This document shows, piece after piece, positions 1 through 64,000 of a stretch of DNA of 64,000 nt (positions are counted from its first letter, which is position 1; every line of letters starts with the position of its first letter). The stretch is from Candidatus Nomurabacteria bacterium (GTDB taxonomy: Bacteria > Patescibacteriota > Minisyncoccia > Phycocordibacterales > UBA9973): NCBI GenBank assembly GCA_023267375.1, contig JAHFNJ010000001.1:85878-149877 (forward strand), in the 5' to 3' direction. The translations under genes were made by a program, and so were the position numbers. The notes beneath the pieces are model-generated. The model was not told where the DNA came from. It made no database searches and saw nothing but the letters and a program-made list of their open reading frames with translations.

Positions 1-18
1 AATGGATACCACACAAAA

Positions 19-3000
19 CTAGAGATTCTGCGCTTTTATTGAAGCTCGTGTCTTTGGACCGAAATAACCAGCAGCTGGAGTGATTCCATTTACTTTTTGC
101 CACTCAGCGAGTGCAGCTTGAGTCAGTTTACCAAAGAAATTTGTGACGCCATGCGCTTTGAGCGCCAGTGCCGCAGGACCTTTATTTTGATCGATTAAGA
201 ATTGCTGAAGAATGGAAACATCACTATCGGTCATGCCGAACTTCAAATCTTTAATCACTTTTTGAATTTCTGAAATCGTTGGAATAGCTTGGTCTGTTGT
301 TGGTGTATTATTGTGGGAATTATTCTCTGCGTCATCCTGAGTTGCAAAGAAATGCGCAGCAATTGTCGTTGATCCACCCAAGCTGCCACCTGAACGGTTC
401 TTGTGCGCAAGCCCTTCTTCATAGAGATCTGAAATATCATCCCCTGAAAGAACTCCGCCATAGACGCGCACGTCATCAATAAGGCCATCAAACCCCGCAC
501 CTCCATCCTGCGGATAACCGATCAGTGCGATACTGTTGTCATTGAGTCGCGCTCTGCTTGTCGTGCCTGATGTATCGAGAGCACCATCAACATACAAAGA
601 AGCAAGTCCACTACGAGCATTTCTAGTAACACAAGTAAGATGCCATTCGTTATCTGAAACTCCTGTCTCGCCGATCACCGTCTCATCACCATTACCCCCA
701 TCCCCATACATAAGGTACCCCTCAGCATCTACACCAAAACCAAAATCAGCGGCACTTCCACCCACTTCACTATCTAGTATCATCATACCCGTATAGTGAT
801 CGAATCCTACCCCAACAGCAGCGGTCTTTATCCATGCACAGATAGAGAAATTATCCTGTGCTGGTCGGTCTATTTGAATTTGAGTAATAGCGTTAAACGA
901 AAAAGCATTATCTATTTTCCCAGATACCCACTTTGCTGCGCCATCAACAGATCCATCATTTTCAGTGTCTGAAGAATCTTTCGCGGTTGTACCAGACTTC
1001 TCATCGAGTTTCCACCAGCCAATGAGTGATGGCGTGAAGTAATTTAATTCAGGAGTTTCATACGAAAGACCATTAATCATTGGATAGCCGTTATTACTAC
1101 TTAGACTAATTCCCCATATATCATCGGTACCAGCGTCATCATTTTGTGTGCCTGTAAAATCCCACGCAGAATCCAACCCCTCACTCTCTGTGTCGGTAAA
1201 TGTCGTGATGCTTTTCATTTGTGATGTAGTCTTTGGAGTTCCTGCGCCATAGCCATTATCAACTGCCTGTCCTGATGTTTGATTATCCCAAAAGACATTG
1301 TTTACGTCAGTACTACCACAACCATCGCAGTTGTACCCAATAAGTCCATTTATAGTTTGGGTATCACCCTCTCCTCCAGAAACCGCACCAGTCGAATAAC
1401 TCTTTTCAACTATTCCATAATTATAACCAACGAGTCCTCCTACTTCTCCAGCCGTACCGGTCACAGAACCGGTTGCAAATGAGTCATGGATCCAGCCAAC
1501 AGAACCATCATCGCCGTTGTTGCCGACAAGTCCGCCGATTCTCCAATTCGTTCCATAGACGTTTCCTGATGCATATGAATTTCTGATTTCCTTCTCATTG
1601 TAGCCAACAAGCCCGCCGGTGGACCAATCACCGTATACATCAGCACTTGAATATGAATTGATAATCGTACTGCCAGCAACGGTATCTACTCGAGGAGTTC
1701 CTTCAATTGCGCGTGTATTCCATGTACTCAAGTATGCAGTATTTTCTGGCGTCATAGGATAACCATTCGTTTCCACTGTGTAATCCGTCATCCCCTGATA
1801 TGGAAGTGGGGTAACCGTCTTCCCAAGCAACCCAATGCTTTCATTCGAAGCATGCTTGTAGTATGCGACATTATTTAAAACAAAACTTCGTTCCATCCCA
1901 TCTGCTGGAGCTACGTACGGAAATTCAATATCCATCTGATCTCCATAGTGCATAATGACGAATTGGTCATTTGTGGATTCAAGAAGTGGTGAAACATTGC
2001 CGTATTTGGTGAAATTACCATACTGACCTTTAAACATCCCGGCTGGTAGCGAGGAAACCTTACTGTAATCATGGTTAATATAAGGAATCTTGCTGATCTC
2101 CGTAAAACCAAGAAGGCCTAAGTTTGCTTTCGTTGGATGATAGGTACTTACCGTAACCGGAACCTGCGGAGCTGTATCGACTGCGAAATAATTCACATAC
2201 ATCGTATCGAATCCGACTTTTACGTGATAATCATTTGTTAAGAATTTACCTGTGAGGTCAATCGTGCGGAGTCGTGGAGTTCCATCAGACCCTAAATCAT
2301 TTTTATTATAAATTTCTACCCAAGCACCTTCAGCATTTTTTACCGCAATAGTACGAAGTGACTGATAGGTTCCGTCAGCTCGCTTCTTTGCACTCGCTTC
2401 ATAATCGCGAGCTGTGCGCATGACAAGCTGTATATTGTCTTTGTTCGACAAATCACCAAAATCAAGAACATAACTGTTCACAAAATTGTCACCAGTATAT
2501 GCCCACTTGTCATCATTATTTTTAAGATCATTGAGACAGTTGTTTCCGCTTGCGTCAGTGCATGAAAGCAGCGGATTAGTTGATGTGTCACTCACTGTCT
2601 TTACGTCAGCTGCTGTTGCATTTCTATTTAATGGTACAGCGATACTGTATCCAGGCGCATGGTCGTATGTGGAAAGCGACAACTCATCATAATAGACAAT
2701 TTCGTTGTACTCCTCGGAAATCTTCATCGAATACTTACCATTTTTAGGGACAAGATCACCCTTGTCTATAGTTGCGGCATCTGCAGGGCTCGTAACTTCT
2801 TTTGGCAGAAGATTCCCGACATCGGCAACATATTTGTAGATATCACCATTCCATGTGTACACTAAAGGGCTTGAATTGTACCAGCTATTACTGTTTATAT
2901 GTCGTCCGGCGATTCCACCAGTATGATCTTCCCCGCTGACAAATCCAGAAATATGCACATTTTCAACAGTACCACTCAAACTACCGACAAGAGCGCCTGT

Positions 3001-3576
3001 ACTATCGAAACCAGTGATATCAACATCAGTAAGCCCTAAGTCATGTACAGTTGCACCACTATCTATTGTTGCAAATAAACCAACAAAATCAGTATTGGGT
3101 CTATTTATATAGAGACTGGTTATGTTGTGACCATTTCCATCAAACGTTCCAGTAAAAGGATTGTCGGGGGCTCCATCTGAGCCAATGGGATTGAAACCAC
3201 TTCCATCTTCCCAAGAGCTCCCATCATTATCAGAATCATTTGGGTTTGTTGCAGAACAATCAACGTCAGCATTCATGACATAGTTTGCATCGATTGGATA
3301 GTCAACATCATTTCCAATTAACTGCAATTCTTCACATGTAGCAATGACTATGTCTGGTCCGCAGTAAAATTGCGGATCTTTAGCATCAAGCCCACATGCA
3401 GTACGACGCAAGTCAGTCGTTTGTTTTGAGGTGGTATCATCAGTTCGGATTGGCATGTCTTCCGCAACTGCGAATTTATTATTAAAAGAAAAAACTCCAA
3501 TAATTAAAAACAAAACAAAAAAACACGCCGAAGCGATTGATGCTAGGTTTTTTTTCATACGCCTAAATAATACCAC
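19..3576 (-). CDS. Large exported/surface protein: GLUG-type beta-helix with a ~390-aa inserted domain, LamG-like domain and C-terminal peptidoglycan-binding domain
   Basis: N-terminal hydrophobic segment; FTGTFDGNGH and repeated GGLVG (GLUG) motifs; LIGWWKLDE...FDGLIDDVRVY (LamG-like); DVSILQQFL...FFGKLTQAALAEWQ...GYFGPKTR (PG_binding_1-like). Confidence 0.8.
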   Translation of the reverse strand: MVLFRRMKKNLASIASACFFVLFLIIGVFSFNNKFAVAEDMPIRTDDTTSKQTTDLRRTACGLDAKDPQFYCGPDIVIATCEELQLIGNDVDYPIDANYVMNADVDCSATNPNDSDNDGSSWEDGSGFNPIGSDGAPDNPFTGTFDGNGHNITSLYINRPNTDFVGLFATIDSGATVHDLGLTDVDITGFDSTGALVGSLSGTVENVHISGFVSGEDHTGGIAGRHINSNSWYNSSPLVYTWNGDIYKYVADVGNLLPKEVTSPADAATIDKGDLVPKNGKYSMKISEEYNEIVYYDELSLSTYDHAPGYSIAVPLNRNATAADVKTVSDTSTNPLLSCTDASGNNCLNDLKNNDDKWAYTGDNFVNSYVLDFGDLSNKDNIQLVMRTARDYEASAKKRADGTYQSLRTIAVKNAEGAWVEIYNKNDLGSDGTPRLRTIDLTGKFLTNDYHVKVGFDTMYVNYFAVDTAPQVPVTVSTYHPTKANLGLLGFTEISKIPYINHDYSKVSSLPAGMFKGQYGNFTKYGNVSPLLESTNDQFVIMHYGDQMDIEFPYVAPADGMERSFVLNNVAYYKHASNESIGLLGKTVTPLPYQGMTDYTVETNGYPMTPENTAYLSTWNTRAIEGTPRVDTVAGSTIINSYSSADVYGDWSTGGLVGYNEKEIRNSYASGNVYGTNWRIGGLVGNNGDDGSVGWIHDSFATGSVTGTAGEVGGLVGYNYGIVEKSYSTGAVSGGEGDTQTINGLIGYNCDGCGSTDVNNVFWDNQTSGQAVDNGYGAGTPKTTSQMKSITTFTDTESEGLDSAWDFTGTQNDDAGTDDIWGISLSSNNGYPMINGLSYETPELNYFTPSLIGWWKLDEKSGTTAKDSSDTENDGSVDGAAKWVSGKIDNAFSFNAITQIQIDRPAQDNFSICAWIKTAAVGVGFDHYTGMMILDSEVGGSAADFGFGVDAEGYLMYGDGGNGDETVIGETGVSDNEWHLTCVTRNARSGLASLYVDGALDTSGTTSRARLNDNSIALIGYPQDGGAGFDGLIDDVRVYGGVLSGDDISDLYEEGLAHKNRSGGSLGGSTTIAAHFFATQDDAENNSHNNTPTTDQAIPTISEIQKVIKDLKFGMTDSDVSILQQFLIDQNKGPAALALKAHGVTNFFGKLTQAALAEWQKVNGITPAAGYFGPKTRASIKAQNL

Positions 3577-3627
3577 ACGAGTATATTCTATCGAATATAG
3601 ATTATGGGGAAAACAAAAAGATACTCT

Positions 3628-3849
3628 CTAGAGTATCTTTTTGAGGTCATCTTGATATTTCATCATGACTTTCTGCATTGCCGTAGTCTGATCCATACCG
3701 CCCTTGATATGCTCCTGTGCTTCCGTCGCTATTTTTTGAAATAGTTCTGGATTCTCAGTCACAATTTTAATAATCCGATCCTGATCCGCTTGCGGCATTC
3801 CTTTCAGCTGCCGCTTTAACATTTGTTTCAATAAAAAATCTTTAAACAT
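3628..3849 (-). CDS. Small helical hypothetical protein (73 aa)
   Basis: Clean ORF with ATG start, amphipathic helical pattern, co-oriented with the downstream surface-protein gene. Confidence 0.7.
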   Translation of the reverse strand: MFKDFLLKQMLKRQLKGMPQADQDRIIKIVTENPELFQKIATEAQEHIKGGMDQTTAMQKVMMKYQDDLKKIL

Positions 3850-3887
3850 ACCAAATTAATATGAACGTTAGTGAATAATTAATTTGA

Positions 3888-4043
3888 GTATCCCGTACGA
3901 AACAAACAACCTATCTCGTGAGAAAACTCAACAAAAAGCATAACTTTCTATTCCTGCCGCAAAACGCGGGGGCGAATAGCCCATCCCTTTCACGCGAAGC
4001 GTTTTGCTATCGCTTTACCACGTTTGTTTTCGTACTGGGATGC
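3888..4043 (-). ncRNA. Candidate structured RNA (rod with central bubble, 6S-like) or long REP/MITE-type element
   Basis: Closing stem 3890-3907/4022-4041, inner stem GCAAAACGC/GCGTTTTGC, preceded on the minus strand by a TTGATA-17-TATACT promoter. Confidence 0.45.
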
Positions 4044-4048
4044 ATCCA

Positions 4049-4077
4049 AGTATAGAGCATCAGGTATAAAGTATCAA
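4049..4077 (-). promoter_or_regulatory. Sigma70-type promoter built from heptamer repeats
   Basis: Minus strand TTGATA (4077-4072), 17 nt, TATACT (4054-4049). Confidence 0.6.
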
Positions 4078-4095
4078 GTTTGGTATACTCACCAT

Positions 4096-4686
4096 ATGGA
4101 GAAACAGGAAAAATTGAAAACACTACACGAGCGATGGTTTGCAAAGTGCACCTGCGAGCTGAAAAAGACTGCTACACAGGCAGTACCTGGCGACGGCAAC
4201 GCAAACTCCCCGATTGTCTTTATCGGTGAAGCTCCGGGGAAAAATGAAGACATCGAAGGTCGTCCATTCGTGGGTACTGCCGGAAAATTCCTTGCAGAAA
4301 TGCTGGAATCGATCGGAATGAAACGCGAAGACATCTACATCACCAACATCGTCAAGTATCGCCCGCCAAACAACCGCGACCCGCTCCCTGAAGAAATCAA
4401 GGCATGCGAGGAATGGCTCGCCGAAGAACTCGCGCTCATTAAACCCACACTCATCGTCTTTCTTGGACGCCACTCAATGAACCACTTTTTTCCGCTTGAA
4501 AAAATTTCTCAAGTGCACGGAAAAATCCTCATCCGTACCTGGCCCGGACTCGGACGACAGCATTTTCTTGCGCTCTACCACCCCGCTGCCGCTTTATATA
4601 ATGGCGGCATGAGAGAAACACTCATTGAAGATTTCAAAAAAATTCCAAAAATTCTAAAGAAAATTGAAAAGGATTCTGAGAAGTAA
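4096..4686 (+). CDS. udg: Uracil-DNA glycosylase, family 4
   Basis: FIGEAPG, GRPFVG, NIVKYRPPNNRDP and LYHPAA motifs; start moved to ATG 4096, 6 nt after TATACT. Confidence 0.93.
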   Translation: MEKQEKLKTLHERWFAKCTCELKKTATQAVPGDGNANSPIVFIGEAPGKNEDIEGRPFVGTAGKFLAEMLESIGMKREDIYITNIVKYRPPNNRDPLPEEIKACEEWLAEELALIKPTLIVFLGRHSMNHFFPLEKISQVHGKILIRTWPGLGRQHFLALYHPAAALYNGGMRETLIEDFKKIPKILKKIEKDSEK

Positions 4687-4699
4687 AATAACCCTAGTG

Positions 4700-5968
4700 T
4701 TATTTTTTTACCGAGTGGTCAATCGCTTCAAGGCACGTAGGACATGATTCACAAATCTGCGTACCACCTCTCCAGGCATCCAAAGCAGTACCGAGTGGAA
4801 GTACTGACATAAAAAAAGACAGGTCTATAAACTCCCGAATAAAGTATGCAATCAAGCCTGAAAACTCAATACTCCCCATTTTAAAAATGGCCCAACCACG
4901 CCCCACTGGAATACAATATGCAACTTTCTTTGGAGTATACGCTGATACTTTTTTCCCCAACAAAGTATTCGCAATCGTTTGCGCGATATATCCTCCATCA
5001 TAGAGTGCCGTCTGTGCCATACCTGAGTATTGCGTGTTTGCTGCATCACCAACAATAAATATATTTGTAAGGCCTTTTGCTTCAAGTGTTTCAGTTACCG
5101 CAACACGGCCATTTTTCTCCATTTGAATACCAGGAATCGTAGCATAGAGATGATTTGGTTTTACACCAGAGGTCCAGATAACTGTTTTGGTTGGCATTGC
5201 TCCATCAGCATGGCCCGTAGGTAAATCCTTCATCAGAAGTGCTGTTTTATTTTCCGCGGTTACCGCCTCGTTGAGCATGACAGTTACACCAAGCAATTCT
5301 AATTGTTTTTTAATTTGTTCAGACATTTTTTCAGGCAAGAGTGGTACGAGTCGCGGAGCAGCTTCGATAAGCGTCACTCGCACTTTTTCGGCGCCAATTT
5401 CATGCCGGCGTGCTAGATCTTGTACATAGGACAAAAGCTCAGCAGAAAGTTCGACACCAGAGGCCCCACCACCCACAACCGCAATCTGAAAATTCGCCGC
5501 AAGTTCTTGTGCGGACAGGCGTGCGTGTTTATCAAAAAGTGCGTGCAAATGTTCTTTAAGAACCAACGCCTCATTGATTGATTTGAATCCGAATGAATTT
5601 TCTGCAAGTCCGGGAATATTGAAATACACCGTTTCACTGCCGAGCGCCAGCACAAGGTATTCGTAGTGATACGACGATCCGCTTTTTCCTACTACTTTTT
5701 TTTCTACTGGATCCACAGAGAGAACATCGTCAACCACGACCTCCACCCGCCTATCACGAAAGATATCAGTAAGTGGGATACAAACTTCAAGCGGCGACTT
5801 TCCTGTCACCACTCGATAGAGTGCTGGATAATATTCAAAATGGTGCTTATTAGAAATGAGGATAATGCGAGTGTTCGGCAGCCGTTTTGCGGCAATCTTT
5901 TTTGCTGTTTCTACTCCAGCAAAACCGCCGCCAACAATGAGTATGGTACGCTCCTTAGTAGGTGTCAT
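4700..5968 (-). CDS. NDH-2-like FAD/NAD(P)H-dependent oxidoreductase
   Basis: GGGFAG and GGGASGVE Rossmann motifs, IFIVGDAA, AQTA. Confidence 0.85.
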   Translation of the reverse strand: MTPTKERTILIVGGGFAGVETAKKIAAKRLPNTRIILISNKHHFEYYPALYRVVTGKSPLEVCIPLTDIFRDRRVEVVVDDVLSVDPVEKKVVGKSGSSYHYEYLVLALGSETVYFNIPGLAENSFGFKSINEALVLKEHLHALFDKHARLSAQELAANFQIAVVGGGASGVELSAELLSYVQDLARRHEIGAEKVRVTLIEAAPRLVPLLPEKMSEQIKKQLELLGVTVMLNEAVTAENKTALLMKDLPTGHADGAMPTKTVIWTSGVKPNHLYATIPGIQMEKNGRVAVTETLEAKGLTNIFIVGDAANTQYSGMAQTALYDGGYIAQTIANTLLGKKVSAYTPKKVAYCIPVGRGWAIFKMGSIEFSGLIAYFIREFIDLSFFMSVLPLGTALDAWRGGTQICESCPTCLEAIDHSVKK

Positions 5969-6028
5969 CTTGCCAAATAGTATACCAAAAAAGGTGTAAA
6001 AACCCTTATAACAGAGTATACTAGGGTA

Positions 6029-6054
6029 TGTAAGACGCGCTCCCGAGAAGCGTC
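6029..6054 (+). promoter_or_regulatory. Putative ECF autoregulatory promoter
   Basis: TGTAAG-16nt-CGTC ending 7 nt before the ECF sigma ATG; CGTC-type -10 elements are typical of ECF promoters. Confidence 0.4.
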
Positions 6055-6061
6055 ACTATAT

Positions 6062-6586
6062 ATGGAAAACGCCTCAAACCCTGACAACATAAAGAGAGCC
6101 TTTCTCGAGAGCTACGATTTGTATAGCGATGCTATTTTCCGCTATGCCTACATGAAGACATCCGATCGCAACAAGGCCATCGATATAGCTCAAGATACCT
6201 TTGCGAGGGCTTGGGAATACGCCGCCAAGGGTGAGCCGATCGTCAATATGCGAGCACTCCTCTACAGGATTGCCCACAACCTAATTGTCGATGGTTACCG
6301 GAAAAAGTCCGCGGTGTCTCTCGACCACCTCATGGAAGAAGGTTTCGATTATGGGACAAACAATACCGAACGAATGATGGACCAGCTTGATGGACACGAA
6401 ACAATGAAGTTGCTCGATAAATTGGACCAGAAATATAGGGATGTGGTGATATGGCGATATATCGATGAACTCTCAGTAAAAGAAATAGCGCAAATTACCG
6501 GCGAAACCGAAAACACAGTGTCAGTCCGCATTCATCGAGGACTTGAGAAAATACGAGAATTAGCAAAATTACAAAACAATGGATAA
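6062..6586 (+). CDS. ECF (sigma-70 family) RNA polymerase sigma factor
   Basis: 174 aa; region 2 (AIDIAQDTFARAW, LYRIAHNLIVD) and region 4 (LSVKEIAQITGETENTVSVRIHRG). Confidence 0.93.
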   Translation: MENASNPDNIKRAFLESYDLYSDAIFRYAYMKTSDRNKAIDIAQDTFARAWEYAAKGEPIVNMRALLYRIAHNLIVDGYRKKSAVSLDHLMEEGFDYGTNNTERMMDQLDGHETMKLLDKLDQKYRDVVIWRYIDELSVKEIAQITGETENTVSVRIHRGLEKIRELAKLQNNG

Positions 6587-7904
6587 AACCGAAGAACAAC
6601 TAAAGAAATTACAAAACATAAAAATGACAGGGGCAGAAAAAAGTGCCTTGCGTTTTCGTGTTGCGTCTTTCATAGAAGCCCATCCTCCACAAAAGATAAT
6701 GGAACCGCTGCAAACACCTCGCTATTCACCGTATGCACGACACTTCTTATTTGGATCACCACTGTCAAAAGGATTTGTGTTGGCAGCGATTGTTTTGCTT
6801 GTTGGCACGAGTGGCGTTGCTCTTGCTTCTCAAGATGCTTTACCAGGAGGAATCCTCTTCCCAGTAAAAATTCATCTTGAAAATATTCAAGGAAAACTAA
6901 CCTTCGGAACGGAAGCAAAAGTTGCTTTTCAATCAAGCCTCGTTGAAAAACGCATCACTGAAATCAATACACTGCAAAAAGAAGGACAGCTTAAAGATGG
7001 TGCTGCAGCAGAAGCCCAGATTGCCTTCACAAAAAACACCGATGATTTGAATGTATCACTTTCTGCTCTCTCAAAAGATGGCAAACACGAAGTACTCGTA
7101 GCAGCGGTGAACAAACTCCGCCCAACACTTGAAAAAGTAGACACCGAGACAGCAGCAATGGCGGAAATTGCTATCGCACCACCAACAGCAACAACCATGA
7201 GTCTCTCAAAAATGGCAGCAGATACAGCACCAGCAGAAAAACAGCCAGAGGATGACACTACAAAAACAAAGGATGATACAGAAAAAGATACACCAGACCA
7301 TGAAGGAAAATCGCTCGCTTTCACAATTCACACACAAAAGGAAAAGATTCTTGCACAGGCAGAAAAACAAGACGATACTACAAATGCTTTCGCTGTAGCT
7401 ACAGACGAGAATGCTACGCAAAATGCAGCTGGTCTCATGCGAGGAGCTGCATCTCTTAAAAAAACACAGAGCGTTGTGCTTCCGGAGAATACATCTAATG
7501 ACAATGCGACTCACAGCACCTTTGGTATCTTGAAAGGCACTCTTGCACCAGACGCCCCTTGTGCTGACGATGAAAAATCATGTGAAGATACAACAGTATA
7601 CATAACGCAAACGATTATTATTTCTGAAAAAGAAACAGGAAAAGAAGTGACACGTATTCATCCAGACAAAGATGGCAGCTACAAAGTAGAACTGCCTGCC
7701 GGAAATTATGTTGCCGCAATCATAAAAAACGAATCGACAATTGCTGTAGATGAACGAGAAGTATTAATCCAAAACGGAAATACAACCAAACTTGATTTTC
7801 CAATGAAAGAAGAATTGGAGGAAAGCGACTTACTCAATACACAGGAGATGAAAGAGTCTAAACCTCTTCAAGAAACAAATTCATTACTCGATTTTCTCCA
7901 CTAA
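6579..7904 (+). CDS. Putative membrane anti-sigma factor (DUF5667-like) with C-terminal beta-sandwich
   Basis: Overlaps the ECF stop; single TM followed by ALPGGILFPVK motif; C-terminal DGSYKVELPAGNY. Confidence 0.7.
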   Translation: MDKTEEQLKKLQNIKMTGAEKSALRFRVASFIEAHPPQKIMEPLQTPRYSPYARHFLFGSPLSKGFVLAAIVLLVGTSGVALASQDALPGGILFPVKIHLENIQGKLTFGTEAKVAFQSSLVEKRITEINTLQKEGQLKDGAAAEAQIAFTKNTDDLNVSLSALSKDGKHEVLVAAVNKLRPTLEKVDTETAAMAEIAIAPPTATTMSLSKMAADTAPAEKQPEDDTTKTKDDTEKDTPDHEGKSLAFTIHTQKEKILAQAEKQDDTTNAFAVATDENATQNAAGLMRGAASLKKTQSVVLPENTSNDNATHSTFGILKGTLAPDAPCADDEKSCEDTTVYITQTIIISEKETGKEVTRIHPDKDGSYKVELPAGNYVAAIIKNESTIAVDEREVLIQNGNTTKLDFPMKEELEESDLLNTQEMKESKPLQETNSLLDFLH

Positions 7905-7920
7905 TTTTTTTTATTTTATA

Positions 7921-7956
7921 CAAAAGAGTGTGAGTCATTGTGCTCACACTCTTTTG
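7921..7956. terminator. Bidirectional intrinsic terminator
   Basis: CAAAAGAGTGTGAG / CTCACACTCTTTTG inverted repeat between convergent genes. Confidence 0.75.
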
Positions 7957-7987
7957 CGTTGCAAGTAGAATGTATTAATACTTTCAC

Positions 7988-9448
7988 TTATTCTACTATC
8001 AAAAATTCATCTGCAAGTGATGTCTCCATGGATTTTTTTCTGCGCAACCATAAAGAGGTACCGATACCACCCGCAACCAGGGCGATCAACCCGCCGGTAA
8101 ACAGTAAGTCATTTGGTTTTGCGGGCGTAGTAGATTCTTTTTGCGGAACCACCACATCAGGAGTTGTAGGCATCGCTGCCGCGGCAAGAACAACATTTGT
8201 GACACTATCGCCAAGCACTTCTGGTTTTATTGGACTATCCGTTACCGCTACAGGCGCTTTTATTTTTGGTTTTGTAACGGCGACAGCTATTTTTGCTTGT
8301 TCTGGAAATACTGAGGCAATAGTGGTATCAGGATATAGTAGCGCGACAGCCTGCCCAGGTTTTATTTCAATACCTAGATTTCGTCCAGCCAGAGTAATTT
8401 TTTTATCTTTTAAAATAATCGAGTTTTTAGGAAACACAAAACTGCTTTGCCCTGAACCAATCGTCCAACCTGAAATATCCATGTCAATGCCTGAAGTATT
8501 TGAAAGTTCAATGCCACCTTTCGCATCATACGAAATATGCGAAATAACAACACGTGGAGTGATCACACTCACTGTCGTCCGCGCGACCGCATCAGGCAAA
8601 GATCCAACAAAAACAGTTTCGTAATATTCAAGCGTCACCACATAGTCACCTGAATATGCAAAAGTGTGCGTGAAGGTACCTGGATCTTTTATATCTTCCC
8701 TGCTTGTACCGTCACCAAAATTCCAAACCCAACGACCTTGATCTAAGGTCTCGCGCTTCGTTCCAGTGGTCATTTCTGAAAAAGTTGTAGGGATTCCCGT
8801 TACGGCTTTTTGACTCGTAATAATTTTTGTAACTATCGGGGACAGAATAGTTGGATGTACATCTTGGGTATTTGTATTCACTAAAGTACTGCCCGCAATA
8901 TGTAGGGTGTCATTATTGTTGTTGTCTGTGTTGCTTTCGCCTTGATTTGCAGCATCTGGAGTTGGCTCACCACTCACCCACGAACCATCGACAAACTGCA
9001 TTGTTTCTTTAGTTGTATTATCACCCGCCGGCCAACCACTAGCAAAATCAAGTGAATCAACCACTTTTCCCGAAGCATCTTTAAGCACCAGATCTTCTCC
9101 TATGTTAGAAAGCCCTCCATTACCGAAGCTGCCAGATTCATCAGTAATTGAAGGCAGTGCATCAGGCATGGATGCTGTTGTCCGTTCAACAACCAAATAT
9201 CCGCCAGCACTAATTGTTTTCGAGAATGTAAAGATAAGCTTACTGCCACCGGCCTTTGCGAGCGTCCAACCAGAAAGTGACACACCCGTCGTGCCATTGT
9301 TATACAGTTCTACCCATTCGCCATATTGCCCGTTTGCTCCAGAAACCCCCATCCATGCAACCTCATTAATCAAGACATCAGCCTTCGCAAGCGCAGGCGT
9401 AAATAAAAATAATGCGATAAGAAAAAATAAATATTTCTTCATACTCAT
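7988..9448 (-). CDS. Surface protein with lamin-tail and PKD domains and C-terminal membrane anchor
   Basis: Signal peptide; VLINEVAW...EWVELYN (lamin tail); WNFGDG...HTFAYSGDYVVTL (PKD); TM followed by RRKK. Confidence 0.85.
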   Translation of the reverse strand: MSMKKYLFFLIALFLFTPALAKADVLINEVAWMGVSGANGQYGEWVELYNNGTTGVSLSGWTLAKAGGSKLIFTFSKTISAGGYLVVERTTASMPDALPSITDESGSFGNGGLSNIGEDLVLKDASGKVVDSLDFASGWPAGDNTTKETMQFVDGSWVSGEPTPDAANQGESNTDNNNNDTLHIAGSTLVNTNTQDVHPTILSPIVTKIITSQKAVTGIPTTFSEMTTGTKRETLDQGRWVWNFGDGTSREDIKDPGTFTHTFAYSGDYVVTLEYYETVFVGSLPDAVARTTVSVITPRVVISHISYDAKGGIELSNTSGIDMDISGWTIGSGQSSFVFPKNSIILKDKKITLAGRNLGIEIKPGQAVALLYPDTTIASVFPEQAKIAVAVTKPKIKAPVAVTDSPIKPEVLGDSVTNVVLAAAAMPTTPDVVVPQKESTTPAKPNDLLFTGGLIALVAGGIGTSLWLRRKKSMETSLADEFLIVE

Positions 9449-9475
9449 TTCGTAGTATTTTTATAAATAAATTAT

Positions 9476-11944
9476 TTACTCCAAAATTTTCCGCAGCACA
9501 TCTTCAGGTACTTCTTTCGGTTTCTTTGTTTTGACTGGTGCGGGTGTTTCCTCAGCCTTTTCAGGTTCTGCTTTCAATTCAGCTTGTTTCTTTGCCTGTT
9601 CTGCCGCTTCTTTTTCAATACGTGCCGCATTTTCAGCATACACCCTCCGCTCTTCATCAAGGCGTGCTTTTTCTCTTTTGATTTCTTCTTCCCGCTCTTT
9701 TAATTTTTGAATTGTTTCGGCTTCAACCTTCTTACGCTCCTCTTCTTCTTTTTGGCGACGTAACGCAGACTCTTTCTCATCTCGTTCTTTTTGTGCCTGT
9801 ATTTCCTGCTCACGCTCTTTTTGTACTCGCTCGCGTCGCTCCTTCTCTTCTTTTTCTTCGCGTTCTTTGAGTATGCGCAATTCCGCTTCCTCGCGCTTTT
9901 TTATTTCATCCCCAGTATCTTTGCTTTCAGCAGGGGCTGGTGGCGGAACAGGAACAGATGAAGAAGAAGGTACACTTGTTGGTGCGTTAGCTTTCATCGC
10001 TCGAGCAATAACATCTTTCAATCCAGAAACATGTTCTTCGGATGCTTCTTTTTTGGAAAATTTACTGAGAGCATCATTAACTGGGGCAGGATCTTTTTTG
10101 AGAGCTGCAAGTGACACCGGTTCTGGTTCTTTCTTTGGAATTTCCGCTTGTACTTCCTCTTTCACCTCTTCCTTGGGACGCGTAGAAAACACTACTCCAG
10201 CATTGTTGAGTGCTGCCGTTAATGCATCCTTCAAATTGGTACGATTTGGAAATTCTTTCTTTGGTCGTTCAGCTGCCTGACCACTCATTGGCGGATTCTT
10301 TTTAAATACTTTTGGCGCGCCACTATCAGCAGGAGCTCCGCCTGAATTGAATGTCGGAGCAATGCTTCGCGGGACAAATGGTTTTTTCGGACCAGTTTCT
10401 TGCGCGCCGAATTCAATACCGAGAGCAGAAAGATCTGCCACTGCACGGCGGTCATCACCTCGCCCCTTCATCATGAATCCCTGCGCTGGCTTCAATTCGC
10501 CGTTCTTAATTTTCAACATACAGTCCTTGCAGTAGACAGGTCGGCCAGGAATCGGTTCAAATGGCACCATGGTTGTCTTTCCGCAGTTTGAACATTCTGC
10601 TTTAAACTTTCCTTCCTCAACCAAATCACCTTCCCCGGTAATCGTCATACCACTCCACTTGTTTATTTCTGCCTCGATCACTCCCCGTGGACGTGTATAC
10701 AAATCGCGAGAAGACTGAATAATCTTATCAACCACTTCTTTCGAGTTTTCAACTTTGATCGGCGGTAATGTTGTCGCAGAAAATGGCCGACTCGTTATGC
10801 CATCAACCATCAGTTTCAAATACACATTATAGTTCGGCAGGTTCACAATATCCTGCGGCGTAAATTCCGGCTCAAATTCATTTTCCAAAAATTCTGCGTC
10901 AGCTGCACCGACACGGAAAATAATCATCGTTCCGACGTTACCGAACACGGCGTCGCGGACAATGGTATTTGATTCGGTCACCAACTGCCCGATGTACTGG
11001 TGCGCGAGCGTAAGGTTCAAGCGGTACTTACGAGCTTCCGAAAGAATGTTTGAAAACGAATCTGTTGCAAAGTTCTGGAATTCGTCGACGTACATGTAAA
11101 AGTCCTTACGATCATCTTCTGGGATACGCACACGTTCCATCGCTGCAAGCTGGATTTTCGTAATGAGCATACCTCCCAAAAGTGCAGAGTTATCTTCACC
11201 GATGCGTCCTTTCGATACGTTCACGAGAAAGATTTTTCCCGAGTTCATGATGTCAAAAATATCAATTGTCGATTTTGACTGACCAACCACGTTTCGAATA
11301 AGTGATGTCGACAGGAACTGCCCGACTTTGTTTTGAATCGGAGCGATTGCTTCGTTACGGAACTGATCGCGCCATGCTTCGTATTCATGGATCCAGAATG
11401 CTTTCACCACCGGATCTTTCAAGTTATTCACAATCGTCTGACGAAACTCCTTGTCCACCAGCAAACGCGGAATACCCAAGAGTGTGGAGCCGGGCGTGTC
11501 CAAGAGCGCCAAAATGGCGTTGTTCAAAATATATTCCATTCGGGCACTCCAAGCATTTGCCCAAATCTTAGTGAAGATGCCCATGAGGCCAGACGCCACC
11601 AAGTGCTTGTACTTAGGATCATCAATCTGAATGACGTTGAAACCGATATGGTAGTCCGTATCAGCAGGGTTGAAATACACCACGTCTTTGACGCGATGCG
11701 GCGGAATTGATTCCAAAATGCCTTCAACCAATTCACCGTGCGGGTCGATAACACAGACCCCCTCGCCATTCTGAATGTTCTGGATAATCATGTTGGAAAG
11801 AAGCACCGATTTACCGGTACCTGACTTTCCCAAAACATACATGTGCTGACGGCGGTCTTTTCGCTTTATGCCGAAGAGACGGTCGCTATTTCGGTAATTG
11901 GTTTTGGCAAAATACGTAATATCCTTTTTGGGATCGAGCTGCAT
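9476..11944 (-). CDS. VirD4/TraD-like (T4CP/HerA-superfamily) ATPase with CxxC-x17-CxxC zinc ribbon and charged coiled-coil tail
   Basis: Walker A GKSGTGKS, IDPHGE, Walker B YVDEFQN, EARKY; CSNC-x17-CKDC; no N-terminal TM. Confidence 0.88.
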   Translation of the reverse strand: MQLDPKKDITYFAKTNYRNSDRLFGIKRKDRRQHMYVLGKSGTGKSVLLSNMIIQNIQNGEGVCVIDPHGELVEGILESIPPHRVKDVVYFNPADTDYHIGFNVIQIDDPKYKHLVASGLMGIFTKIWANAWSARMEYILNNAILALLDTPGSTLLGIPRLLVDKEFRQTIVNNLKDPVVKAFWIHEYEAWRDQFRNEAIAPIQNKVGQFLSTSLIRNVVGQSKSTIDIFDIMNSGKIFLVNVSKGRIGEDNSALLGGMLITKIQLAAMERVRIPEDDRKDFYMYVDEFQNFATDSFSNILSEARKYRLNLTLAHQYIGQLVTESNTIVRDAVFGNVGTMIIFRVGAADAEFLENEFEPEFTPQDIVNLPNYNVYLKLMVDGITSRPFSATTLPPIKVENSKEVVDKIIQSSRDLYTRPRGVIEAEINKWSGMTITGEGDLVEEGKFKAECSNCGKTTMVPFEPIPGRPVYCKDCMLKIKNGELKPAQGFMMKGRGDDRRAVADLSALGIEFGAQETGPKKPFVPRSIAPTFNSGGAPADSGAPKVFKKNPPMSGQAAERPKKEFPNRTNLKDALTAALNNAGVVFSTRPKEEVKEEVQAEIPKKEPEPVSLAALKKDPAPVNDALSKFSKKEASEEHVSGLKDVIARAMKANAPTSVPSSSSVPVPPPAPAESKDTGDEIKKREEAELRILKEREEKEEKERRERVQKEREQEIQAQKERDEKESALRRQKEEEERKKVEAETIQKLKEREEEIKREKARLDEERRVYAENAARIEKEAAEQAKKQAELKAEPEKAEETPAPVKTKKPKEVPEDVLRKILE

Positions 11945-11983
11945 ATCGATTGTAGTATAGCATCCCCATCAAACGATTTGAAG

Positions 11984-13675
11984 CTACAATAGCTCCTTTT
12001 GGTAACACTCCTCGCAATAAACTGGACGAGGTTCTTTTTCCGTAAAAAAGGTCTCAAATGTATTGGAGCATTGCCCTGTATGATTGTGAGTTCCAGAACG
12101 GCAATCACATTGACGAGAAACGAGGTCATACCCACCTCGCATAGCTTCACGCTCAGCGTGTCGACAAAAGAAACATTCTGTCGGAATAGGAATAGAAAGT
12201 CTCTTATAGAGGAGTAATTCTTCGGGTAGAATCTTATAATTTCTTTGGCACTTTAGACATGCAAGGATTTCTTTCGTAAAAGAATCACTGACTTCATTGA
12301 TTGAATCTGGAACATCTTCTTGTTTAATTGTTTCCCTACCTCTTGTTTCCTGTATTTCATCTTGCCATTTATACCCTGCATTAAGCGCCTCTTCTTTTGA
12401 AAAAAGAAGCTCTTTCTGTGCTTGGGTTTCATTTACCCCGAATGGAGAATACTTTGTTGGGAAAAATTCCCCCCATTCTCCCCGTGATTTCATGTCAGCG
12501 ACAATTGTTTTATAGAGAGCTAGGTATTCTTCTTTTGAATACTTTTTATTAAGAATAGAGTATTCTCCTTTTTTAATACCCACGCAACCTAATAAATACT
12601 GTGAAGAGTGACAATCAAAACAGTATGCAACGTAATTATTTTTCCACGATTCGAGTGTCGCAATACTATGGTATGAATGATCTGGAGTAATACATTCATA
12701 GGAAAGTTCTGTTTCCCCTCCTACTGTACAGTCATAACATGATTTAAAAGTGACGCCATTATAGACATATTTTGAATCTTCCGAAAAAGATGCGAACATG
12801 GCGTTTTTGGTGTTTTTCGAACGAATCATATCAGTCCCAGTACACGAAACACAATTACGGAGTTCTGCGTACTGGCGAGGCTTATCTTGTAAAAATTCCC
12901 CAAACTCTTGCTTTGCTCTTTTATAACCGATTCGCGTATGTAAATTGTATGAAGCTATTATTTTTTCGTATTCCTCTTTTGAGTACTGTTTATTTTGGAA
13001 ATAGTACTTTTTGTTCCGAAGTCCCGATGACATAAAACAATCCTGACACCCGCGACAGTCGTAACAAAAAGCACAATTGATACAGGCGGTACACCAGTAA
13101 ACACTTTTACAATTTGAAACGCCATTTGCCATCGCTCCATCATAGGTATACTGTGATTCCTCTGCTATACCAAAACAGTCGGATAAATCTTTCCCTGCCG
13201 CAAGAGAGACAGAATTAAAAACGTTTTCGAGCTTCCATGCGATAAAAACCATGGCACAATTCTTTGAAAACGCCACATCGTTCGTATACAGACAATTCGT
13301 ACTGGCTATATCATTGTCATTTATTACGCCAAGTGTCGGCGTTCGTCTATATAAATCGATACATTGTTCAATAAAAGAACGCTTTGGATCATACTCCATA
13401 CCATAATCATATGGATTCCAATTATCACTATGAAAACATTTTGGACACAATAACGAAAATGGTGTGTTCGGTGCATAGATAGAAATAAATTTTTTGCTAC
13501 ATAAACTACACTCTCGAGAATAGAGAGTGCAATCATTTCTCCATGAAAGGCGGCGGATTCTGCGACAATGTGAGCAGAGCGTAGGAGCTGGGACTTCCAT
13601 TTTTTCGTAAAACGAAAAATCATCTGGTTCAATGATAAAATCCTTTTTGCAGTTTTGACAGTTGCGGGTTTCCAT
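11984..13675 (-). CDS. Cys-rich zinc-ribbon/solenoid protein, paralogue 1
   Basis: CQNC...FYEK..VPAPTLCSHCR N-terminus, GEFFP..YSPF, C-terminal VYCEECYQKE. Confidence 0.85.
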   Translation of the reverse strand: METRNCQNCKKDFIIEPDDFSFYEKMEVPAPTLCSHCRRIRRLSWRNDCTLYSRECSLCSKKFISIYAPNTPFSLLCPKCFHSDNWNPYDYGMEYDPKRSFIEQCIDLYRRTPTLGVINDNDIASTNCLYTNDVAFSKNCAMVFIAWKLENVFNSVSLAAGKDLSDCFGIAEESQYTYDGAMANGVSNCKSVYWCTACINCAFCYDCRGCQDCFMSSGLRNKKYYFQNKQYSKEEYEKIIASYNLHTRIGYKRAKQEFGEFLQDKPRQYAELRNCVSCTGTDMIRSKNTKNAMFASFSEDSKYVYNGVTFKSCYDCTVGGETELSYECITPDHSYHSIATLESWKNNYVAYCFDCHSSQYLLGCVGIKKGEYSILNKKYSKEEYLALYKTIVADMKSRGEWGEFFPTKYSPFGVNETQAQKELLFSKEEALNAGYKWQDEIQETRGRETIKQEDVPDSINEVSDSFTKEILACLKCQRNYKILPEELLLYKRLSIPIPTECFFCRHAEREAMRGGYDLVSRQCDCRSGTHNHTGQCSNTFETFFTEKEPRPVYCEECYQKELL

Positions 13676-13679
13676 AAAA

Positions 13680-15380
13680 TCAAACTATCTCTTGCTGATA
13701 ACAGCTTTCACAATACACAATCTCAGGTCTATTTGGCGCGTAACCCGTTTTCATAGCATTGCCACATTTATCGCAATTGCGATCATAGAGCTTCGGTGGG
13801 TTTGTTCGATCAAAACGCTCCTTCTGTCGACAAGTTGGACACCGAGAAGGTAGAGGCATACTGAGTTTACGCATTAACGAAAGTTCATTGGAAACAACAC
13901 GGAACGCCTTATTGCAACTTTCACAGGCAATCACTTCGTTAACAATTTCATCTTTTGTTCCGGTTATTGTATCTGGAATTTCATCTGCTTTTTTTGTGAT
14001 AGCGTACTGATTGGTTTCTGGCTCAAGCCAATCCATTCCATAGGCTGCAACTTCTTCTTGTGTCTTTGGAAAATAACGATGCGCAACAGTTTCATTGTAT
14101 GCAAATGGCGAAAAATCAAGAGGTAGAAATTCACCATACTTCCACTCCCTTCCTAATGCATCTATATATGGATTCTTCACCATATCTTCGCGAATGTGCG
14201 CAGCCAACTTTTCATATTCTTCCTTTGAATATTCTTTGTTTAAAATACAGTATTCTTTGCGCTTCAAACTCACACAACCAAAAACATTTTTAGACGCAAT
14301 TGTATATATACAATATTCATTATAAAGCGCGTTCGGCCAACTTTGATAACAAAATTTAACGTTATTTGCTCCTTCTCCTACGATCATACATTCATAAATA
14401 AGTTCTGCTCCATTTCCCCAACCTGTGTAATCGTAACAATCTCGTGCTGATGGAACACTAATCCAACCAATGTATCGCGAATCTTCTACTCCTGAAACCA
14501 TATATGCATTCTTTGCATTTTTTGATTCATACACATAATCCCCGGTAACATTTACATTTAAACTGTTACCACTGTATGCACGACGCGGATATGTATCCCA
14601 GAATGCTCGTGCTTTTTGTTTTATTCCATTGAGGGCCGAGCGAGAATCTAAGTTAAACTCTTTCAATTTCTCAAAATATCCTTCGCGAGAATACTGTTCA
14701 TTAAATATGCAGTAACTTTTATTGCGCAAGTTTACACAACCAAAACAATTCACACACCCAGCACAACTTCGAGAAAACCAAGTATCAGTACATGAATCAC
14801 ATTCTTCAGAAAAAAATGTGTTGTAACACTTATTACAACCAACATCTTCATAGCACAGCTCACAATCCTTCATGCGATAACAATCAGCTGAATCTTTGAG
14901 AGTCATAAGATACGATGAATAGAAGGTGTTCTCGCAGTAATCTGCCCAAAACGTCATATAGGTATTTTTCTGATAAGCTACAGCATTTGTGTATTCACTG
15001 TTCTCAAGAGTCAAATAAGCGCTTTCAAGTGCTGGCCATGGGACCGTATCGAGAAATTCCTTCATCTGCGCAAGAAATGGACGAGTTTGGTCATATTCTT
15101 TCGCATATTCAGTACCATCCCAGTCATCAGCCCACCAGCACTTCTGACAGTAAACAATTCGCTTGCGTTGCGGAGAAAAAACACTAAGCATGTTTTTTTT
15201 TCCACACTTGGCACAATCCCGTTTGTAAAGACTCCAGACATCGTTAAATGAAAGACGTCTGATTAGGCGGCATTCTGGGCACCATGTTGGTGGAGGAACT
15301 TTTATCTTCTCGTAAAAACCAAAATCATCTGGTTCTATCGTAAAATCTTTTTTACAGTTTTGGCAGTTTTTAGTTTCCAT
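13680..15380 (-). CDS. Cys-rich zinc-ribbon/solenoid protein, paralogue 2
   Basis: Same architecture; start set at METKN by alignment with the other paralogues. Confidence 0.85.
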   Translation of the reverse strand: METKNCQNCKKDFTIEPDDFGFYEKIKVPPPTWCPECRLIRRLSFNDVWSLYKRDCAKCGKKNMLSVFSPQRKRIVYCQKCWWADDWDGTEYAKEYDQTRPFLAQMKEFLDTVPWPALESAYLTLENSEYTNAVAYQKNTYMTFWADYCENTFYSSYLMTLKDSADCYRMKDCELCYEDVGCNKCYNTFFSEECDSCTDTWFSRSCAGCVNCFGCVNLRNKSYCIFNEQYSREGYFEKLKEFNLDSRSALNGIKQKARAFWDTYPRRAYSGNSLNVNVTGDYVYESKNAKNAYMVSGVEDSRYIGWISVPSARDCYDYTGWGNGAELIYECMIVGEGANNVKFCYQSWPNALYNEYCIYTIASKNVFGCVSLKRKEYCILNKEYSKEEYEKLAAHIREDMVKNPYIDALGREWKYGEFLPLDFSPFAYNETVAHRYFPKTQEEVAAYGMDWLEPETNQYAITKKADEIPDTITGTKDEIVNEVIACESCNKAFRVVSNELSLMRKLSMPLPSRCPTCRQKERFDRTNPPKLYDRNCDKCGNAMKTGYAPNRPEIVYCESCYQQEIV

Positions 15381-15382
15381 AA

Positions 15383-17080
15383 TTAAACAATTTCTTTTGT
15401 ATAACAATCCTTACAATAAACGATCGGTTTATTCTTGAGTAATTTAGAGACAGGTGTGGTTTTACCACATTGCACACATTGGCAGGTAGTCATTTTTGAT
15501 TCATCAAGCCACATATCGAGCTTTTCTCCTATGCGACAAAAAGGACACGCTCGTGGAAGCGGAAAGTGTCGGCCACGAAGAAAATCAAGTTCTGCTCTCA
15601 CAATCTTAAACCCTTTTTTACATAAAGTACACTGAATCACCTCTTTTAGAATCGTCTCGTCCACATCTTTGATATTGTCGGGCAAATCTTCGCTTCTTTT
15701 AGTAATTGCATGCTCAGTCGGTGTTTTCTCTTGCCAGTTATAACCATAGCTTACTGCATCACTCTCAGTCATTGGAAATACTCGCTGGGCCACTGTGGCA
15801 TTGTATGTCCAAGGACTTAGTGCTATTGGGAAAAATTCACCATAACGATAGACGTTGCCCCGCTTATCGGTATATGGCATGTCATTCATCTGTTGAATAA
15901 TTTTTCCACGAAGTGCATAAAATTCTTCTTTAGAGTACGGCTTATTAAAAATCGTGTACTCTCCTTTTTTTACACTCACGCACCCGAAAAATCCTCTCCC
16001 ACCAATAGTAAGAAATGAGTACTCCATGTCACTCCCCCCGATTGCACTTAATACACTCCATTTTATATTTTGAGCATTTTCACCTATAGTGAGAGAATCA
16101 TAAGAAAGTTCAGCACCTCCCCACCCAGTAATATCATATGAATCCTTCGTGTCATGTAAAAAATGAAGATACCTACCATCTTGGCACGTAACCAACTCAA
16201 AAGAATCTTTGCAATTTTTTGATTCAAAGATCATGTTCCCTGTGCAGCCAACAGACATGTCATCATAGTAGGCTTTTTGTGGAAACGAATCCCAATGTTT
16301 TTCCGTTTCCTTTTTTATTCCTTGATACTGTGCATACGACCCAAAATCGATCTGATCCAATCTATTAGAATATTCTTCTTTGGAAAGAGGTTCATTAAAA
16401 TAGTGGTATTTTTTATTTCTCAAATTCGCCGACCCAAAACAATTTTGGCAATTAGCGCAATTGCGCAAGAAATGGCAATTCATTGATTCAGTCACTTGAT
16501 TCCGCAACCCGACTCCACCGCTCACTTTAAAGATATGCATTGAGTCATAGCATCGATCGGAGCTCATAACGAGTGACGAATCAAGCATGGTGTTACTATG
16601 CATAATATAAACACCATAGGATGCATCCTCAGTCCAGTCGGTATTAAAAACCAAATAACAATTCTTAAGCGAACCAGTGTAGTTTGTATAGGGAGATGTC
16701 GCAATCACATTCTGCTCAATCGCAAGTGCAAGATGCGGGACTTCGTGCATAAGCTCATCAAACTGCTCAAAAAATGACCGAGAAAAATCGTAGTCGCGAG
16801 CATACGAAAGCGGGTCCCAACCATCGCCCCACCAACACGTCGGGCAATATACTGTATAGTTTGCTTCGAGTGGATACATAGAAATAGTATCTTTCTTACA
16901 TAAATCACAGGGACGTTTGTAGAGCGTTACTAAATTAAAAAAAGCGAGCCGACGCTGCAATCGACACTCTGCACAAAAGGTCGGCGGAGGTACTTTCATT
17001 TTTTCGTAAAAAGAAAAATCATCAGGTTCGATAGTAAACTGATTCTTACAATTCTGACAATTTTTTGTTTCTGAATTCAT
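15383..17080 (-). CDS. Cys-rich zinc-ribbon/solenoid protein, paralogue 3
   Basis: Same architecture; C-terminal CVQC-x17-CKDC. Confidence 0.85.
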   Translation of the reverse strand: MNSETKNCQNCKNQFTIEPDDFSFYEKMKVPPPTFCAECRLQRRLAFFNLVTLYKRPCDLCKKDTISMYPLEANYTVYCPTCWWGDGWDPLSYARDYDFSRSFFEQFDELMHEVPHLALAIEQNVIATSPYTNYTGSLKNCYLVFNTDWTEDASYGVYIMHSNTMLDSSLVMSSDRCYDSMHIFKVSGGVGLRNQVTESMNCHFLRNCANCQNCFGSANLRNKKYHYFNEPLSKEEYSNRLDQIDFGSYAQYQGIKKETEKHWDSFPQKAYYDDMSVGCTGNMIFESKNCKDSFELVTCQDGRYLHFLHDTKDSYDITGWGGAELSYDSLTIGENAQNIKWSVLSAIGGSDMEYSFLTIGGRGFFGCVSVKKGEYTIFNKPYSKEEFYALRGKIIQQMNDMPYTDKRGNVYRYGEFFPIALSPWTYNATVAQRVFPMTESDAVSYGYNWQEKTPTEHAITKRSEDLPDNIKDVDETILKEVIQCTLCKKGFKIVRAELDFLRGRHFPLPRACPFCRIGEKLDMWLDESKMTTCQCVQCGKTTPVSKLLKNKPIVYCKDCYTKEIV

Positions 17081-17141
17081 TTTATATAAAAAGAAACCAT
17101 GAGCGAGATGTGGCTCGCTTTAGCATTTTAAAATCGAATAC

Positions 17142-17447
17142 TCACCGCATCGTCTCAACCATCCATTCTTTATAGCTGTGATTCAATCGACGAATATCAA
17201 CTCCAGCTACAAGCGGTACACTATATGTATGATTTTGGGAAATAATGGTCTCAACTTCCTGCAATTTCGATTCGAGTGTCGTAATCAAAAGAATCGCTTG
17301 CAAATGATCTTTCATTACTCCTTCATACATATATATCGATTCGACAGGCCAAAAATCAACACAGGCCCCCACTTTTCGCGAGATGATGAGTGATCCCAAT
17401 TTTTTCGCTTCGGCTGTGGTTTCGCATGTTGTATAGACAAATACCAT
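17142..17447 (-). CDS. cutA: CutA divalent-cation tolerance family protein
   Basis: 101 aa; VYTT, GACV, VESIY.YEG and HTYSVP motifs. Confidence 0.85.
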   Translation of the reverse strand: MVFVYTTCETTAEAKKLGSLIISRKVGACVDFWPVESIYMYEGVMKDHLQAILLITTLESKLQEVETIISQNHTYSVPLVAGVDIRRLNHSYKEWMVETMR

Positions 17448-17580
17448 AGAAATAGAGCCTTTTGGGCTTAATTAGCTTTCGACCTTTACGCTTTCATTAT
17501 ACACCTCAAAAAGCTAATCAATTTGATTGACGAAAGAAGCAAATACTGTATAATTTTTCAAAAATCAAAACTATACTGAA

Positions 17581-18024
17581 ATGAAGAAACTACTGCTCAT
17601 TCTGATGGTTGTCCTGACACAAACAGTGTACGCACAACCCAAAACTACACCTTCCCTTCCTGATGAAGATTACCGTCGCCCACCAATGTCACTCAAAGAA
17701 AAACATGTGTTGGCTATCAAAAACTACATTCCTGACCCGTGCCAGGAATCGTATGTAGTAAACAATAGTACAATTTATCGTTATCGTGATGTAAATAAAA
17801 ATGTGATCTTGTTGTTTCTTCCCAAAGATACAACCGTCGGCTTTGCGGTAGCCACCCACGACACGCTCGGCAATCACATGTTTATTCCATTTACAATCGA
17901 TAAAAAAATGTTCTTCTGGTATCTCGAAGAAAACGATAAAATAACATCGGAAGAAAACCTTGATGCACTGATGGAAGAAATTATTGTTATCTTATGGAAC
18001 AAGGACAAAAAGGCAAGGATGTAG
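17581..18024 (+). CDS. Orphan secreted protein
   Basis: Signal peptide MKKLLLILMVVLTQTVYA; own TTGACG...TATAAT promoter and downstream terminator. Confidence 0.7.
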   Translation: MKKLLLILMVVLTQTVYAQPKTTPSLPDEDYRRPPMSLKEKHVLAIKNYIPDPCQESYVVNNSTIYRYRDVNKNVILLFLPKDTTVGFAVATHDTLGNHMFIPFTIDKKMFFWYLEENDKITSEENLDALMEEIIVILWNKDKKARM

Positions 18025-18034
18025 GAATGTAATC

Positions 18035-18071
18035 TTTAAAGGGATGTTCGCTTTGCGAACATCCCTTTAAA
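18035..18071. terminator. Bidirectional intrinsic terminator
   Basis: Perfect 17-bp stem TTTAAAGGGATGTTCGC / GCGAACATCCCTTTAAA. Confidence 0.8.
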
Positions 18072-18097
18072 TTTTAATATTAGCCACTAGACATTTC

Positions 18098-19837
18098 TCA
18101 TATAACTTCCTTTTGGTAGCAACTTTCACAATAAACTTTTTCCGGTCGCTCTGGCGCATAGCTTGTTTCAAATTCATTTGAACACTTACCGGAATGCTCA
18201 TGACTTCCCTCTTCGCACATACATGAACGATGCCAGAGTTTTAGCGGATTACGCAAACGGAGGCGTTTATAGTGTCGGCAATTGGGGCAGTGTCGAGGGG
18301 CAGCAATTGAATTCTTTTTTAAAAACAACAACTCTTCACTGGTTATTCGATATGCCCCCGTACACTGTGTAAGTTCACTTCCCCCTCCAAGACAAGCGAT
18401 GGTCTCATTTAAAATAGAGTTCTCCAGCTCATTTATATGATCTGGCAATTCACTCGCTTGTTTTGTAATTTTATAATCTTTATGTTCTGGTTTTCGAAAT
18501 AAGTATCCTTGAGCCTGTATTTCTTCTTCTTTTTTTGGAAAATATTCTTGGGCAATTGTTTCATTGTAGGCAAATGGCGAAATTTCACTCGGAAAAAATT
18601 CTCCGTATCGATACACCTGCCCCTTTGCATCAAGATACGGTACTGCTCGCATATGCTCTATAATTTTTGGTACCAATGTTTCGTATTCTTCCTTAGTATA
18701 TTGTTTATTCAAAATACAATACTCTTTTTTTCTCAAACCAATACATCCAAAAAGATTTTTAGAGTTGTAACACATGTAAGTATAACGAGTATTAAAAGAA
18801 CTATGTGTCAAAACGGCAAAATACTGATTTGCAGCTTTAATACCCGAATCAATTCCTTCATAGAGAAGCGTCGCCCCTCCACCACAACCATAACCGTCAT
18901 ATCCTTCTTTCAGGTCGATGACATGGGAAATATATTTTGAATCTTCAACTTCTCCGAAAACATCAAAACAGTATTTAACATTTTTTGAATTTCCGATATT
19001 GTCACCAGTTGCATTAACCGATTTGCCGATATTGCCATACTTATGTGGAAACTTTAGTACAAAATCGGAGTATTTTTCTTCAAAATTGGAGAGCGCTTTG
19101 TAACTTCCAAAATCTAAGGATTTTTTTTGATCCATGTATTCTTCTTTAGTGTACTGAGTATTGTAGATGCAATATTGTTTATTGCGAAGATTAATACAGC
19201 CGATACAATCTCGAAGATTTTTAGAGTGTTGCAGAAAAAAAGAATTGATTGATTCATCTGTGTTATATGAATAATGGGTCTGATAAAGGCCAGTACAAAT
19301 AACATCATTGGAGCTTTGCTCAGATTTTTCAACCGTGTCTATATCCATGCAATCTTTAAGTTCAACAGCACCACGAGAGTATGCCACTCTTTCATTGTTA
19401 AACGAGGCAAATGTTAAATAGCAATCTTTGCAATCAGCATTATGGTTGCCATAAGGAGAATTGACGACATTTGTATTTCCTAAATTTGCCAGAGGTACGA
19501 GAGAAAGCAACTTTTGAAATTGCTCAAAAAATGGTCGGGAAAAATCATATTCTTGACCAAACTCTATTGGATCCCATTCATCGCTCCACCAAATATCTCG
19601 ATCGTAGACTACTACCGGCGCCTCGGGGTGGAACATGGTTATCACCTGTTTGCCAGTTTTCGCACAGGTGCGTTTAAAGAGAGACCGTTCATTGCGCCAT
19701 GTTAGGCGACGAATCATTCTACATTCCGGACAAAATGTCGGTGGCGGCACTTTAATTTTCGTATAAAAATCAAAGTCTTCAGGTTCTATTGTGAAGTCTT
19801 GTTTGCAGTTTTGGCAGGTTTTTGTTTGAGAGTTCAT
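18098..19837 (-). CDS. Cys-rich zinc-ribbon/solenoid protein, paralogue 4
   Basis: Same architecture; GEFFPSEISPFAYNE, VYCESCYQKE. Confidence 0.85.
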   Translation of the reverse strand: MNSQTKTCQNCKQDFTIEPEDFDFYTKIKVPPPTFCPECRMIRRLTWRNERSLFKRTCAKTGKQVITMFHPEAPVVVYDRDIWWSDEWDPIEFGQEYDFSRPFFEQFQKLLSLVPLANLGNTNVVNSPYGNHNADCKDCYLTFASFNNERVAYSRGAVELKDCMDIDTVEKSEQSSNDVICTGLYQTHYSYNTDESINSFFLQHSKNLRDCIGCINLRNKQYCIYNTQYTKEEYMDQKKSLDFGSYKALSNFEEKYSDFVLKFPHKYGNIGKSVNATGDNIGNSKNVKYCFDVFGEVEDSKYISHVIDLKEGYDGYGCGGGATLLYEGIDSGIKAANQYFAVLTHSSFNTRYTYMCYNSKNLFGCIGLRKKEYCILNKQYTKEEYETLVPKIIEHMRAVPYLDAKGQVYRYGEFFPSEISPFAYNETIAQEYFPKKEEEIQAQGYLFRKPEHKDYKITKQASELPDHINELENSILNETIACLGGGSELTQCTGAYRITSEELLFLKKNSIAAPRHCPNCRHYKRLRLRNPLKLWHRSCMCEEGSHEHSGKCSNEFETSYAPERPEKVYCESCYQKEVI

Positions 19838-19840
19838 ACA

Positions 19841-21490
19841 CTAAGAAATTTCTCGTTGGTAGCAATCAATACAGGCGATCTTCTGATAGCCCCATGATTT
19901 TGGATAGTATGCCACCACCTCCTTCGCACAGTACGTGCAGCTATACTGTTCCCCTTTAGTTTGACTCATCGGCAACAATCGCTCTTTCGTTCGCACATCA
20001 AAGTGTACTCGCGGTAACGCGATATTTTTCCGCCTTAAAAATTGCAATTCTGTCTCTGCAATATTGTATCTCCAACCAGTAACCGGACAGATAAGCGCCT
20101 GTTTTGGAAGTGATGGATCAGCATTGGTGACTAAATCAGGAAGTTCTGACGTAGGAATACCTTCTACTTTTTTACCCTCACCCTCTTCCCAATACCCTCC
20201 GCGTTCAGCTATATACTCTTTTGTTACCTCAGGGAAATAGACAGCTGCAGTTGAAAGATTGTACGGACACAATCCGAGTGAGTATGGCGGAAACTTTCCA
20301 TACTCTCCTCGTACTTTCATATCTGCAATTATTTTTTCTTTCAAAGCTTCATATTCTTCCTTTGTATATTCTTTATTCAAAATACTGTATTTTTTCTTTC
20401 GTAGTCCGACACATCCAAAACAGTAATCCACTTCCAAGCATTGGTCACAGTATTCACTATAACGAGCACCATCACACCAAATGGAATATTTAAGCTGATA
20501 CCCATTGGTACAACAGCTATTATTTCCAGAATTTTCTAGCGTCCAGCAACCAGTCAGATCGATTGCGTCTTTTGTCTTTAACCCACGAAGACAGTTGGTA
20601 CAATTTTCTGATTCTTCCCAGCAAAAAACATTTGTACAGTTATTACAATTAGACATGTACGTACCCGTAGAATTTGTAGTTTTAATATTAAAGTTCTCTC
20701 GATGAACTGCATTTGATTTCAGAAGTTCAGCATATTGTTTTTTATATTTCTCCAATTGAACATGGGAACCCAAGTTAATTCCCTTCATTTTTTCTTCATA
20801 CTCTTCTTTAGTGTATTGTATATTTTCAATGCAGTATGACTTTCCTCTCAGATTCCAGCTCATAAAACAGTGCTGGCAGTTACGACAATCAAATAAAAAT
20901 GCACTTTCTATGCAATCTCTACAGTTCCTTGAAAAAAGAAGGCTATAGGAATTGAAACAGTACCCACAGTCATAGCATTGATCGAGCGTAAATACATGCG
21001 AAATGTCCGCTGAGTCTTTGCAATCCATGGCACGATAGCCATAGAGAAGATTCTCTGATCTTGCTATCGAACGAGAAAGGTAGCAATTTTTGGAATCCCA
21101 GGCATCATCAGCCCATTCACAGCCGACACTATTAGTCCCCATTTGATGGGGACGTGGCACTTTCTCTTGCAGTTCTTTGAGTTGCTCAAAAAACGGTCGA
21201 CTGGAATCATAGTCTTGTCCGTAGCTCATTGGATCCCAGGCATCACTCCACCATTCTTTGGCAGTATAGATAGGATAACGTGGATTTTCTGGCAATACTG
21301 TAATAAATTTTTCCCCAGAAAGACTAGAGGTACCTGCACGGAATTTACCAAACGGCCAGAAGGCAAAATGGTGTTTCCAACGACATGGAACACAGATATC
21401 AGGAACTTCAATCCCGACTTTTTCGTACATGCCACTCTCTCTGTCAGTTATATCAAATCCTACCTTACAATAGGCGCAGGTCTTTTGCAT
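19841..21490 (-). CDS. Cys-rich zinc-ribbon/solenoid protein, paralogue 5 (most diverged)
   Basis: WWSDAWDP..YGQDYD.SRPFFEQ, CFGCVGLRKKKY, ACIDCYQRE. Confidence 0.85.
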   Translation of the reverse strand: MQKTCAYCKVGFDITDRESGMYEKVGIEVPDICVPCRWKHHFAFWPFGKFRAGTSSLSGEKFITVLPENPRYPIYTAKEWWSDAWDPMSYGQDYDSSRPFFEQLKELQEKVPRPHQMGTNSVGCEWADDAWDSKNCYLSRSIARSENLLYGYRAMDCKDSADISHVFTLDQCYDCGYCFNSYSLLFSRNCRDCIESAFLFDCRNCQHCFMSWNLRGKSYCIENIQYTKEEYEEKMKGINLGSHVQLEKYKKQYAELLKSNAVHRENFNIKTTNSTGTYMSNCNNCTNVFCWEESENCTNCLRGLKTKDAIDLTGCWTLENSGNNSCCTNGYQLKYSIWCDGARYSEYCDQCLEVDYCFGCVGLRKKKYSILNKEYTKEEYEALKEKIIADMKVRGEYGKFPPYSLGLCPYNLSTAAVYFPEVTKEYIAERGGYWEEGEGKKVEGIPTSELPDLVTNADPSLPKQALICPVTGWRYNIAETELQFLRRKNIALPRVHFDVRTKERLLPMSQTKGEQYSCTYCAKEVVAYYPKSWGYQKIACIDCYQREIS

Positions 21491-21542
21491 AGCGAAATTG
21501 TAGCAGTTTTGAGCTAGGGAACAAAGGTCATATAATGCATTT

Positions 21543-22346
21543 ATGCTTACCTTCTATAAATACCACGGGGCTGGAAATGACTTCGTTGTCATAGACAACC
21601 GAGATCTTTCATTTGATAGGGCCGACAGCAAGCTAGTCCAACAGATCTGCCACCGTCGATTTGGTATTGGCGCAGATGGAATGCTCCTCCTTCAAAATCA
21701 CCCTGAATATGATTTTGAAATGATTTATATCAACTCTGATGGCTCCTACGGCGCAATGTGCGGCAACGGAGGACGATGTATCGTTTCTTTTGCTGAGAAG
21801 CTGGGAATTATCAAAAATCCAAAAGAAATAAAATTCCTGGCAGCCGACGGCCTACACGAAGCGGAACTTTTAGAAAATAACATGGTACGCCTAAAGATGG
21901 CGGATGTTTCAGCTATTAGTGAACGTAACGGTCTTCCCTTCCTCTATTCAGGAACAACCCCGCACCACATTCAGCAAGTCGTAAACCTAGAAACATTTCC
22001 TGTGGTCGCCGAAGCACAGAAGGTACGTGAGAAAAATGGTGACGCTCATGGCGTAAACGTAAACTATGTCGAGAAAAAGGGAGATATTTTTCATGTCCGA
22101 ACCTATGAGCGCGGAGTGGAAGATGAAACACTTGCCTGTGGCACGGGCGCAACATCAGTAGCTATTTATCTCGCAAACCAAAATATGCTGGGAGGTAATA
22201 CTGCGACTATTAAGATGCCTGGCGGAACACTCGAGGTCAGTTTTCAAAAAGAAAATGACGGCACCTATAAAAATATATGGCTTCTCGGACCAGCATCATT
22301 TGTTCTCAAAGGAGAATGGAACAATGAAAATACGTATGTAGTATAA
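21543..22346 (+). CDS. dapF: Diaminopimelate epimerase
   Basis: KYHGAGNDF, GIGADG, MCGNG, RTYERGVEDETLACGTG; both catalytic Cys present. Confidence 0.93.
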   Translation: MLTFYKYHGAGNDFVVIDNRDLSFDRADSKLVQQICHRRFGIGADGMLLLQNHPEYDFEMIYINSDGSYGAMCGNGGRCIVSFAEKLGIIKNPKEIKFLAADGLHEAELLENNMVRLKMADVSAISERNGLPFLYSGTTPHHIQQVVNLETFPVVAEAQKVREKNGDAHGVNVNYVEKKGDIFHVRTYERGVEDETLACGTGATSVAIYLANQNMLGGNTATIKMPGGTLEVSFQKENDGTYKNIWLLGPASFVLKGEWNNENTYVV

Positions 22347-22347
22347 G

Positions 22348-23808
22348 TTAGATTAACGGCTCAGCGTTTTCTTCTACTTTCACTTCTGCTTTTACTTCTC
22401 CGCGTCCTTTACCAGTAATCGCGGCCTTTTCTTGGGCGCTGCGGATAATGGTGGATTCTTCCTCTTCAATAAGTTTTCTCGCCATGTCCATCGGAATGGA
22501 ATATTTTTTACGAGAAGCTTCAACAATGCGCTCACGGTACGATGGATGCGGTGGCGGTAATACTTTCAATGTTTCAGCAGAAAACGGATCGTACGATTCC
22601 CCATCGATTGTCATCTTGATAAAAAATTCGCCGATACCCAAGTTGATCATATCTTTTACATCGAATACTGGCGCAAATTCAGGCTTCAATTTTACGGCAT
22701 CGTCACCACCCACGCGGAAGGAAATGATCGAACCGACGTTACCGAGCACCGCCGCCTGCACCTTTGGAAGCAATTGACCGACGTATTGATGTGCCACGGT
22801 CAGATTCAATCCATACTTACGCGCCTCAGAGAGAATGTTTTCAAATGTATCAGTCACGATGTTTTGAAACTCGTCTACGTAAATATAAAAATCATCACGC
22901 TTGTCATGAGCAATTTTGGCGCGCGCCATTCCAGCTTGTTTGATTTTCGTGACAAACATCGAACCAAAGAAGCTTGAATTTTCTTCACCGATCTTTCCTT
23001 TTGAAAGGTTGATGAAAATGAGTTTCTTCGAATTCATAAGCTTTTCAATATCAATTTTGTTTTCTTTCTGTCCGAAGATGTTGCGAAGCATTGGGTCAGA
23101 GAGAAATTGTCCAAGTTTGTTCACAAGCGGAATGATCGCGTCCGTATCAAATTTTTCAGACCAGTCAGCAAATTCGATTGCCCAAAAGCGCTTCACCATA
23201 TCGTCTTCGATATATTCCACCACCTTTTGACGGTAGTTACGATCAGTCAACATCGAAATCATGCCGCGCATGGTAGCGTGCGGATAGTCGAGGAGTGCGA
23301 GCACAGTAAAACGAAATACGTGCTCAAGACGCGGCGTCCAGTTCGCACCGAATTGCTTTTCCATCACTTCAATGAGACCTTGGGTCAATTGGTGTTTGAA
23401 TGTTGGATCAACGTTTGCAAGCGGGTTGAATGACACTGGATATTCATAGTCAGATGGATCAATGATACAGACGTCATCAATACGCTCCTCGGGAACGAAC
23501 GCAAGAATATCTTCAATCGCTTCACCGTGCGGATCGACAAGGCAGAGTCCATGACCATACGCGATGTCTTGGCGAATCATGAGTTCCAATAGTTTTGACT
23601 TACCAACACCAGACTTACCGATGATATAGAGGTGACGACGGCGATCAACACGCTTTATGCCGAAGATAAATTTCTTTTCTTCGAGCGCTGCAACGTAGTT
23701 TGTACGTCCAATAAACGAAATTTCCTCAGGTCGAACCTGCCCATGAATCGGTAGTTCTGGTGGCGGAGACGCGTATTTGATTATTTGGATTTTATTGGCT
23801 CGAGCCAT
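22348..23808 (-). CDS. Second VirD4/TraD-like ATPase (core domain only)
   Basis: GKSGVGKS, VDPHGE, YVDEFQN, EARKYGL; clearly paralogous to 9476-11944. Confidence 0.88.
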   Translation of the reverse strand: MARANKIQIIKYASPPPELPIHGQVRPEEISFIGRTNYVAALEEKKFIFGIKRVDRRRHLYIIGKSGVGKSKLLELMIRQDIAYGHGLCLVDPHGEAIEDILAFVPEERIDDVCIIDPSDYEYPVSFNPLANVDPTFKHQLTQGLIEVMEKQFGANWTPRLEHVFRFTVLALLDYPHATMRGMISMLTDRNYRQKVVEYIEDDMVKRFWAIEFADWSEKFDTDAIIPLVNKLGQFLSDPMLRNIFGQKENKIDIEKLMNSKKLIFINLSKGKIGEENSSFFGSMFVTKIKQAGMARAKIAHDKRDDFYIYVDEFQNIVTDTFENILSEARKYGLNLTVAHQYVGQLLPKVQAAVLGNVGSIISFRVGGDDAVKLKPEFAPVFDVKDMINLGIGEFFIKMTIDGESYDPFSAETLKVLPPPHPSYRERIVEASRKKYSIPMDMARKLIEEEESTIIRSAQEKAAITGKGRGEVKAEVKVEENAEPLI

Positions 23809-25616
23809 TATTCGTCATTATACTCCATTTTTTCCTTTTTCTCACTGCCGTTTCCAGCCAAGAAACCACCGGCCTGCATGTCCCAGAGCTTTTTATACAG
23901 ACTCTCCTTTTTCTTGAGCAATTTTGCGTGCGACCCTTCTTCGATGATTACCCCTTGCTCAAGGACGACAATCCGATCCATTTTTTGAATGGTACTCAAC
24001 CGGTGCGCAATAACGAGCGTTGTCCTCCCTTTCATAAGCTCCACAAATGCTTCCTGAATATACGACTCACTGACACTATCAAGTGAACTAGTCGCTTCAT
24101 CAAGAATAAGGATTGGTGAATTTTTTAACATCGCTCGAGCAATAGCCACGCGCTGACGTTCTCCGCCAGAGAGCTTTACCCCACGCTCACCAACCAACGT
24201 ATCGTACCCATGCGGAAGCTGTAAAATAAATTCATGTGCATGCGCTTTCTTGGCAACCGTTTCAATTTCTTCATTCGTTGCGCCAGGGTTGCCGTAGGCA
24301 ATATTTTCACGGATCGTTCGATGGAACAAAATTGCTTCCTGTGGCACATAGGAAATAGCCCCACGTAGATCATCTTGGGTCACATTCCGTATATCTTGAC
24401 CATCAATGGTAATAGAACCGGCAGTCACATCGGCAAAGCGAAGCAAGAGTTTTGTGATTGTCGACTTACCTGCACCAGAATGACCGACGAGACCGATCCG
24501 TTCACCAGGTTTGATCTCAAGATTGAAATTGTTAAATACTGACACGCCATCCTTGTAAATGAACGAAATATTCTTGAATTTTATGCACCCACCATTCATT
24601 GTAATTGGCTCAGGGTGCACGGGGTCAGCAATATCAATTGGCTGATCGAAAATATCAGTAATCTCTTTTACGTCGGTCACCGATTTTACAAAACGTGTCA
24701 TTGCTTTAGATAAATTCCAAAGACGGTCAAATAGATTGAGCATATAGGTTTCAACCAACACAAATACGCCAGTTGATACAGCCCCCTCAACCCACCCATG
24801 CGCCATTTTATACAAGATAAAAATATGGATACCGACCATCAGTAAACTTTGCACACCATCTGAAACATTCCCTAAATACCATGACTTATTTCTCGCAATA
24901 AACTCACTACTTGTAATTGTCTTATAGTGGATAATTTCTCTATCACGAGCAGAAAATATTTTTATACTAAAAATATTTGAGAGCGCATCAGCTAAACTTC
25001 CCCCTACTTTTGAATCTGCGGCAGCTTCAAGCAAGTCAAATTTTATTTTGTAACGAATAAAGAAAAGTGTGATGACAACGTATATGATAGTCCACACAAC
25101 AAAGCCAACAGCAATACTGGGAGCTTTTATAAACAAAATGATAAAAACACCAATTACCGATAGAAATGTGGTGTAAAAATCCCACGTAAAAACATCATGC
25201 ATTGCTTCAAAACCTCGAACAAAACGTTTTGCTTTTGAAACCAAGCTCCCAGAAAACTGATTAGTAAAAAAACTGTACGAGTGTTTTGTTAATTTTTCAA
25301 AAGCATAATTGTGCAATTCACGTATTGTATTACTTTGAAAATACGTAGTAGTAAAACCACCAATTCTTCCAAGGACAAAACCTGCAACAAGACTCATCGA
25401 CATCAAAAAAATAAGGTATGTCAATTCTTGTGTGTAGACTATTCGATCTACTCCGGCACCTGAAAGCAGGTCAATTATTTTTTGTAACAGGAGCGGTGGA
25501 AGAATACCCAACGATAATACCCTTAAAAAATACACGACATAAAGTGACCAGAAAGAAACTGGGTATTTTCTAATGTGGGGCCAAATATGATTGAGGATTT
25601 TTTTAAATGAAAACAT
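23808..25616 (-). CDS. ABC exporter, fused permease/ATPase
   Basis: N-terminal TM domain, GHSGAGKS, LSGGERQR, ILDEATS, IAHRLST; TAATG overlap with the ATPase gene. Confidence 0.92.
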   Translation of the reverse strand: MFSFKKILNHIWPHIRKYPVSFWSLYVVYFLRVLSLGILPPLLLQKIIDLLSGAGVDRIVYTQELTYLIFLMSMSLVAGFVLGRIGGFTTTYFQSNTIRELHNYAFEKLTKHSYSFFTNQFSGSLVSKAKRFVRGFEAMHDVFTWDFYTTFLSVIGVFIILFIKAPSIAVGFVVWTIIYVVITLFFIRYKIKFDLLEAAADSKVGGSLADALSNIFSIKIFSARDREIIHYKTITSSEFIARNKSWYLGNVSDGVQSLLMVGIHIFILYKMAHGWVEGAVSTGVFVLVETYMLNLFDRLWNLSKAMTRFVKSVTDVKEITDIFDQPIDIADPVHPEPITMNGGCIKFKNISFIYKDGVSVFNNFNLEIKPGERIGLVGHSGAGKSTITKLLLRFADVTAGSITIDGQDIRNVTQDDLRGAISYVPQEAILFHRTIRENIAYGNPGATNEEIETVAKKAHAHEFILQLPHGYDTLVGERGVKLSGGERQRVAIARAMLKNSPILILDEATSSLDSVSESYIQEAFVELMKGRTTLVIAHRLSTIQKMDRIVVLEQGVIIEEGSHAKLLKKKESLYKKLWDMQAGGFLAGNGSEKKEKMEYNDE

Positions 25617-25626
25617 TTGAAATGTG

Positions 25627-25699
25627 TGGACCGTACCGGACTCGAACCGGTCACCTCATCCATGCCATGGATGCACTCTACCAGATGAGCTAACGGCCC
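25627..25699 (-). tRNA. tRNA-Ala(GGC)
   Basis: Cloverleaf GGGCCGTTAGCTCATCTGGTAGAG...CATCC-ATGGCAT-GGATG...GGTTCGAGTCC; CCA not encoded. Confidence 0.95.
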
Positions 25700-25829
25700 A
25701 GAGCATCAGCAATCATTATACCGAAAAACCTTTAAAAATAAAGATTTTGTGACTTAGTTTTATTTGACATTTTATAAAATATAGTGTATGATGCGAAAAA
25801 ATTAACTTCATTAAAAACCTACTGACACT

Positions 25830-26873
25830 ATGAAAAAAGTTATTGTTATTATGACAACGCTCATATTCTTTATTACGAATGCCTACGGCTACGTAGAAAA
25901 GAAAAACTTGAGCAAGTGGGACAAAAAACGTCCTGTACGAAAGACAACTCAACTGATCGTTCTTCACACAACAGAGGCGGAGAATGGATCATCATTGAAC
26001 TCTGTGACCAAGCAAGGGACATGCAACTATCTTGTTGAAACTGATGGTACTGTATACAACATCATACAACACAACAAGGTAGCAAAACATGCCGGCCGAA
26101 GTATGTGGAATGGAATGATGAATGTATCAAATTTCTCAATCGGTATTGAAGTGGTTGGTGATCATGACGAAAAACCAACTACCGCACAGCTTGCATCGCT
26201 AAAAACGTTGCTGGCAAAATTACAGAAGCTCTATCGACTCTCTGATAAAGCAGTCGTAACACATTGCATGGTTGCATACGGTACGCCAAACAAGTGGTTC
26301 TCTAAAAAACACCGCGGGAGAAAACGGTGTGCCATGCTGTTTACCACTCAAGACATCCGCATGAAAATGGGGCTAGATAATGTCTTTACGATTGATCCGG
26401 ATGTGCAAGCAAAACGATTAATTAATGCTGATGAATTTTTGGCGACACTCATCTATGTGACGCATGGATATGCCAAAAAAGAAGAAACCAAGCCAATCAA
26501 GACGCTACCGCAACCCGAGGTTGATGATGATTTTGAAGGATTCAGAGAAATCGGGTCTGAAGGAGTCTACTCGTTTGCTGGTGAAGAGTATGATGCAGCA
26601 ACAACCATTTATTTCTTAACCGACGGAAAAATAAAGACAGGAAAAGAACTGCAGCAAGCAGAGTTCACATCGCTTTCCAAAGGGACGAAGGTGCTTGTCG
26701 GTTATGTTTATGGTGGAAAGATAAATCAGCATCGAAGTGCGTACAACATTGTTGGGGCTGACTGGGATCTTCCTTCAACCTACTATCGTTTCCCTGATGG
26801 GAAAATATATACTGGCGATGACGTTGATAACTTTAAGTTGCCAATAGGTACCATAGTGTTGTTTAGGAAGTAA
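25830..26873 (+). CDS. Secreted N-acetylmuramoyl-L-alanine amidase (Amidase_2 type) with a duplicated C-terminal module
   Basis: Signal peptide; IVLHTTE, AKHAGRSMWNG, SIGIEVVG, VVTH. Confidence 0.8.
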   Translation: MKKVIVIMTTLIFFITNAYGYVEKKNLSKWDKKRPVRKTTQLIVLHTTEAENGSSLNSVTKQGTCNYLVETDGTVYNIIQHNKVAKHAGRSMWNGMMNVSNFSIGIEVVGDHDEKPTTAQLASLKTLLAKLQKLYRLSDKAVVTHCMVAYGTPNKWFSKKHRGRKRCAMLFTTQDIRMKMGLDNVFTIDPDVQAKRLINADEFLATLIYVTHGYAKKEETKPIKTLPQPEVDDDFEGFREIGSEGVYSFAGEEYDAATTIYFLTDGKIKTGKELQQAEFTSLSKGTKVLVGYVYGGKINQHRSAYNIVGADWDLPSTYYRFPDGKIYTGDDVDNFKLPIGTIVLFRK

Positions 26874-26956
26874 TCACAATCGTTTTTAAAAAAGAGTGCC
26901 TGCCCCGTATTGTATGGTGGCGGGCACTTTTCTTTTGTATTGTGTATACTTTCGCT

Positions 26957-27397
26957 ATGGATATCGATCTGAAAAAAATACTCTCTGATATGGATGCTGC
27001 GATCCTCTATCAACCTATCGGCGATGAAATTGATATAACTATCATTCCTTTTTTAAAAATACAAGATTCCGTCACCGTACCGGCTGATAAAAATGCTGAC
27101 CCATTTTACTGGGCAGAAAAATGTATAGAAAAATACAACGGCAAAAAAGTGTGTATTGTCATCCCCGGTAGAAAGTTTGATATGCATGGTACCCGCCACG
27201 GCAAAGGCGGTGGCTGGTATGATCGTTTTCTCTCCAAAATTCCAAGAGAGTGGTTACGCATCGGTATTGCAACAAAAGAGCACTTCTCCTCTACTCCCCT
27301 GGCCAGAAACGAATGGGATGAACCGATGGATTATGTGGTGGTGCAAAACAGTGACTCTTGGGAAATATACAAAACTGATGTGCGTGGTCAGGAATAA
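26957..27397 (+). CDS. 5-formyltetrahydrofolate cyclo-ligase family protein (short form)
   Basis: VIPG..FD..G.R.G.GGGWYDRFL and WDEPMDYVV motifs; start at ATG 26957. Confidence 0.85.
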   Translation: MDIDLKKILSDMDAAILYQPIGDEIDITIIPFLKIQDSVTVPADKNADPFYWAEKCIEKYNGKKVCIVIPGRKFDMHGTRHGKGGGWYDRFLSKIPREWLRIGIATKEHFSSTPLARNEWDEPMDYVVVQNSDSWEIYKTDVRGQE

Positions 27398-27504
27398 TTT
27401 TCTCGCCGTCGCAAGAAAATTTTCACGACCCTGGCTCGAGAGTTTTATCTGTGGTCACAAATATTTTACTTGCCGTCGCAAGTAAAATTTCGCGACCCCG
27501 GCTC
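27386..27504. repeat. Two tandem 52-bp palindromic repeats downstream of tRNA-Ala(TGC)
   Basis: Copies at 27386-27437 and 27453-27504, each a long hairpin closed by GC-CGTC-GC, with differing but still paired arms. Confidence 0.85.
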
Positions 27505-27587
27505 AGCATTCGCACAGTAGTGCGAATATGCTTCCGCCTTCCACAAAATCACAAAACCTGCCGCGGGGCAGGTTGTTGTGTATTTTG

Positions 27588-27660
27588 TGGACCCTATCGG
27601 ATTCGAACCGATGACCTCCTCATTGCAAATGAGGCGCTCTACCAACTAAGCTAAGGGCCC
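27588..27660 (-). tRNA. tRNA-Ala(TGC)
   Basis: Cloverleaf GGGCCCTTAGCTTAGTTGGTAGAGCG-CCTCA-TTTGCAA-TGAGG...GGTTCGAATCC. Confidence 0.95.
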
Positions 27661-27686
27661 AAGCAACCAACGACGCATATTCTACC

Positions 27687-28682
27687 TTATTTACCTTTAA
27701 TTGCAAGCGTCAGCACATGATCCACAAATTCTGGAAATGATGATCCGACAGAGGTGATCATTTTTGGAAAGAGAGATTCTGAGGTCAAGCCTGGCAACGC
27801 ATTTACTTCCAAGAAGTAAATCCCCCGCTTCGGATGGATGATAAAATCTGAGCGAGAATAGTGCCGCAGATCAAGTGCAGCATGTACCGCACGTGCAAGG
27901 TCTTCAAGCTGCTTGCGTTCTTCATGAGTAAATCGTCCGGGAGAAATTTCTTGCGTCTCACCGCTATATTTTCCTTCATAGTCCCAAATGCCTTTTGGTT
28001 TTACAATTTCGATCGGCAAAAAAGCATAGTGGCGGTCGTTACGGAAACGATCAATGATTCCAACCGTCGCTTCCCTACCTTCAATATATTCTTCAATCAA
28101 AATATCATCTGAAAGTTGCGAAAGATTTAAAAATGCGTCATAGAGCTCATGTATCGTTCTTGCCAAAAAAGTCGCGATCGATGAACCACCTGATACTGGT
28201 TTCAATACCCACGGTGGGGACATTTTTTCATAGACTTCCCGAGATTTTCTATTCGCATACTCTTCACGAGAACCATCGAACACCTCGTTGTAGTGCGCCA
28301 CCATAAAATGAGATGGCGTTTTGATACCAAGATGCTGTATCGCCTGCTTCGTATTAATTTTGTGCATGGAGAGCGCGGAAGCCAATGGACCTGAACCCGT
28401 ATACGGAACACCTAGTGATTCTAAAAGTTGTTGTATCTTTCCATCCTCACCATAGAGACCATGCAGACCGTTCCAAATGACATCAACGCTTTCACGCAAT
28501 TTTTCTGCTGTAACCGGACGGCCATTTACATGGAGTGCGCCCTCGGTATCAATAAGAATATCCACCGGCTTATATTTGTCAGATAATTTTTCACGAAGTG
28601 CACTTAAAACAGCACCCCCTGTTTGGATAGAGATAGGATACTCCAAGCTTACACCGCCGCGCATGACACCGACTTTGATCAT
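27687..28682 (-). CDS. ddl: D-alanine--D-alanine ligase
   Basis: GGVSLEY..S, LHG.YGEDG, PYTGSG, KP..GGSS, LEVNALPGLT..S. Confidence 0.93.
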   Translation of the reverse strand: MIKVGVMRGGVSLEYPISIQTGGAVLSALREKLSDKYKPVDILIDTEGALHVNGRPVTAEKLRESVDVIWNGLHGLYGEDGKIQQLLESLGVPYTGSGPLASALSMHKINTKQAIQHLGIKTPSHFMVAHYNEVFDGSREEYANRKSREVYEKMSPPWVLKPVSGGSSIATFLARTIHELYDAFLNLSQLSDDILIEEYIEGREATVGIIDRFRNDRHYAFLPIEIVKPKGIWDYEGKYSGETQEISPGRFTHEERKQLEDLARAVHAALDLRHYSRSDFIIHPKRGIYFLEVNALPGLTSESLFPKMITSVGSSFPEFVDHVLTLAIKGK

Positions 28683-28688
28683 GGAATA

Positions 28689-28717
28689 AGTATACCGTAT
28701 AAAGTAATAGGTATGAA
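28689..28717 (-). promoter_or_regulatory. Sigma70-type promoter of ddl built from heptamer repeats
   Basis: TTCATA-17-TATACT ending 6 nt before the ddl ATG. Confidence 0.55.
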
Positions 28718-28721
28718 GTAT

Positions 28722-29930
28722 CTAACTCAAAAAACTCTTACTTCTTTTTTCTTTATGAAAACGAATTGCAAAACGGTGCGCTTCGCTATTGGCAAGAATA
28801 ATGGCTTTTTCTTTCCCACCAAAAACTGTTTTTTCTCCTAAGATTTCTCGTGCTTTGTGACGATCATCTTTTACGACTGAAACAATAGGAATTGAGAGCT
28901 GATACCGATTGAGCACTTGTTGTGCCACATTGATTTGTGCTTGTCCGCCATCCACGACGACGAGTTCCGGAAGTCCCCATTCCATGTGACGAAACCGACG
29001 AGAAAGCACTTCTTCAAGCGCCCCAGTATCATTGGCACCTTTTTGGGTGCGGATAATAAATTTACGATATTCATTTTTGTCTGGTGCTCCATTTACGACC
29101 ACGGTCATCACACCCACCATATTTTTCCCACTCATATGCGCAATATCGTATGCCTCGATTCTAAATTCAGAAGCCTTTGCTTCATAACTTCGTACTTCAT
29201 CCTTGAGCAATGCCACATCATTGATATGTTGTAGCGCAAAAAGCTGATTGCGGACACGAGCAGCTTCTTCAAATTTTTTGTCCTTAGCCAAGGCTTTCAT
29301 TTCTTTTTCGAGCAAACGAACAATCTGCTTTTTCTTACCCTGAAAAAAGAGTTTGATGTGTTTTATGTTTTTTTTATATATCGCACTGGCGTGTACATTT
29401 GAAATATCCGGAGCAAGTCCAAGCTGTCGGTAAAATTCGTAATTATCTTTCTTTGCAGAACTTTTATCGATAAAGGGGAAAATACGACGAATGATTTTCA
29501 TTGCCTCGCGCAATTGTGGACCACTCGTAAACGGACCATACACTTCATCAAAAGTCGCGTCTTTAACTGTCCTACCACGCTCAATCACAATCATTGGTAT
29601 TTTTTCTTTTGTAACGCACACGTAATTGAAACTCTTATCATCCTTCTCTTTAGTGTTGTAATACGGCTGGTGTTTTTTGATAAGCGCTGCTTCAAGGATA
29701 AGTGCTTCAAGCACGGAATCTGTTTCTTGCCATTTCAGTGCACTGGCCTTAAAGACCATGTCTACAATGAGCGGACCACGGGTTTCGATAAGGTCTTTAG
29801 CGAAGTAGCTTTTTGTCCTATCATGGAGGGAGGTCGCCTTGCCGATATAGAGGATTTTCTTACCAGACATGAAAAAATACACGCCAGGTTTCTCTGGAAT
29901 CTTCAGTTTTGCCAAATCTTGACGTTTCAT
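28722..29930 (-). CDS. uvrC: Excinuclease UvrC, short form lacking the HhH tail
   Basis: GIY-YIG (PGVY...LYIGKA), UVR (FEEAARVRNQ), IEAYDIAH, VVDGGQAQ, EAHRFA. Confidence 0.9.
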   Translation of the reverse strand: MKRQDLAKLKIPEKPGVYFFMSGKKILYIGKATSLHDRTKSYFAKDLIETRGPLIVDMVFKASALKWQETDSVLEALILEAALIKKHQPYYNTKEKDDKSFNYVCVTKEKIPMIVIERGRTVKDATFDEVYGPFTSGPQLREAMKIIRRIFPFIDKSSAKKDNYEFYRQLGLAPDISNVHASAIYKKNIKHIKLFFQGKKKQIVRLLEKEMKALAKDKKFEEAARVRNQLFALQHINDVALLKDEVRSYEAKASEFRIEAYDIAHMSGKNMVGVMTVVVNGAPDKNEYRKFIIRTQKGANDTGALEEVLSRRFRHMEWGLPELVVVDGGQAQINVAQQVLNRYQLSIPIVSVVKDDRHKAREILGEKTVFGGKEKAIILANSEAHRFAIRFHKEKRSKSFLS

Positions 29931-30611
29931 TAATAGTATGCTAACATATGAACCGGTAAAATCAAAATTAAATAACCCCCTAGAAATGAAGAAAAAACAG
30001 TCATCATTAGTCGAGCTCCAAGCGCTCTGGAAAAAGCTTGAGGAAACAGAAGCAGGAAAGAAAATCCTGAAGTTACTACACGAGGCACACCTGATAACAA
30101 TCAGAGGCGTCGGGTGGAAAGTTATTGTGGCCGCTTTATTGTTTTTAGCAATTGAAGCAGTGTCACTTTACTACTCCAGCACAGGCATCGTAAAAACAAC
30201 GATGAGTGCTACACTAACAACCGCTTTATTGTGGGCAGTAAGATTAGGTATTGGAATTCCAGCAGTCATTTTTATCGGCCGTTGGACCGACACCGTAGCA
30301 GATCATTTCGAGCGTATAAATATGCTCTCTCGTGCATTTTTTGATAAATACAAAGAGTGTATGGCTTTAATCTACCAGAACGAAGCCGAACGCGAAATCA
30401 TCCTGCAAATCACCACGTACAATGATGCCGGTGAAGTGGTCAAAGAAGAAACTTTGACCCAACACGAATTGGAACCTGTAATGGTATCTTAATTCTCCTT
30501 CTCATTTCTAAACCATTTAAAGAACAGTCGCCGAACTAAAAGTAAGCGGCTGTTTTATTTTCGTAATTTTCTTGCAAACTTTTTCAGTTTTGCTAAATCT
30601 TGACGTTTCAT
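29902..30611 (+). repeat. 29-bp direct repeat (28/29 identical) of the uvrC 5' end bracketing an orphan gene
   Basis: TTCAGTTTTGC(C/T)AAATCTTGACGTTTCAT at 29902-29930 and 30583-30611. Confidence 0.9.
29986..30492 (+). CDS. Orphan membrane protein (2 TM)
   Basis: Start moved to ATG 29986 because TTGACG-17-TAACAT overlaps the longer ORF start; terminator follows. Confidence 0.65.
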   Translation: MKKKQSSLVELQALWKKLEETEAGKKILKLLHEAHLITIRGVGWKVIVAALLFLAIEAVSLYYSSTGIVKTTMSATLTTALLWAVRLGIGIPAVIFIGRWTDTVADHFERINMLSRAFFDKYKECMALIYQNEAEREIILQITTYNDAGEVVKEETLTQHELEPVMVS

Positions 30612-30661
30612 AAAATTTATTATAGTATTCCTGTCAAATAAATCAAACAAAAAAATAGCGT

Positions 30662-30994
30662 ATGAAAAAGTTATCTATTATTCTACTTACAGGAATCCTC
30701 TACTTCACAGGATGTACTGACGACAGTCAAACAAAATTTCGCATCTGTTCTGAATGCAACATGAAAAGTTCCCCCGCAGGACTTTATCCTGTTGACACAA
30801 ATAAAGTGAAAGACGGCAAACCTGACATCTATGTTAAATGCAGTAACTTTCTTCAACATCCAGGCGAATTCAAATGTGGAGAGGAGGTTAAATTAATTTT
30901 CGACAGTACCACAGGAAAATCAGTTATCAATACTGGCTTTATAGGTGAAGTTTGCCCCATCTATAAAAGTGACTTCTGCACAAACTGTGATTAA
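30662..30994 (+). CDS. Orphan Cys-rich lipoprotein
   Basis: Lipobox-like LYFTGC, several further Cys; own promoter and terminator (31011-31044). Confidence 0.65.
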   Translation: MKKLSIILLTGILYFTGCTDDSQTKFRICSECNMKSSPAGLYPVDTNKVKDGKPDIYVKCSNFLQHPGEFKCGEEVKLIFDSTTGKSVINTGFIGEVCPIYKSDFCTNCD

Positions 30995-31101
30995 TTAAAT
31001 CAAAAAAATAAAAAGAGGTTTGGTGGAAACATCAAACCTCTTTTATTTTCTCAAAACTTTCTTCAGGTACTTTCCTGTATGACTTTTTGGATTATTCGCC
31101 A

Positions 31102-31150
31102 TCCCAGTAGTAGATCCTCGTACCGAATGCGTACTCGGCTCACTACGGGA
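31102..31150. repeat. REP-like palindrome (CCCAGTAGTAGA...CTCACTACGGG family)
   Basis: Same terminal motifs recur at 60767-60795. Confidence 0.65.
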
Positions 31151-31168
31151 CAGGAAGTGGTAACTTTA

Positions 31169-33769
31169 TTATTTTTTCAACACTCGCTTTAAGTATTTAC
31201 CGGTATGCGAAGTCCTATGGTTCGCGACTTCTTCCGGAGTTCCTTTTGCGATAAGCTCTCCCCCGCCGACACCACCTTCGGGGCCGAAGTCGATAAGATA
31301 GTCGGCATTTTTAATGATATCTAAGTTGTGTTCGATAAGCACCACCGAGTTCCCCTTCTGCACAAGCTGATTCAACACATGAAGTAAATTTGCCACATCA
31401 TCGTAGTGAAGCCCCACAGTCGGCTCATCCAAAAGATAAATCGTTTTTTCTAAATGGGGACGGTAAAGTTCTGAAGAAATTTTTACACGTTGCGCTTCCC
31501 CACCAGAGAGTGTTGTCGCACTCTGTCCAAGCTCGACATAACCCAACCCTACGTTTACGAGTGTTTGCAAGCGGTCATTGATTGCTGGAATATCCTCAAA
31601 GAACTTCACGGCATCTTCGACGGTCATCCGAAGTACTTCATAAATATTTTTTTTCTTATACTTCACCCCAAGCGTTTCTTTATCGAAACGTTTTCCACCA
31701 CAGACATCGCACGTCACATACACCGTCGGCAAGAAATGCATTTCTACCGCGATTTCACCATTACCTTCACAGGCTTCGCAACGCCCGCCTTTGACATTGA
31801 ACGAAAAACGATTTGATTTCCAGCCACGTAGACGCGCTTCTTCAGTTGTTGCGAACAAATCGCGAATGTGGGTAAAGGTGCCAGTATAGGTAGCAATGTT
31901 TGAACGTGGAGTACGTCCGATCGGAGATTGGTCAATCAGAATGGCGCGAGATAAATATTCAGTACCCGTAAATGATGCACAATTGTGAATCTTGGCACTA
32001 CGAAATGCCCGCTCGTAGCGAGCTTGTAGATTTTTGTGAAGAATTTCATACATGAACGAACTCTTGCCAGAGCCAGATACGCCGGTGATGCACACCAGTT
32101 TTCCAAGCGGTACTTCAATGTTCAAATTTTTGATATTAAATACTTTTCCGCCAGTAATCTTGAGTGCTCCTTTATCATTATCACGACGCTTATCCGGAAT
32201 TTCGATTTTCGCCTCGCCGCGCAAATACGCGAGTGTGCGAGATTTTGAAGGATTAGTTTTGGCATCGAGCAGTTTTGGCAACCAGTCTGACACAATTACA
32301 TTGCCTCCATGGACACCAGCTTTCGGTCCGATGTCGACGATAAAGTCTGATGCAAAGATAGTGTCTTCATCGTGCTCTACCACCATGATGGTGTTACCAA
32401 GATCACGAAGATTTTCAAGCGTGCGGATCAAGCGTTCATTATCGCGCTGATGAAGTCCGATGGTTGGCTCATCGAGCACATAGAGCGCACCCACAAGACG
32501 TGAGCCCAACTGTGAGGCAAGACGAATACGTTGGGCTTCCCCGCCAGAGAGCGTGTTCGCTTTACGATTAAGTGATAGATAGTTGAGGCCAACGTTTAGC
32601 ATAAACTCGAGTCGCGCTTCAATTTCTTTGATGACTACTTTCGAAATTTCCCGTTCTTGCGCAGTCAGCTTGATATCGACAAAAAAATCAACTGCTTCTT
32701 CAATAGAAAAGTTCGTAACGTCTAAAATATTTGTTTTTTTGCCACCAAGAAATACATTGAGTGCTTCTGGTCGCAAACGTGCGCCATGACAGGTATCACA
32801 CACTTCTGTGCCGCCAAAATATTTTGTTCCTAAACCATTACAATCAGGGCACGCACCATACGGCGAATTGAAAGAAAAAAGACGTGGCTCGATTTCAGGA
32901 AAAGAGAAGCCATCTTTTGGACAAGCAAACTTACTAGAGAGTAGTGATTCTTCATCGGCAATTTTTACCGTCACCAATCCTTCAGCTTCAGCGAGTGCAC
33001 GTTCCACCGCTTCAGACAAACGCATTTTGGCGTCAGCTGGAGCATCCTTAAATTCATGGAGGGCAAACTGATCCACCAGTACGTCGATGTCATGCTTCTT
33101 GTTTTTTGAAAGGTCGATGCGGTCGCGGAGATTCATAACCTTACCATCAAGTCGGACTTTGTTATATCCCTTGCCTAACAGATCATAGAGCAATTGGTAG
33201 TATTCCCCTTTTCTACCACGGACTACCGGCGCAAAAATCTGGATCGGTGTTTCATCCCACTCGACACCCATGACTTTCTTTTTACTTTTTTGAGCTTTTG
33301 TATAGTGATCAATCTTTTCAGAAATGAAATTGAGAATCTGCTCGTTGGAAAGTTTTTTGATTTCATCGCCGCAGATAAGACAGTGTGGATGACCGATACG
33401 TGCATAGAGCACACGAAGATAGTCGTAGATTTCTGTGATAGTTGCGACGGTCGAACGCGGATTATTGGAGCGGGATTTTTGGTCGATAGAAATAGCTGGT
33501 GAAAGACCGGAGATCTCATCGACATCCGGCTTTGGCATCTGATTCAAAAATTGCCGTGCATAGGCCGAAAGTGATTCCACATACCGACGCTGACCCTCAG
33601 CAAAAATGGTATCAAAAGCAAGCGAGCTCTTGCCCGAGCCCGACATCCCCGTAATCGCGATCATCTTATTGCGCGGCATCTCCAAGCTGATATTCTTCAG
33701 ATTGTGTGTACGCGCACCACGGACAATGATTTTTCCTCCCTCAAATGAATTTTCTCCTTGTTTTGACAT
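31169..33769 (-). CDS. uvrA: Excinuclease ABC subunit A
   Basis: GARTHNLK, two Walker A motifs (GMSGSGKS, GVSGSGKS), LSGGEAQR twice, Zn fingers. Confidence 0.97.
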   Translation of the reverse strand: MSKQGENSFEGGKIIVRGARTHNLKNISLEMPRNKMIAITGMSGSGKSSLAFDTIFAEGQRRYVESLSAYARQFLNQMPKPDVDEISGLSPAISIDQKSRSNNPRSTVATITEIYDYLRVLYARIGHPHCLICGDEIKKLSNEQILNFISEKIDHYTKAQKSKKKVMGVEWDETPIQIFAPVVRGRKGEYYQLLYDLLGKGYNKVRLDGKVMNLRDRIDLSKNKKHDIDVLVDQFALHEFKDAPADAKMRLSEAVERALAEAEGLVTVKIADEESLLSSKFACPKDGFSFPEIEPRLFSFNSPYGACPDCNGLGTKYFGGTEVCDTCHGARLRPEALNVFLGGKKTNILDVTNFSIEEAVDFFVDIKLTAQEREISKVVIKEIEARLEFMLNVGLNYLSLNRKANTLSGGEAQRIRLASQLGSRLVGALYVLDEPTIGLHQRDNERLIRTLENLRDLGNTIMVVEHDEDTIFASDFIVDIGPKAGVHGGNVIVSDWLPKLLDAKTNPSKSRTLAYLRGEAKIEIPDKRRDNDKGALKITGGKVFNIKNLNIEVPLGKLVCITGVSGSGKSSFMYEILHKNLQARYERAFRSAKIHNCASFTGTEYLSRAILIDQSPIGRTPRSNIATYTGTFTHIRDLFATTEEARLRGWKSNRFSFNVKGGRCEACEGNGEIAVEMHFLPTVYVTCDVCGGKRFDKETLGVKYKKKNIYEVLRMTVEDAVKFFEDIPAINDRLQTLVNVGLGYVELGQSATTLSGGEAQRVKISSELYRPHLEKTIYLLDEPTVGLHYDDVANLLHVLNQLVQKGNSVVLIEHNLDIIKNADYLIDFGPEGGVGGGELIAKGTPEEVANHRTSHTGKYLKRVLKK

Positions 33770-33918
33770 ATATTTTTAGACAAAGACGACACCCGCATAG
33801 AGTCTATGGGGGTGCATATCTATTCTATTGGCTCCATTATAGCATAATGGCCAATCATTGACAAAATAATTCAAGATGTTACTTTTAAATAAATAACTCC
33901 AAAAAAAAAATAATCCCG

Positions 33919-34341
33919 ATGAAAACACTTAAAATTCTTGCATGCATTGCGATATGCATCCTTACAGGCTGGATTGGAATTAAAATTCTCACATTCACCC
34001 CACTTACTCCGATGAATAACACCATCCTTGATGTTTCACTTTTGGTTCTGGGATTGCTACTTCTATTCACCCACGACCACGACCACGTAGAGACATTTTC
34101 GATGATCATGTTCATCCTAGGAGTCACCTCTGCCTTCAGTGGATTCTACTTTTTAGCGATATGGTCACCTGACGATAAGGTACATACCGCTATAACATTA
34201 ATCGTTTTTATTGCATCAGCAATAAAAATAATTCAGTTATTAAAGAGTATTGGCACAGATGAAGAGCAACCGTTTAAGGGCTTTCATCATAATTTCCCTC
34301 CAAATTATGAGAATGAAATAAAGAAACCTGATATACCATAA
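33919..34341 (+). CDS. Orphan membrane protein (about 4 TM)
   Basis: Hydrophobic ORF with own TTGACA promoter and terminator. Confidence 0.65.
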   Translation: MKTLKILACIAICILTGWIGIKILTFTPLTPMNNTILDVSLLVLGLLLLFTHDHDHVETFSMIMFILGVTSAFSGFYFLAIWSPDDKVHTAITLIVFIASAIKIIQLLKSIGTDEEQPFKGFHHNFPPNYENEIKKPDIP

Positions 34342-34502
34342 TCAAAAGGAGGACAACCACGAAGAAGCGGTTCAAGACATCATCTTGGATCGCTTTTTTT
34401 ATTTTCTATAGTGTCGTAAATCAATACACTTCACTTTTTGGCGACACTTGACAAAATAATTATAATAGTTTATTATGGAGGCTCACCAATTGTTCATTGA
34501 TT

Positions 34503-34619
34503 ATGATAACAACTATGTTCGCAGTGAAAGCTGCATCTGCATTGTTAATAATGTTTATTTTTGGCACAGGTCTTGGTTTTTTCAAGAAATCAGCACCTGA
34601 GGTAAAAGTAAGGATTTAA
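34503..34619 (+). CDS. Putative 38-aa single-TM small protein (not in ORF track)
   Basis: MITTMFAVKAASALLIMFIFGTGLGFFKKSAPEVKVRI, after TTGACA-17-TATTAT (34448-34476) and before hairpins at 34632-34690. Confidence 0.45.
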   Translation: MITTMFAVKAASALLIMFIFGTGLGFFKKSAPEVKVRI

Positions 34620-34697
34620 GAATAATGCTACTGGCGCAAAGTGCGCCCAATAAGGGGAGAATGGCGGAACATGCTTGCATGGATCCGCCTTCTTTTT

Positions 34698-36785
34698 TTA
34701 TTTCTCCATCTTCTGTTTCAACACCATTATTTCATCACGTAAGATCGCGGCTGTTTCGAAATCCAATTCCTTCACTGCACGATTCATTTCTTTTTCTTTC
34801 AGTTTGATTATCTTTTCATACACCACATTCTTACGCTCTTCATCGGAGAGACGCGAGAGTTTTTTCTCTTCTTTTTTATTGAGTGCCTTGCTTGCTCGTT
34901 CAAAAATCTGCACATCAAGCGCGAGTTCACTGTTGACCGCTTTCGCGTGTTCACTCTCAAGTTGTTGAGTAATATCTTTAATCTGTTTCTTGATCGTCTT
35001 GGGAGTAATGCCATTTTTCTTATTAAAGGCGATCTGGATTTCACGACGTCGGTTTGTCTCCCCTACTGCACGCTCCATTGAACCCGTCATCTGGTCAGCG
35101 TAGAGAATCACGCGACCAAGCACATTTCGCGCTGCACGACCAATCGTCTGGATAAGCGATGTTTCGCTTCGCAAAAATCCTTCTTTATCGGCATCAAGCA
35201 CTCCAATAAGCTCAAGCTCTGGCAAGTCGAGCCCTTCACGCAACAGGTTCACACCGACTAAGCAATCGAATTCACCCTTGCGGAATGAAGTCAAAATCTT
35301 AATGCGATCAATTGTTTTAATATCACTGTGTAGATATTCAGACTTTATTTTTCGCTCCTTCAGATATGCAGCCAAATCTTCCGCCATTTTTTTAGTGAGT
35401 GTTGTAGCAATAACACGTCCGCCACCTTTAATTGTTTTTTCTGCTTCCGAAATAAAATCTTGCACCTGCCCCGGATACTCTCCTTTTGGAATAATAGGCT
35501 TTAGATCAATGACTGGATCAATAAGCCCTGTGGGGCGAATAATCTGTTCCACGACCTGTTCGCTTTTTTCACGTTCAAAATCTCCCGGTGTCGCCGAAGT
35601 ATAAATCACTTGCCCGATACGCTCTTCAAACTCTGGAAACTTCAACGGACGATTGTCTTGTGCTGAAGGCAAACGAAAACCGAACTCAACGAGTGTTTTC
35701 TTGCGTGATGCATCGCCCGCATACATACCACCCAATTGTGGCACGGTCACATGTGATTCATCGATGACAGTTAGAAAATCTGCTTTGCCGTTTGCCTTAT
35801 GTGGAAAATATGAGAGCAGTGTCTCTGGCGGATCCCCCGCTTTTTTACCAGAGAGATGCCGGGAGTAGTTTTCGATGCCAGAACAATAACCAATCTCTTT
35901 AATCATGGCGAGGTCGTACGTCGTGCGGCGTTTGATTCGTTCTGCTTCAAGCAACTTCCCCTCTTTCTCAAAATGCTTAAGTTGTGCCGCAAGCTCAGCC
36001 TTGATCGCCTTCATCGCCTTTTCCTTTTTGCTCTTGTTCGTTAAAAAGTGCTTGGCTGGGAAAATAAAAATGCTTTCGGGTTCTTCAAGGATTTGCGAAG
36101 AAACCGGATCAATTTTCAAAATCTTAGAAATTTGCCCGCCCAACATTTCGATGCTCAACATAAATGTTTCAGAAACTGGAACAATTTCTACTTTTGAGCC
36201 AATGGCACGAAATTGCCCAGACTCAAGGTCGGCATTCGTGCGCGTGAAATGAATAGAGATAAGATTTGAGAGCAAGTCATTGCGCGCCATTTTCATACCA
36301 ACAGAAAGCTCAAGATTTTCTTCACGGTATTCTTCTGGAGAACCCAAGCCGTAGATACACGAAACCGATGCGACGATAATCACGTCTTTACGCGTCAAAA
36401 GCGCCTGTGTCGAGGCGTGACGCAAGCGATCGATTTCCTTATTGATCTGCGCATCTTTTTCAATATACGTATCAGTTACCGGCATGTACGCTTCCGGCTG
36501 GTAGTAATCATAGTAGGAAACAAAATAGTGCACGGCATGATCGGGAAAAAATTCACGGTATTCTTGTGCAAGCTGAGCTGCGAGTGTCTTGTTGTGTGCA
36601 ATAATGAGCGTCGGCTTATTGTACTGTGCAATAACATTTGCAATAGTAAATGTTTTTCCTGAGCCGGTCACGCCTAAAAGGGTCTGTTTTTGCATCCCCT
36701 TACCAAGACCTGTCATAAGTTGCTCTATTGCCTTAGGCTGATCACCTGCTGGAGCCCAGTCGCTTTGTAGTTTAAATACACCCAT
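34698..36785 (-). CDS. uvrB: Excinuclease ABC subunit B
   Basis: PAGDQP, GVTGSGKT, YYDYYQPEAY, DESH, NLLREGLD, UVR tail. Confidence 0.97.
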   Translation of the reverse strand: MGVFKLQSDWAPAGDQPKAIEQLMTGLGKGMQKQTLLGVTGSGKTFTIANVIAQYNKPTLIIAHNKTLAAQLAQEYREFFPDHAVHYFVSYYDYYQPEAYMPVTDTYIEKDAQINKEIDRLRHASTQALLTRKDVIIVASVSCIYGLGSPEEYREENLELSVGMKMARNDLLSNLISIHFTRTNADLESGQFRAIGSKVEIVPVSETFMLSIEMLGGQISKILKIDPVSSQILEEPESIFIFPAKHFLTNKSKKEKAMKAIKAELAAQLKHFEKEGKLLEAERIKRRTTYDLAMIKEIGYCSGIENYSRHLSGKKAGDPPETLLSYFPHKANGKADFLTVIDESHVTVPQLGGMYAGDASRKKTLVEFGFRLPSAQDNRPLKFPEFEERIGQVIYTSATPGDFEREKSEQVVEQIIRPTGLIDPVIDLKPIIPKGEYPGQVQDFISEAEKTIKGGGRVIATTLTKKMAEDLAAYLKERKIKSEYLHSDIKTIDRIKILTSFRKGEFDCLVGVNLLREGLDLPELELIGVLDADKEGFLRSETSLIQTIGRAARNVLGRVILYADQMTGSMERAVGETNRRREIQIAFNKKNGITPKTIKKQIKDITQQLESEHAKAVNSELALDVQIFERASKALNKKEEKKLSRLSDEERKNVVYEKIIKLKEKEMNRAVKELDFETAAILRDEIMVLKQKMEK

Positions 36786-36838
36786 AAAGGAGAGTGTACC
36801 CTAAAGATGCAAATAAAAAAAGTATTTACGTTTAGGGA

Positions 36839-36964
36839 CAGGACTTACATAGATGGATGCAGTTCGAGGCGGCAAGTGAAATGAGCGAGGCGCCGTACTA
36901 CTTTGTACGGTAACGAGAACATTTTGCTTGCCAACGAAGAAATGCGCCGTCTATGTAAGTCCTG
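36839..36964. mobile_element. 126-bp MITE/ERIC-like palindromic element
   Basis: 18-bp terminal inverted repeats CAGGACTTACATAGA(T/C)GG with nested internal stems; no coding capacity. Confidence 0.7.
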
Positions 36965-37019
36965 AAAAATGTAAAAGCTCCGCAGTGTAAGTGGGGAGCT
37001 TTTAAGGCAGTTTGGAAAA

Positions 37020-37427
37020 CTAAGTTTCAAATGATACTTTCTGGTTGATTTTCTCACTCTTGTCTACATACCACATTTCCTCTAACATCAGGAATACTCG
37101 CATACTTTGTCCAGAGGTATCAACACTCGCTGGCACACTTGTAAGGACGACATCGCGCATACTAAACGCGCGATGATCAGGACCTTTTGATATCGCAATC
37201 CTGTATCGCTTCGTCTTCAACAATACCTGATAGATTTCATCTGGTATGGTCACCTGTACTTTAGGAAAGCTTCCGCTATTCGCTAAGAACGGAATGGGAG
37301 GATACGGACGCCCGTTATCATCGTCCTCATCCTTGTATATAGTGAGAATCGCTTCTTTGCAACCGGTAATAAAATTCTTACATTTTTCCCCTGCCTCTTT
37401 CGGATTTAACTTATGTAATAAGTCCAT
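37020..37427 (-). CDS. Orphan hypothetical protein
   Basis: 135-aa ORF with own TTGACT...TATCAT promoter and terminator at 36973-37003. Confidence 0.6.
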   Translation of the reverse strand: MDLLHKLNPKEAGEKCKNFITGCKEAILTIYKDEDDDNGRPYPPIPFLANSGSFPKVQVTIPDEIYQVLLKTKRYRIAISKGPDHRAFSMRDVVLTSVPASVDTSGQSMRVFLMLEEMWYVDKSEKINQKVSFET

Positions 37428-37494
37428 TTTCTTTTTTTTGAGAACTAGATCTCAATTCATGATAACCATAGAACAGAAAACAAGTCAATGAGAC

Positions 37495-37833
37495 CTAGGA
37501 GTACATTTCATCGCGGATTTTTTCAAGTTTTGCAATCAATTCTTTATCGGTAATTTTCTGAAATCGTGGGAAAGTTTTGCCATCTTTTGTCACTGCTTCT
37601 ATAAACATACCGAGTGGGCGAATATCGAACATTTTGCCATTCTTATACACGAATGCTTCATATAATGGACGATACACGACCATGTATTGGTCGACGGAAC
37701 GACAATCATCTTCTGTGTGATGCCCAACCCCAACGACCTCATAAGCGTAATTGTTAATCAACCCGCTTGAATCGTGTTTATAGTGATAGTAAAATCCTTT
37801 TTCTGGTTGTTGCATATCGTATTTATACTCCAT
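37495..37833 (-). CDS. DUF1653-family protein
   Basis: G.YYHYK...YEVVGVG.HTE...MVVYRPLY...RPL.MF...PRF motif. Confidence 0.8.
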   Translation of the reverse strand: MEYKYDMQQPEKGFYYHYKHDSSGLINNYAYEVVGVGHHTEDDCRSVDQYMVVYRPLYEAFVYKNGKMFDIRPLGMFIEAVTKDGKTFPRFQKITDKELIAKLEKIRDEMYS

Positions 37834-38206
37834 TAAACGATTTCCGACGTCGAATCATCTCTTCGCGTTCTTTACTGTCGCGAATATGAGAAATAGTTTT
37901 CTTCGTCCTATTGTAACGATTTGTTCCGAATAAAAATATAAGGAAACCGATAAAAAGGAGACCTCCGCCAATGAAATTATAGAAAGAGATATCAGAAAAA
38001 TGCATGAGAGTGGCACCAGCAGCAGCAACTGCAAGACCGGTACGAATATATGCCAAAAACGTGGATTCGTTTGCAAGTCGCGTGCGATCAATCGCCAAGT
38101 GATCACGCAAGATAAATTGGTGAGTTAAAAATTCCTTATAAAAATCCTGATCGTCTTTTTCACCAGAGACAAAAAGATGCTTGTAGTAGTTAGTATCGAA
38201 TTTCAT
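37823..38206 (-). CDS. DUF202 (YidH-like) membrane protein
   Basis: RTRLANE.TFLAYIRTGL plus two TM. Confidence 0.85.
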   Translation of the reverse strand: MKFDTNYYKHLFVSGEKDDQDFYKEFLTHQFILRDHLAIDRTRLANESTFLAYIRTGLAVAAAGATLMHFSDISFYNFIGGGLLFIGFLIFLFGTNRYNRTKKTISHIRDSKEREEMIRRRKSFNGV

Positions 38207-38222
38207 AATTAGTCACATTTTA

Positions 38223-39440
38223 TCACGAATCTTTAGATGGTGAATACTTGGCCAAAAATTGCTCTTTGAGTTCTTGGAACGTACCGTCGAGTATCGCCTG
38301 GCGCATATCTGCCACGAGTTTGTTTAAAAAATAGAGATTGTGTGTTGAAGCAAGTGTACCAGCGAGCATTTCCTTACCACGAAACAGATGCGAAATATAC
38401 GCGCGGGTATAGTGCTTACACGTATTGCATTCGCAATCAGCTTCGATCGGGGAAAAATCTTTACGAAATTCCAAGTTCTCGATATGTATCTTTCCAGACT
38501 TCGTATAAATAGTACCGTTGCGTCCTAGGCGCGTTGGTGTTACGCAGTCAAACAAATCAACACCATTTTCTACTCCCATAAATAAATCTTCCGGCTCACC
38601 AATACCGAGCAGGTGCCGAGGTTTTTCTTCAGGCAAGACTTCATTCACCCATTTCACCGCAGTCGACATGTCTTCTTTGGCAAATGATCCACCGATACCA
38701 AAGCCATCAAAATCCATAGCACCAATAATTTCTGCAGACTTCCGGCGAAGCTCTTCTACTCGCCCGCCCTGCACAATGCCAAACAGCGCTTGTGTTTCTG
38801 CGTTTGGTTTTGATTTATGATAGTCCAAGCAACGTTTTGCCCACGCATGCGTGCGATCGAGCGCTTCAGTTTGATACCGTTCATCTTCTACAGGTGAAGT
38901 ACATTCATCAAACGCAAAAATCATGTCAGCGCCCAAGTTGTGCTGAATCTCAATTGATTTCTCGGGAGTAATATAGTGCAGCGACCCATCAAGATGTGAT
39001 TTAAAAGAAACACCGTCATTCCCTATTTTCGCGAGTCGCGGCGCATCGGAATCATCGAAGCGCTCGGGAATCATGAGTGATGGATCAGTAACCTTCAACA
39101 CTTTCGACATATCTTTTCCATACGCCACACCGAGAGAAAAAACTTGATAGCCGCCGGAGTCTGTCATCGTCGGACCATCCCAGTTCATAAATTTTCCCAA
39201 GCCCCCCGCATCGCGAACAATCTCATCACCCGGCTGCAGATAGAGATGGTATGTATTGGCGAGCACCACTTGAGTCTTCGCTTCTTTGATCAGTTCTGGC
39301 GTCAGCGACTTTACTGTTCCTTTTGTGCCAACAGCAACAAACGATGGGGTGAGAATTTTCCCATGTGGTGTTTCAAGTATCCCGACACGGCCAAGCTTGC
39401 CGTCTAACTTTTTTTCGATTGTAAATTTGACTGGTTTCAA
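38223..39440 (-). CDS. tgt: tRNA-guanine transglycosylase
   Basis: ANTYHL, TDSGGYQ, FDEC, GIVQGG, DLFDCV.PTR, CECNTC...H zinc site; TTG start. Confidence 0.95.
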   Translation of the reverse strand: MKPVKFTIEKKLDGKLGRVGILETPHGKILTPSFVAVGTKGTVKSLTPELIKEAKTQVVLANTYHLYLQPGDEIVRDAGGLGKFMNWDGPTMTDSGGYQVFSLGVAYGKDMSKVLKVTDPSLMIPERFDDSDAPRLAKIGNDGVSFKSHLDGSLHYITPEKSIEIQHNLGADMIFAFDECTSPVEDERYQTEALDRTHAWAKRCLDYHKSKPNAETQALFGIVQGGRVEELRRKSAEIIGAMDFDGFGIGGSFAKEDMSTAVKWVNEVLPEEKPRHLLGIGEPEDLFMGVENGVDLFDCVTPTRLGRNGTIYTKSGKIHIENLEFRKDFSPIEADCECNTCKHYTRAYISHLFRGKEMLAGTLASTHNLYFLNKLVADMRQAILDGTFQELKEQFLAKYSPSKDS

Positions 39441-39531
39441 GATTCAAACTATAGCAAATCAATGATTCATTGACAATGTGTAGATATTGTGATAATTTTT
39501 ATAAAATTTCACCTCTTTAATTTTAACCACT

Positions 39532-39837
39532 ATGAAAAGTAAAAAAAGAAAACCTGCGCCGACACGCAGAAGAAAAATTGTTGAAGAAAAACCACAAGAA
39601 AGATTTTTGGGTGAACCTATGTCAGGAGAATCTTTCCTTCTTATTCTTTTTGCTGGATTTCTTTTAGCCGCTACAACTGGCGTCTTTGGTTATATGATAG
39701 GCACTCAAAAAGAAAAAATAAAATATCAAAAACAAAAAGTTGGGGTCATTGTGACCCCTTCTTTTTATTTTAGAGAAAAAGCTATTTTTCAATCTCTACA
39801 AATTTCAGCTGCTGCATATTCACCGGTGAACGCATGA
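39532..39837 (+). CDS. Orphan single-TM protein, possibly with a lost stop codon
   Basis: Own TTGACA promoter; ORF runs through a terminator hairpin (39742-39758) and 56 nt into mreC. Confidence 0.45.
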   Translation: MKSKKRKPAPTRRRKIVEEKPQERFLGEPMSGESFLLILFAGFLLAATTGVFGYMIGTQKEKIKYQKQKVGVIVTPSFYFREKAIFQSLQISAAAYSPVNA

Positions 39838-40570
39838 GTACTTTCTGTAATGGGTCACGTGGATCAGAAATAATTTCATTCACAATACCAACTAAGTATG
39901 GGTTGATACCAGGAACAATAACCTCTGTCCCCTTCGGGATTTCGACATCGTGCGGAAAGGTCATCTCAAAATTGCCACCGCCGCGACCAGTCGCTTCTGC
40001 GGTAATATTTTTACCAGAAACAGTGACTTCCAATTTTTCGCCTGAAGTTGAAAAGAGTTTAACGACTGAAGAATTCGTATACACTTCAGAAACGGTACCG
40101 ATAAGGACAGTGCCATCAACATAAATTTTCATCCCAGAGGCAATACCGACAGCAGATCCCGCATCAATAATAAGCGTGTCGTAGAGTGAGTGTGGAGGTT
40201 TTGAAATAACAGACGCAATCACAAAATTTGGCTTATCAGCCCGACCCATGAGCGCTTTCAATGATTCGTTATCATCTTTAATGGTCTGATAGTCTGACAT
40301 CTGTATTTTTAATTTTTCATTCTCTGCTTTGAGGGCTTCATTTTCCGCTAAGATTTCACTCTTTGAACGAAGTGCGCCTGACTGAAGCGTTGTTTGATTC
40401 ACCAATGCTGTTTCATTTTTCCAAAAAGGTCTGACAATCGCATGGAATACAGACGCCAATCCTCTCCCTGCGCCAAAATGCCCAGCAATAAATATAAGGG
40501 CGAGCACAACAATAACCACGATAACCGTGATTCTTTTTTTCTTTTCTTGTTTATCGCGGAGGGAGTACAT
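39782..40570 (-). CDS. mreC: Rod shape-determining protein MreC
   Basis: Follows mreB; TM, coiled coil, IIDAGS..GI..GM, G.V.EV motifs. Confidence 0.9.
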   Translation of the reverse strand: MYSLRDKQEKKKRITVIVVIVVLALIFIAGHFGAGRGLASVFHAIVRPFWKNETALVNQTTLQSGALRSKSEILAENEALKAENEKLKIQMSDYQTIKDDNESLKALMGRADKPNFVIASVISKPPHSLYDTLIIDAGSAVGIASGMKIYVDGTVLIGTVSEVYTNSSVVKLFSTSGEKLEVTVSGKNITAEATGRGGGNFEMTFPHDVEIPKGTEVIVPGINPYLVGIVNEIISDPRDPLQKVLMRSPVNMQQLKFVEIEK

Positions 40571-41597
40571 CTTGGGTGTTCACGAGCACTTCACTATAGT
40601 ATGACAAATCTTCAAGTACGATACCGGCACCACGAGCGACAGCAGAGAGCGGATCCTGTGCTACATATACCGGAATCTTAAGCACACTTTGGAGCAACGC
40701 ATCGAGTCCTTGAATGAGCGCTCCACCACCGACCAAAACGATGCCACGATTCATGACGTCTGAAAGAATTTCAGGTGGTGTTGTTTCGAGTACTTCTCGA
40801 ATCCCATCGATAAGATTGTTGATTGATTGCGACATTGCTTCGCGAATATCAGAATCTGTCACAATCACTTCGCGTGGAAGACCAGTAACCAAATCACGGC
40901 CACGAACTTCAGCTTCCATAAATGTCCCAGAAATTACGGCACCAATCGCAATCTTTACACTCTCGGCAGTTTTCTCACCGATCAAAAGTTTAAATTCATC
41001 GCGCAAATAGGAAATGATGTCGTTGTTCAAACGGTCGCCAGCAATTTTCAAATTGTTTGAACGCACAATACCAGAAAGCGAAATCACGGCCACGTCAGTG
41101 GTCCCACCACCAATATCAATAATCATCGAACCAACTGGATCTTTAATCGGTAGTCGAATACCAATAGCTGCAGCCATCGGCTCTTCGATGATGTGCACCT
41201 CGCGGGCACCGGCAGATTTTGCCGCATCGTAGACCGCACGAGTTTCTACGTTTGTAATTCCTGAAGGGACACCGACGACGACACGCGGTCGAAAAAATTT
41301 CTTCGAAATTTTTTCGACTTTACCAATCAAATACGAAAGCATTTCTTCGGTCACTTCAAAGTCCGAAATCACCCCATCAACAATCGGGCGTACAGCTTTA
41401 ATATGTGGAGGTGTACGTCCCAACATTTGCTTCGCTTCGGCGCCGACAGCAACAATCTGTCCGGTTTTTTGATTCACGGCAACAACAGACGGTTCATTGA
41501 TGACAATGCCGTGACCGCGCAAATACACCAAGGTGTTTGCCGTGCCCAAGTCGATGCCGATGTCGTTTGAAAATGATTGGTAGAATTTGTCGAACAT
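40551..41597 (-). CDS. mreB: Rod shape-determining protein MreB
   Basis: IDLGTANT, EEPMAAAIG, DIGGGTT, KGRDL-like RGRDL, GGGAL. Confidence 0.97.
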   Translation of the reverse strand: MFDKFYQSFSNDIGIDLGTANTLVYLRGHGIVINEPSVVAVNQKTGQIVAVGAEAKQMLGRTPPHIKAVRPIVDGVISDFEVTEEMLSYLIGKVEKISKKFFRPRVVVGVPSGITNVETRAVYDAAKSAGAREVHIIEEPMAAAIGIRLPIKDPVGSMIIDIGGGTTDVAVISLSGIVRSNNLKIAGDRLNNDIISYLRDEFKLLIGEKTAESVKIAIGAVISGTFMEAEVRGRDLVTGLPREVIVTDSDIREAMSQSINNLIDGIREVLETTPPEILSDVMNRGIVLVGGGALIQGLDALLQSVLKIPVYVAQDPLSAVARGAGIVLEDLSYYSEVLVNTQDVLPPR

Positions 41598-41621
41598 AAA
41601 TAAATACAGGTTTTAGTTTCT

Positions 41622-42884
41622 TTAGCTTTTAGCTTTTAGTAATTTCAGTAATTCGTCTTCTGTAACGATTTTTCCTTTTTCTTCAGTACGTTTTTTCACT
41701 TCATAGCCACCGTCTTTCAAACTACGCTCTGATACCACAACACGATACGGCATTCCCAATAAATCAGCATCGGCAAATTTTTCTCCTGCAGAAACACCGG
41801 TACGATCATCAAAGAGTACTTCAATTCCCTTCTTCACTAAATCAGCATAGAGCTTGTCTGCTGCTTTCTGTGGCTCTTCTTTGTCACCAAGAACCAAGAG
41901 ATGCACATGGAACGGCGCTACTGATTCTGGCCACATAAGCCCATTATCATCGGAAAAAATTTCTGCGAGCACTCCCATAGTTCGACTCACGCCGATACCG
42001 TAACAACCTGAAATAATAGACTTCTTCTCTCCGTGTTCGTCGGTGTAATACACACCGAGTGCATCAGTATACTTACTCTCTAAGGGAAAGATGTTTCCAA
42101 CCTCGATTGCTCGTTTTTCTACGAGCTTTGCTTTATCGAGTCCAAGCTTCGCCAAATTTTCGTCAGTATAAATCTCTTTATTGACTGCAATATTTTTTTC
42201 TTCGTCGACATAAATAGTATCTTCACCGACACCTGAAATTGTTTGGAATTCGTCACTAAACTTTTTGGTAAAGATGCCACCGTCAGCATACGTGCGATAG
42301 GTAATGTGACCAATGCCTAAACGTCGATAGACGCGGTGATATGCTTGTGCGACTTCTTCATAAATCTTCAAGTGTTCCTCTTCAGTACGTGCAAACGAAT
42401 ACATGTCTTTCATCATGAATTCCCTTCCACGCAAAATACCACTCTTCGCACGAAGTTCATTGCGAAACTTATTCTGAATCTGATAGATAGAAACAGGAAG
42501 ATCACGATATGATGAAACATACCCACCAAGCGCATCAACAATCGGCTCTTCATGGGTAAGACCAACACCAACTTCTTCTCCATTTTTTAGTTTTGTTTTA
42601 AACCAGTTGTCGACTTTTTTGTCATCCCATCGGTCAGTCTTTTCCCAAATATCGCGCGGCTGAAGTGTCGTCATGTAGACTTCTTGTCCACCCACTGCAT
42701 TCATTTCTTCACGAATAATTGTTTTAATTTTTTCGATAACACGAAGACCAAGTGGCAAAAACGCATAGACCCCAGCCATTTCCTTATGAATAAAGCCTCC
42801 TTTGATCAAGAGCTCAGCATTCTTCGAAATCTCGTCCGCTGGAGACTCTTTCTTGGTTTTAGTAAACAATTGTGATTGTTTCAT
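41622..42884 (-). CDS. proS: Prolyl-tRNA synthetase (short, no editing domain)
   Basis: THEE, KFRNE.R...G.LR.REF.MKD.YSF, GCYGIGVSR, anticodon-binding domain GEKFADADL.G. Confidence 0.93.
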   Translation of the reverse strand: MKQSQLFTKTKKESPADEISKNAELLIKGGFIHKEMAGVYAFLPLGLRVIEKIKTIIREEMNAVGGQEVYMTTLQPRDIWEKTDRWDDKKVDNWFKTKLKNGEEVGVGLTHEEPIVDALGGYVSSYRDLPVSIYQIQNKFRNELRAKSGILRGREFMMKDMYSFARTEEEHLKIYEEVAQAYHRVYRRLGIGHITYRTYADGGIFTKKFSDEFQTISGVGEDTIYVDEEKNIAVNKEIYTDENLAKLGLDKAKLVEKRAIEVGNIFPLESKYTDALGVYYTDEHGEKKSIISGCYGIGVSRTMGVLAEIFSDDNGLMWPESVAPFHVHLLVLGDKEEPQKAADKLYADLVKKGIEVLFDDRTGVSAGEKFADADLLGMPYRVVVSERSLKDGGYEVKKRTEEKGKIVTEDELLKLLKAKS

Positions 42885-42950
42885 ATAGTGCCCATACTAC
42901 CTTAAAATGAGTAATAAAAAAAGCCCCGGATTTCCGGGGACTTTTTTATT

Positions 42951-43403
42951 TTAGGACGGCTTTTTTAAGAAGATGTTTCCTTCCACCGGGTAACGGAAAA
43001 TATTCTGAATGTAATAATTCCATTCCCTTCTTCCCACGCTGATAAAAGCTGCTTTAAGAGCCTGTTTCAGCAATTGTGAATCTTCTTTTTTCTTTTTCTT
43101 TCTGATATTTTCCTGGGCGACTGCATACAACCATAAAAGAAGACACCGTTGGAAACGAACCTTATCTTTCTTAGCCACCAGCGCGTATGCAACGATAAGC
43201 CATATATATGCTTCAAATGCATCTATTTTCGGGTGACCATTTTCCACCCGCTCCTTAAGAGAAGCTGTTAGCTTTTTTTCAAACTCCGAAAGGACCTTTT
43301 TGCGTTTAGAGATGGTTTTTGCTTTATGCAAGGCATTGTTAACTATACGCACAGCATCACGCTCGGGTTTTAGCTCGTCGTAATCTTTTTGATTAGTTTT
43401 CAT
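42951..43403 (-). CDS. Orphan basic hypothetical protein
   Basis: 150-aa ORF with TTGACA-17-TAAAAT upstream and terminator at about 42917-42946. Confidence 0.6.
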   Translation of the reverse strand: MKTNQKDYDELKPERDAVRIVNNALHKAKTISKRKKVLSEFEKKLTASLKERVENGHPKIDAFEAYIWLIVAYALVAKKDKVRFQRCLLLWLYAVAQENIRKKKKKEDSQLLKQALKAAFISVGRREWNYYIQNIFRYPVEGNIFLKKPS

Positions 43404-43498
43404 AGTATTTCGTCTTTTAAAGATTTTTTATTATTTTAAAATAATATGGTTTATTGTCAACCCTTCCCAATTCCCCCTTTTTCTGCTATTATCAAGAC

Positions 43499-43669
43499 GT
43501 CTCCGTGAAGGAGCTTTTTTAGTCCCCTCCAAAGGCGGGCAGGGAAAAGCCCTTTGTAAACAGTGCTGCTTTAGGGTAGCCAAGGTCGCCGCAGGCGACC
43601 AAGCTGTAATGCTTAAAAACGGAGGCCATACCTGTCGAGGTATGCATTTAATTAATAAGTATATTTACT
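43499..43669 (+). promoter_or_regulatory. Structured rpsB 5' leader (candidate S2 autoregulatory RNA)
   Basis: TG-n-TATTAT at 43484-43492; stems CTCCGT/ACGGAG, GGTCGCC/GGCGACC, CATACCT/AGGTATG. Confidence 0.55.
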
Positions 43670-44383
43670 ATGTCAGAACAAACTAAGGAAGAGGTATTGA
43701 AAACAATGTTTACGGCTGGTGCACACTTTGGGTACTCAAAGACTCGCCGCCACCCGTCAACTGCCGCGTACATTTTCGCGACCAAAAATAAAAATGACAT
43801 TATCGATCTCGAAAAAACAGAAGCGCTTCTCATGAAAGCAGAAGCCTTTGTAAAGGAACTTGCCGCATCTGGCAAAAACCTTCTCTTTGTCGGCGTGAAG
43901 CCAGAAGCAAAGAAAGCTGTTTATGAAGGTGCTTTGCATGTAGACATGCCGTACGTTATTGAACGCTGGGTTGGCGGTGCTATCACCAACTTCCCTGAAA
44001 TCAAGAAGCGTATTGCAAAGCTTGAAGATCTCCGCGACAAAAAAGAAAAAGGCGGTCTTGATATGTACACCAAGAAGGAACGCCTCTTGATTGATGAAGA
44101 TATCGCTCGTATGTCAAAGAATTTCTCTGGTCTCGTATCACTCAAAAAGACCCCAGATGCACTTTTCGTTATCGATCCTAAGCGTGAACACATCGCTGTT
44201 GCTGAGGCAAAGCATGCTGGTATTCCCGTTATCGCTCTCATGAACACCGACTGTAACGTCAAAGGAGTTGAATACCCTATTGTTGCAAACGACGCTTCGA
44301 TCTCATCAATCACCCACTTTGTAAATGCGATTGCAAAAGCATACAAAGACGGCAAAATGGCAGTCCCTGAAAAAGCTGCCTAG
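43670..44383 (+). CDS. rpsB: 30S ribosomal protein S2
   Basis: AGAHFG, IIDLEKT, RWVGG..TN, A.AEA...GIPV...DT. Confidence 0.97.
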   Translation: MSEQTKEEVLKTMFTAGAHFGYSKTRRHPSTAAYIFATKNKNDIIDLEKTEALLMKAEAFVKELAASGKNLLFVGVKPEAKKAVYEGALHVDMPYVIERWVGGAITNFPEIKKRIAKLEDLRDKKEKGGLDMYTKKERLLIDEDIARMSKNFSGLVSLKKTPDALFVIDPKREHIAVAEAKHAGIPVIALMNTDCNVKGVEYPIVANDASISSITHFVNAIAKAYKDGKMAVPEKAA

Positions 44384-44456
44384 TTTTGTAGACACAACAA
44401 GTGTTGTGACTTTATAAACTGTTTATTTAACAATTTTAAATTTTTAAACATCATCT

Positions 44457-45239
44457 ATGAACATTACAACTGAAATGATTAAGGAATTGCGTGATTCTAC
44501 TGGCGTCTCAGTCATGCAATGCAAAAAGGCTCTTGAAGAAGCACAGGGCGATATGGAAAAAGCGCTTATGATTCTTCGCAAGAAATCAAGCGAGATCGCA
44601 GCAAAAAAATCTGACCGCGAAACAAACGACGGACTCGTCGCTACCAAGACAGAAGGCGGAAAGACAGTATTGCTCGTACTTAAATGCGAAACTGACTTCG
44701 TAGCAAAAAATGAAGACTTCGTAGCACTCGCAAAGACACTTGCCGACAAAGCAATTGCGGGAGGTAAAGAAGCAGTTGAGCAAGAAGCAGCTGAAATCAT
44801 CAATCCTGTCATTCAGAAAGTAGGTGAAAAAATTGAACTTGGTGAAGTTACGGTGTACGACAATGGTGTCATTGGTACGTATGTACACAATGGTAAGTCT
44901 GGAGTGATGGTATCGCTCAGAGGAGGCACCGAAGAGCTTGCTCGTGATATCGCGATGCACATCGCGGCAATGAAGCCTGTATACCTCGCAAAAAGTGACG
45001 TGCCAGAAGAAATGAAACAGAAAGCAACTGAGCTCTTCTCAAAAGAAGTTGCTGAGAGCAACAAGCCTGAAGAGATCAAGAAAAAAATGCTCGAAGGAAA
45101 AATTGACACTTACTTCAAGGAACAAACACTGCTTGACCAGCCGTTCATTAAAAATCCTGATATGACCATCAGTGCCCTCTTGCAGAAAGCGGGTCAAGAT
45201 GTGAAAATAAACAAGTTCACTCGAGTATCTCTCGCATAG
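44457..45239 (+). CDS. tsf: Elongation factor Ts
   Basis: KELR..TG....CKKAL, CETDFVAKN, IAMHIAA. Confidence 0.97.
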   Translation: MNITTEMIKELRDSTGVSVMQCKKALEEAQGDMEKALMILRKKSSEIAAKKSDRETNDGLVATKTEGGKTVLLVLKCETDFVAKNEDFVALAKTLADKAIAGGKEAVEQEAAEIINPVIQKVGEKIELGEVTVYDNGVIGTYVHNGKSGVMVSLRGGTEELARDIAMHIAAMKPVYLAKSDVPEEMKQKATELFSKEVAESNKPEEIKKKMLEGKIDTYFKEQTLLDQPFIKNPDMTISALLQKAGQDVKINKFTRVSLA

Positions 45240-45251
45240 TACGAAACACGT

Positions 45252-45674
45252 ATGGTTATCCCCCTTATTACATTTTTTGCCAGTCTCCTCATTCTCCTTT
45301 TCATGGTATCCTACCAGTCATGGCGGATGCGTGCAGGCGTGGTAGTGGCAAAAGAAGTATCAGTGCCCGACTTGCTTCACGAGCAAGCAATCAAGCATAT
45401 GAAGACAAATATGCGCCGGTCATTGCAAAAAGGCGTACATTTCGCTATTATGTGGACGCTAAAGGGCTGGGTAGTATTAACCCATTCAGTTTCAAAGAAG
45501 TTCAAACAGTATTTCCCGAAGACCGTCGCCTTCTTTAAGGCCTCACCAAAGACACCGAAAGAAGGTGCGACGGGCTCGTTTTTTCTTCACAGTGTTGCTG
45601 AATACAAGCAGAAAGTAAAGAAGTTTAAGCAGAAGATCCGTGAAGTAGATGATAAGAAGAAGACAAATGTCTAA
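45252..45674 (+). CDS. Hypothetical membrane-anchored protein
   Basis: N-terminal TM, co-oriented 12 nt after tsf. Confidence 0.7.
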   Translation: MVIPLITFFASLLILLFMVSYQSWRMRAGVVVAKEVSVPDLLHEQAIKHMKTNMRRSLQKGVHFAIMWTLKGWVVLTHSVSKKFKQYFPKTVAFFKASPKTPKEGATGSFFLHSVAEYKQKVKKFKQKIREVDDKKKTNV

Positions 45675-45734
45675 ATCTTAATTTCTAATGACTAACAGAA
45701 TTCCTTTAGAAATTAGACATTAGGATTTAGGATT
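45671..45734. repeat. Inverted pair of heptamer-repeat tracts
   Basis: CTAAATC TTAATTT CTAATGA CTAA ... TTAGAAA TTAGACA TTAGGAT TTAGGAT. Confidence 0.7.
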
Positions 45735-45744
45735 TTGTTTGATT

Positions 45745-45820
45745 GCCGCCTTAGCTCAGTTGGTAGAGCAACGCTTTTGTAAAGCGAAGGTCCTCGGTTC
45801 AAGTCCGAGAGGCGGCTCCA
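45745..45820 (+). tRNA. tRNA-Thr(TGT)
   Basis: GCCGCCTTAGCTCAGTTGGTAGAGC...CGCT-TTTGTAA-AGCG...GGTTCAAGTCC...GGCGGCTCCA; CCA encoded. Confidence 0.95.
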
Positions 45821-46155
45821 GAAAAAATCACACGCAAGTGTGGTTTTTTATTTTAGCCTCTCGGACTTGAACCTGGAAAGGCGATGAGTACATCGTGCCG
45901 GGAGGCGCACTCGGGAAAACGGGAGTTTTCCCGTAGTGGAGGCAGGCGTAGCCGTTGGAACCGCACGGTGAGCTCGGGGTGGGACCCGAGCGCAAGACCT
46001 TTTGAGATTTTTGAGGTTGTAATCAAACGAACAAAATCCAAAAGGTGTACTGAATCTGTAAGATTCCAAAACGGAGTGAGCCTGCGAGCGAGTAGTGAAA
46101 TTCCGAGAGGCGGCTCCAGAAAAAAGAACTTCCCTTGTGGGAAGTTCTTTTTTTT
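45804..46155 (+). mobile_element. Non-coding tRNA-trailer element bounded by a 24-bp duplication of the tRNA-Thr 3' end
   Basis: TCCGAGAGGCGGCTCCAGAAAAAA at 45804-45827 and 46102-46125; inverted 18-nt tRNA copy at 45856-45873; multiple hairpins. Confidence 0.75.
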
Positions 46156-46888
46156 AAATCTTTGGTTCAGTAGTATCAGCAACAGGTTGTTCGCTTGGCG
46201 AAACAGTTGGAGTAATTTTTGCAGCAGCCTTCTTTTCTTCTTTTGGTAACGTGTCCTTGAGTGCTGGCGCTATCTTTTCAATATCTTCCACACTCTTGAA
46301 ACCACTATAGACTTTGCCGTTGATGACGAGCGCTGGAAGCTCTTTGGGCACCTTATACACTGAAATCAATGCACGAATTGCAGAGAGGTCAAGATCGTAA
46401 TCAAATGAATACACGCGGAGCGCAGGGTATTTATTGCGAAGCTCGGTCAGTGAATAACCTTGCTTTACGCATTCAGTACAGTCATCTGCCGTCGTATAAA
46501 AATAGAGAATGAATGCAAACTTGAGCTTGCAGCGCTCAGCGATTTTTTTAGTGAGCAGATAATCCTTGATTTGAAGGAGTGAGTAATTCTTTTTCAGACT
46601 TGTCAGTTCGTCACTTGAACCGATATTATTCTCGCTATACGTGATCTTGTCTGCAAGCGATCCAAGCTCTCCTGAGAGCACGGAGTTTGTCACATCAGTA
46701 CAGGATTCTTCCTCAAGAAGTGAATTCTCAACTTCTGACGAAAGAATATCTGTCGCGATCTTGTCTTGAATATTCTGCAATTGAGAAAGCTTCTTATTAC
46801 TGAAGTAATTAGAAAGAAGAATCGCCCCAAGGAAAATGGCGAGGGTTATAAAAAACGAAAGAATATATTTTGTCCAATCAATTTTCAT
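46154..46888 (-). CDS. Membrane-anchored protein with thioredoxin-like CxxC C-terminal domain
   Basis: N-terminal TM; LYFY....CTEC; PALVING. Confidence 0.65.
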   Translation of the reverse strand: MKIDWTKYILSFFITLAIFLGAILLSNYFSNKKLSQLQNIQDKIATDILSSEVENSLLEEESCTDVTNSVLSGELGSLADKITYSENNIGSSDELTSLKKNYSLLQIKDYLLTKKIAERCKLKFAFILYFYTTADDCTECVKQGYSLTELRNKYPALRVYSFDYDLDLSAIRALISVYKVPKELPALVINGKVYSGFKSVEDIEKIAPALKDTLPKEEKKAAAKITPTVSPSEQPVADTTEPKI

Positions 46889-46897
46889 ATAGGTTTT

Positions 46898-48154
46898 TTA
46901 GTTGGCACGTTCAAGTGCCCAGTTAGTTTGTTTAGCAAAAATTGCACGGTAGACAGCCTTGCAGAGCCACATAGGGGCCAATGTTGCAGAGAGCACAAAG
47001 AAATACGCAATGCCCATTGTGGGACGCATCTTTCCTTCAACCATCTTCCTGCCGAGCAATAGTGAAAATAGAAGCGCCAGGGAGAGCAGTACTGCAATCA
47101 AGTTGATAGCCGCGGTATTTATGAAAAACCAATCAAACGCATGGATATGTAATAGTGAAGAAAAACCTACAGCATTGACCTGCGCGATCTTATCAATGAC
47201 CATTGTAACAATAGTATAGAGAAGCGACGTAAAAACATAAATAACAGTAAGGATAGAAATCACTCCTGCCGGTAACGCAAAGAAACCAATATTGCCATAC
47301 TTTTTATTGAAAAAGAGTTCGCGGTAATCGGCGGCATTCTTGAGAAAGCCGTAGATCCAGCGCACGCGCTGACGGTACAATTTTGCAATCGTGTCGGGAC
47401 TGGTCGTATACACATATGCGTCAGGACAATGCTCGATCGTGTAGTGATGTTTTTGCATGCGAAGGGCAATTTCCTGATCTTCAGTATTGTGTGCTTTTTT
47501 ATACGGACCAAGATTTTCAAATACCGATTTGCGGAAAATAGAAAATGGTCCAGGAGTGACGTAGATACCTCCAAGAAATCCCTGCATTTTTTTCATAAAC
47601 ACACCGAAATCATATTCTGCTTTTTGCGCTTTCTGGAGAACATTTTTTGGTTGATGCACCACTACCGCAGGCGCTACTGCCATGACTTTCTGATCGACAA
47701 AGTACGTCATGATGCGTTTCAATGCTTCGGGATGCACAAATGAATCTGCATCGAGCCCACCGACAAATTCAGCAGTCGCACGCTCGAGTCCCAGGTTCAT
47801 TGCAGTATGTTTACCGCCATTTTCCTTGCGGAACATCTGGATATTGGAATAATTTTTAAAACGTTCAAGCACATTCCATGTGCCATCAGTAGAACCATCG
47901 TCAACTAAAATAATTTCCAACTTATCTTGCGGATAATTGAGATTTAAAAGTGAGCGGATCGTTTTGTACGCTGTTTTTTCTTCGTTATAGCACGGCACAA
48001 TGATTGAAACTTTCGGATATTTCTTAAGTGTGATGTCTTCTTTACGAATCACAATCTGCTTGCGTTTATCAAAAAAAGTGACAATCAAAAAGACCTGTAT
48101 AAAAATAGACAGGAAGGTGAACACATAGAAAATGGCGTTTGGCACAGTAACCAT
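46898..48154 (-). CDS. Processive GT2 glycosyltransferase (PgaC/IcaA-like)
   Basis: PCYNEE, DDGSTD, DAD, TED and QRVRW motifs plus TM helices. Confidence 0.9.
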   Translation of the reverse strand: MVTVPNAIFYVFTFLSIFIQVFLIVTFFDKRKQIVIRKEDITLKKYPKVSIIVPCYNEEKTAYKTIRSLLNLNYPQDKLEIILVDDGSTDGTWNVLERFKNYSNIQMFRKENGGKHTAMNLGLERATAEFVGGLDADSFVHPEALKRIMTYFVDQKVMAVAPAVVVHQPKNVLQKAQKAEYDFGVFMKKMQGFLGGIYVTPGPFSIFRKSVFENLGPYKKAHNTEDQEIALRMQKHHYTIEHCPDAYVYTTSPDTIAKLYRQRVRWIYGFLKNAADYRELFFNKKYGNIGFFALPAGVISILTVIYVFTSLLYTIVTMVIDKIAQVNAVGFSSLLHIHAFDWFFINTAAINLIAVLLSLALLFSLLLGRKMVEGKMRPTMGIAYFFVLSATLAPMWLCKAVYRAIFAKQTNWALERAN

Positions 48155-48333
48155 AAGGGTTTTTTAACTGAGCACTCATTTTAGCATAAAAAGCTCTTAT
48201 TTTCAACCTGAACATTGACTTGTATAAATATTTGTGTTAACATGTAAACGTATGAGTTCCTCGATATTTAAGATTTTATTGGTTACCAGAGGAGGCATTC
48301 CCTTTTGTGGTAACCAATAAAATATAAAAAATT

Positions 48334-49101
48334 ATGGATATTCTCCTTGTTACAATAGGAACACTTGTTAGTGTTCTATACGCTTGGGGATACTCCAAGC
48401 TTGATTACATGTTTGATAGAAGTGAAATTGCCAGATTTTTAAGAAAATTAATTTGGCAAAAAAGTACAGATTCATTAAACATGAAAACGTACCAGCTCAT
48501 AATTAATGATTATAAGCAAGCGATTCATGCTGAAACGATAGATCAACCTTTCATCTCAAATTTTTTAAACTATCTTAATCCTAAATCTAAAATACTAGAT
48601 TATGGATGTGGTGGGGGTACACTAACTGCAAACCTTAACCAGCAAGGGTACTCGTGTGTGGGATCTGATATTTCAAACGACTTTCTGTCTGTTGCGAAAG
48701 AAACATATCCTAACATTGAGTACTTGAATGCTGATAGTGAAAAATTAGTGAAGGAGGGATTTATATGTGATGGCATCATTGCTGCGTATTCATTAATTCA
48801 TCTGCAAAAAATCATGATTGGCCATGTTCTTGCGGATTTTAGAAAACTCATGCCGAAGGGAGGATATTTATATCTTGCCCTGCAGTGCGACTCTTCAGAT
48901 ACATTATGTATAGGAAGTGAAGGCAAGTTTCCGGTTCCTTACAGGCCAGAACTTGCATTGTTTCTCAATCTATTTTCAGATGATGAAATACGTATTGGTC
49001 TTAACTTGGAAGGATTTGAGGTTGTAGAAATACAACACAGAAACCCAGTTGAGAATGAGTTTCCTTTTAGGAAAATGTTTGTAATAGCTAAATGTGTTTA
49101 A
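48334..49101 (+). CDS. Class I SAM-dependent methyltransferase (start uncertain)
   Basis: ILDYGCGGG, GSDIS, YSLIHL, L.PKGG; AT-rich, with own promoter and terminator. Confidence 0.8.
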   Translation: MDILLVTIGTLVSVLYAWGYSKLDYMFDRSEIARFLRKLIWQKSTDSLNMKTYQLIINDYKQAIHAETIDQPFISNFLNYLNPKSKILDYGCGGGTLTANLNQQGYSCVGSDISNDFLSVAKETYPNIEYLNADSEKLVKEGFICDGIIAAYSLIHLQKIMIGHVLADFRKLMPKGGYLYLALQCDSSDTLCIGSEGKFPVPYRPELALFLNLFSDDEIRIGLNLEGFEVVEIQHRNPVENEFPFRKMFVIAKCV

Positions 49102-49179
49102 CCAGGACTGCAAATTAAAATGCAGTCCTTTTTATTTTCCCAAATCACATTTTTTAGGAAGGACTGTCCTTCCTAAGGG

Positions 49180-50460
49180 TTAGTCAAAATAATTTTTGAG
49201 TCTCGATATCTTATCATTATCTCGAAGCTTGTCATGCACCTTCGCTTCAATCTGACGAATACGTTCACGAGTAACGCCAAACTCCTGCCCTACTTCTTCA
49301 AGCGTGTGTTGAATACCGTCTGAGAGTCCATACCGGAGTTCAAGAATCTTTCGTTCTTTTGGAGAAAGTTCATTCAATACTTCACGAATCTGGTCAGAGA
49401 GAATACGGCGTGAAGCGTCTTGGTCGGGACGGAGAATCTTGTCATCAGGAATAAATTCACCGAGGGTTGATTTCTCATCGTCATCACCGATTGGCTGTTC
49501 GAGTGAGCGAGTTTCTTGATTGATGTTTTCAATCACGTGTACTTTTTCTACTTCAATACCCATCTCCGTTGCAATTTCTTCAGCCAATGGTTCGCGTCCC
49601 AAGTCTTGCGACAAACGGCGTACAACCTGTTTATATTTTGAAATTGTCTCAACCATGTGCACTGGAATACGAATCGTGCGAGATTGGTCTGCAAGTGCGC
49701 GGGTAATAGACTGACGGATCCACCAAGTAGCGTAGGTTGAGAATTTGTAACCCTTTGTCCAGTCGAATTTTTCTACCGCTTTAAAAAGACCTAAGTTCCC
49801 TTCTTGAATGAGGTCAAGGAGTGTGAGGTCAGAACTACGACCAACATACTTTTTCGCAATAGACACCACAAGACGGAGGTTTGCACGAGCAAGCAAATTT
49901 TTTGCTTCTTCATCCCCTTTTTCAATACGCTTTGCAAGCTCTTTTTCCATCGAAGCTGGGATGAGCGGATACTGACCGATCTCTTTCAAGTAAATCTGAA
50001 TAGAGTCGTAGGCTGGTGATTCGCGGAGAATCTTCTCCCCTTTGGCATCCGTGCCATCCATGTCGAGCAAGTTTCCGCCTTCGAGCACATCAACGCCAGC
50101 AACAGAAAGCTTCTCATAGAGTTCATCGAGGAACAAGATGTTTGATTCGATATCAGGAAATGTCTTTAGGATCTCATCGTAGGTGATGAAGCCGCGCTTT
50201 TTACCGCGAGCAATCAGCTCTTCTGCTTTTTTTTCAAGCTGCTCAGATTTATTGAGCGTACTCTTTGCCTTGGTGTGCGACACGGAAGAGAGATTGATGC
50301 GTTTCTTCTCTTTGGCTGTTTGTTTTACAACCTTCTTCTGGTGCTTCACCACCGGCTTTGGCTTTTTGACAGCTTTTGGCTTCGGCTTCGGCTTCGCTTT
50401 TGGTTTTGCTTTTGGCTTTACCACTTTCTTTACGATTTTTTTCTTAGTATTTTTTGGCAT
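49180..50460 (-). CDS. rpoD: Primary sigma factor RpoD with Lys/Pro-rich N-terminal tail
   Basis: [44 protein letters not shown]. Confidence 0.96.
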
Positions 50461-50479
50461 ATATAAAATTTGTTTCCTA

Positions 50480-52195
50480 TTATCGACTTTCTTGTTTTAA
50501 GCTATTAATGCGTGCTGATAATTTTTGACATGTTTCTAATATTTCCCGCGCCCGCTCGGTTTTCCCTGAAGCTTCTGCGATCCGAAGTTCGGCGAGCAGC
50601 ATTGAAAATTGATTTCCTAGAATTTCCCGCTCAAGACCATTTAAGAGTCCTTTGCTATCAAGCGAGAGTGTCGGACGATCACGGTAATACATTTCTGTTT
50701 TCAAAATGAGCCCTTCTTTTTCTTTCTCTGACAACATACTGATTTTCTGCTCTACCCCTACACCGATAATCGCTTCGTATTTCTTCTCAAGGTCAGCTAT
50801 ATCGACAGTGGGCGTTGTTAGTGTCTTCTGCCACAAGAGAATTCCCACAAGCGTATTTTCGATGCTATGCGAGGCTTCTTTGTGTGGAATATTCACCGGC
50901 GGACCACCACGATCCTCCTCTGTGAAGCTTGGTATTTTTTTAAGCTCAGCCGCTACAACGTCTTCAGGCGTACCGATAGCACCCGCGATGACATGAACAA
51001 AATGTGCTTGATCAATGGAATTGCTGATCGCTGCCACATAGGGCAAAACGCGCTTCGAGACTTCCATTTTAAAGGTGCGCTCATCATAGCCCATCTCCCT
51101 CAAATGTTCAAGATAGAAATCAACGATGTGCATCCCGTGCGCCACAGCATCTTTCCAGATGGCAGGATCTTTCAAAATCGCTTCTGCGGGATCAATCCCC
51201 TTCGGCAATTTGATAATCTTCACATCCATACCGAAAGTAAGGGCTCCACGCACACCGCGTTCGGAAGCACGAAGTCCGGCAGAGTCAGCATCGAACGCAA
51301 GCAATAACTTGTCGGTAAAACGTTTGATAAGCGACAAGTGCATATCAGTAAGTGCTGTACCTGAAACCGCGACAACGTTTTTGGTACCTGACTGATGCGC
51401 CATCAAGAGATCCATCTGGCCTTCAACTAAGATACAGGCACCTTCTTTCAGAAATGCAGTCTTTGCTTTATCGTAGCCGAATAAAATAGCAGATTTGTTA
51501 TAGAGCATTGTCTCAGGCGAGTTCACGTACTTCGCCATTTCTTTTTCGCCCGCTTTCGGTTCCGGATAAACACGCCCAGAAAATCCGACTACTTTCCCCT
51601 GTGAATTCGCAATCGGAAACATGATACGTCCGCGGAATCGATCGTAGAGACCATTGTTTCCAGGAATACCGAGCCCAGCTTTTTCGATCGAAGCATCGCG
51701 TACGCCTTTCCCTGAAAGATATGAAACAAGCGGCGTCCAGCCATCAGGAGCATAGCCGACACGAAATTCTTTTATAGTCTCATCGGTCAGTCCGCGTTTC
51801 TTTAAATACGCAAGCGCATCTTTATGACGAGGCAATTCTGCTTCGTAGAAACGAGTTGCATCTTCAAGTACTTTAAAGAGCAGTGATTCTTCGCTCTTCC
51901 CTTCGGTATCTTCTCTGGTTAACGTGACACCTGCGCGGTCAGCCAAAAGACGCAGCGCTTCCTTGAAAGCAATACCTTCAATCTCTTCAACGAAACTGAA
52001 AATATCTCCGCCCTTGCCGCAGCCGAAGCAATGATAGCTCCCTCGCGCCGGCGAAACAAAAAATGATGCCGATTTTTCATTATGAAAGGGACAGCGCGCT
52101 TTGAAATACGCGCCGGCCTTTTCAAGTTTCAGATACGACGAAACAACGTCCGTAATAGTCAGATGCTCTTTAATTTTTTCTACGGGAGAAGACAT
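50480..52195 (-). CDS. dnaG: DNA primase
   Basis: CPFHNEKS...CFGC zinc finger, [19 protein letters not shown] (TOPRIM). Confidence 0.97.
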
Positions 52196-52218
52196 ATTTG
52201 CAATAAACCTCTACCCTC

Positions 52219-52251
52219 ATCTCTTCACGTTAGAGTTGTACGTGAAGAGAT
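52219..52251. terminator. Hairpin between rpoC and dnaG
   Basis: ATCTCTTCACGT / ACGTGAAGAGAT 12-bp stem. Confidence 0.55.
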
Positions 52252-52267
52252 TTTTCTACTTCCCTTT

Positions 52268-55945
<3,678 letters not shown>

Positions 55946-55978
55946 AGTTTTTTGAGATTAAAGATTAATAATAATGAA

Positions 55979-58900
55979 TTAATTTTTAATCTTTGTTTTT
56001 ATGAGCTCGACATCAAGCGAGAGACCGCGCAAGTAGTTCAACATCACAGAAAATGATGCAGGAGCATTTGGCGCCTCGATTTTTTGGCCCTTAATAATAG
56101 AGTCGAATGTCTGGGATCGACCGGCGATATCGTCAGACTTAATAGTGATCATTTCACGAAGCACGTGAGCAGCTCCATACCCTTCGAGCGCCCACACTTC
56201 CATTTCTCCGAAACGCTGTCCTCCGCCTTGTGCCTTACCGCCCAATGGCTGCTGCGTAATGAGTGAGTATGAACCAATCGAACGCATGTGAATCTTATCT
56301 TCAACCATGTGGTGGAGTTTCAAGACGTACATGTAACCAACTGCGATGTCCTGGTCAAATGCATCACCAGTACGGCCATCGTAAAGTGTCATACGTCCAT
56401 TTTCATTGAATCCTGCTTGTTTGAGTTCTGCTTTAATTTCTTCATTTGAAGCGCCAGAGAATGGTGGCACGATCGCCTGATAACCAAGCGTATTTGCAGC
56501 CATACCCAAGTGCATTTCAAGAATCTGTCCAAGGTTCATACGTGATGGCACGCCGAGCGGTGTCAAAATCACATCGACAGGAGTACCGTCTGCCATGTAT
56601 GGCATTTCTTCTTCCGGAAGAATAGTTGAGATAACACCTTTGTTACCGTGACGACCTGCGAGTTTGTCACCCACAGAAATGTTACGAACCTGCGCAACTT
56701 CAACAACGATTTTCTTGATGATGCCAGATTCCAAATTGTGTCCTTGATCGCGAGAGAAAATCTTCACGCCGATAATACGTCCACGCTTACCGTGTTCCAT
56801 ACGGAGTGATGTATCTTTCACATCACGAGCTTTTTCAGCAAAGATAGATCGGAGGAGGCGCTCTTCAGGGGTAAGTTCAGTTTCGCCCTTTGGTGTAATT
56901 TTACCGACGAGAATATCGTTTTCGCGAACTTCTGCACCGATACGAACGATGCCTTCTTCGTCGAGGTCTTTCAATTTTGTTTCACCGACGTTTGGAATGT
57001 CGCGTGTCGTGATTTCGGGTCCAAGCTTTGTATCACGAACGATACAGATAAATTCCTCAACGTGAATCGAAGTGAACTTGCTCTTCTTCACGAGACGCTC
57101 AGAGAGAATAATCGCGTCTTCGTAGTTTTGACCTGCCCATGACATGAATGCAACACAGACGTTTTGTCCGAGCGCAATTTGTCCATGATCAGACGTAGAA
57201 GTATCAGCAAGCACATCACCCTTCTTTACTTTCTGTCCGAGTGAGACAATTGGACGCTGATGGAATGCAGAGAAGTTGTTGGTACGAGAAAACGTAACGA
57301 GATTGTAGGTGTGCTCTTTTTCTCCTTTTCCTTCCAAGGTAATTTTCTTCGCATCTACATAGGTGATCGTACCGTCAAAACCAGCAACAACCAGACGTCC
57401 TGAATCTGCAGCAGCAGACTCTTCCATACCAGTTGCAACAAGCGGAGCTTCTGGAACGATACACGGCTGTGCCTGCTTTTGCATGTTTGATCCCATGAGT
57501 GCGCGAGATGCGTCATCGTGTTCCAAGAATGGAACCATTGATGTAGCAATAGAAAATGCTTGGTTTGTCGCAACGTCGATGTAGTCGATTTTTTCACGTT
57601 CAACGAAACCTGGTTCTGTTTTAATACGAGCTTCAACGCGTTCATCGAGCAATTTTCCTTTTTCGTCATACGATGCTCCTGCGTGCGCGATGTTGTACTT
57701 TTCTTCTTCAAGCGCATTTAAGTACACGATTTCACCAGTGATAACACCATTTTTTACTTTGATGTATGGAGTTTCAATAATACCGAAATCATTTACTTTC
57801 GCGTATGTAGAAAGGTGAAGAATAAGACCGATGTTCGGACCTTCTGGAGTGTGGATCGGACAGACGCGACCGTAGTGGGATGTGTGCACGTCACGAACCT
57901 CAAGACCTGCGCGTTCACGAGTAAGACCTCCGGGACCAAGCGCAGAGAGCGTACGTAAGTGTTCAAGCTCAGCCAAGATGTTTTCCTGACTCATAAATTG
58001 TGAGAGCTGGTTCGTCGTGAAAAATTCTTTGATACGAGCTTGGAGTGGGCGCTGGTTGATGATCTGAATCGGAAGCGAAGTCGCCACGTCGATAGTCGAC
58101 ATACGATCTTGAATGTTTCGCTTGATCTGAGTCATACCAACACGAATTTTCTGTTGGAGCATTTCACCTACGTAACGGACACGGCGCTGACCCAAGTGAT
58201 CAATGTCGTCTGCTTTTGCACCAGGAGTATTGTTGAGTAAACCAACATTTGAAACGATCGCAGCAACATCGTCTTTAGAGATAGTGCGGCGTTCCATTTC
58301 CTTATCACCCATGTCTTTGTCGAAACGCTTGTTGAAGCGGAAACGACCAACCGGAGAAATGTCGTAGCGTTCAGGAGAAAAGAGAGAGTCGATGAATTCT
58401 TTTGCGTTTTCAGCGGTAGCCAAATCGCCATCGCGGAGACGCTTGTAGATTTCGGAGTAGGCGTCGTTCAAATTCTTTGCAGGGTCCTTTTCGAGACAGA
58501 GCTTGATAGTCTTTTGATCAAGTTCGCCAGGAAATGCCTTGAGAATCATTTCATCGGTATGCATACCGAGTACGCGAAGAAGCGAAGTAACTGGGAACTT
58601 ACGCTTCTTGTCGATGCGGACGTAGAGCACGCCGTCAGCTTCAGATTCGATTTCAATCCATACGCCACGCGCAGGAATGATTTTTGCACCGAAGTAACGT
58701 TTACCCTTTACTTCTTGGTCTGGGAAGAAAACGCCGAAAGAACGCGCCAACTGTGGCACGATCACGCGCTCCACGCCGTTTATAATAAACGTACCGTGTG
58801 CAGTCATGAGCGGAATGTCCGCCATGAATATTTCTTGCTCCTTAAAACCACCCATTGTCTTGTTGGTGAGTTTTACTCGAGCTTTGAGCTGAGCTTCGTA

Positions 58901-59161
58901 TGAAAGTTTGTTAATCTTAGCGTATTGTTCGTCGAATTTTGGTTCTGCGAGATAGAACGATGAAAATTCGAGCTGGAACTTTTTCCCCGAATAATCGTTG
59001 ATCGGAGAAAACTCTTTAAAAACCTCTTTCAACCCTTTCTCAATGAGCCAGGTAAAAGAGGACACTTGTGTCTCAAGAAGAGACGGAAACGGAACCAAGG
59101 GCTTCTTGTACTTCGAAAAGTACTTCTTCGGACGCGCACCAGTTTCGCTGTGCATAGGCAT
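55979..59161 (-). CDS. rpoB: RNA polymerase beta subunit
   Basis: GDKLAGRHGNKG, GGQRFGEME, TPEGPNIG; ATG 59161 preferred over TTG 59242. Confidence 0.98.
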   Translation of the reverse strand: MPMHSETGARPKKYFSKYKKPLVPFPSLLETQVSSFTWLIEKGLKEVFKEFSPINDYSGKKFQLEFSSFYLAEPKFDEQYAKINKLSYEAQLKARVKLTNKTMGGFKEQEIFMADIPLMTAHGTFIINGVERVIVPQLARSFGVFFPDQEVKGKRYFGAKIIPARGVWIEIESEADGVLYVRIDKKRKFPVTSLLRVLGMHTDEMILKAFPGELDQKTIKLCLEKDPAKNLNDAYSEIYKRLRDGDLATAENAKEFIDSLFSPERYDISPVGRFRFNKRFDKDMGDKEMERRTISKDDVAAIVSNVGLLNNTPGAKADDIDHLGQRRVRYVGEMLQQKIRVGMTQIKRNIQDRMSTIDVATSLPIQIINQRPLQARIKEFFTTNQLSQFMSQENILAELEHLRTLSALGPGGLTRERAGLEVRDVHTSHYGRVCPIHTPEGPNIGLILHLSTYAKVNDFGIIETPYIKVKNGVITGEIVYLNALEEEKYNIAHAGASYDEKGKLLDERVEARIKTEPGFVEREKIDYIDVATNQAFSIATSMVPFLEHDDASRALMGSNMQKQAQPCIVPEAPLVATGMEESAAADSGRLVVAGFDGTITYVDAKKITLEGKGEKEHTYNLVTFSRTNNFSAFHQRPIVSLGQKVKKGDVLADTSTSDHGQIALGQNVCVAFMSWAGQNYEDAIILSERLVKKSKFTSIHVEEFICIVRDTKLGPEITTRDIPNVGETKLKDLDEEGIVRIGAEVRENDILVGKITPKGETELTPEERLLRSIFAEKARDVKDTSLRMEHGKRGRIIGVKIFSRDQGHNLESGIIKKIVVEVAQVRNISVGDKLAGRHGNKGVISTILPEEEMPYMADGTPVDVILTPLGVPSRMNLGQILEMHLGMAANTLGYQAIVPPFSGASNEEIKAELKQAGFNENGRMTLYDGRTGDAFDQDIAVGYMYVLKLHHMVEDKIHMRSIGSYSLITQQPLGGKAQGGGQRFGEMEVWALEGYGAAHVLREMITIKSDDIAGRSQTFDSIIKGQKIEAPNAPASFSVMLNYLRGLSLDVELIKTKIKN

Positions 59162-59332
59162 TTTTTTGCTAGCTTGCAAAATAAAAGAAGCACAAAGCGG
59201 CGAAAATTGCCTTACCATCGTAAGACATTTCGTGTTGTGCAACTTTTCTTTAGCAAGCCAAAGACTTTGCTAAAAAACCTGATAATAGAGGGATTGAATA
59301 CGCCAATAACTCAATCTTTTTCAATCGGGATG

Positions 59333-59361
59333 AGTATACTCTCTTTCCCTTTTCATGTCAA
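59333..59361 (-). promoter_or_regulatory. rpoB promoter
   Basis: TTGACA-17-TATACT, followed by a ~165-nt leader. Confidence 0.7.
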
Positions 59362-59440
59362 ATGTCAAGAATCTGCATTATTGACATATGCCGCTTTTTT
59401 CTGTACTGTGAAGAAAAAAATTACTTAAAAATAAAAGCAG

Positions 59441-60076
59441 ATGAAAACAAATGAAAAAAATCCTCTTGAAAGTTCGTTCTTTCAAGAGGGGTACTGGGAG
59501 CGCATACTACCCACATTCTTCGCATTTAAACTCTTCAGGGACAGAAAGAAGGCTAAAAACCAACAGAATGTTGATATTAGTCTTGCTGTAGTTGAGATCC
59601 TTAAATATTACGGCCAAGGTAAACCTGATATTCTTGCTGCCGCTACGTTGTATTTACCGAAACGTTCTGAGGTATATATAGACCTACTAGACTTAGTTAA
59701 AGCAGGAGTTAACCCTCCTGTAAGTGACTTACTTATGGGGCTTATACCTAAAACAGAATGGAGAAAAGTAAATGCCCGTTGTGATAAAAATCCTGCGATA
59801 AGAAAAAGATGTTCCAAATTCTTATACAATCATTATCTGGAATATTTACGGGAGCAATCTGATGAAGTTATTCTCATCTTTTCTGCTTTTGCTTTATATA
59901 ATTTATTGTATCTGGCAAATGTTGAAAAATATCCGTTACTGCGAAATGACTCTCTATTCCGTGGACCCAAGAATCAGGTAATGAGATTCCATAAGCAATT
60001 TGGAAAAATCCTGGATGAAAGGACTGAGATTAAATGTGGTATTAAAGACGCTTACCGTTACGCACTCGCATATTAA
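59441..60076 (+). CDS. Orphan protein resembling a catalytically degenerate HD-type (Mesh1/SpoT-like) hydrolase
   Basis: LAVVEIL..YG...DILAAATLY and YLEYLR..S.EVILI.SAF.LYNL follow the hydrolase helix pattern but lack the H/HD/D residues. Confidence 0.5.
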   Translation: MKTNEKNPLESSFFQEGYWERILPTFFAFKLFRDRKKAKNQQNVDISLAVVEILKYYGQGKPDILAAATLYLPKRSEVYIDLLDLVKAGVNPPVSDLLMGLIPKTEWRKVNARCDKNPAIRKRCSKFLYNHYLEYLREQSDEVILIFSAFALYNLLYLANVEKYPLLRNDSLFRGPKNQVMRFHKQFGKILDERTEIKCGIKDAYRYALAY

Positions 60077-60142
60077 ATGCGAGGAGAAAATAAAAGAACC
60101 TGAAACCTTACGGCAACAGGTTCTTTTAATTTTCATTTCTAT

Positions 60143-60700
60143 CTATCGTTTCTTCGCAAAGATACTACCGAGGATAAGCCCTGCCGTCCCGACAATCAAC
60201 AACGTGATCGTATTTATTTTCGGTTTATTTTGATTGGGAATACTTTCTGTATCAGATGAAATTCCATCGCCTAATTGTGCAAGGTCATCAGTCGCTTGTG
60301 AGGCAAGCGCTGTACGACTGCATAAACCTGCTTGTAAATTACCGTTTTCAGAATTAGTCCCTGCATAGACAACATATGTTTCTCCTTCAGTAAAATCAAT
60401 ACCACACATCGCACTGTTTCCAGGAGTAACTATTTGGAGTGGTGAATTAAAATCTTCTTTTGATAAACCTTTCCAGGCTTTTTCTACAATAAAGCTCACT
60501 GATTTTTGAGGTTCAAATTGCTGAGTATCCTCAACTTGCGTTACCTTCCCCATAAAAACCACATCAACATCTTTCAATTCTTCTTGTGGTGTTCCGGGAG
60601 TCATACAGGAACACGCGTATGCCTTTTGAGAAAATACTGGCGAGAGTAAAGATAGAAAAACAAATACAACAAGTGTTGGGTAAAAATTTTTGATAGACAT
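60143..60700 (-). CDS. Surface-anchored TIMP/NTR-like protein
   Basis: Signal peptide then AYA-CSC, VVF.GKV, V.KAWKG, A.CGIDF..G..YVVYA, LCSRT; C-terminal TM. Confidence 0.7.
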   Translation of the reverse strand: MSIKNFYPTLVVFVFLSLLSPVFSQKAYACSCMTPGTPQEELKDVDVVFMGKVTQVEDTQQFEPQKSVSFIVEKAWKGLSKEDFNSPLQIVTPGNSAMCGIDFTEGETYVVYAGTNSENGNLQAGLCSRTALASQATDDLAQLGDGISSDTESIPNQNKPKINTITLLIVGTAGLILGSIFAKKR

Positions 60701-60765
60701 GTAATTTATTTTTAGTTGATTAAGCTTATAAAATTATTGATTCTTTTTTGTTTTCCACTCCTCTA

Positions 60766-60796
60766 CCCCAGTAGTAGAGCAGAGCTCACTACGGGG
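60766..60796. repeat. REP-like palindrome (CCCAGTAGTAGA...CTCACTACGGG family)
   Basis: CCCCAGTAGTAGAGCAGAGCTCACTACGGGG; same ends as 31103-31149. Confidence 0.65.
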
Positions 60797-60805
60797 CACA
60801 TCTTT

Positions 60806-61495
60806 TTATGATTTCTTATTTATTGATTTTTTCCAATCTTCAATGTCTTTGTGGTTTCCCGACAATAATACCTTCGGTACTTTATATTTCTTGCCTTTGT
60901 ATTCTAAAATTTCTGGGCGAGTATAGAACTCTGCGGATGAAACGCGCTCTTCCTCAAGTGATTCAAACTTACCAAGCACGCCTTGAACCTGTCGCGCAAT
61001 GGAATCGATCAAAATCATGGCTGGCAATTCGCCGCCAGTTACCACATAATCACCGATTGAAATTGCTTCAGCTTTCAATATTTTTTCTACCCGCGCATCG
61101 ATACCTTCATACCGTCCGCACAGCAAGATAATATCGGTATATTTCTTTACTGAAGTCTTTGCATACTCTGTCGTAAACTTTTTACCGCTTGGCGAAAAAT
61201 TTATAATCTTGATTTTTGCTTTTTTATTCGTAATTTTCTTTACCGCTTTCTCTACCGCCTTCAGTACTGGCTCCGCACGAATAATCATTCCGGGACCACC
61301 ACCATATGGTCGATCATCAACCACTCGAGACACATTGCCATCTGGCCAGACTTTCTTATACTTCCCCGTCACAAAATCACGTGGATTATAGAATGAAACT
61401 TTTATTTTCTTTTCTTTTATTGCTCGCGCCAAAATAGACTCTTTGAGGTATGAGTCGAAGCTTTCGGGGAATAATGTAATGACATGGAATTGCAT
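60806..61495 (-). CDS. trmD: tRNA (guanine-N1)-methyltransferase
   Basis: DDRPYGGGPGM, CGRYEGIDAR, SIGDYV.TGGELPA, YTRP. Confidence 0.97.
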   Translation of the reverse strand: MQFHVITLFPESFDSYLKESILARAIKEKKIKVSFYNPRDFVTGKYKKVWPDGNVSRVVDDRPYGGGPGMIIRAEPVLKAVEKAVKKITNKKAKIKIINFSPSGKKFTTEYAKTSVKKYTDIILLCGRYEGIDARVEKILKAEAISIGDYVVTGGELPAMILIDSIARQVQGVLGKFESLEEERVSSAEFYTRPEILEYKGKKYKVPKVLLSGNHKDIEDWKKSINKKS

Positions 61496-61534
61496 ACTGC
61501 TAGATTACAGTTTTAAAATAAAAAAACAATGGCA

Positions 61535-61999
61535 CTACTTTTTGAATATCTTCATTGAAACAAGTTTCGCTCCCCCGTCTACAAAATGCGCCTCGCCGGT
61601 AAAGTGTTCCCCACGGAGCAAATATGGGAGCCATTGGTCATCACCCACCCACATTTCAGAATATGGGATCTGTTCAAATGAAAACCAAGCAGGCTTCATC
61701 TCTTCCGTTTCTTGCGGTTCCCCCATCCATTTTTCAATTGTATATATTTCACCGCGCTGATTCCATTCTGGTTTATCGTCAAAATAAAAATCGATAGTTC
61801 CACTATGTTCGAGGTCGCTTTCAGTAATATCGACGCCTGCTTCTTCTTTCACTTCTCGCACCGCAGCTTCCGTAACCGTCTCGCCCTCCTCAAGCTTTCC
61901 ACCATAGCCATTCCATTTCCCAATACCAAAGCCACGTTTCTTCATCGCGAGCAATATTTTTTCTCCGTCGATTAAAAAGATTAGATTAACGATTTTCAT
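61535..61999 (-). CDS. NUDIX hydrolase (MTH1/8-oxo-dGTPase-like)
   Basis: KKRGFG.GKWNG.GGK.E.GE....AAVRE..EEAG Nudix box; ETEEM.P.WF. Confidence 0.9.
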   Translation of the reverse strand: MKIVNLIFLIDGEKILLAMKKRGFGIGKWNGYGGKLEEGETVTEAAVREVKEEAGVDITESDLEHSGTIDFYFDDKPEWNQRGEIYTIEKWMGEPQETEEMKPAWFSFEQIPYSEMWVGDDQWLPYLLRGEHFTGEAHFVDGGAKLVSMKIFKK

Positions 62000-62004
62000 G
62001 AAAA

Positions 62005-62121
62005 TTAGGTTATAGGTTCTAGTTTATAGTTTCTAGTGAAAAATGCAAAAAAACTCCCCTGGGGGAGTTTTTTTGCATTTATTTTTTTCTATAACCTAAA
62101 ACCTAGTAACTAGAACCTAGT
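62005..62121. repeat. Terminator hairpin (62041-62080) nested in inverted heptamer-repeat arms
   Basis: TTATAGG TTCTAGT TTATAGT TTCTAG ... CTATAAC CTAAAAC CTAG..CTAGAAC CTAG. Confidence 0.7.
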
Positions 62122-62123
62122 TT

Positions 62124-62447
62124 TTAGATCCCCTTAAGGTCTTCCATTGCCTGATTTACTGTCGCTGAAGAAGTAGACATGCTACCACCACCATCCTGAC
62201 GGCCACCTTCTGGCTCATTGATCTTGAGGTTTACGCGAGCGTTGTTCTTCATACCGATAACGCGGAGCAGGGTGCGAATAGCCTTAGCGGTATTACCCTG
62301 ACGTCCGATGATTTTGCCCATATCAGCAGAATTGACTGAAAGTGTAATGAGTACACCCATTTCATCAACAGTGCGATTAATCTTTACATCGTTCGGGTTA
62401 TCTACTAAAGCCTTCACTACGTATTCTAGAAATGCTTGATCTTCCAT
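62124..62447 (-). CDS. khpA: KH-domain RNA-binding protein KhpA
   Basis: DMGKIIGRQG.TAKAIRTL; lies downstream of rpsP. Confidence 0.9.
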   Translation of the reverse strand: MEDQAFLEYVVKALVDNPNDVKINRTVDEMGVLITLSVNSADMGKIIGRQGNTAKAIRTLLRVIGMKNNARVNLKINEPEGGRQDGGGSMSTSSATVNQAMEDLKGI

Positions 62448-62520
62448 AATAATTTATATCGTACTAACCTTATAATCGTTTAATAATCGTGCAGTTTTCG
62501 ACAAAGTACTGCTATCAAAT

Positions 62521-62549
62521 AGTATAAAGTATAGGGTATAAAGTATCAA
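62521..62549 (-). promoter_or_regulatory. Sigma70-type promoter of khpA built from heptamer repeats
   Basis: TTGATA-17-TATACT just after the rpsP terminator. Confidence 0.6.
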
Positions 62550-62583
62550 GTATGGAAAATAAAAATCGCCCTGTGGGCGATTT

Positions 62584-62892
62584 TTATTTTGCTGCTTTGA
62601 GTTCTTTTCGTTTCTTTGTTGGAGCCTTCTTTGAGAGAACGTTCTTTTTCTTTCCCTCAACCATTTTCTTGTGAACCATAAAGTTATGGAGTGTTGGAGA
62701 TGGTCGGGCGCCATTGGCAATCCAGTGCTTGATGCGGTCTTCTTTCAAAAGAACCTCACCAGACTTTGGATTGTATGAACCCAAAATCTCCTGGAATTTA
62801 CCACTTTTTGCTGAATTTTTGTGGTCGGTCAAAACGACGCGGAAATGCGCTTCGTTCTTGCGGCCAATACGTTGTAATCTGATTGCTAACAT
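62584..62892 (-). CDS. rpsP: 30S ribosomal protein S16
   Basis: IRLQRIGRK....FRVV, E.LG.YNP, W...GA.PS. Confidence 0.96.
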   Translation of the reverse strand: MLAIRLQRIGRKNEAHFRVVLTDHKNSAKSGKFQEILGSYNPKSGEVLLKEDRIKHWIANGARPSPTLHNFMVHKKMVEGKKKNVLSKKAPTKKRKELKAAK

Positions 62893-63006
62893 GTGTCCCG
62901 ATATACTAACAGAAACCGATTAAAATGGCAAGAAAATACTGGACTCAAACGAGACACCTAATCCTACACCTTGTCAATATCACTATTTTGTGCTATTTTA
63001 TAGGCA

Positions 63007-64000
63007 ATGAAAAAACGCAAAAAACAGCATTCTGACTCCCCTCTCCACCGGAACCACAATCACAAGAAGCACACCACGAATAAAAAAATACATTCACATT
63101 CTCCTCGCAGCACTCCGCATTCCACTAGAAGCCAGGAGTCAGGTGCTAAGAGCTCGTTTGAAGGCATCATTTCCGTATCCGGCAAAGGCACGGGCTATTT
63201 GCGCATCGGAGCAGGAAAAGATGATGTAGAAGTATCATTCGAAAATTTAAACACCGCGCTTAATGGCGACATCGTCAAAGCAGAGATCGCCAAGAAAAAA
63301 GGTGCGCCTGCCTCAGGAAAAGTCGTTGATATTATCCGCCGGGCAAAAGTTGGTTTTTCTGGCACACTCAATCAAGATGGCAATGTGTACTATTTGAATG
63401 CCTCCGATTCAAAAATGTACATGAATATCGCTATTCCAAAAACAGAACTGGCTGGCGCAAAAGTGGGGCAAAAAATATTTGTGACGATTACGAAATGGGA
63501 TGATCCAAAAACCGCTCCGATTGGAAAAGTAGAACGCGTATTAGGCCAGCCGCTTGAAAACAATGCTGAGATGGAAGGCATCGCGCTTGAACGCGGGTTC
63601 GATGAATCATTTCCATCAGATGTCGAGCGAGAAGCCAAAGCACTTGAAGCGGGGGCAGCAGCAGACTTTGCTGCCGAAATACCAAACCGTCGCGACTTCC
63701 GTGGAACAACCACATTCACCATCGACCCCGAAGATGCAAAAGATTTCGATGACGCGATTTCGCTTCGCACACTCGAAAATGGCAACTTTGAAATCGGCAT
63801 CCACATCGCCGACGTTTCGCATTTCGTCAGAAAAGGCACTGCGCTCGACACGGAAGGATATCGCCGTGGTACATCGGTGTATCTCGTCGACCGCACCATC
63901 CCGATGCTTCCTGAAGTACTCTCAAATGATTTATGTAGTTTGAAACCAAACGTGGATCGCCTTACCATGAGTGCCGTTTTTACGATGAACAAAAAAGGTG
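63007..64000 (+). CDS. rnr: Ribonuclease R family exoribonuclease (partial, runs off the window end)
   Basis: Not in ORF track because it has no stop in the window; translates to RRDFR...TFTIDPEDAKDFDDAIS, IGIHIADVSHFV, RGTSVYL.DR.IPMLPE.LSN. Confidence 0.93.
   Translation, partial: MKKRKKQHSDSPLHRNHNHKKHTTNKKIHSHSPRSTPHSTRSQESGAKSSFEGIISVSGKGTGYLRIGAGKDDVEVSFENLNTALNGDIVKAEIAKKKGAPASGKVVDIIRRAKVGFSGTLNQDGNVYYLNASDSKMYMNIAIPKTELAGAKVGQKIFVTITKWDDPKTAPIGKVERVLGQPLENNAEMEGIALERGFDESFPSDVEREAKALEAGAAADFAAEIPNRRDFRGTTTFTIDPEDAKDFDDAISLRTLENGNFEIGIHIADVSHFVRKGTALDTEGYRRGTSVYLVDRTIPMLPEVLSNDLCSLKPNVDRLTMSAVFTMNKKG

Follow-up and report, generated by a model that had tools for sequence, protein, structure and literature searches.

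Type IV coupling proteins, among them TrwB of R388, VirD4, TraD, Cag-beta and DotL, have an established role in substrate recruitment and are the closest described relatives of the ATPases treated here. Ring ATPases of the same superfamily are also found with adjacently encoded partners in the HerA complexes (HerA-NurA, SIR2-HerA and DUF4297-HerA). The Dot/Icm complex of Legionella is membrane-bound within a defined secretion system and combines the coupling ATPase DotL with the cytoplasmic adaptors IcmS, IcmW and LvgA, which choose subsets of the substrates (PMC7251119). Orphan t4cp homologues of Patescibacteria have been described, and in one cultivated strain the homologue was non-essential for epibiotic growth, whereas other genes of the T4SS were essential (PMC12102498). 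ATPases 1, 2 and 3 of the present genome are of the same kind, but the main-text passages of that report do not divide the homologues into ATPase 1, 2 and 3 lineages and mention neither partner proteins nor a Cys-rich family. Literature searches found no account of a module of such ATPases with Cys-rich proteins.

The window is a stretch of 64,000 nucleotides in which all coordinates are given, and the gene set under study spans 9476..25616. On the minus strand it comprises an MsbA-like ABC exporter (23808-25616, ABC_tran/ABC_membrane in Pfam), ATPase 2 (22348-23808, 486 aa), five Cys-rich paralogues of 549-579 aa, cutA (17142-17447, 101 aa, CutA1 PF03091 with 80.5 bits) and ATPase 1 (9476-11944, 822 aa). 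The paralogues are P-A (19841-21490, 549 aa, 35 Cys), P-B (18098-19837, 579 aa, 26 Cys), P-C (15383-17080, 565 aa, 27 Cys), P-D (13680-15380) and P-E (11984-13675, 563 aa, 38 Cys). P-D has 566 aa when read from the ATG at 15380, the same length as the database copy P0001, and an alternative TTG at 15407 (575 aa, 36 Cys) would run into P-C. Two genes lie on the plus strand, dapF (21543-22346, DAP_epimerase in Pfam) and an orphan ORF of 147 aa (17581-18024). Gene order and strands are as given in a preliminary description of the locus, and so are the TAATG in which the stop of the ABC exporter overlaps the start of ATPase 2, the gaps of 3 nt (P-A/P-B), 2 nt (P-C/P-D) and 4 nt (P-D/P-E) and the quoted ribbon strings. 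The whole genome holds eight paralogues and three ATPases; five paralogues stand between two of the ATPases, and the remaining three are located elsewhere, beside purL and ruvX. The window was correctly said to contain no VirB gene, PrgI and VirB4-like genes being found on a different contig (C1).

Both ATPases match TrwB_AAD_bind/T4SS-DNA_transf/DUF87 in Pfam and are 45% identical to each other across 432 aa. ATPase 2 scores 28.5 bits with PF02534 (cut-off 20.1) and 23.7 bits with PF10412 (cut-off 20.5), and ATPase 1 scores 42.3 bits with the latter. Like the type IV coupling proteins they thus have a P-loop nucleotide-binding domain with above-cut-off matches to these families, but they lack the N-terminal transmembrane domain; as previously noted, neither the ATPases nor the five paralogues have a TM segment in a Kyte-Doolittle scan. 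They further differ from coupling proteins in that the genes are not adjacent to virB4 or a relaxase, that NCBIfam equivalog scores are far under cut-off (53.5 against 250 for CD1115-type VirD4) and that they occur as two or three chromosomal paralogues with 68-84% identity between the lineages compared. A profile search gave no match to PDB sequences at E <= 0.01. In the AlphaFold2 model of ATPase 2 the top Foldseek match is TrwB (1e9s, E 6.8e-9), and TrwB, Cag-beta, DotL and HerA are matched at E 7e-9 to 5e-8, although the model has a moderate confidence (pLDDT 64) and the HerA score nearly equals that of TrwB. HerA-based complexes follow just behind TrwB (E 4e-8 to 5e-6). An all-helical insertion of about 125 residues separates the Walker A and Walker B strands of the model as in coupling proteins, and this insertion, together with the housekeeping-like conservation and the lack of any nuclease or NADase domain in the paralogues, sets the system apart from the HerA complexes. 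ATPase 2 is a membrane-less P-loop ATPase with a predicted fold nearest to TrwB/VirD4. Beyond the folded core, conserved peptides are present in the N-terminus (about residues 8-20) and the C-terminus (443-464 and 483-486), with invariant residues in alignment A3 where the model confidence is low. ATPase 2 forms a single clade in the ATPase tree (99% SH-aLRT) whose subtree parallels that of ATPase 1. It is shown to be the product of an old ATPase 1 duplication.

ATPase 1 shares this core and continues with a treble-clef zinc ribbon and then a tail of 342 aa rich in K, E, A and P. The ribbon (residues 447-478, 10511..10606 on the minus strand) scores 51.1 bits with PF23477 (cut-off 27) and 55.6 bits with TIGR04272 (cut-off 36). 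It belongs to the same CxxC-x17-CxxC domain as small zinc proteins of Methanosarcina mazei, two of which bound zinc by ICP-MS when purified (PMC12704099); unlike those stand-alone small proteins, the ribbon here follows an ATPase core or ends a multi-domain protein of 550-580 aa. The 11 matches of PF23477 in the genome all fall within ATPase 1 or the paralogue family. Of the complete ORFs in the loci compared below, 23 of 24 for ATPase 1 keep the exact motif, and none of 31 for ATPase 2 has a ribbon. ATPase 1 is near-universal in the class (93 of 100 genomes, E <= 1e-140) with or without the Cys-rich family, and its alignment extends into the ribbon in 37/79 family-lacking genomes of the class as against 12/14 family-bearing ones. 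The ATPase that tracks the family thus has no ribbon, and ATPase 1 appears to have the ribbon in about half of the genomes where the family is missing, for which reason the earlier proposal of the shared ribbon as a docking tag is not supported. The shared ribbon would more probably serve as a common module for ligand binding than as a tag with which the paralogues dock on ATPase 1.

The other four paralogues are 29-32% identical to P-A over the full length. The paralogues contain 4.5-6.7% Cys, are mildly acidic (pI 5.5-6.1) and have no signal peptide. They bear as many as four CxxC...CxxC ribbons that are treble-clef-like, and the same ribbon ends every protein. P-D (PF23477, 37.3 bits, cut-off 27), which was used as the fold model, has four ribbons and two predicted beta-solenoid modules; P-A has lost the second and third ribbons. 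The solenoid Cys are mostly not kept between paralogues, the invariant ones being mainly the CxxC pairs of the ribbons. In the AlphaFold2 model of P-D (pLDDT 81, pTM 0.82) residues 120-225 and 265-405 resemble left-handed beta-helix proteins (budworm antifreeze 1m8n, DapD, LpxD and GlmU) with VIA-align Z scores of 4.5-5.6, which is below the level of kinship, and Foldseek gave nothing at E <= 0.001. The two beta-solenoid modules are a prediction of the model, and in contrast to the acyltransferases with this fold the paralogues match no acyltransferase motif or family. At least 7,978 clusters are related to P-D, all unnamed or 'hypothetical' but one. Orthologues of the individual paralogues are 46-77% identical over the full length across candidate phyla, and each of the eight paralogues falls in a separate clade of the tree (support 0.88-1.0, 4-65 loci), for example with 71 leaves from 65 loci for P-A, 27 from 23 for P-B, 7 from 7 for P-C and 16 from 16 for P-E. 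The paralogues are old, conserved orthogroups, which the 'diversified set' of the preliminary description does not fit, and they are unlikely to be a fast-diversifying set of exported substrates.

Linkage was assessed in 100 genomes of the class, in the 30 nearest relatives and in 80 loci from other species that match P-A best, this being the paralogue that lies nearest to ATPase 2. In the class sample ATPase 2-type proteins and the family each occur in 15 genomes, both in 12, one only in 3 and 3, and 82 genomes lack the two (odds ratio 109; Fisher p 1.8e-10, with kin that are not independent). The 12 genomes span 8 GTDB families, and in 10 of them ATPase 2 has a paralogue no more than 8 kb away. 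Where a genome has a single paralogue (n=5), it is adjacent to ATPase 2 in four and 7.7 kb away in one. ATPase 2-type proteins with no family match at E <= 1e-40 occur in G039 (72% identity), G082 (63%) and G035 (53%), and paralogues without ATPase 2 in G047 and G017, both 99% complete. Among the nearest relatives the family is found in 8/8 genomes with ATPase 2 and 2/22 without. ATPase 2 and the family are shown to be gained or lost jointly. ATPase 2 followed by two paralogues and ATPase 1 is an arrangement repeated in G012, G015 and G018, and the sole paralogue of G003 comes after ATPase 2.

In the retrieved flanks ATPase 1 and ATPase 2 are each present at 32 of the 80 loci, one or the other at 44 and both at 20, a rate that is valid for the P-A orthogroup since the loci were chosen as its best matches. 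Of the 43 loci that extend over 18 kb or more, 32 have either ATPase. All 64 ATPase matches share the strand of the paralogue; the control, ATPase 3-type, was found in one locus only and on the opposite strand. An ATPase is absent from 36 loci, 11 of the 43 long ones included; among these are L016-L019 (71-75% identity), the second- to fifth-closest relatives of P-A among the matches listed. The gene after ATPase 2 is P-A in 16 of 26 loci with a mapped follower, with a gap of at most 135 nt in 13. ATPase 2 and the family are thus shown to be neighbours on the same strand in most cases, the gene directly downstream of ATPase 2 being usually of the P-A orthogroup. The genomic linkage between the ATPases and the Cys-rich family clearly exceeds chance, and the enriched linkage that the preliminary description had proposed to look for in gene neighbourhoods was therefore found.

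It is highly improbable that this linkage reflects no functional coupling, being instead inherited synteny in a slowly rearranging region of a small genome or an anti-phage defence island. Vertical descent is indicated by the parallel ATPase trees, the kin sampled are not independent, the distribution among close relatives is patchy (11/31 genomes), and PADLOC gave weak matches to mad8 (44.7 bits) and HerA. Inherited synteny is however opposed by a core that stays together in three architectures while the flanks vary, by joint presence and absence over eight families and by the single paralogues that adjoin ATPase 2. As for defence, the paralogues matched no PADLOC model and the ATPase identity would far exceed what is usual for defence genes.

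Of the genes that the preliminary description saw as interruptions, dapF and the orphan ORF (0/80 loci each) are indeed local insertions, but cutA recurs as an optional part of the cluster. In 18/80 loci it stands within the cluster and on its strand, it is found in 4/15 family-bearing and 4/85 family-lacking genomes of the class, and three of these four family-bearing genomes have it within the cluster. Together with ATPase 1 it often completes the cluster. The ABC exporter, previously counted in the system, has a homologue near the cluster in only 9/80 loci and is a local neighbour rather than a conserved member. A protein with LTD and PKD domains (7988..9448 on the minus strand, PF00932 with 94.4 bits), with a signal peptide and with a hydrophobic segment at the C-terminus, follows 27 nt after ATPase 1; an LTD protein in this place is an occasional neighbour (6/80 loci).

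In about 29 of the 80 loci grpE is followed by P-A, and many go on with a wHTH gene, dnaK, ATPase 1, ATPase 2 and dnaJ. Eight loci have an NRAMP-like gene upstream of ATPase 2, in divergent orientation. A role in proteostasis or metal buffering, with the paralogues as zinc- or redox-sensitive holdases or metal stores remodelled by the ATPases, would account for this context, for the enrichment of cutA in the cluster and the NRAMP neighbour, and would agree with the high Cys content. It is considered very unlikely, as most solenoid Cys vary, the grpE/dnaK region of the present genome has neither paralogue nor ATPase, and family searches matched no chaperone or metallochaperone family. TrwB-like ATPases are not known as unfoldases either. 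The grpE/dnaK/dnaJ loci would nonetheless suit a proteostasis role no less than an adaptor role of the paralogues, which weighs against the reading favoured below.

In 11 loci the ATPases come after a sigma-R4/HARE-HTH protein and a TM465 membrane protein; in six of these a small membrane protein separates TM465 from the ATPase. Nucleic-acid binding is frequent among treble-clef ribbons, and the FtsK/HerA/TrwB superfamily members matched by the ATPase 2 model translocate DNA. These observations could suggest a nucleic-acid machine in which ribbons bind DNA or RNA, ring ATPases pump or remodel it, for example in DNA uptake, repair or partition, and the paralogues act as loaders. Such a machine is quite unlikely, since neither a nuclease nor a recombinase or relaxase belongs to the conserved cluster of the 80 loci, the paralogues have a mildly acidic pI, and no nucleic-acid-binding family was matched above cut-off.

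The paralogues might also be cargo, ATPase 2 being a second, dedicated coupling protein that passes them to the near-universal type IV secretion system of Patescibacteria and on to the host cell with the conserved C-terminal ribbon region as signal. Substrate recruitment by coupling proteins, the identical type of terminal ribbon, the 1 to 19 paralogue copies per genome and the occasional surface LTD protein would agree with this. A VirB4-like protein is present in 96/100 and ATPase 1 in nearly as many genomes of the class, so that a channel would be available, and PrgI and VirB4-like genes are at hand in this genome. Export is nevertheless unlikely: the identity between old orthologues is unusual for effectors, proteins that have 26-38 Cys as well as structural zinc sites right at the C-terminus would make poor unfolded export signals, the neighbours are ribosomal and heat-shock genes, the module never adjoins virB4 here, and the t4cp homologue was dispensable in the cultivated strain.

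With a probability of roughly 0.5 we favour a module in which ATPase 2 is tied to the Cys-rich family, whose members are likely its cytoplasmic partners, that is adaptors, regulatory subunits or clients. Adaptors are preferred over cargo on the indirect grounds of the deep conservation, the zinc sites at the extreme C-terminus, the housekeeping neighbours and the adjacency of single-copy paralogues. By analogy the adaptor scheme of Dot/Icm is the favoured working model, the proposed likeness being one of role. ATPase 2 would be a ring motor, as are other ATPases of the FtsK/HerA superfamily, on which the paralogues may dock, perhaps by way of the conserved peptides at its two termini. The old paralogue lineages could then confer distinct specificities for the macromolecule, nucleic acid or protein, handled by the motor, and ATPase 1 possibly acts alongside ATPase 2 on it. 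In an ultra-small genome of the Patescibacteria, a second conjugation-type motor ATPase thus travels with a large, unnamed zinc-binding family, and this pairing recurs across many related lineages.

The exporter, ATPase and paralogue genes of the window lie on the minus strand in the order MsbA-like ABC exporter (23808-25616), ATPase 2 (486 aa, 22348-23808), the Cys-rich paralogues P-A (549 aa, 19841-21490), P-B (579 aa, 18098-19837), P-C (565 aa, 15383-17080), P-D (566 aa from its ATG, 13680-15380, with an alternative TTG at 15407 that overlaps P-C) and P-E (563 aa, 11984-13675), and finally ATPase 1 (822 aa, 9476-11944). Among them are cutA (17142-17447) on the same strand and, on the plus strand, dapF (21543-22346) and an orphan ORF of 147 aa (17581-18024). 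The exporter, both ATPases, dapF and cutA were assigned by Pfam/NCBIfam and the paralogues from their ORFs and translations. The stop codon of the exporter gene and the start of ATPase 2 overlap as TAATG, and the gaps between adjoining paralogues are 3, 2 and 4 nt; the layout, coupling and tight packing given in the preliminary description were thus borne out by the ORF list, translations and domain searches. ATPases and paralogues had also been described as free of transmembrane segments, and no hydrophobic segment or export signal was found in either; a Kyte-Doolittle scan detected no transmembrane segment in ATPase 1, ATPase 2 or ATPase 3, the last being the third ATPase of the same genome and located outside the window.

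The orphan ORF opens with a segment resembling a signal peptide and has no Pfam match. On its 3′ side a hairpin (18035-18071) with a 17-bp perfect inverted repeat and T runs on both sides would serve as a bidirectional terminator. A promoter and terminator scan of the window was uninformative, since shuffled sequences gave as many sites. ATPase 1 is followed after 27 nt by an LTD and PKD domain protein (7988-9448, minus strand) bearing a signal peptide and, at its C-terminus, a hydrophobic segment; an LTD protein is found 3′ of ATPase 1 in 6/80 of the loci surrounding P-A relatives.

The linkage between the ATPases and the Cys-rich family that had been proposed from this one locus was found to be enriched across the 30 nearest relatives, 80 loci from other species and 100 genomes of the class. 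Genes of the ATPase 1 and ATPase 3 types are present in nearly all of the 30 relatives. An ATPase 2-type gene (79-85% identical) occurs in eight, all of which (8/8) carry the Cys-rich family, and among the 22 relatives without ATPase 2 the family was found in two only, G009 (77% complete) and G017. In three relatives (G012, G015 and G018) a same-strand run of ATPase 2, a pair of paralogues and ATPase 1 fits into about 7 kb, and in G003 the sole paralogue follows ATPase 2. The 80 loci, which were the best matches to P-A in other species, were retrieved with the paralogue alignment and the ATPases mapped in them by tblastn; among the record labels are Nomura-, Staskawicz-, Lipton-, Harrison- and Ryanbacteria and Paceibacterota. 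ATPase 1 was present in 32 of them and ATPase 2 in 32 (either in 44, both in 20), one or the other in 32/43 of the loci of at least 18 kb, and all 64 ATPase matches (64/64) were on the strand of the paralogue. ATPase 3, which is as common genome-wide, was found in 1/80 loci and there on the opposite strand. In the class sample, drawn evenly from the class, 15 genomes have an ATPase 2-type gene and 15 the family, with 12 having both, 3 + 3 having one only and 82 neither (odds ratio 109, Fisher p 1.8e-10, a value that overstates the significance owing to the non-independence of related genomes). Those 12 with both come from 8 GTDB families, and in 10/12 a paralogue is located less than 8 kb from ATPase 2. 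Where a class genome has a single paralogue (n=5), it adjoins ATPase 2 in four and is 7.7 kb away in one.

Several observations stand against this linkage. Three genomes (G039, G082 and G035) have an ATPase 2-type match without the family, and the converse, the family in the absence of ATPase 2, is seen in two genomes that are each 99% complete, G047 and G017. No ATPase was found in 36/80 loci, including 11 long ones, and the ATPase-free loci comprise L016-L019, the second- to fifth-closest P-A relatives among those listed. In the window's own genome, 3/8 paralogues are unlinked to ATPases, one following purL on contig C8 and two standing in tandem after ruvX on contig C10. A neighbourhood with no functional coupling, or else a role in defence, is set against the co-occurrence and adjacency and is considered very improbable. 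PADLOC gave weak matches to the ATPases (mad8 44.7 bits, HerA 27-34 bits), matched no defence system and returned nothing for the paralogues, cutA or the orphan ORF.

Clustering of neighbours across the 80 loci revealed three recurrent settings. In the first, secDF, a sigma-R4/HARE-HTH protein, the membrane protein TM465 and a small membrane protein precede one ATPase (ATPase 2 or ATPase 1), then come paralogues and cutA, and the remaining ATPase closes the row. The second runs from a ribosomal-protein/rpoA block through grpE, P-A, further paralogues and sometimes cutA to a divergent wHTH gene, dnaK, ATPase 1, ATPase 2 and dnaJ. The third, which is the type of the window, begins with an NRAMP-like gene in divergent orientation, then ATPase 2, P-A and cutA, and goes on with a small cytidylyltransferase-like gene, in some loci another paralogue, ATPase 1 and an LTD protein. 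The core of ATPase 2, P-A, optional paralogues, optional cutA and ATPase 1 is thus constant and its flanks vary. The genes on either side of P-A and P-B had been taken as interruptions of the run, which holds for dapF and the orphan ORF (each without a homologue in the 80 loci, 0/80) but not for cutA, which lies inside the cluster in 18/80. In the class sample cutA is present in 4/15 family-bearing genomes vs 4/85 others, and in three of the former four it is in the cluster. A homologue of the ABC exporter occurs in 9/80 loci.

The order grpE then P-A is found in about 29/80 loci (L026-L036, L039, L042, L044-L046, L048-L055, L060, L082, L083, L085 and L090), many from records labelled Nomurabacteria; here P-A comes right after grpE at the end of an rpsM-rpoA-rplQ-rplM-rpsI block, and a divergent wHTH gene precedes dnaK. 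The corresponding grpE/wHTH/dnaK region of the window's own genome (C12, 6-13 kb) contains no paralogue. A role in proteostasis or metal handling, which may be set beside the chaperone genes and cutA of these neighbourhoods, is considered improbable.

TM465 lies upstream of an ATPase in 11/80 loci, directly in five and one gene further in six. It was found in 31/31 genomes of the order searched, as a single copy in 30/31 and in G023 as two adjacent pieces in one frame. The own-genome copy is 68 kb away, and TM465 adjoins ATPase 1 in 0/30 relatives. A split coupling protein, with TM465 as separate anchor, fails for the window, TM465 being universal in the order yet unlinked. On contig C12 of the own genome (25244-29155, locus L096) four genes stand in a row, for a sigma-70 region 4 and HARE-HTH protein, a membrane protein of 165 aa, the 437-aa TM465 homologue and YceG/MltG.

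ATPase 1 and ATPase 2 are 45% identical over 432 residues, and in both an FtsK/HerA-superfamily P-loop nucleotide-binding domain is recognised by type IV coupling protein family models. ATPase 1 matches PF10412 with 42.3 bits (cut-off 20.5), while ATPase 2 matches PF02534 with 28.5 bits (cut-off 20.1) and PF10412 with 23.7 bits; DUF87 gives 27.2-33.6 bits (cut-off 23.2). A Walker A GKSGxGKS and a DEFQN motif are present in the translations. In PHROGs, both ATPases match phrog_5156 (a profile of 824 positions with no known function) over its C-terminal half. The structural model of ATPase 2 has a mean pLDDT of 64, with a confident core and a helical insertion (helices at 135-259 between core strands). 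With this pLDDT 64 model, Foldseek ranked TrwB first (E 6.8e-9, TM 0.41-0.47) and HerA just behind (E 4.2e-8), and the top PDB matches comprise TrwB, HerA-NurA, Cag-beta and DotL; a profile search with ATPase 2 against PDB sequences yielded no chain at E ≤ 0.01.

The P-loop domain is common to the window ATPases and the type IV coupling proteins VirD4, TrwB and TraD. The latter, however, have an N-terminal membrane anchor and are linked to type IV secretion systems (T4SS), both of which the window ATPases lack, and these remain below the cut-offs of the NCBIfam equivalog models (best NF045973, 53.5 bits vs 250; TIGR03743, 47.7 vs 366). For these reasons they are described here as coupling-type ATPases with a predicted TrwB fold and are not filed as type IV coupling proteins. 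The preliminary description had reported no VirB gene in the window, and this agrees with the wider sample: virB4 and PrgI genes are absent from the recurrent neighbours in the 80 loci, and the genome's own copies are on contig C1 (30323-33415; L095:6324-9416), where genes for a PrgI-family protein, an ORF of 222 aa and a VirB4-like ATPase (87 bits with P-loop_TraG) stand ahead of those for secreted proteins. On contig C5, a 742-aa ORF with a weak AAA_10 match that adjoins a recA-like ORF is probably FtsK.

A HerA helicase would have a specific N-terminal barrel and a partner nuclease; the N-terminus of the ATPase 2 model is disordered, and no NurA-like gene was seen among the neighbours in the 80 loci. 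A nucleic-acid machine, a further reading of the module, is held to be decidedly unlikely. The ATPase 2 alignment (A3) has invariant residues at both ends, in the first 20 and the last 45 residues, which are disordered in the model, and these conserved end peptides are candidate docking peptides.

The window's own genome (848 kb assembly, 14 contigs) encodes three ATPases of this kind and eight members of the Cys-rich family. ATPase 1-type genes occur in 93/100 class genomes, and the ATPases are 68-84% identical across the 80 loci. In a quick maximum-likelihood tree all 32 ATPase 2 sequences form one clade (99% SH-aLRT), and the branching within it parallels the ATPase 1 subtree, a pattern consistent with an old duplication and vertical descent thereafter. 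ATPase 3 (contig C2:1324-4056, L012:1324-4056; 910 aa) is encoded beside ndk and has an N-terminal extension of about 470 aa without a transmembrane segment, which weakly resembles the soluble part of TM465 (E 1e-8 to 1e-10). The orphan coupling-type ATPases of Patescibacteria thereby comprise three old lineages, the near-universal ATPase 1, the longer ATPase 3 and the accessory ATPase 2.

Full-length identity of the paralogues to P-A is 29-32%, and they contain 26-38 Cys (pI 5.5-6.1). In a FastTree phylogeny of 224 paralogue sequences each of the eight own paralogues falls in its own clade (support 0.88-1.0) with members drawn from 4-65 loci; since other lineages' members are thereby included, the tree points to old orthogroups and not to a recent or fast-diversifying expansion. 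Among the candidates scored, the family comprises at least 7,978 clusters at 90% identity; at 50% identity it has 5,911 representatives (E ≤ 1e-3). Nearly all are unnamed or hypothetical, with one cluster named "CxxC-x17-CxxC domain-containing protein", and the ESM Atlas returned unnamed clusters only, from Minisyncoccota and Peregrinibacteria. A search for longer forms gave one triple tandem of 1,727 aa (P0121) and no fusion to another domain. Tandem paralogues also appear as open frames of about 1,140-1,160 aa in two relatives (G001:C5:16523-19951 and G008:C3:30642-37489); these long frames, P0121 included, may stem from gene fusion, from assembly or from stop-codon effects.

A model of P-D built from a 40-sequence alignment (pLDDT 81, pTM 0.82) shows an internal two-fold repeat. 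Along the chain come two N-terminal ribbons, a beta-rich module (about 120-225) and a helical hairpin, followed by another beta-rich module (about 265-380) accompanied by a long helix, then an alpha/beta region and a C-terminal pair of ribbons. The solenoid fold earlier ascribed to the paralogues is plausible for the model, since VIA-align returned beta-helix proteins only (best Z 5.6, rmsd 3.5 over 88 residues) and Foldseek nothing in the PDB at E ≤ 0.001; function does not follow from the fold. The paralogue profile matched LIM-domain PDB sequences only (E 0.003-0.2, last 50 residues). Among pieces of P-D submitted to Pfam, the first ribbon resembles PF13451 zf_Tbcl below the cut-off (18.9 bits vs 24), and there is no match for the solenoid or for the 400-480 region.

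The CxxC-x17-CxxC ribbon (PF23477/TIGR04272) noted earlier in ATPase 1 was recovered as a clear domain at residues 447-478 (PF23477 51.1 bits, cut-off 27; TIGR04272 55.6, cut-off 36). P-D matches PF23477 with 37.3 bits (cut-off 27) but NCBIfam TIGR04272 with only 30.2 (cut-off 36), P-C and P-E reach 19.5 and 17.7 bits, below the cut-off, and P-A and P-B match neither model. All PF23477 matches in the own genome (11/11) fall in ATPase 1 or the paralogue family. Across the 80 loci the exact motif is present in 23/24 complete ATPase 1 ORFs vs 0/31 ATPase 2 ORFs. Among the 30 relatives PF23477 is found on ATPase 1 in all eight genomes with ATPase 2 and the family, and also in G011, which is without the family. 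In the class sample, where ribbon presence was inferred from alignments to ATPase 1 residues 1-480 ending at or beyond 473, it is reached in 12/14 family-bearing vs 37/79 other genomes, a moderate enrichment (odds ratio 6.8) of a ribbon that is common without the family. Because the family-tracking ATPase 2 lacks the ribbon and the ribbon of ATPase 1 is common without the family, its proposed role as docking tag is not supported; a simpler reading is that the ribbon may be a shared module binding a common ligand. Passages of PMC12704099 describe zinc binding through the CxxC-x17-CxxC domain of purified Methanosarcina proteins. The strongest PF23477 ribbons (57-64 bits) are carried by ORFs of 160-227 aa in relatives (G001:C8, G003:C1, G004:C2, G013:C1, G014:C28, G015:C3, G019:C1, G021:C2, G023:C4, G025:C1 and G029:C2), and the window's own genome gave no hit of this kind.

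The reading given preference, to which we assign roughly even odds (about 0.5), is that ATPase 2 would be a ring motor of the coupling type, soluble and reserved for the Cys-rich family, that the paralogues it would bind may be cytoplasmic adaptors, subunits or clients lending it specificity for a macromolecule, and that ATPase 1 may be a general motor of the class, often working beside ATPase 2. The paralogues could instead be T4SS substrates recruited by ATPase 2, as type IV coupling proteins recruit substrates, and VirB4-like genes occur in 96/100 class genomes, a frequency at which they cannot discriminate between readings. Against such cargo stand the deep full-length conservation of the paralogues, the zinc ribbon at their extreme C-terminus and their housekeeping neighbours, and we consider it unlikely. 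A bolder form, in which ATPase 2 and the zinc-ribbon solenoid family would be the cargo-selecting front end of the near-universal Patescibacteria T4SS, a second dedicated motor loading an ancient set of zinc-finger proteins destined for host cells, there to bind conserved host nucleic acids or machinery, is quite unlikely.

Passages of PMC12102498 count 5,713 VirD4-like homologues in 2,918 Patescibacteria genomes, with 148 near virB4; they describe thousands of coupling-type ATPase genes located away from secretion systems and of function not known, and hold exaptation possible, naming no partners. In the literature covered, which lay outside subscription journals, neither the Cys-rich family nor its ATPase link was found described. 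The module is real and conserved and was not found in print by the searches, and it is built on a known kind of ATPase. ATPase 2 gains a specific candidate partner, a family that is unnamed, has at least 5,900 sequence clusters and lacks any solved relative, and the question of the orphan coupling proteins becomes testable on a two-protein pair expressible in E. coli. Should the partners turn out to be T4SS adaptors or cargo, the finding would bear on how obligate symbionts act on their hosts.
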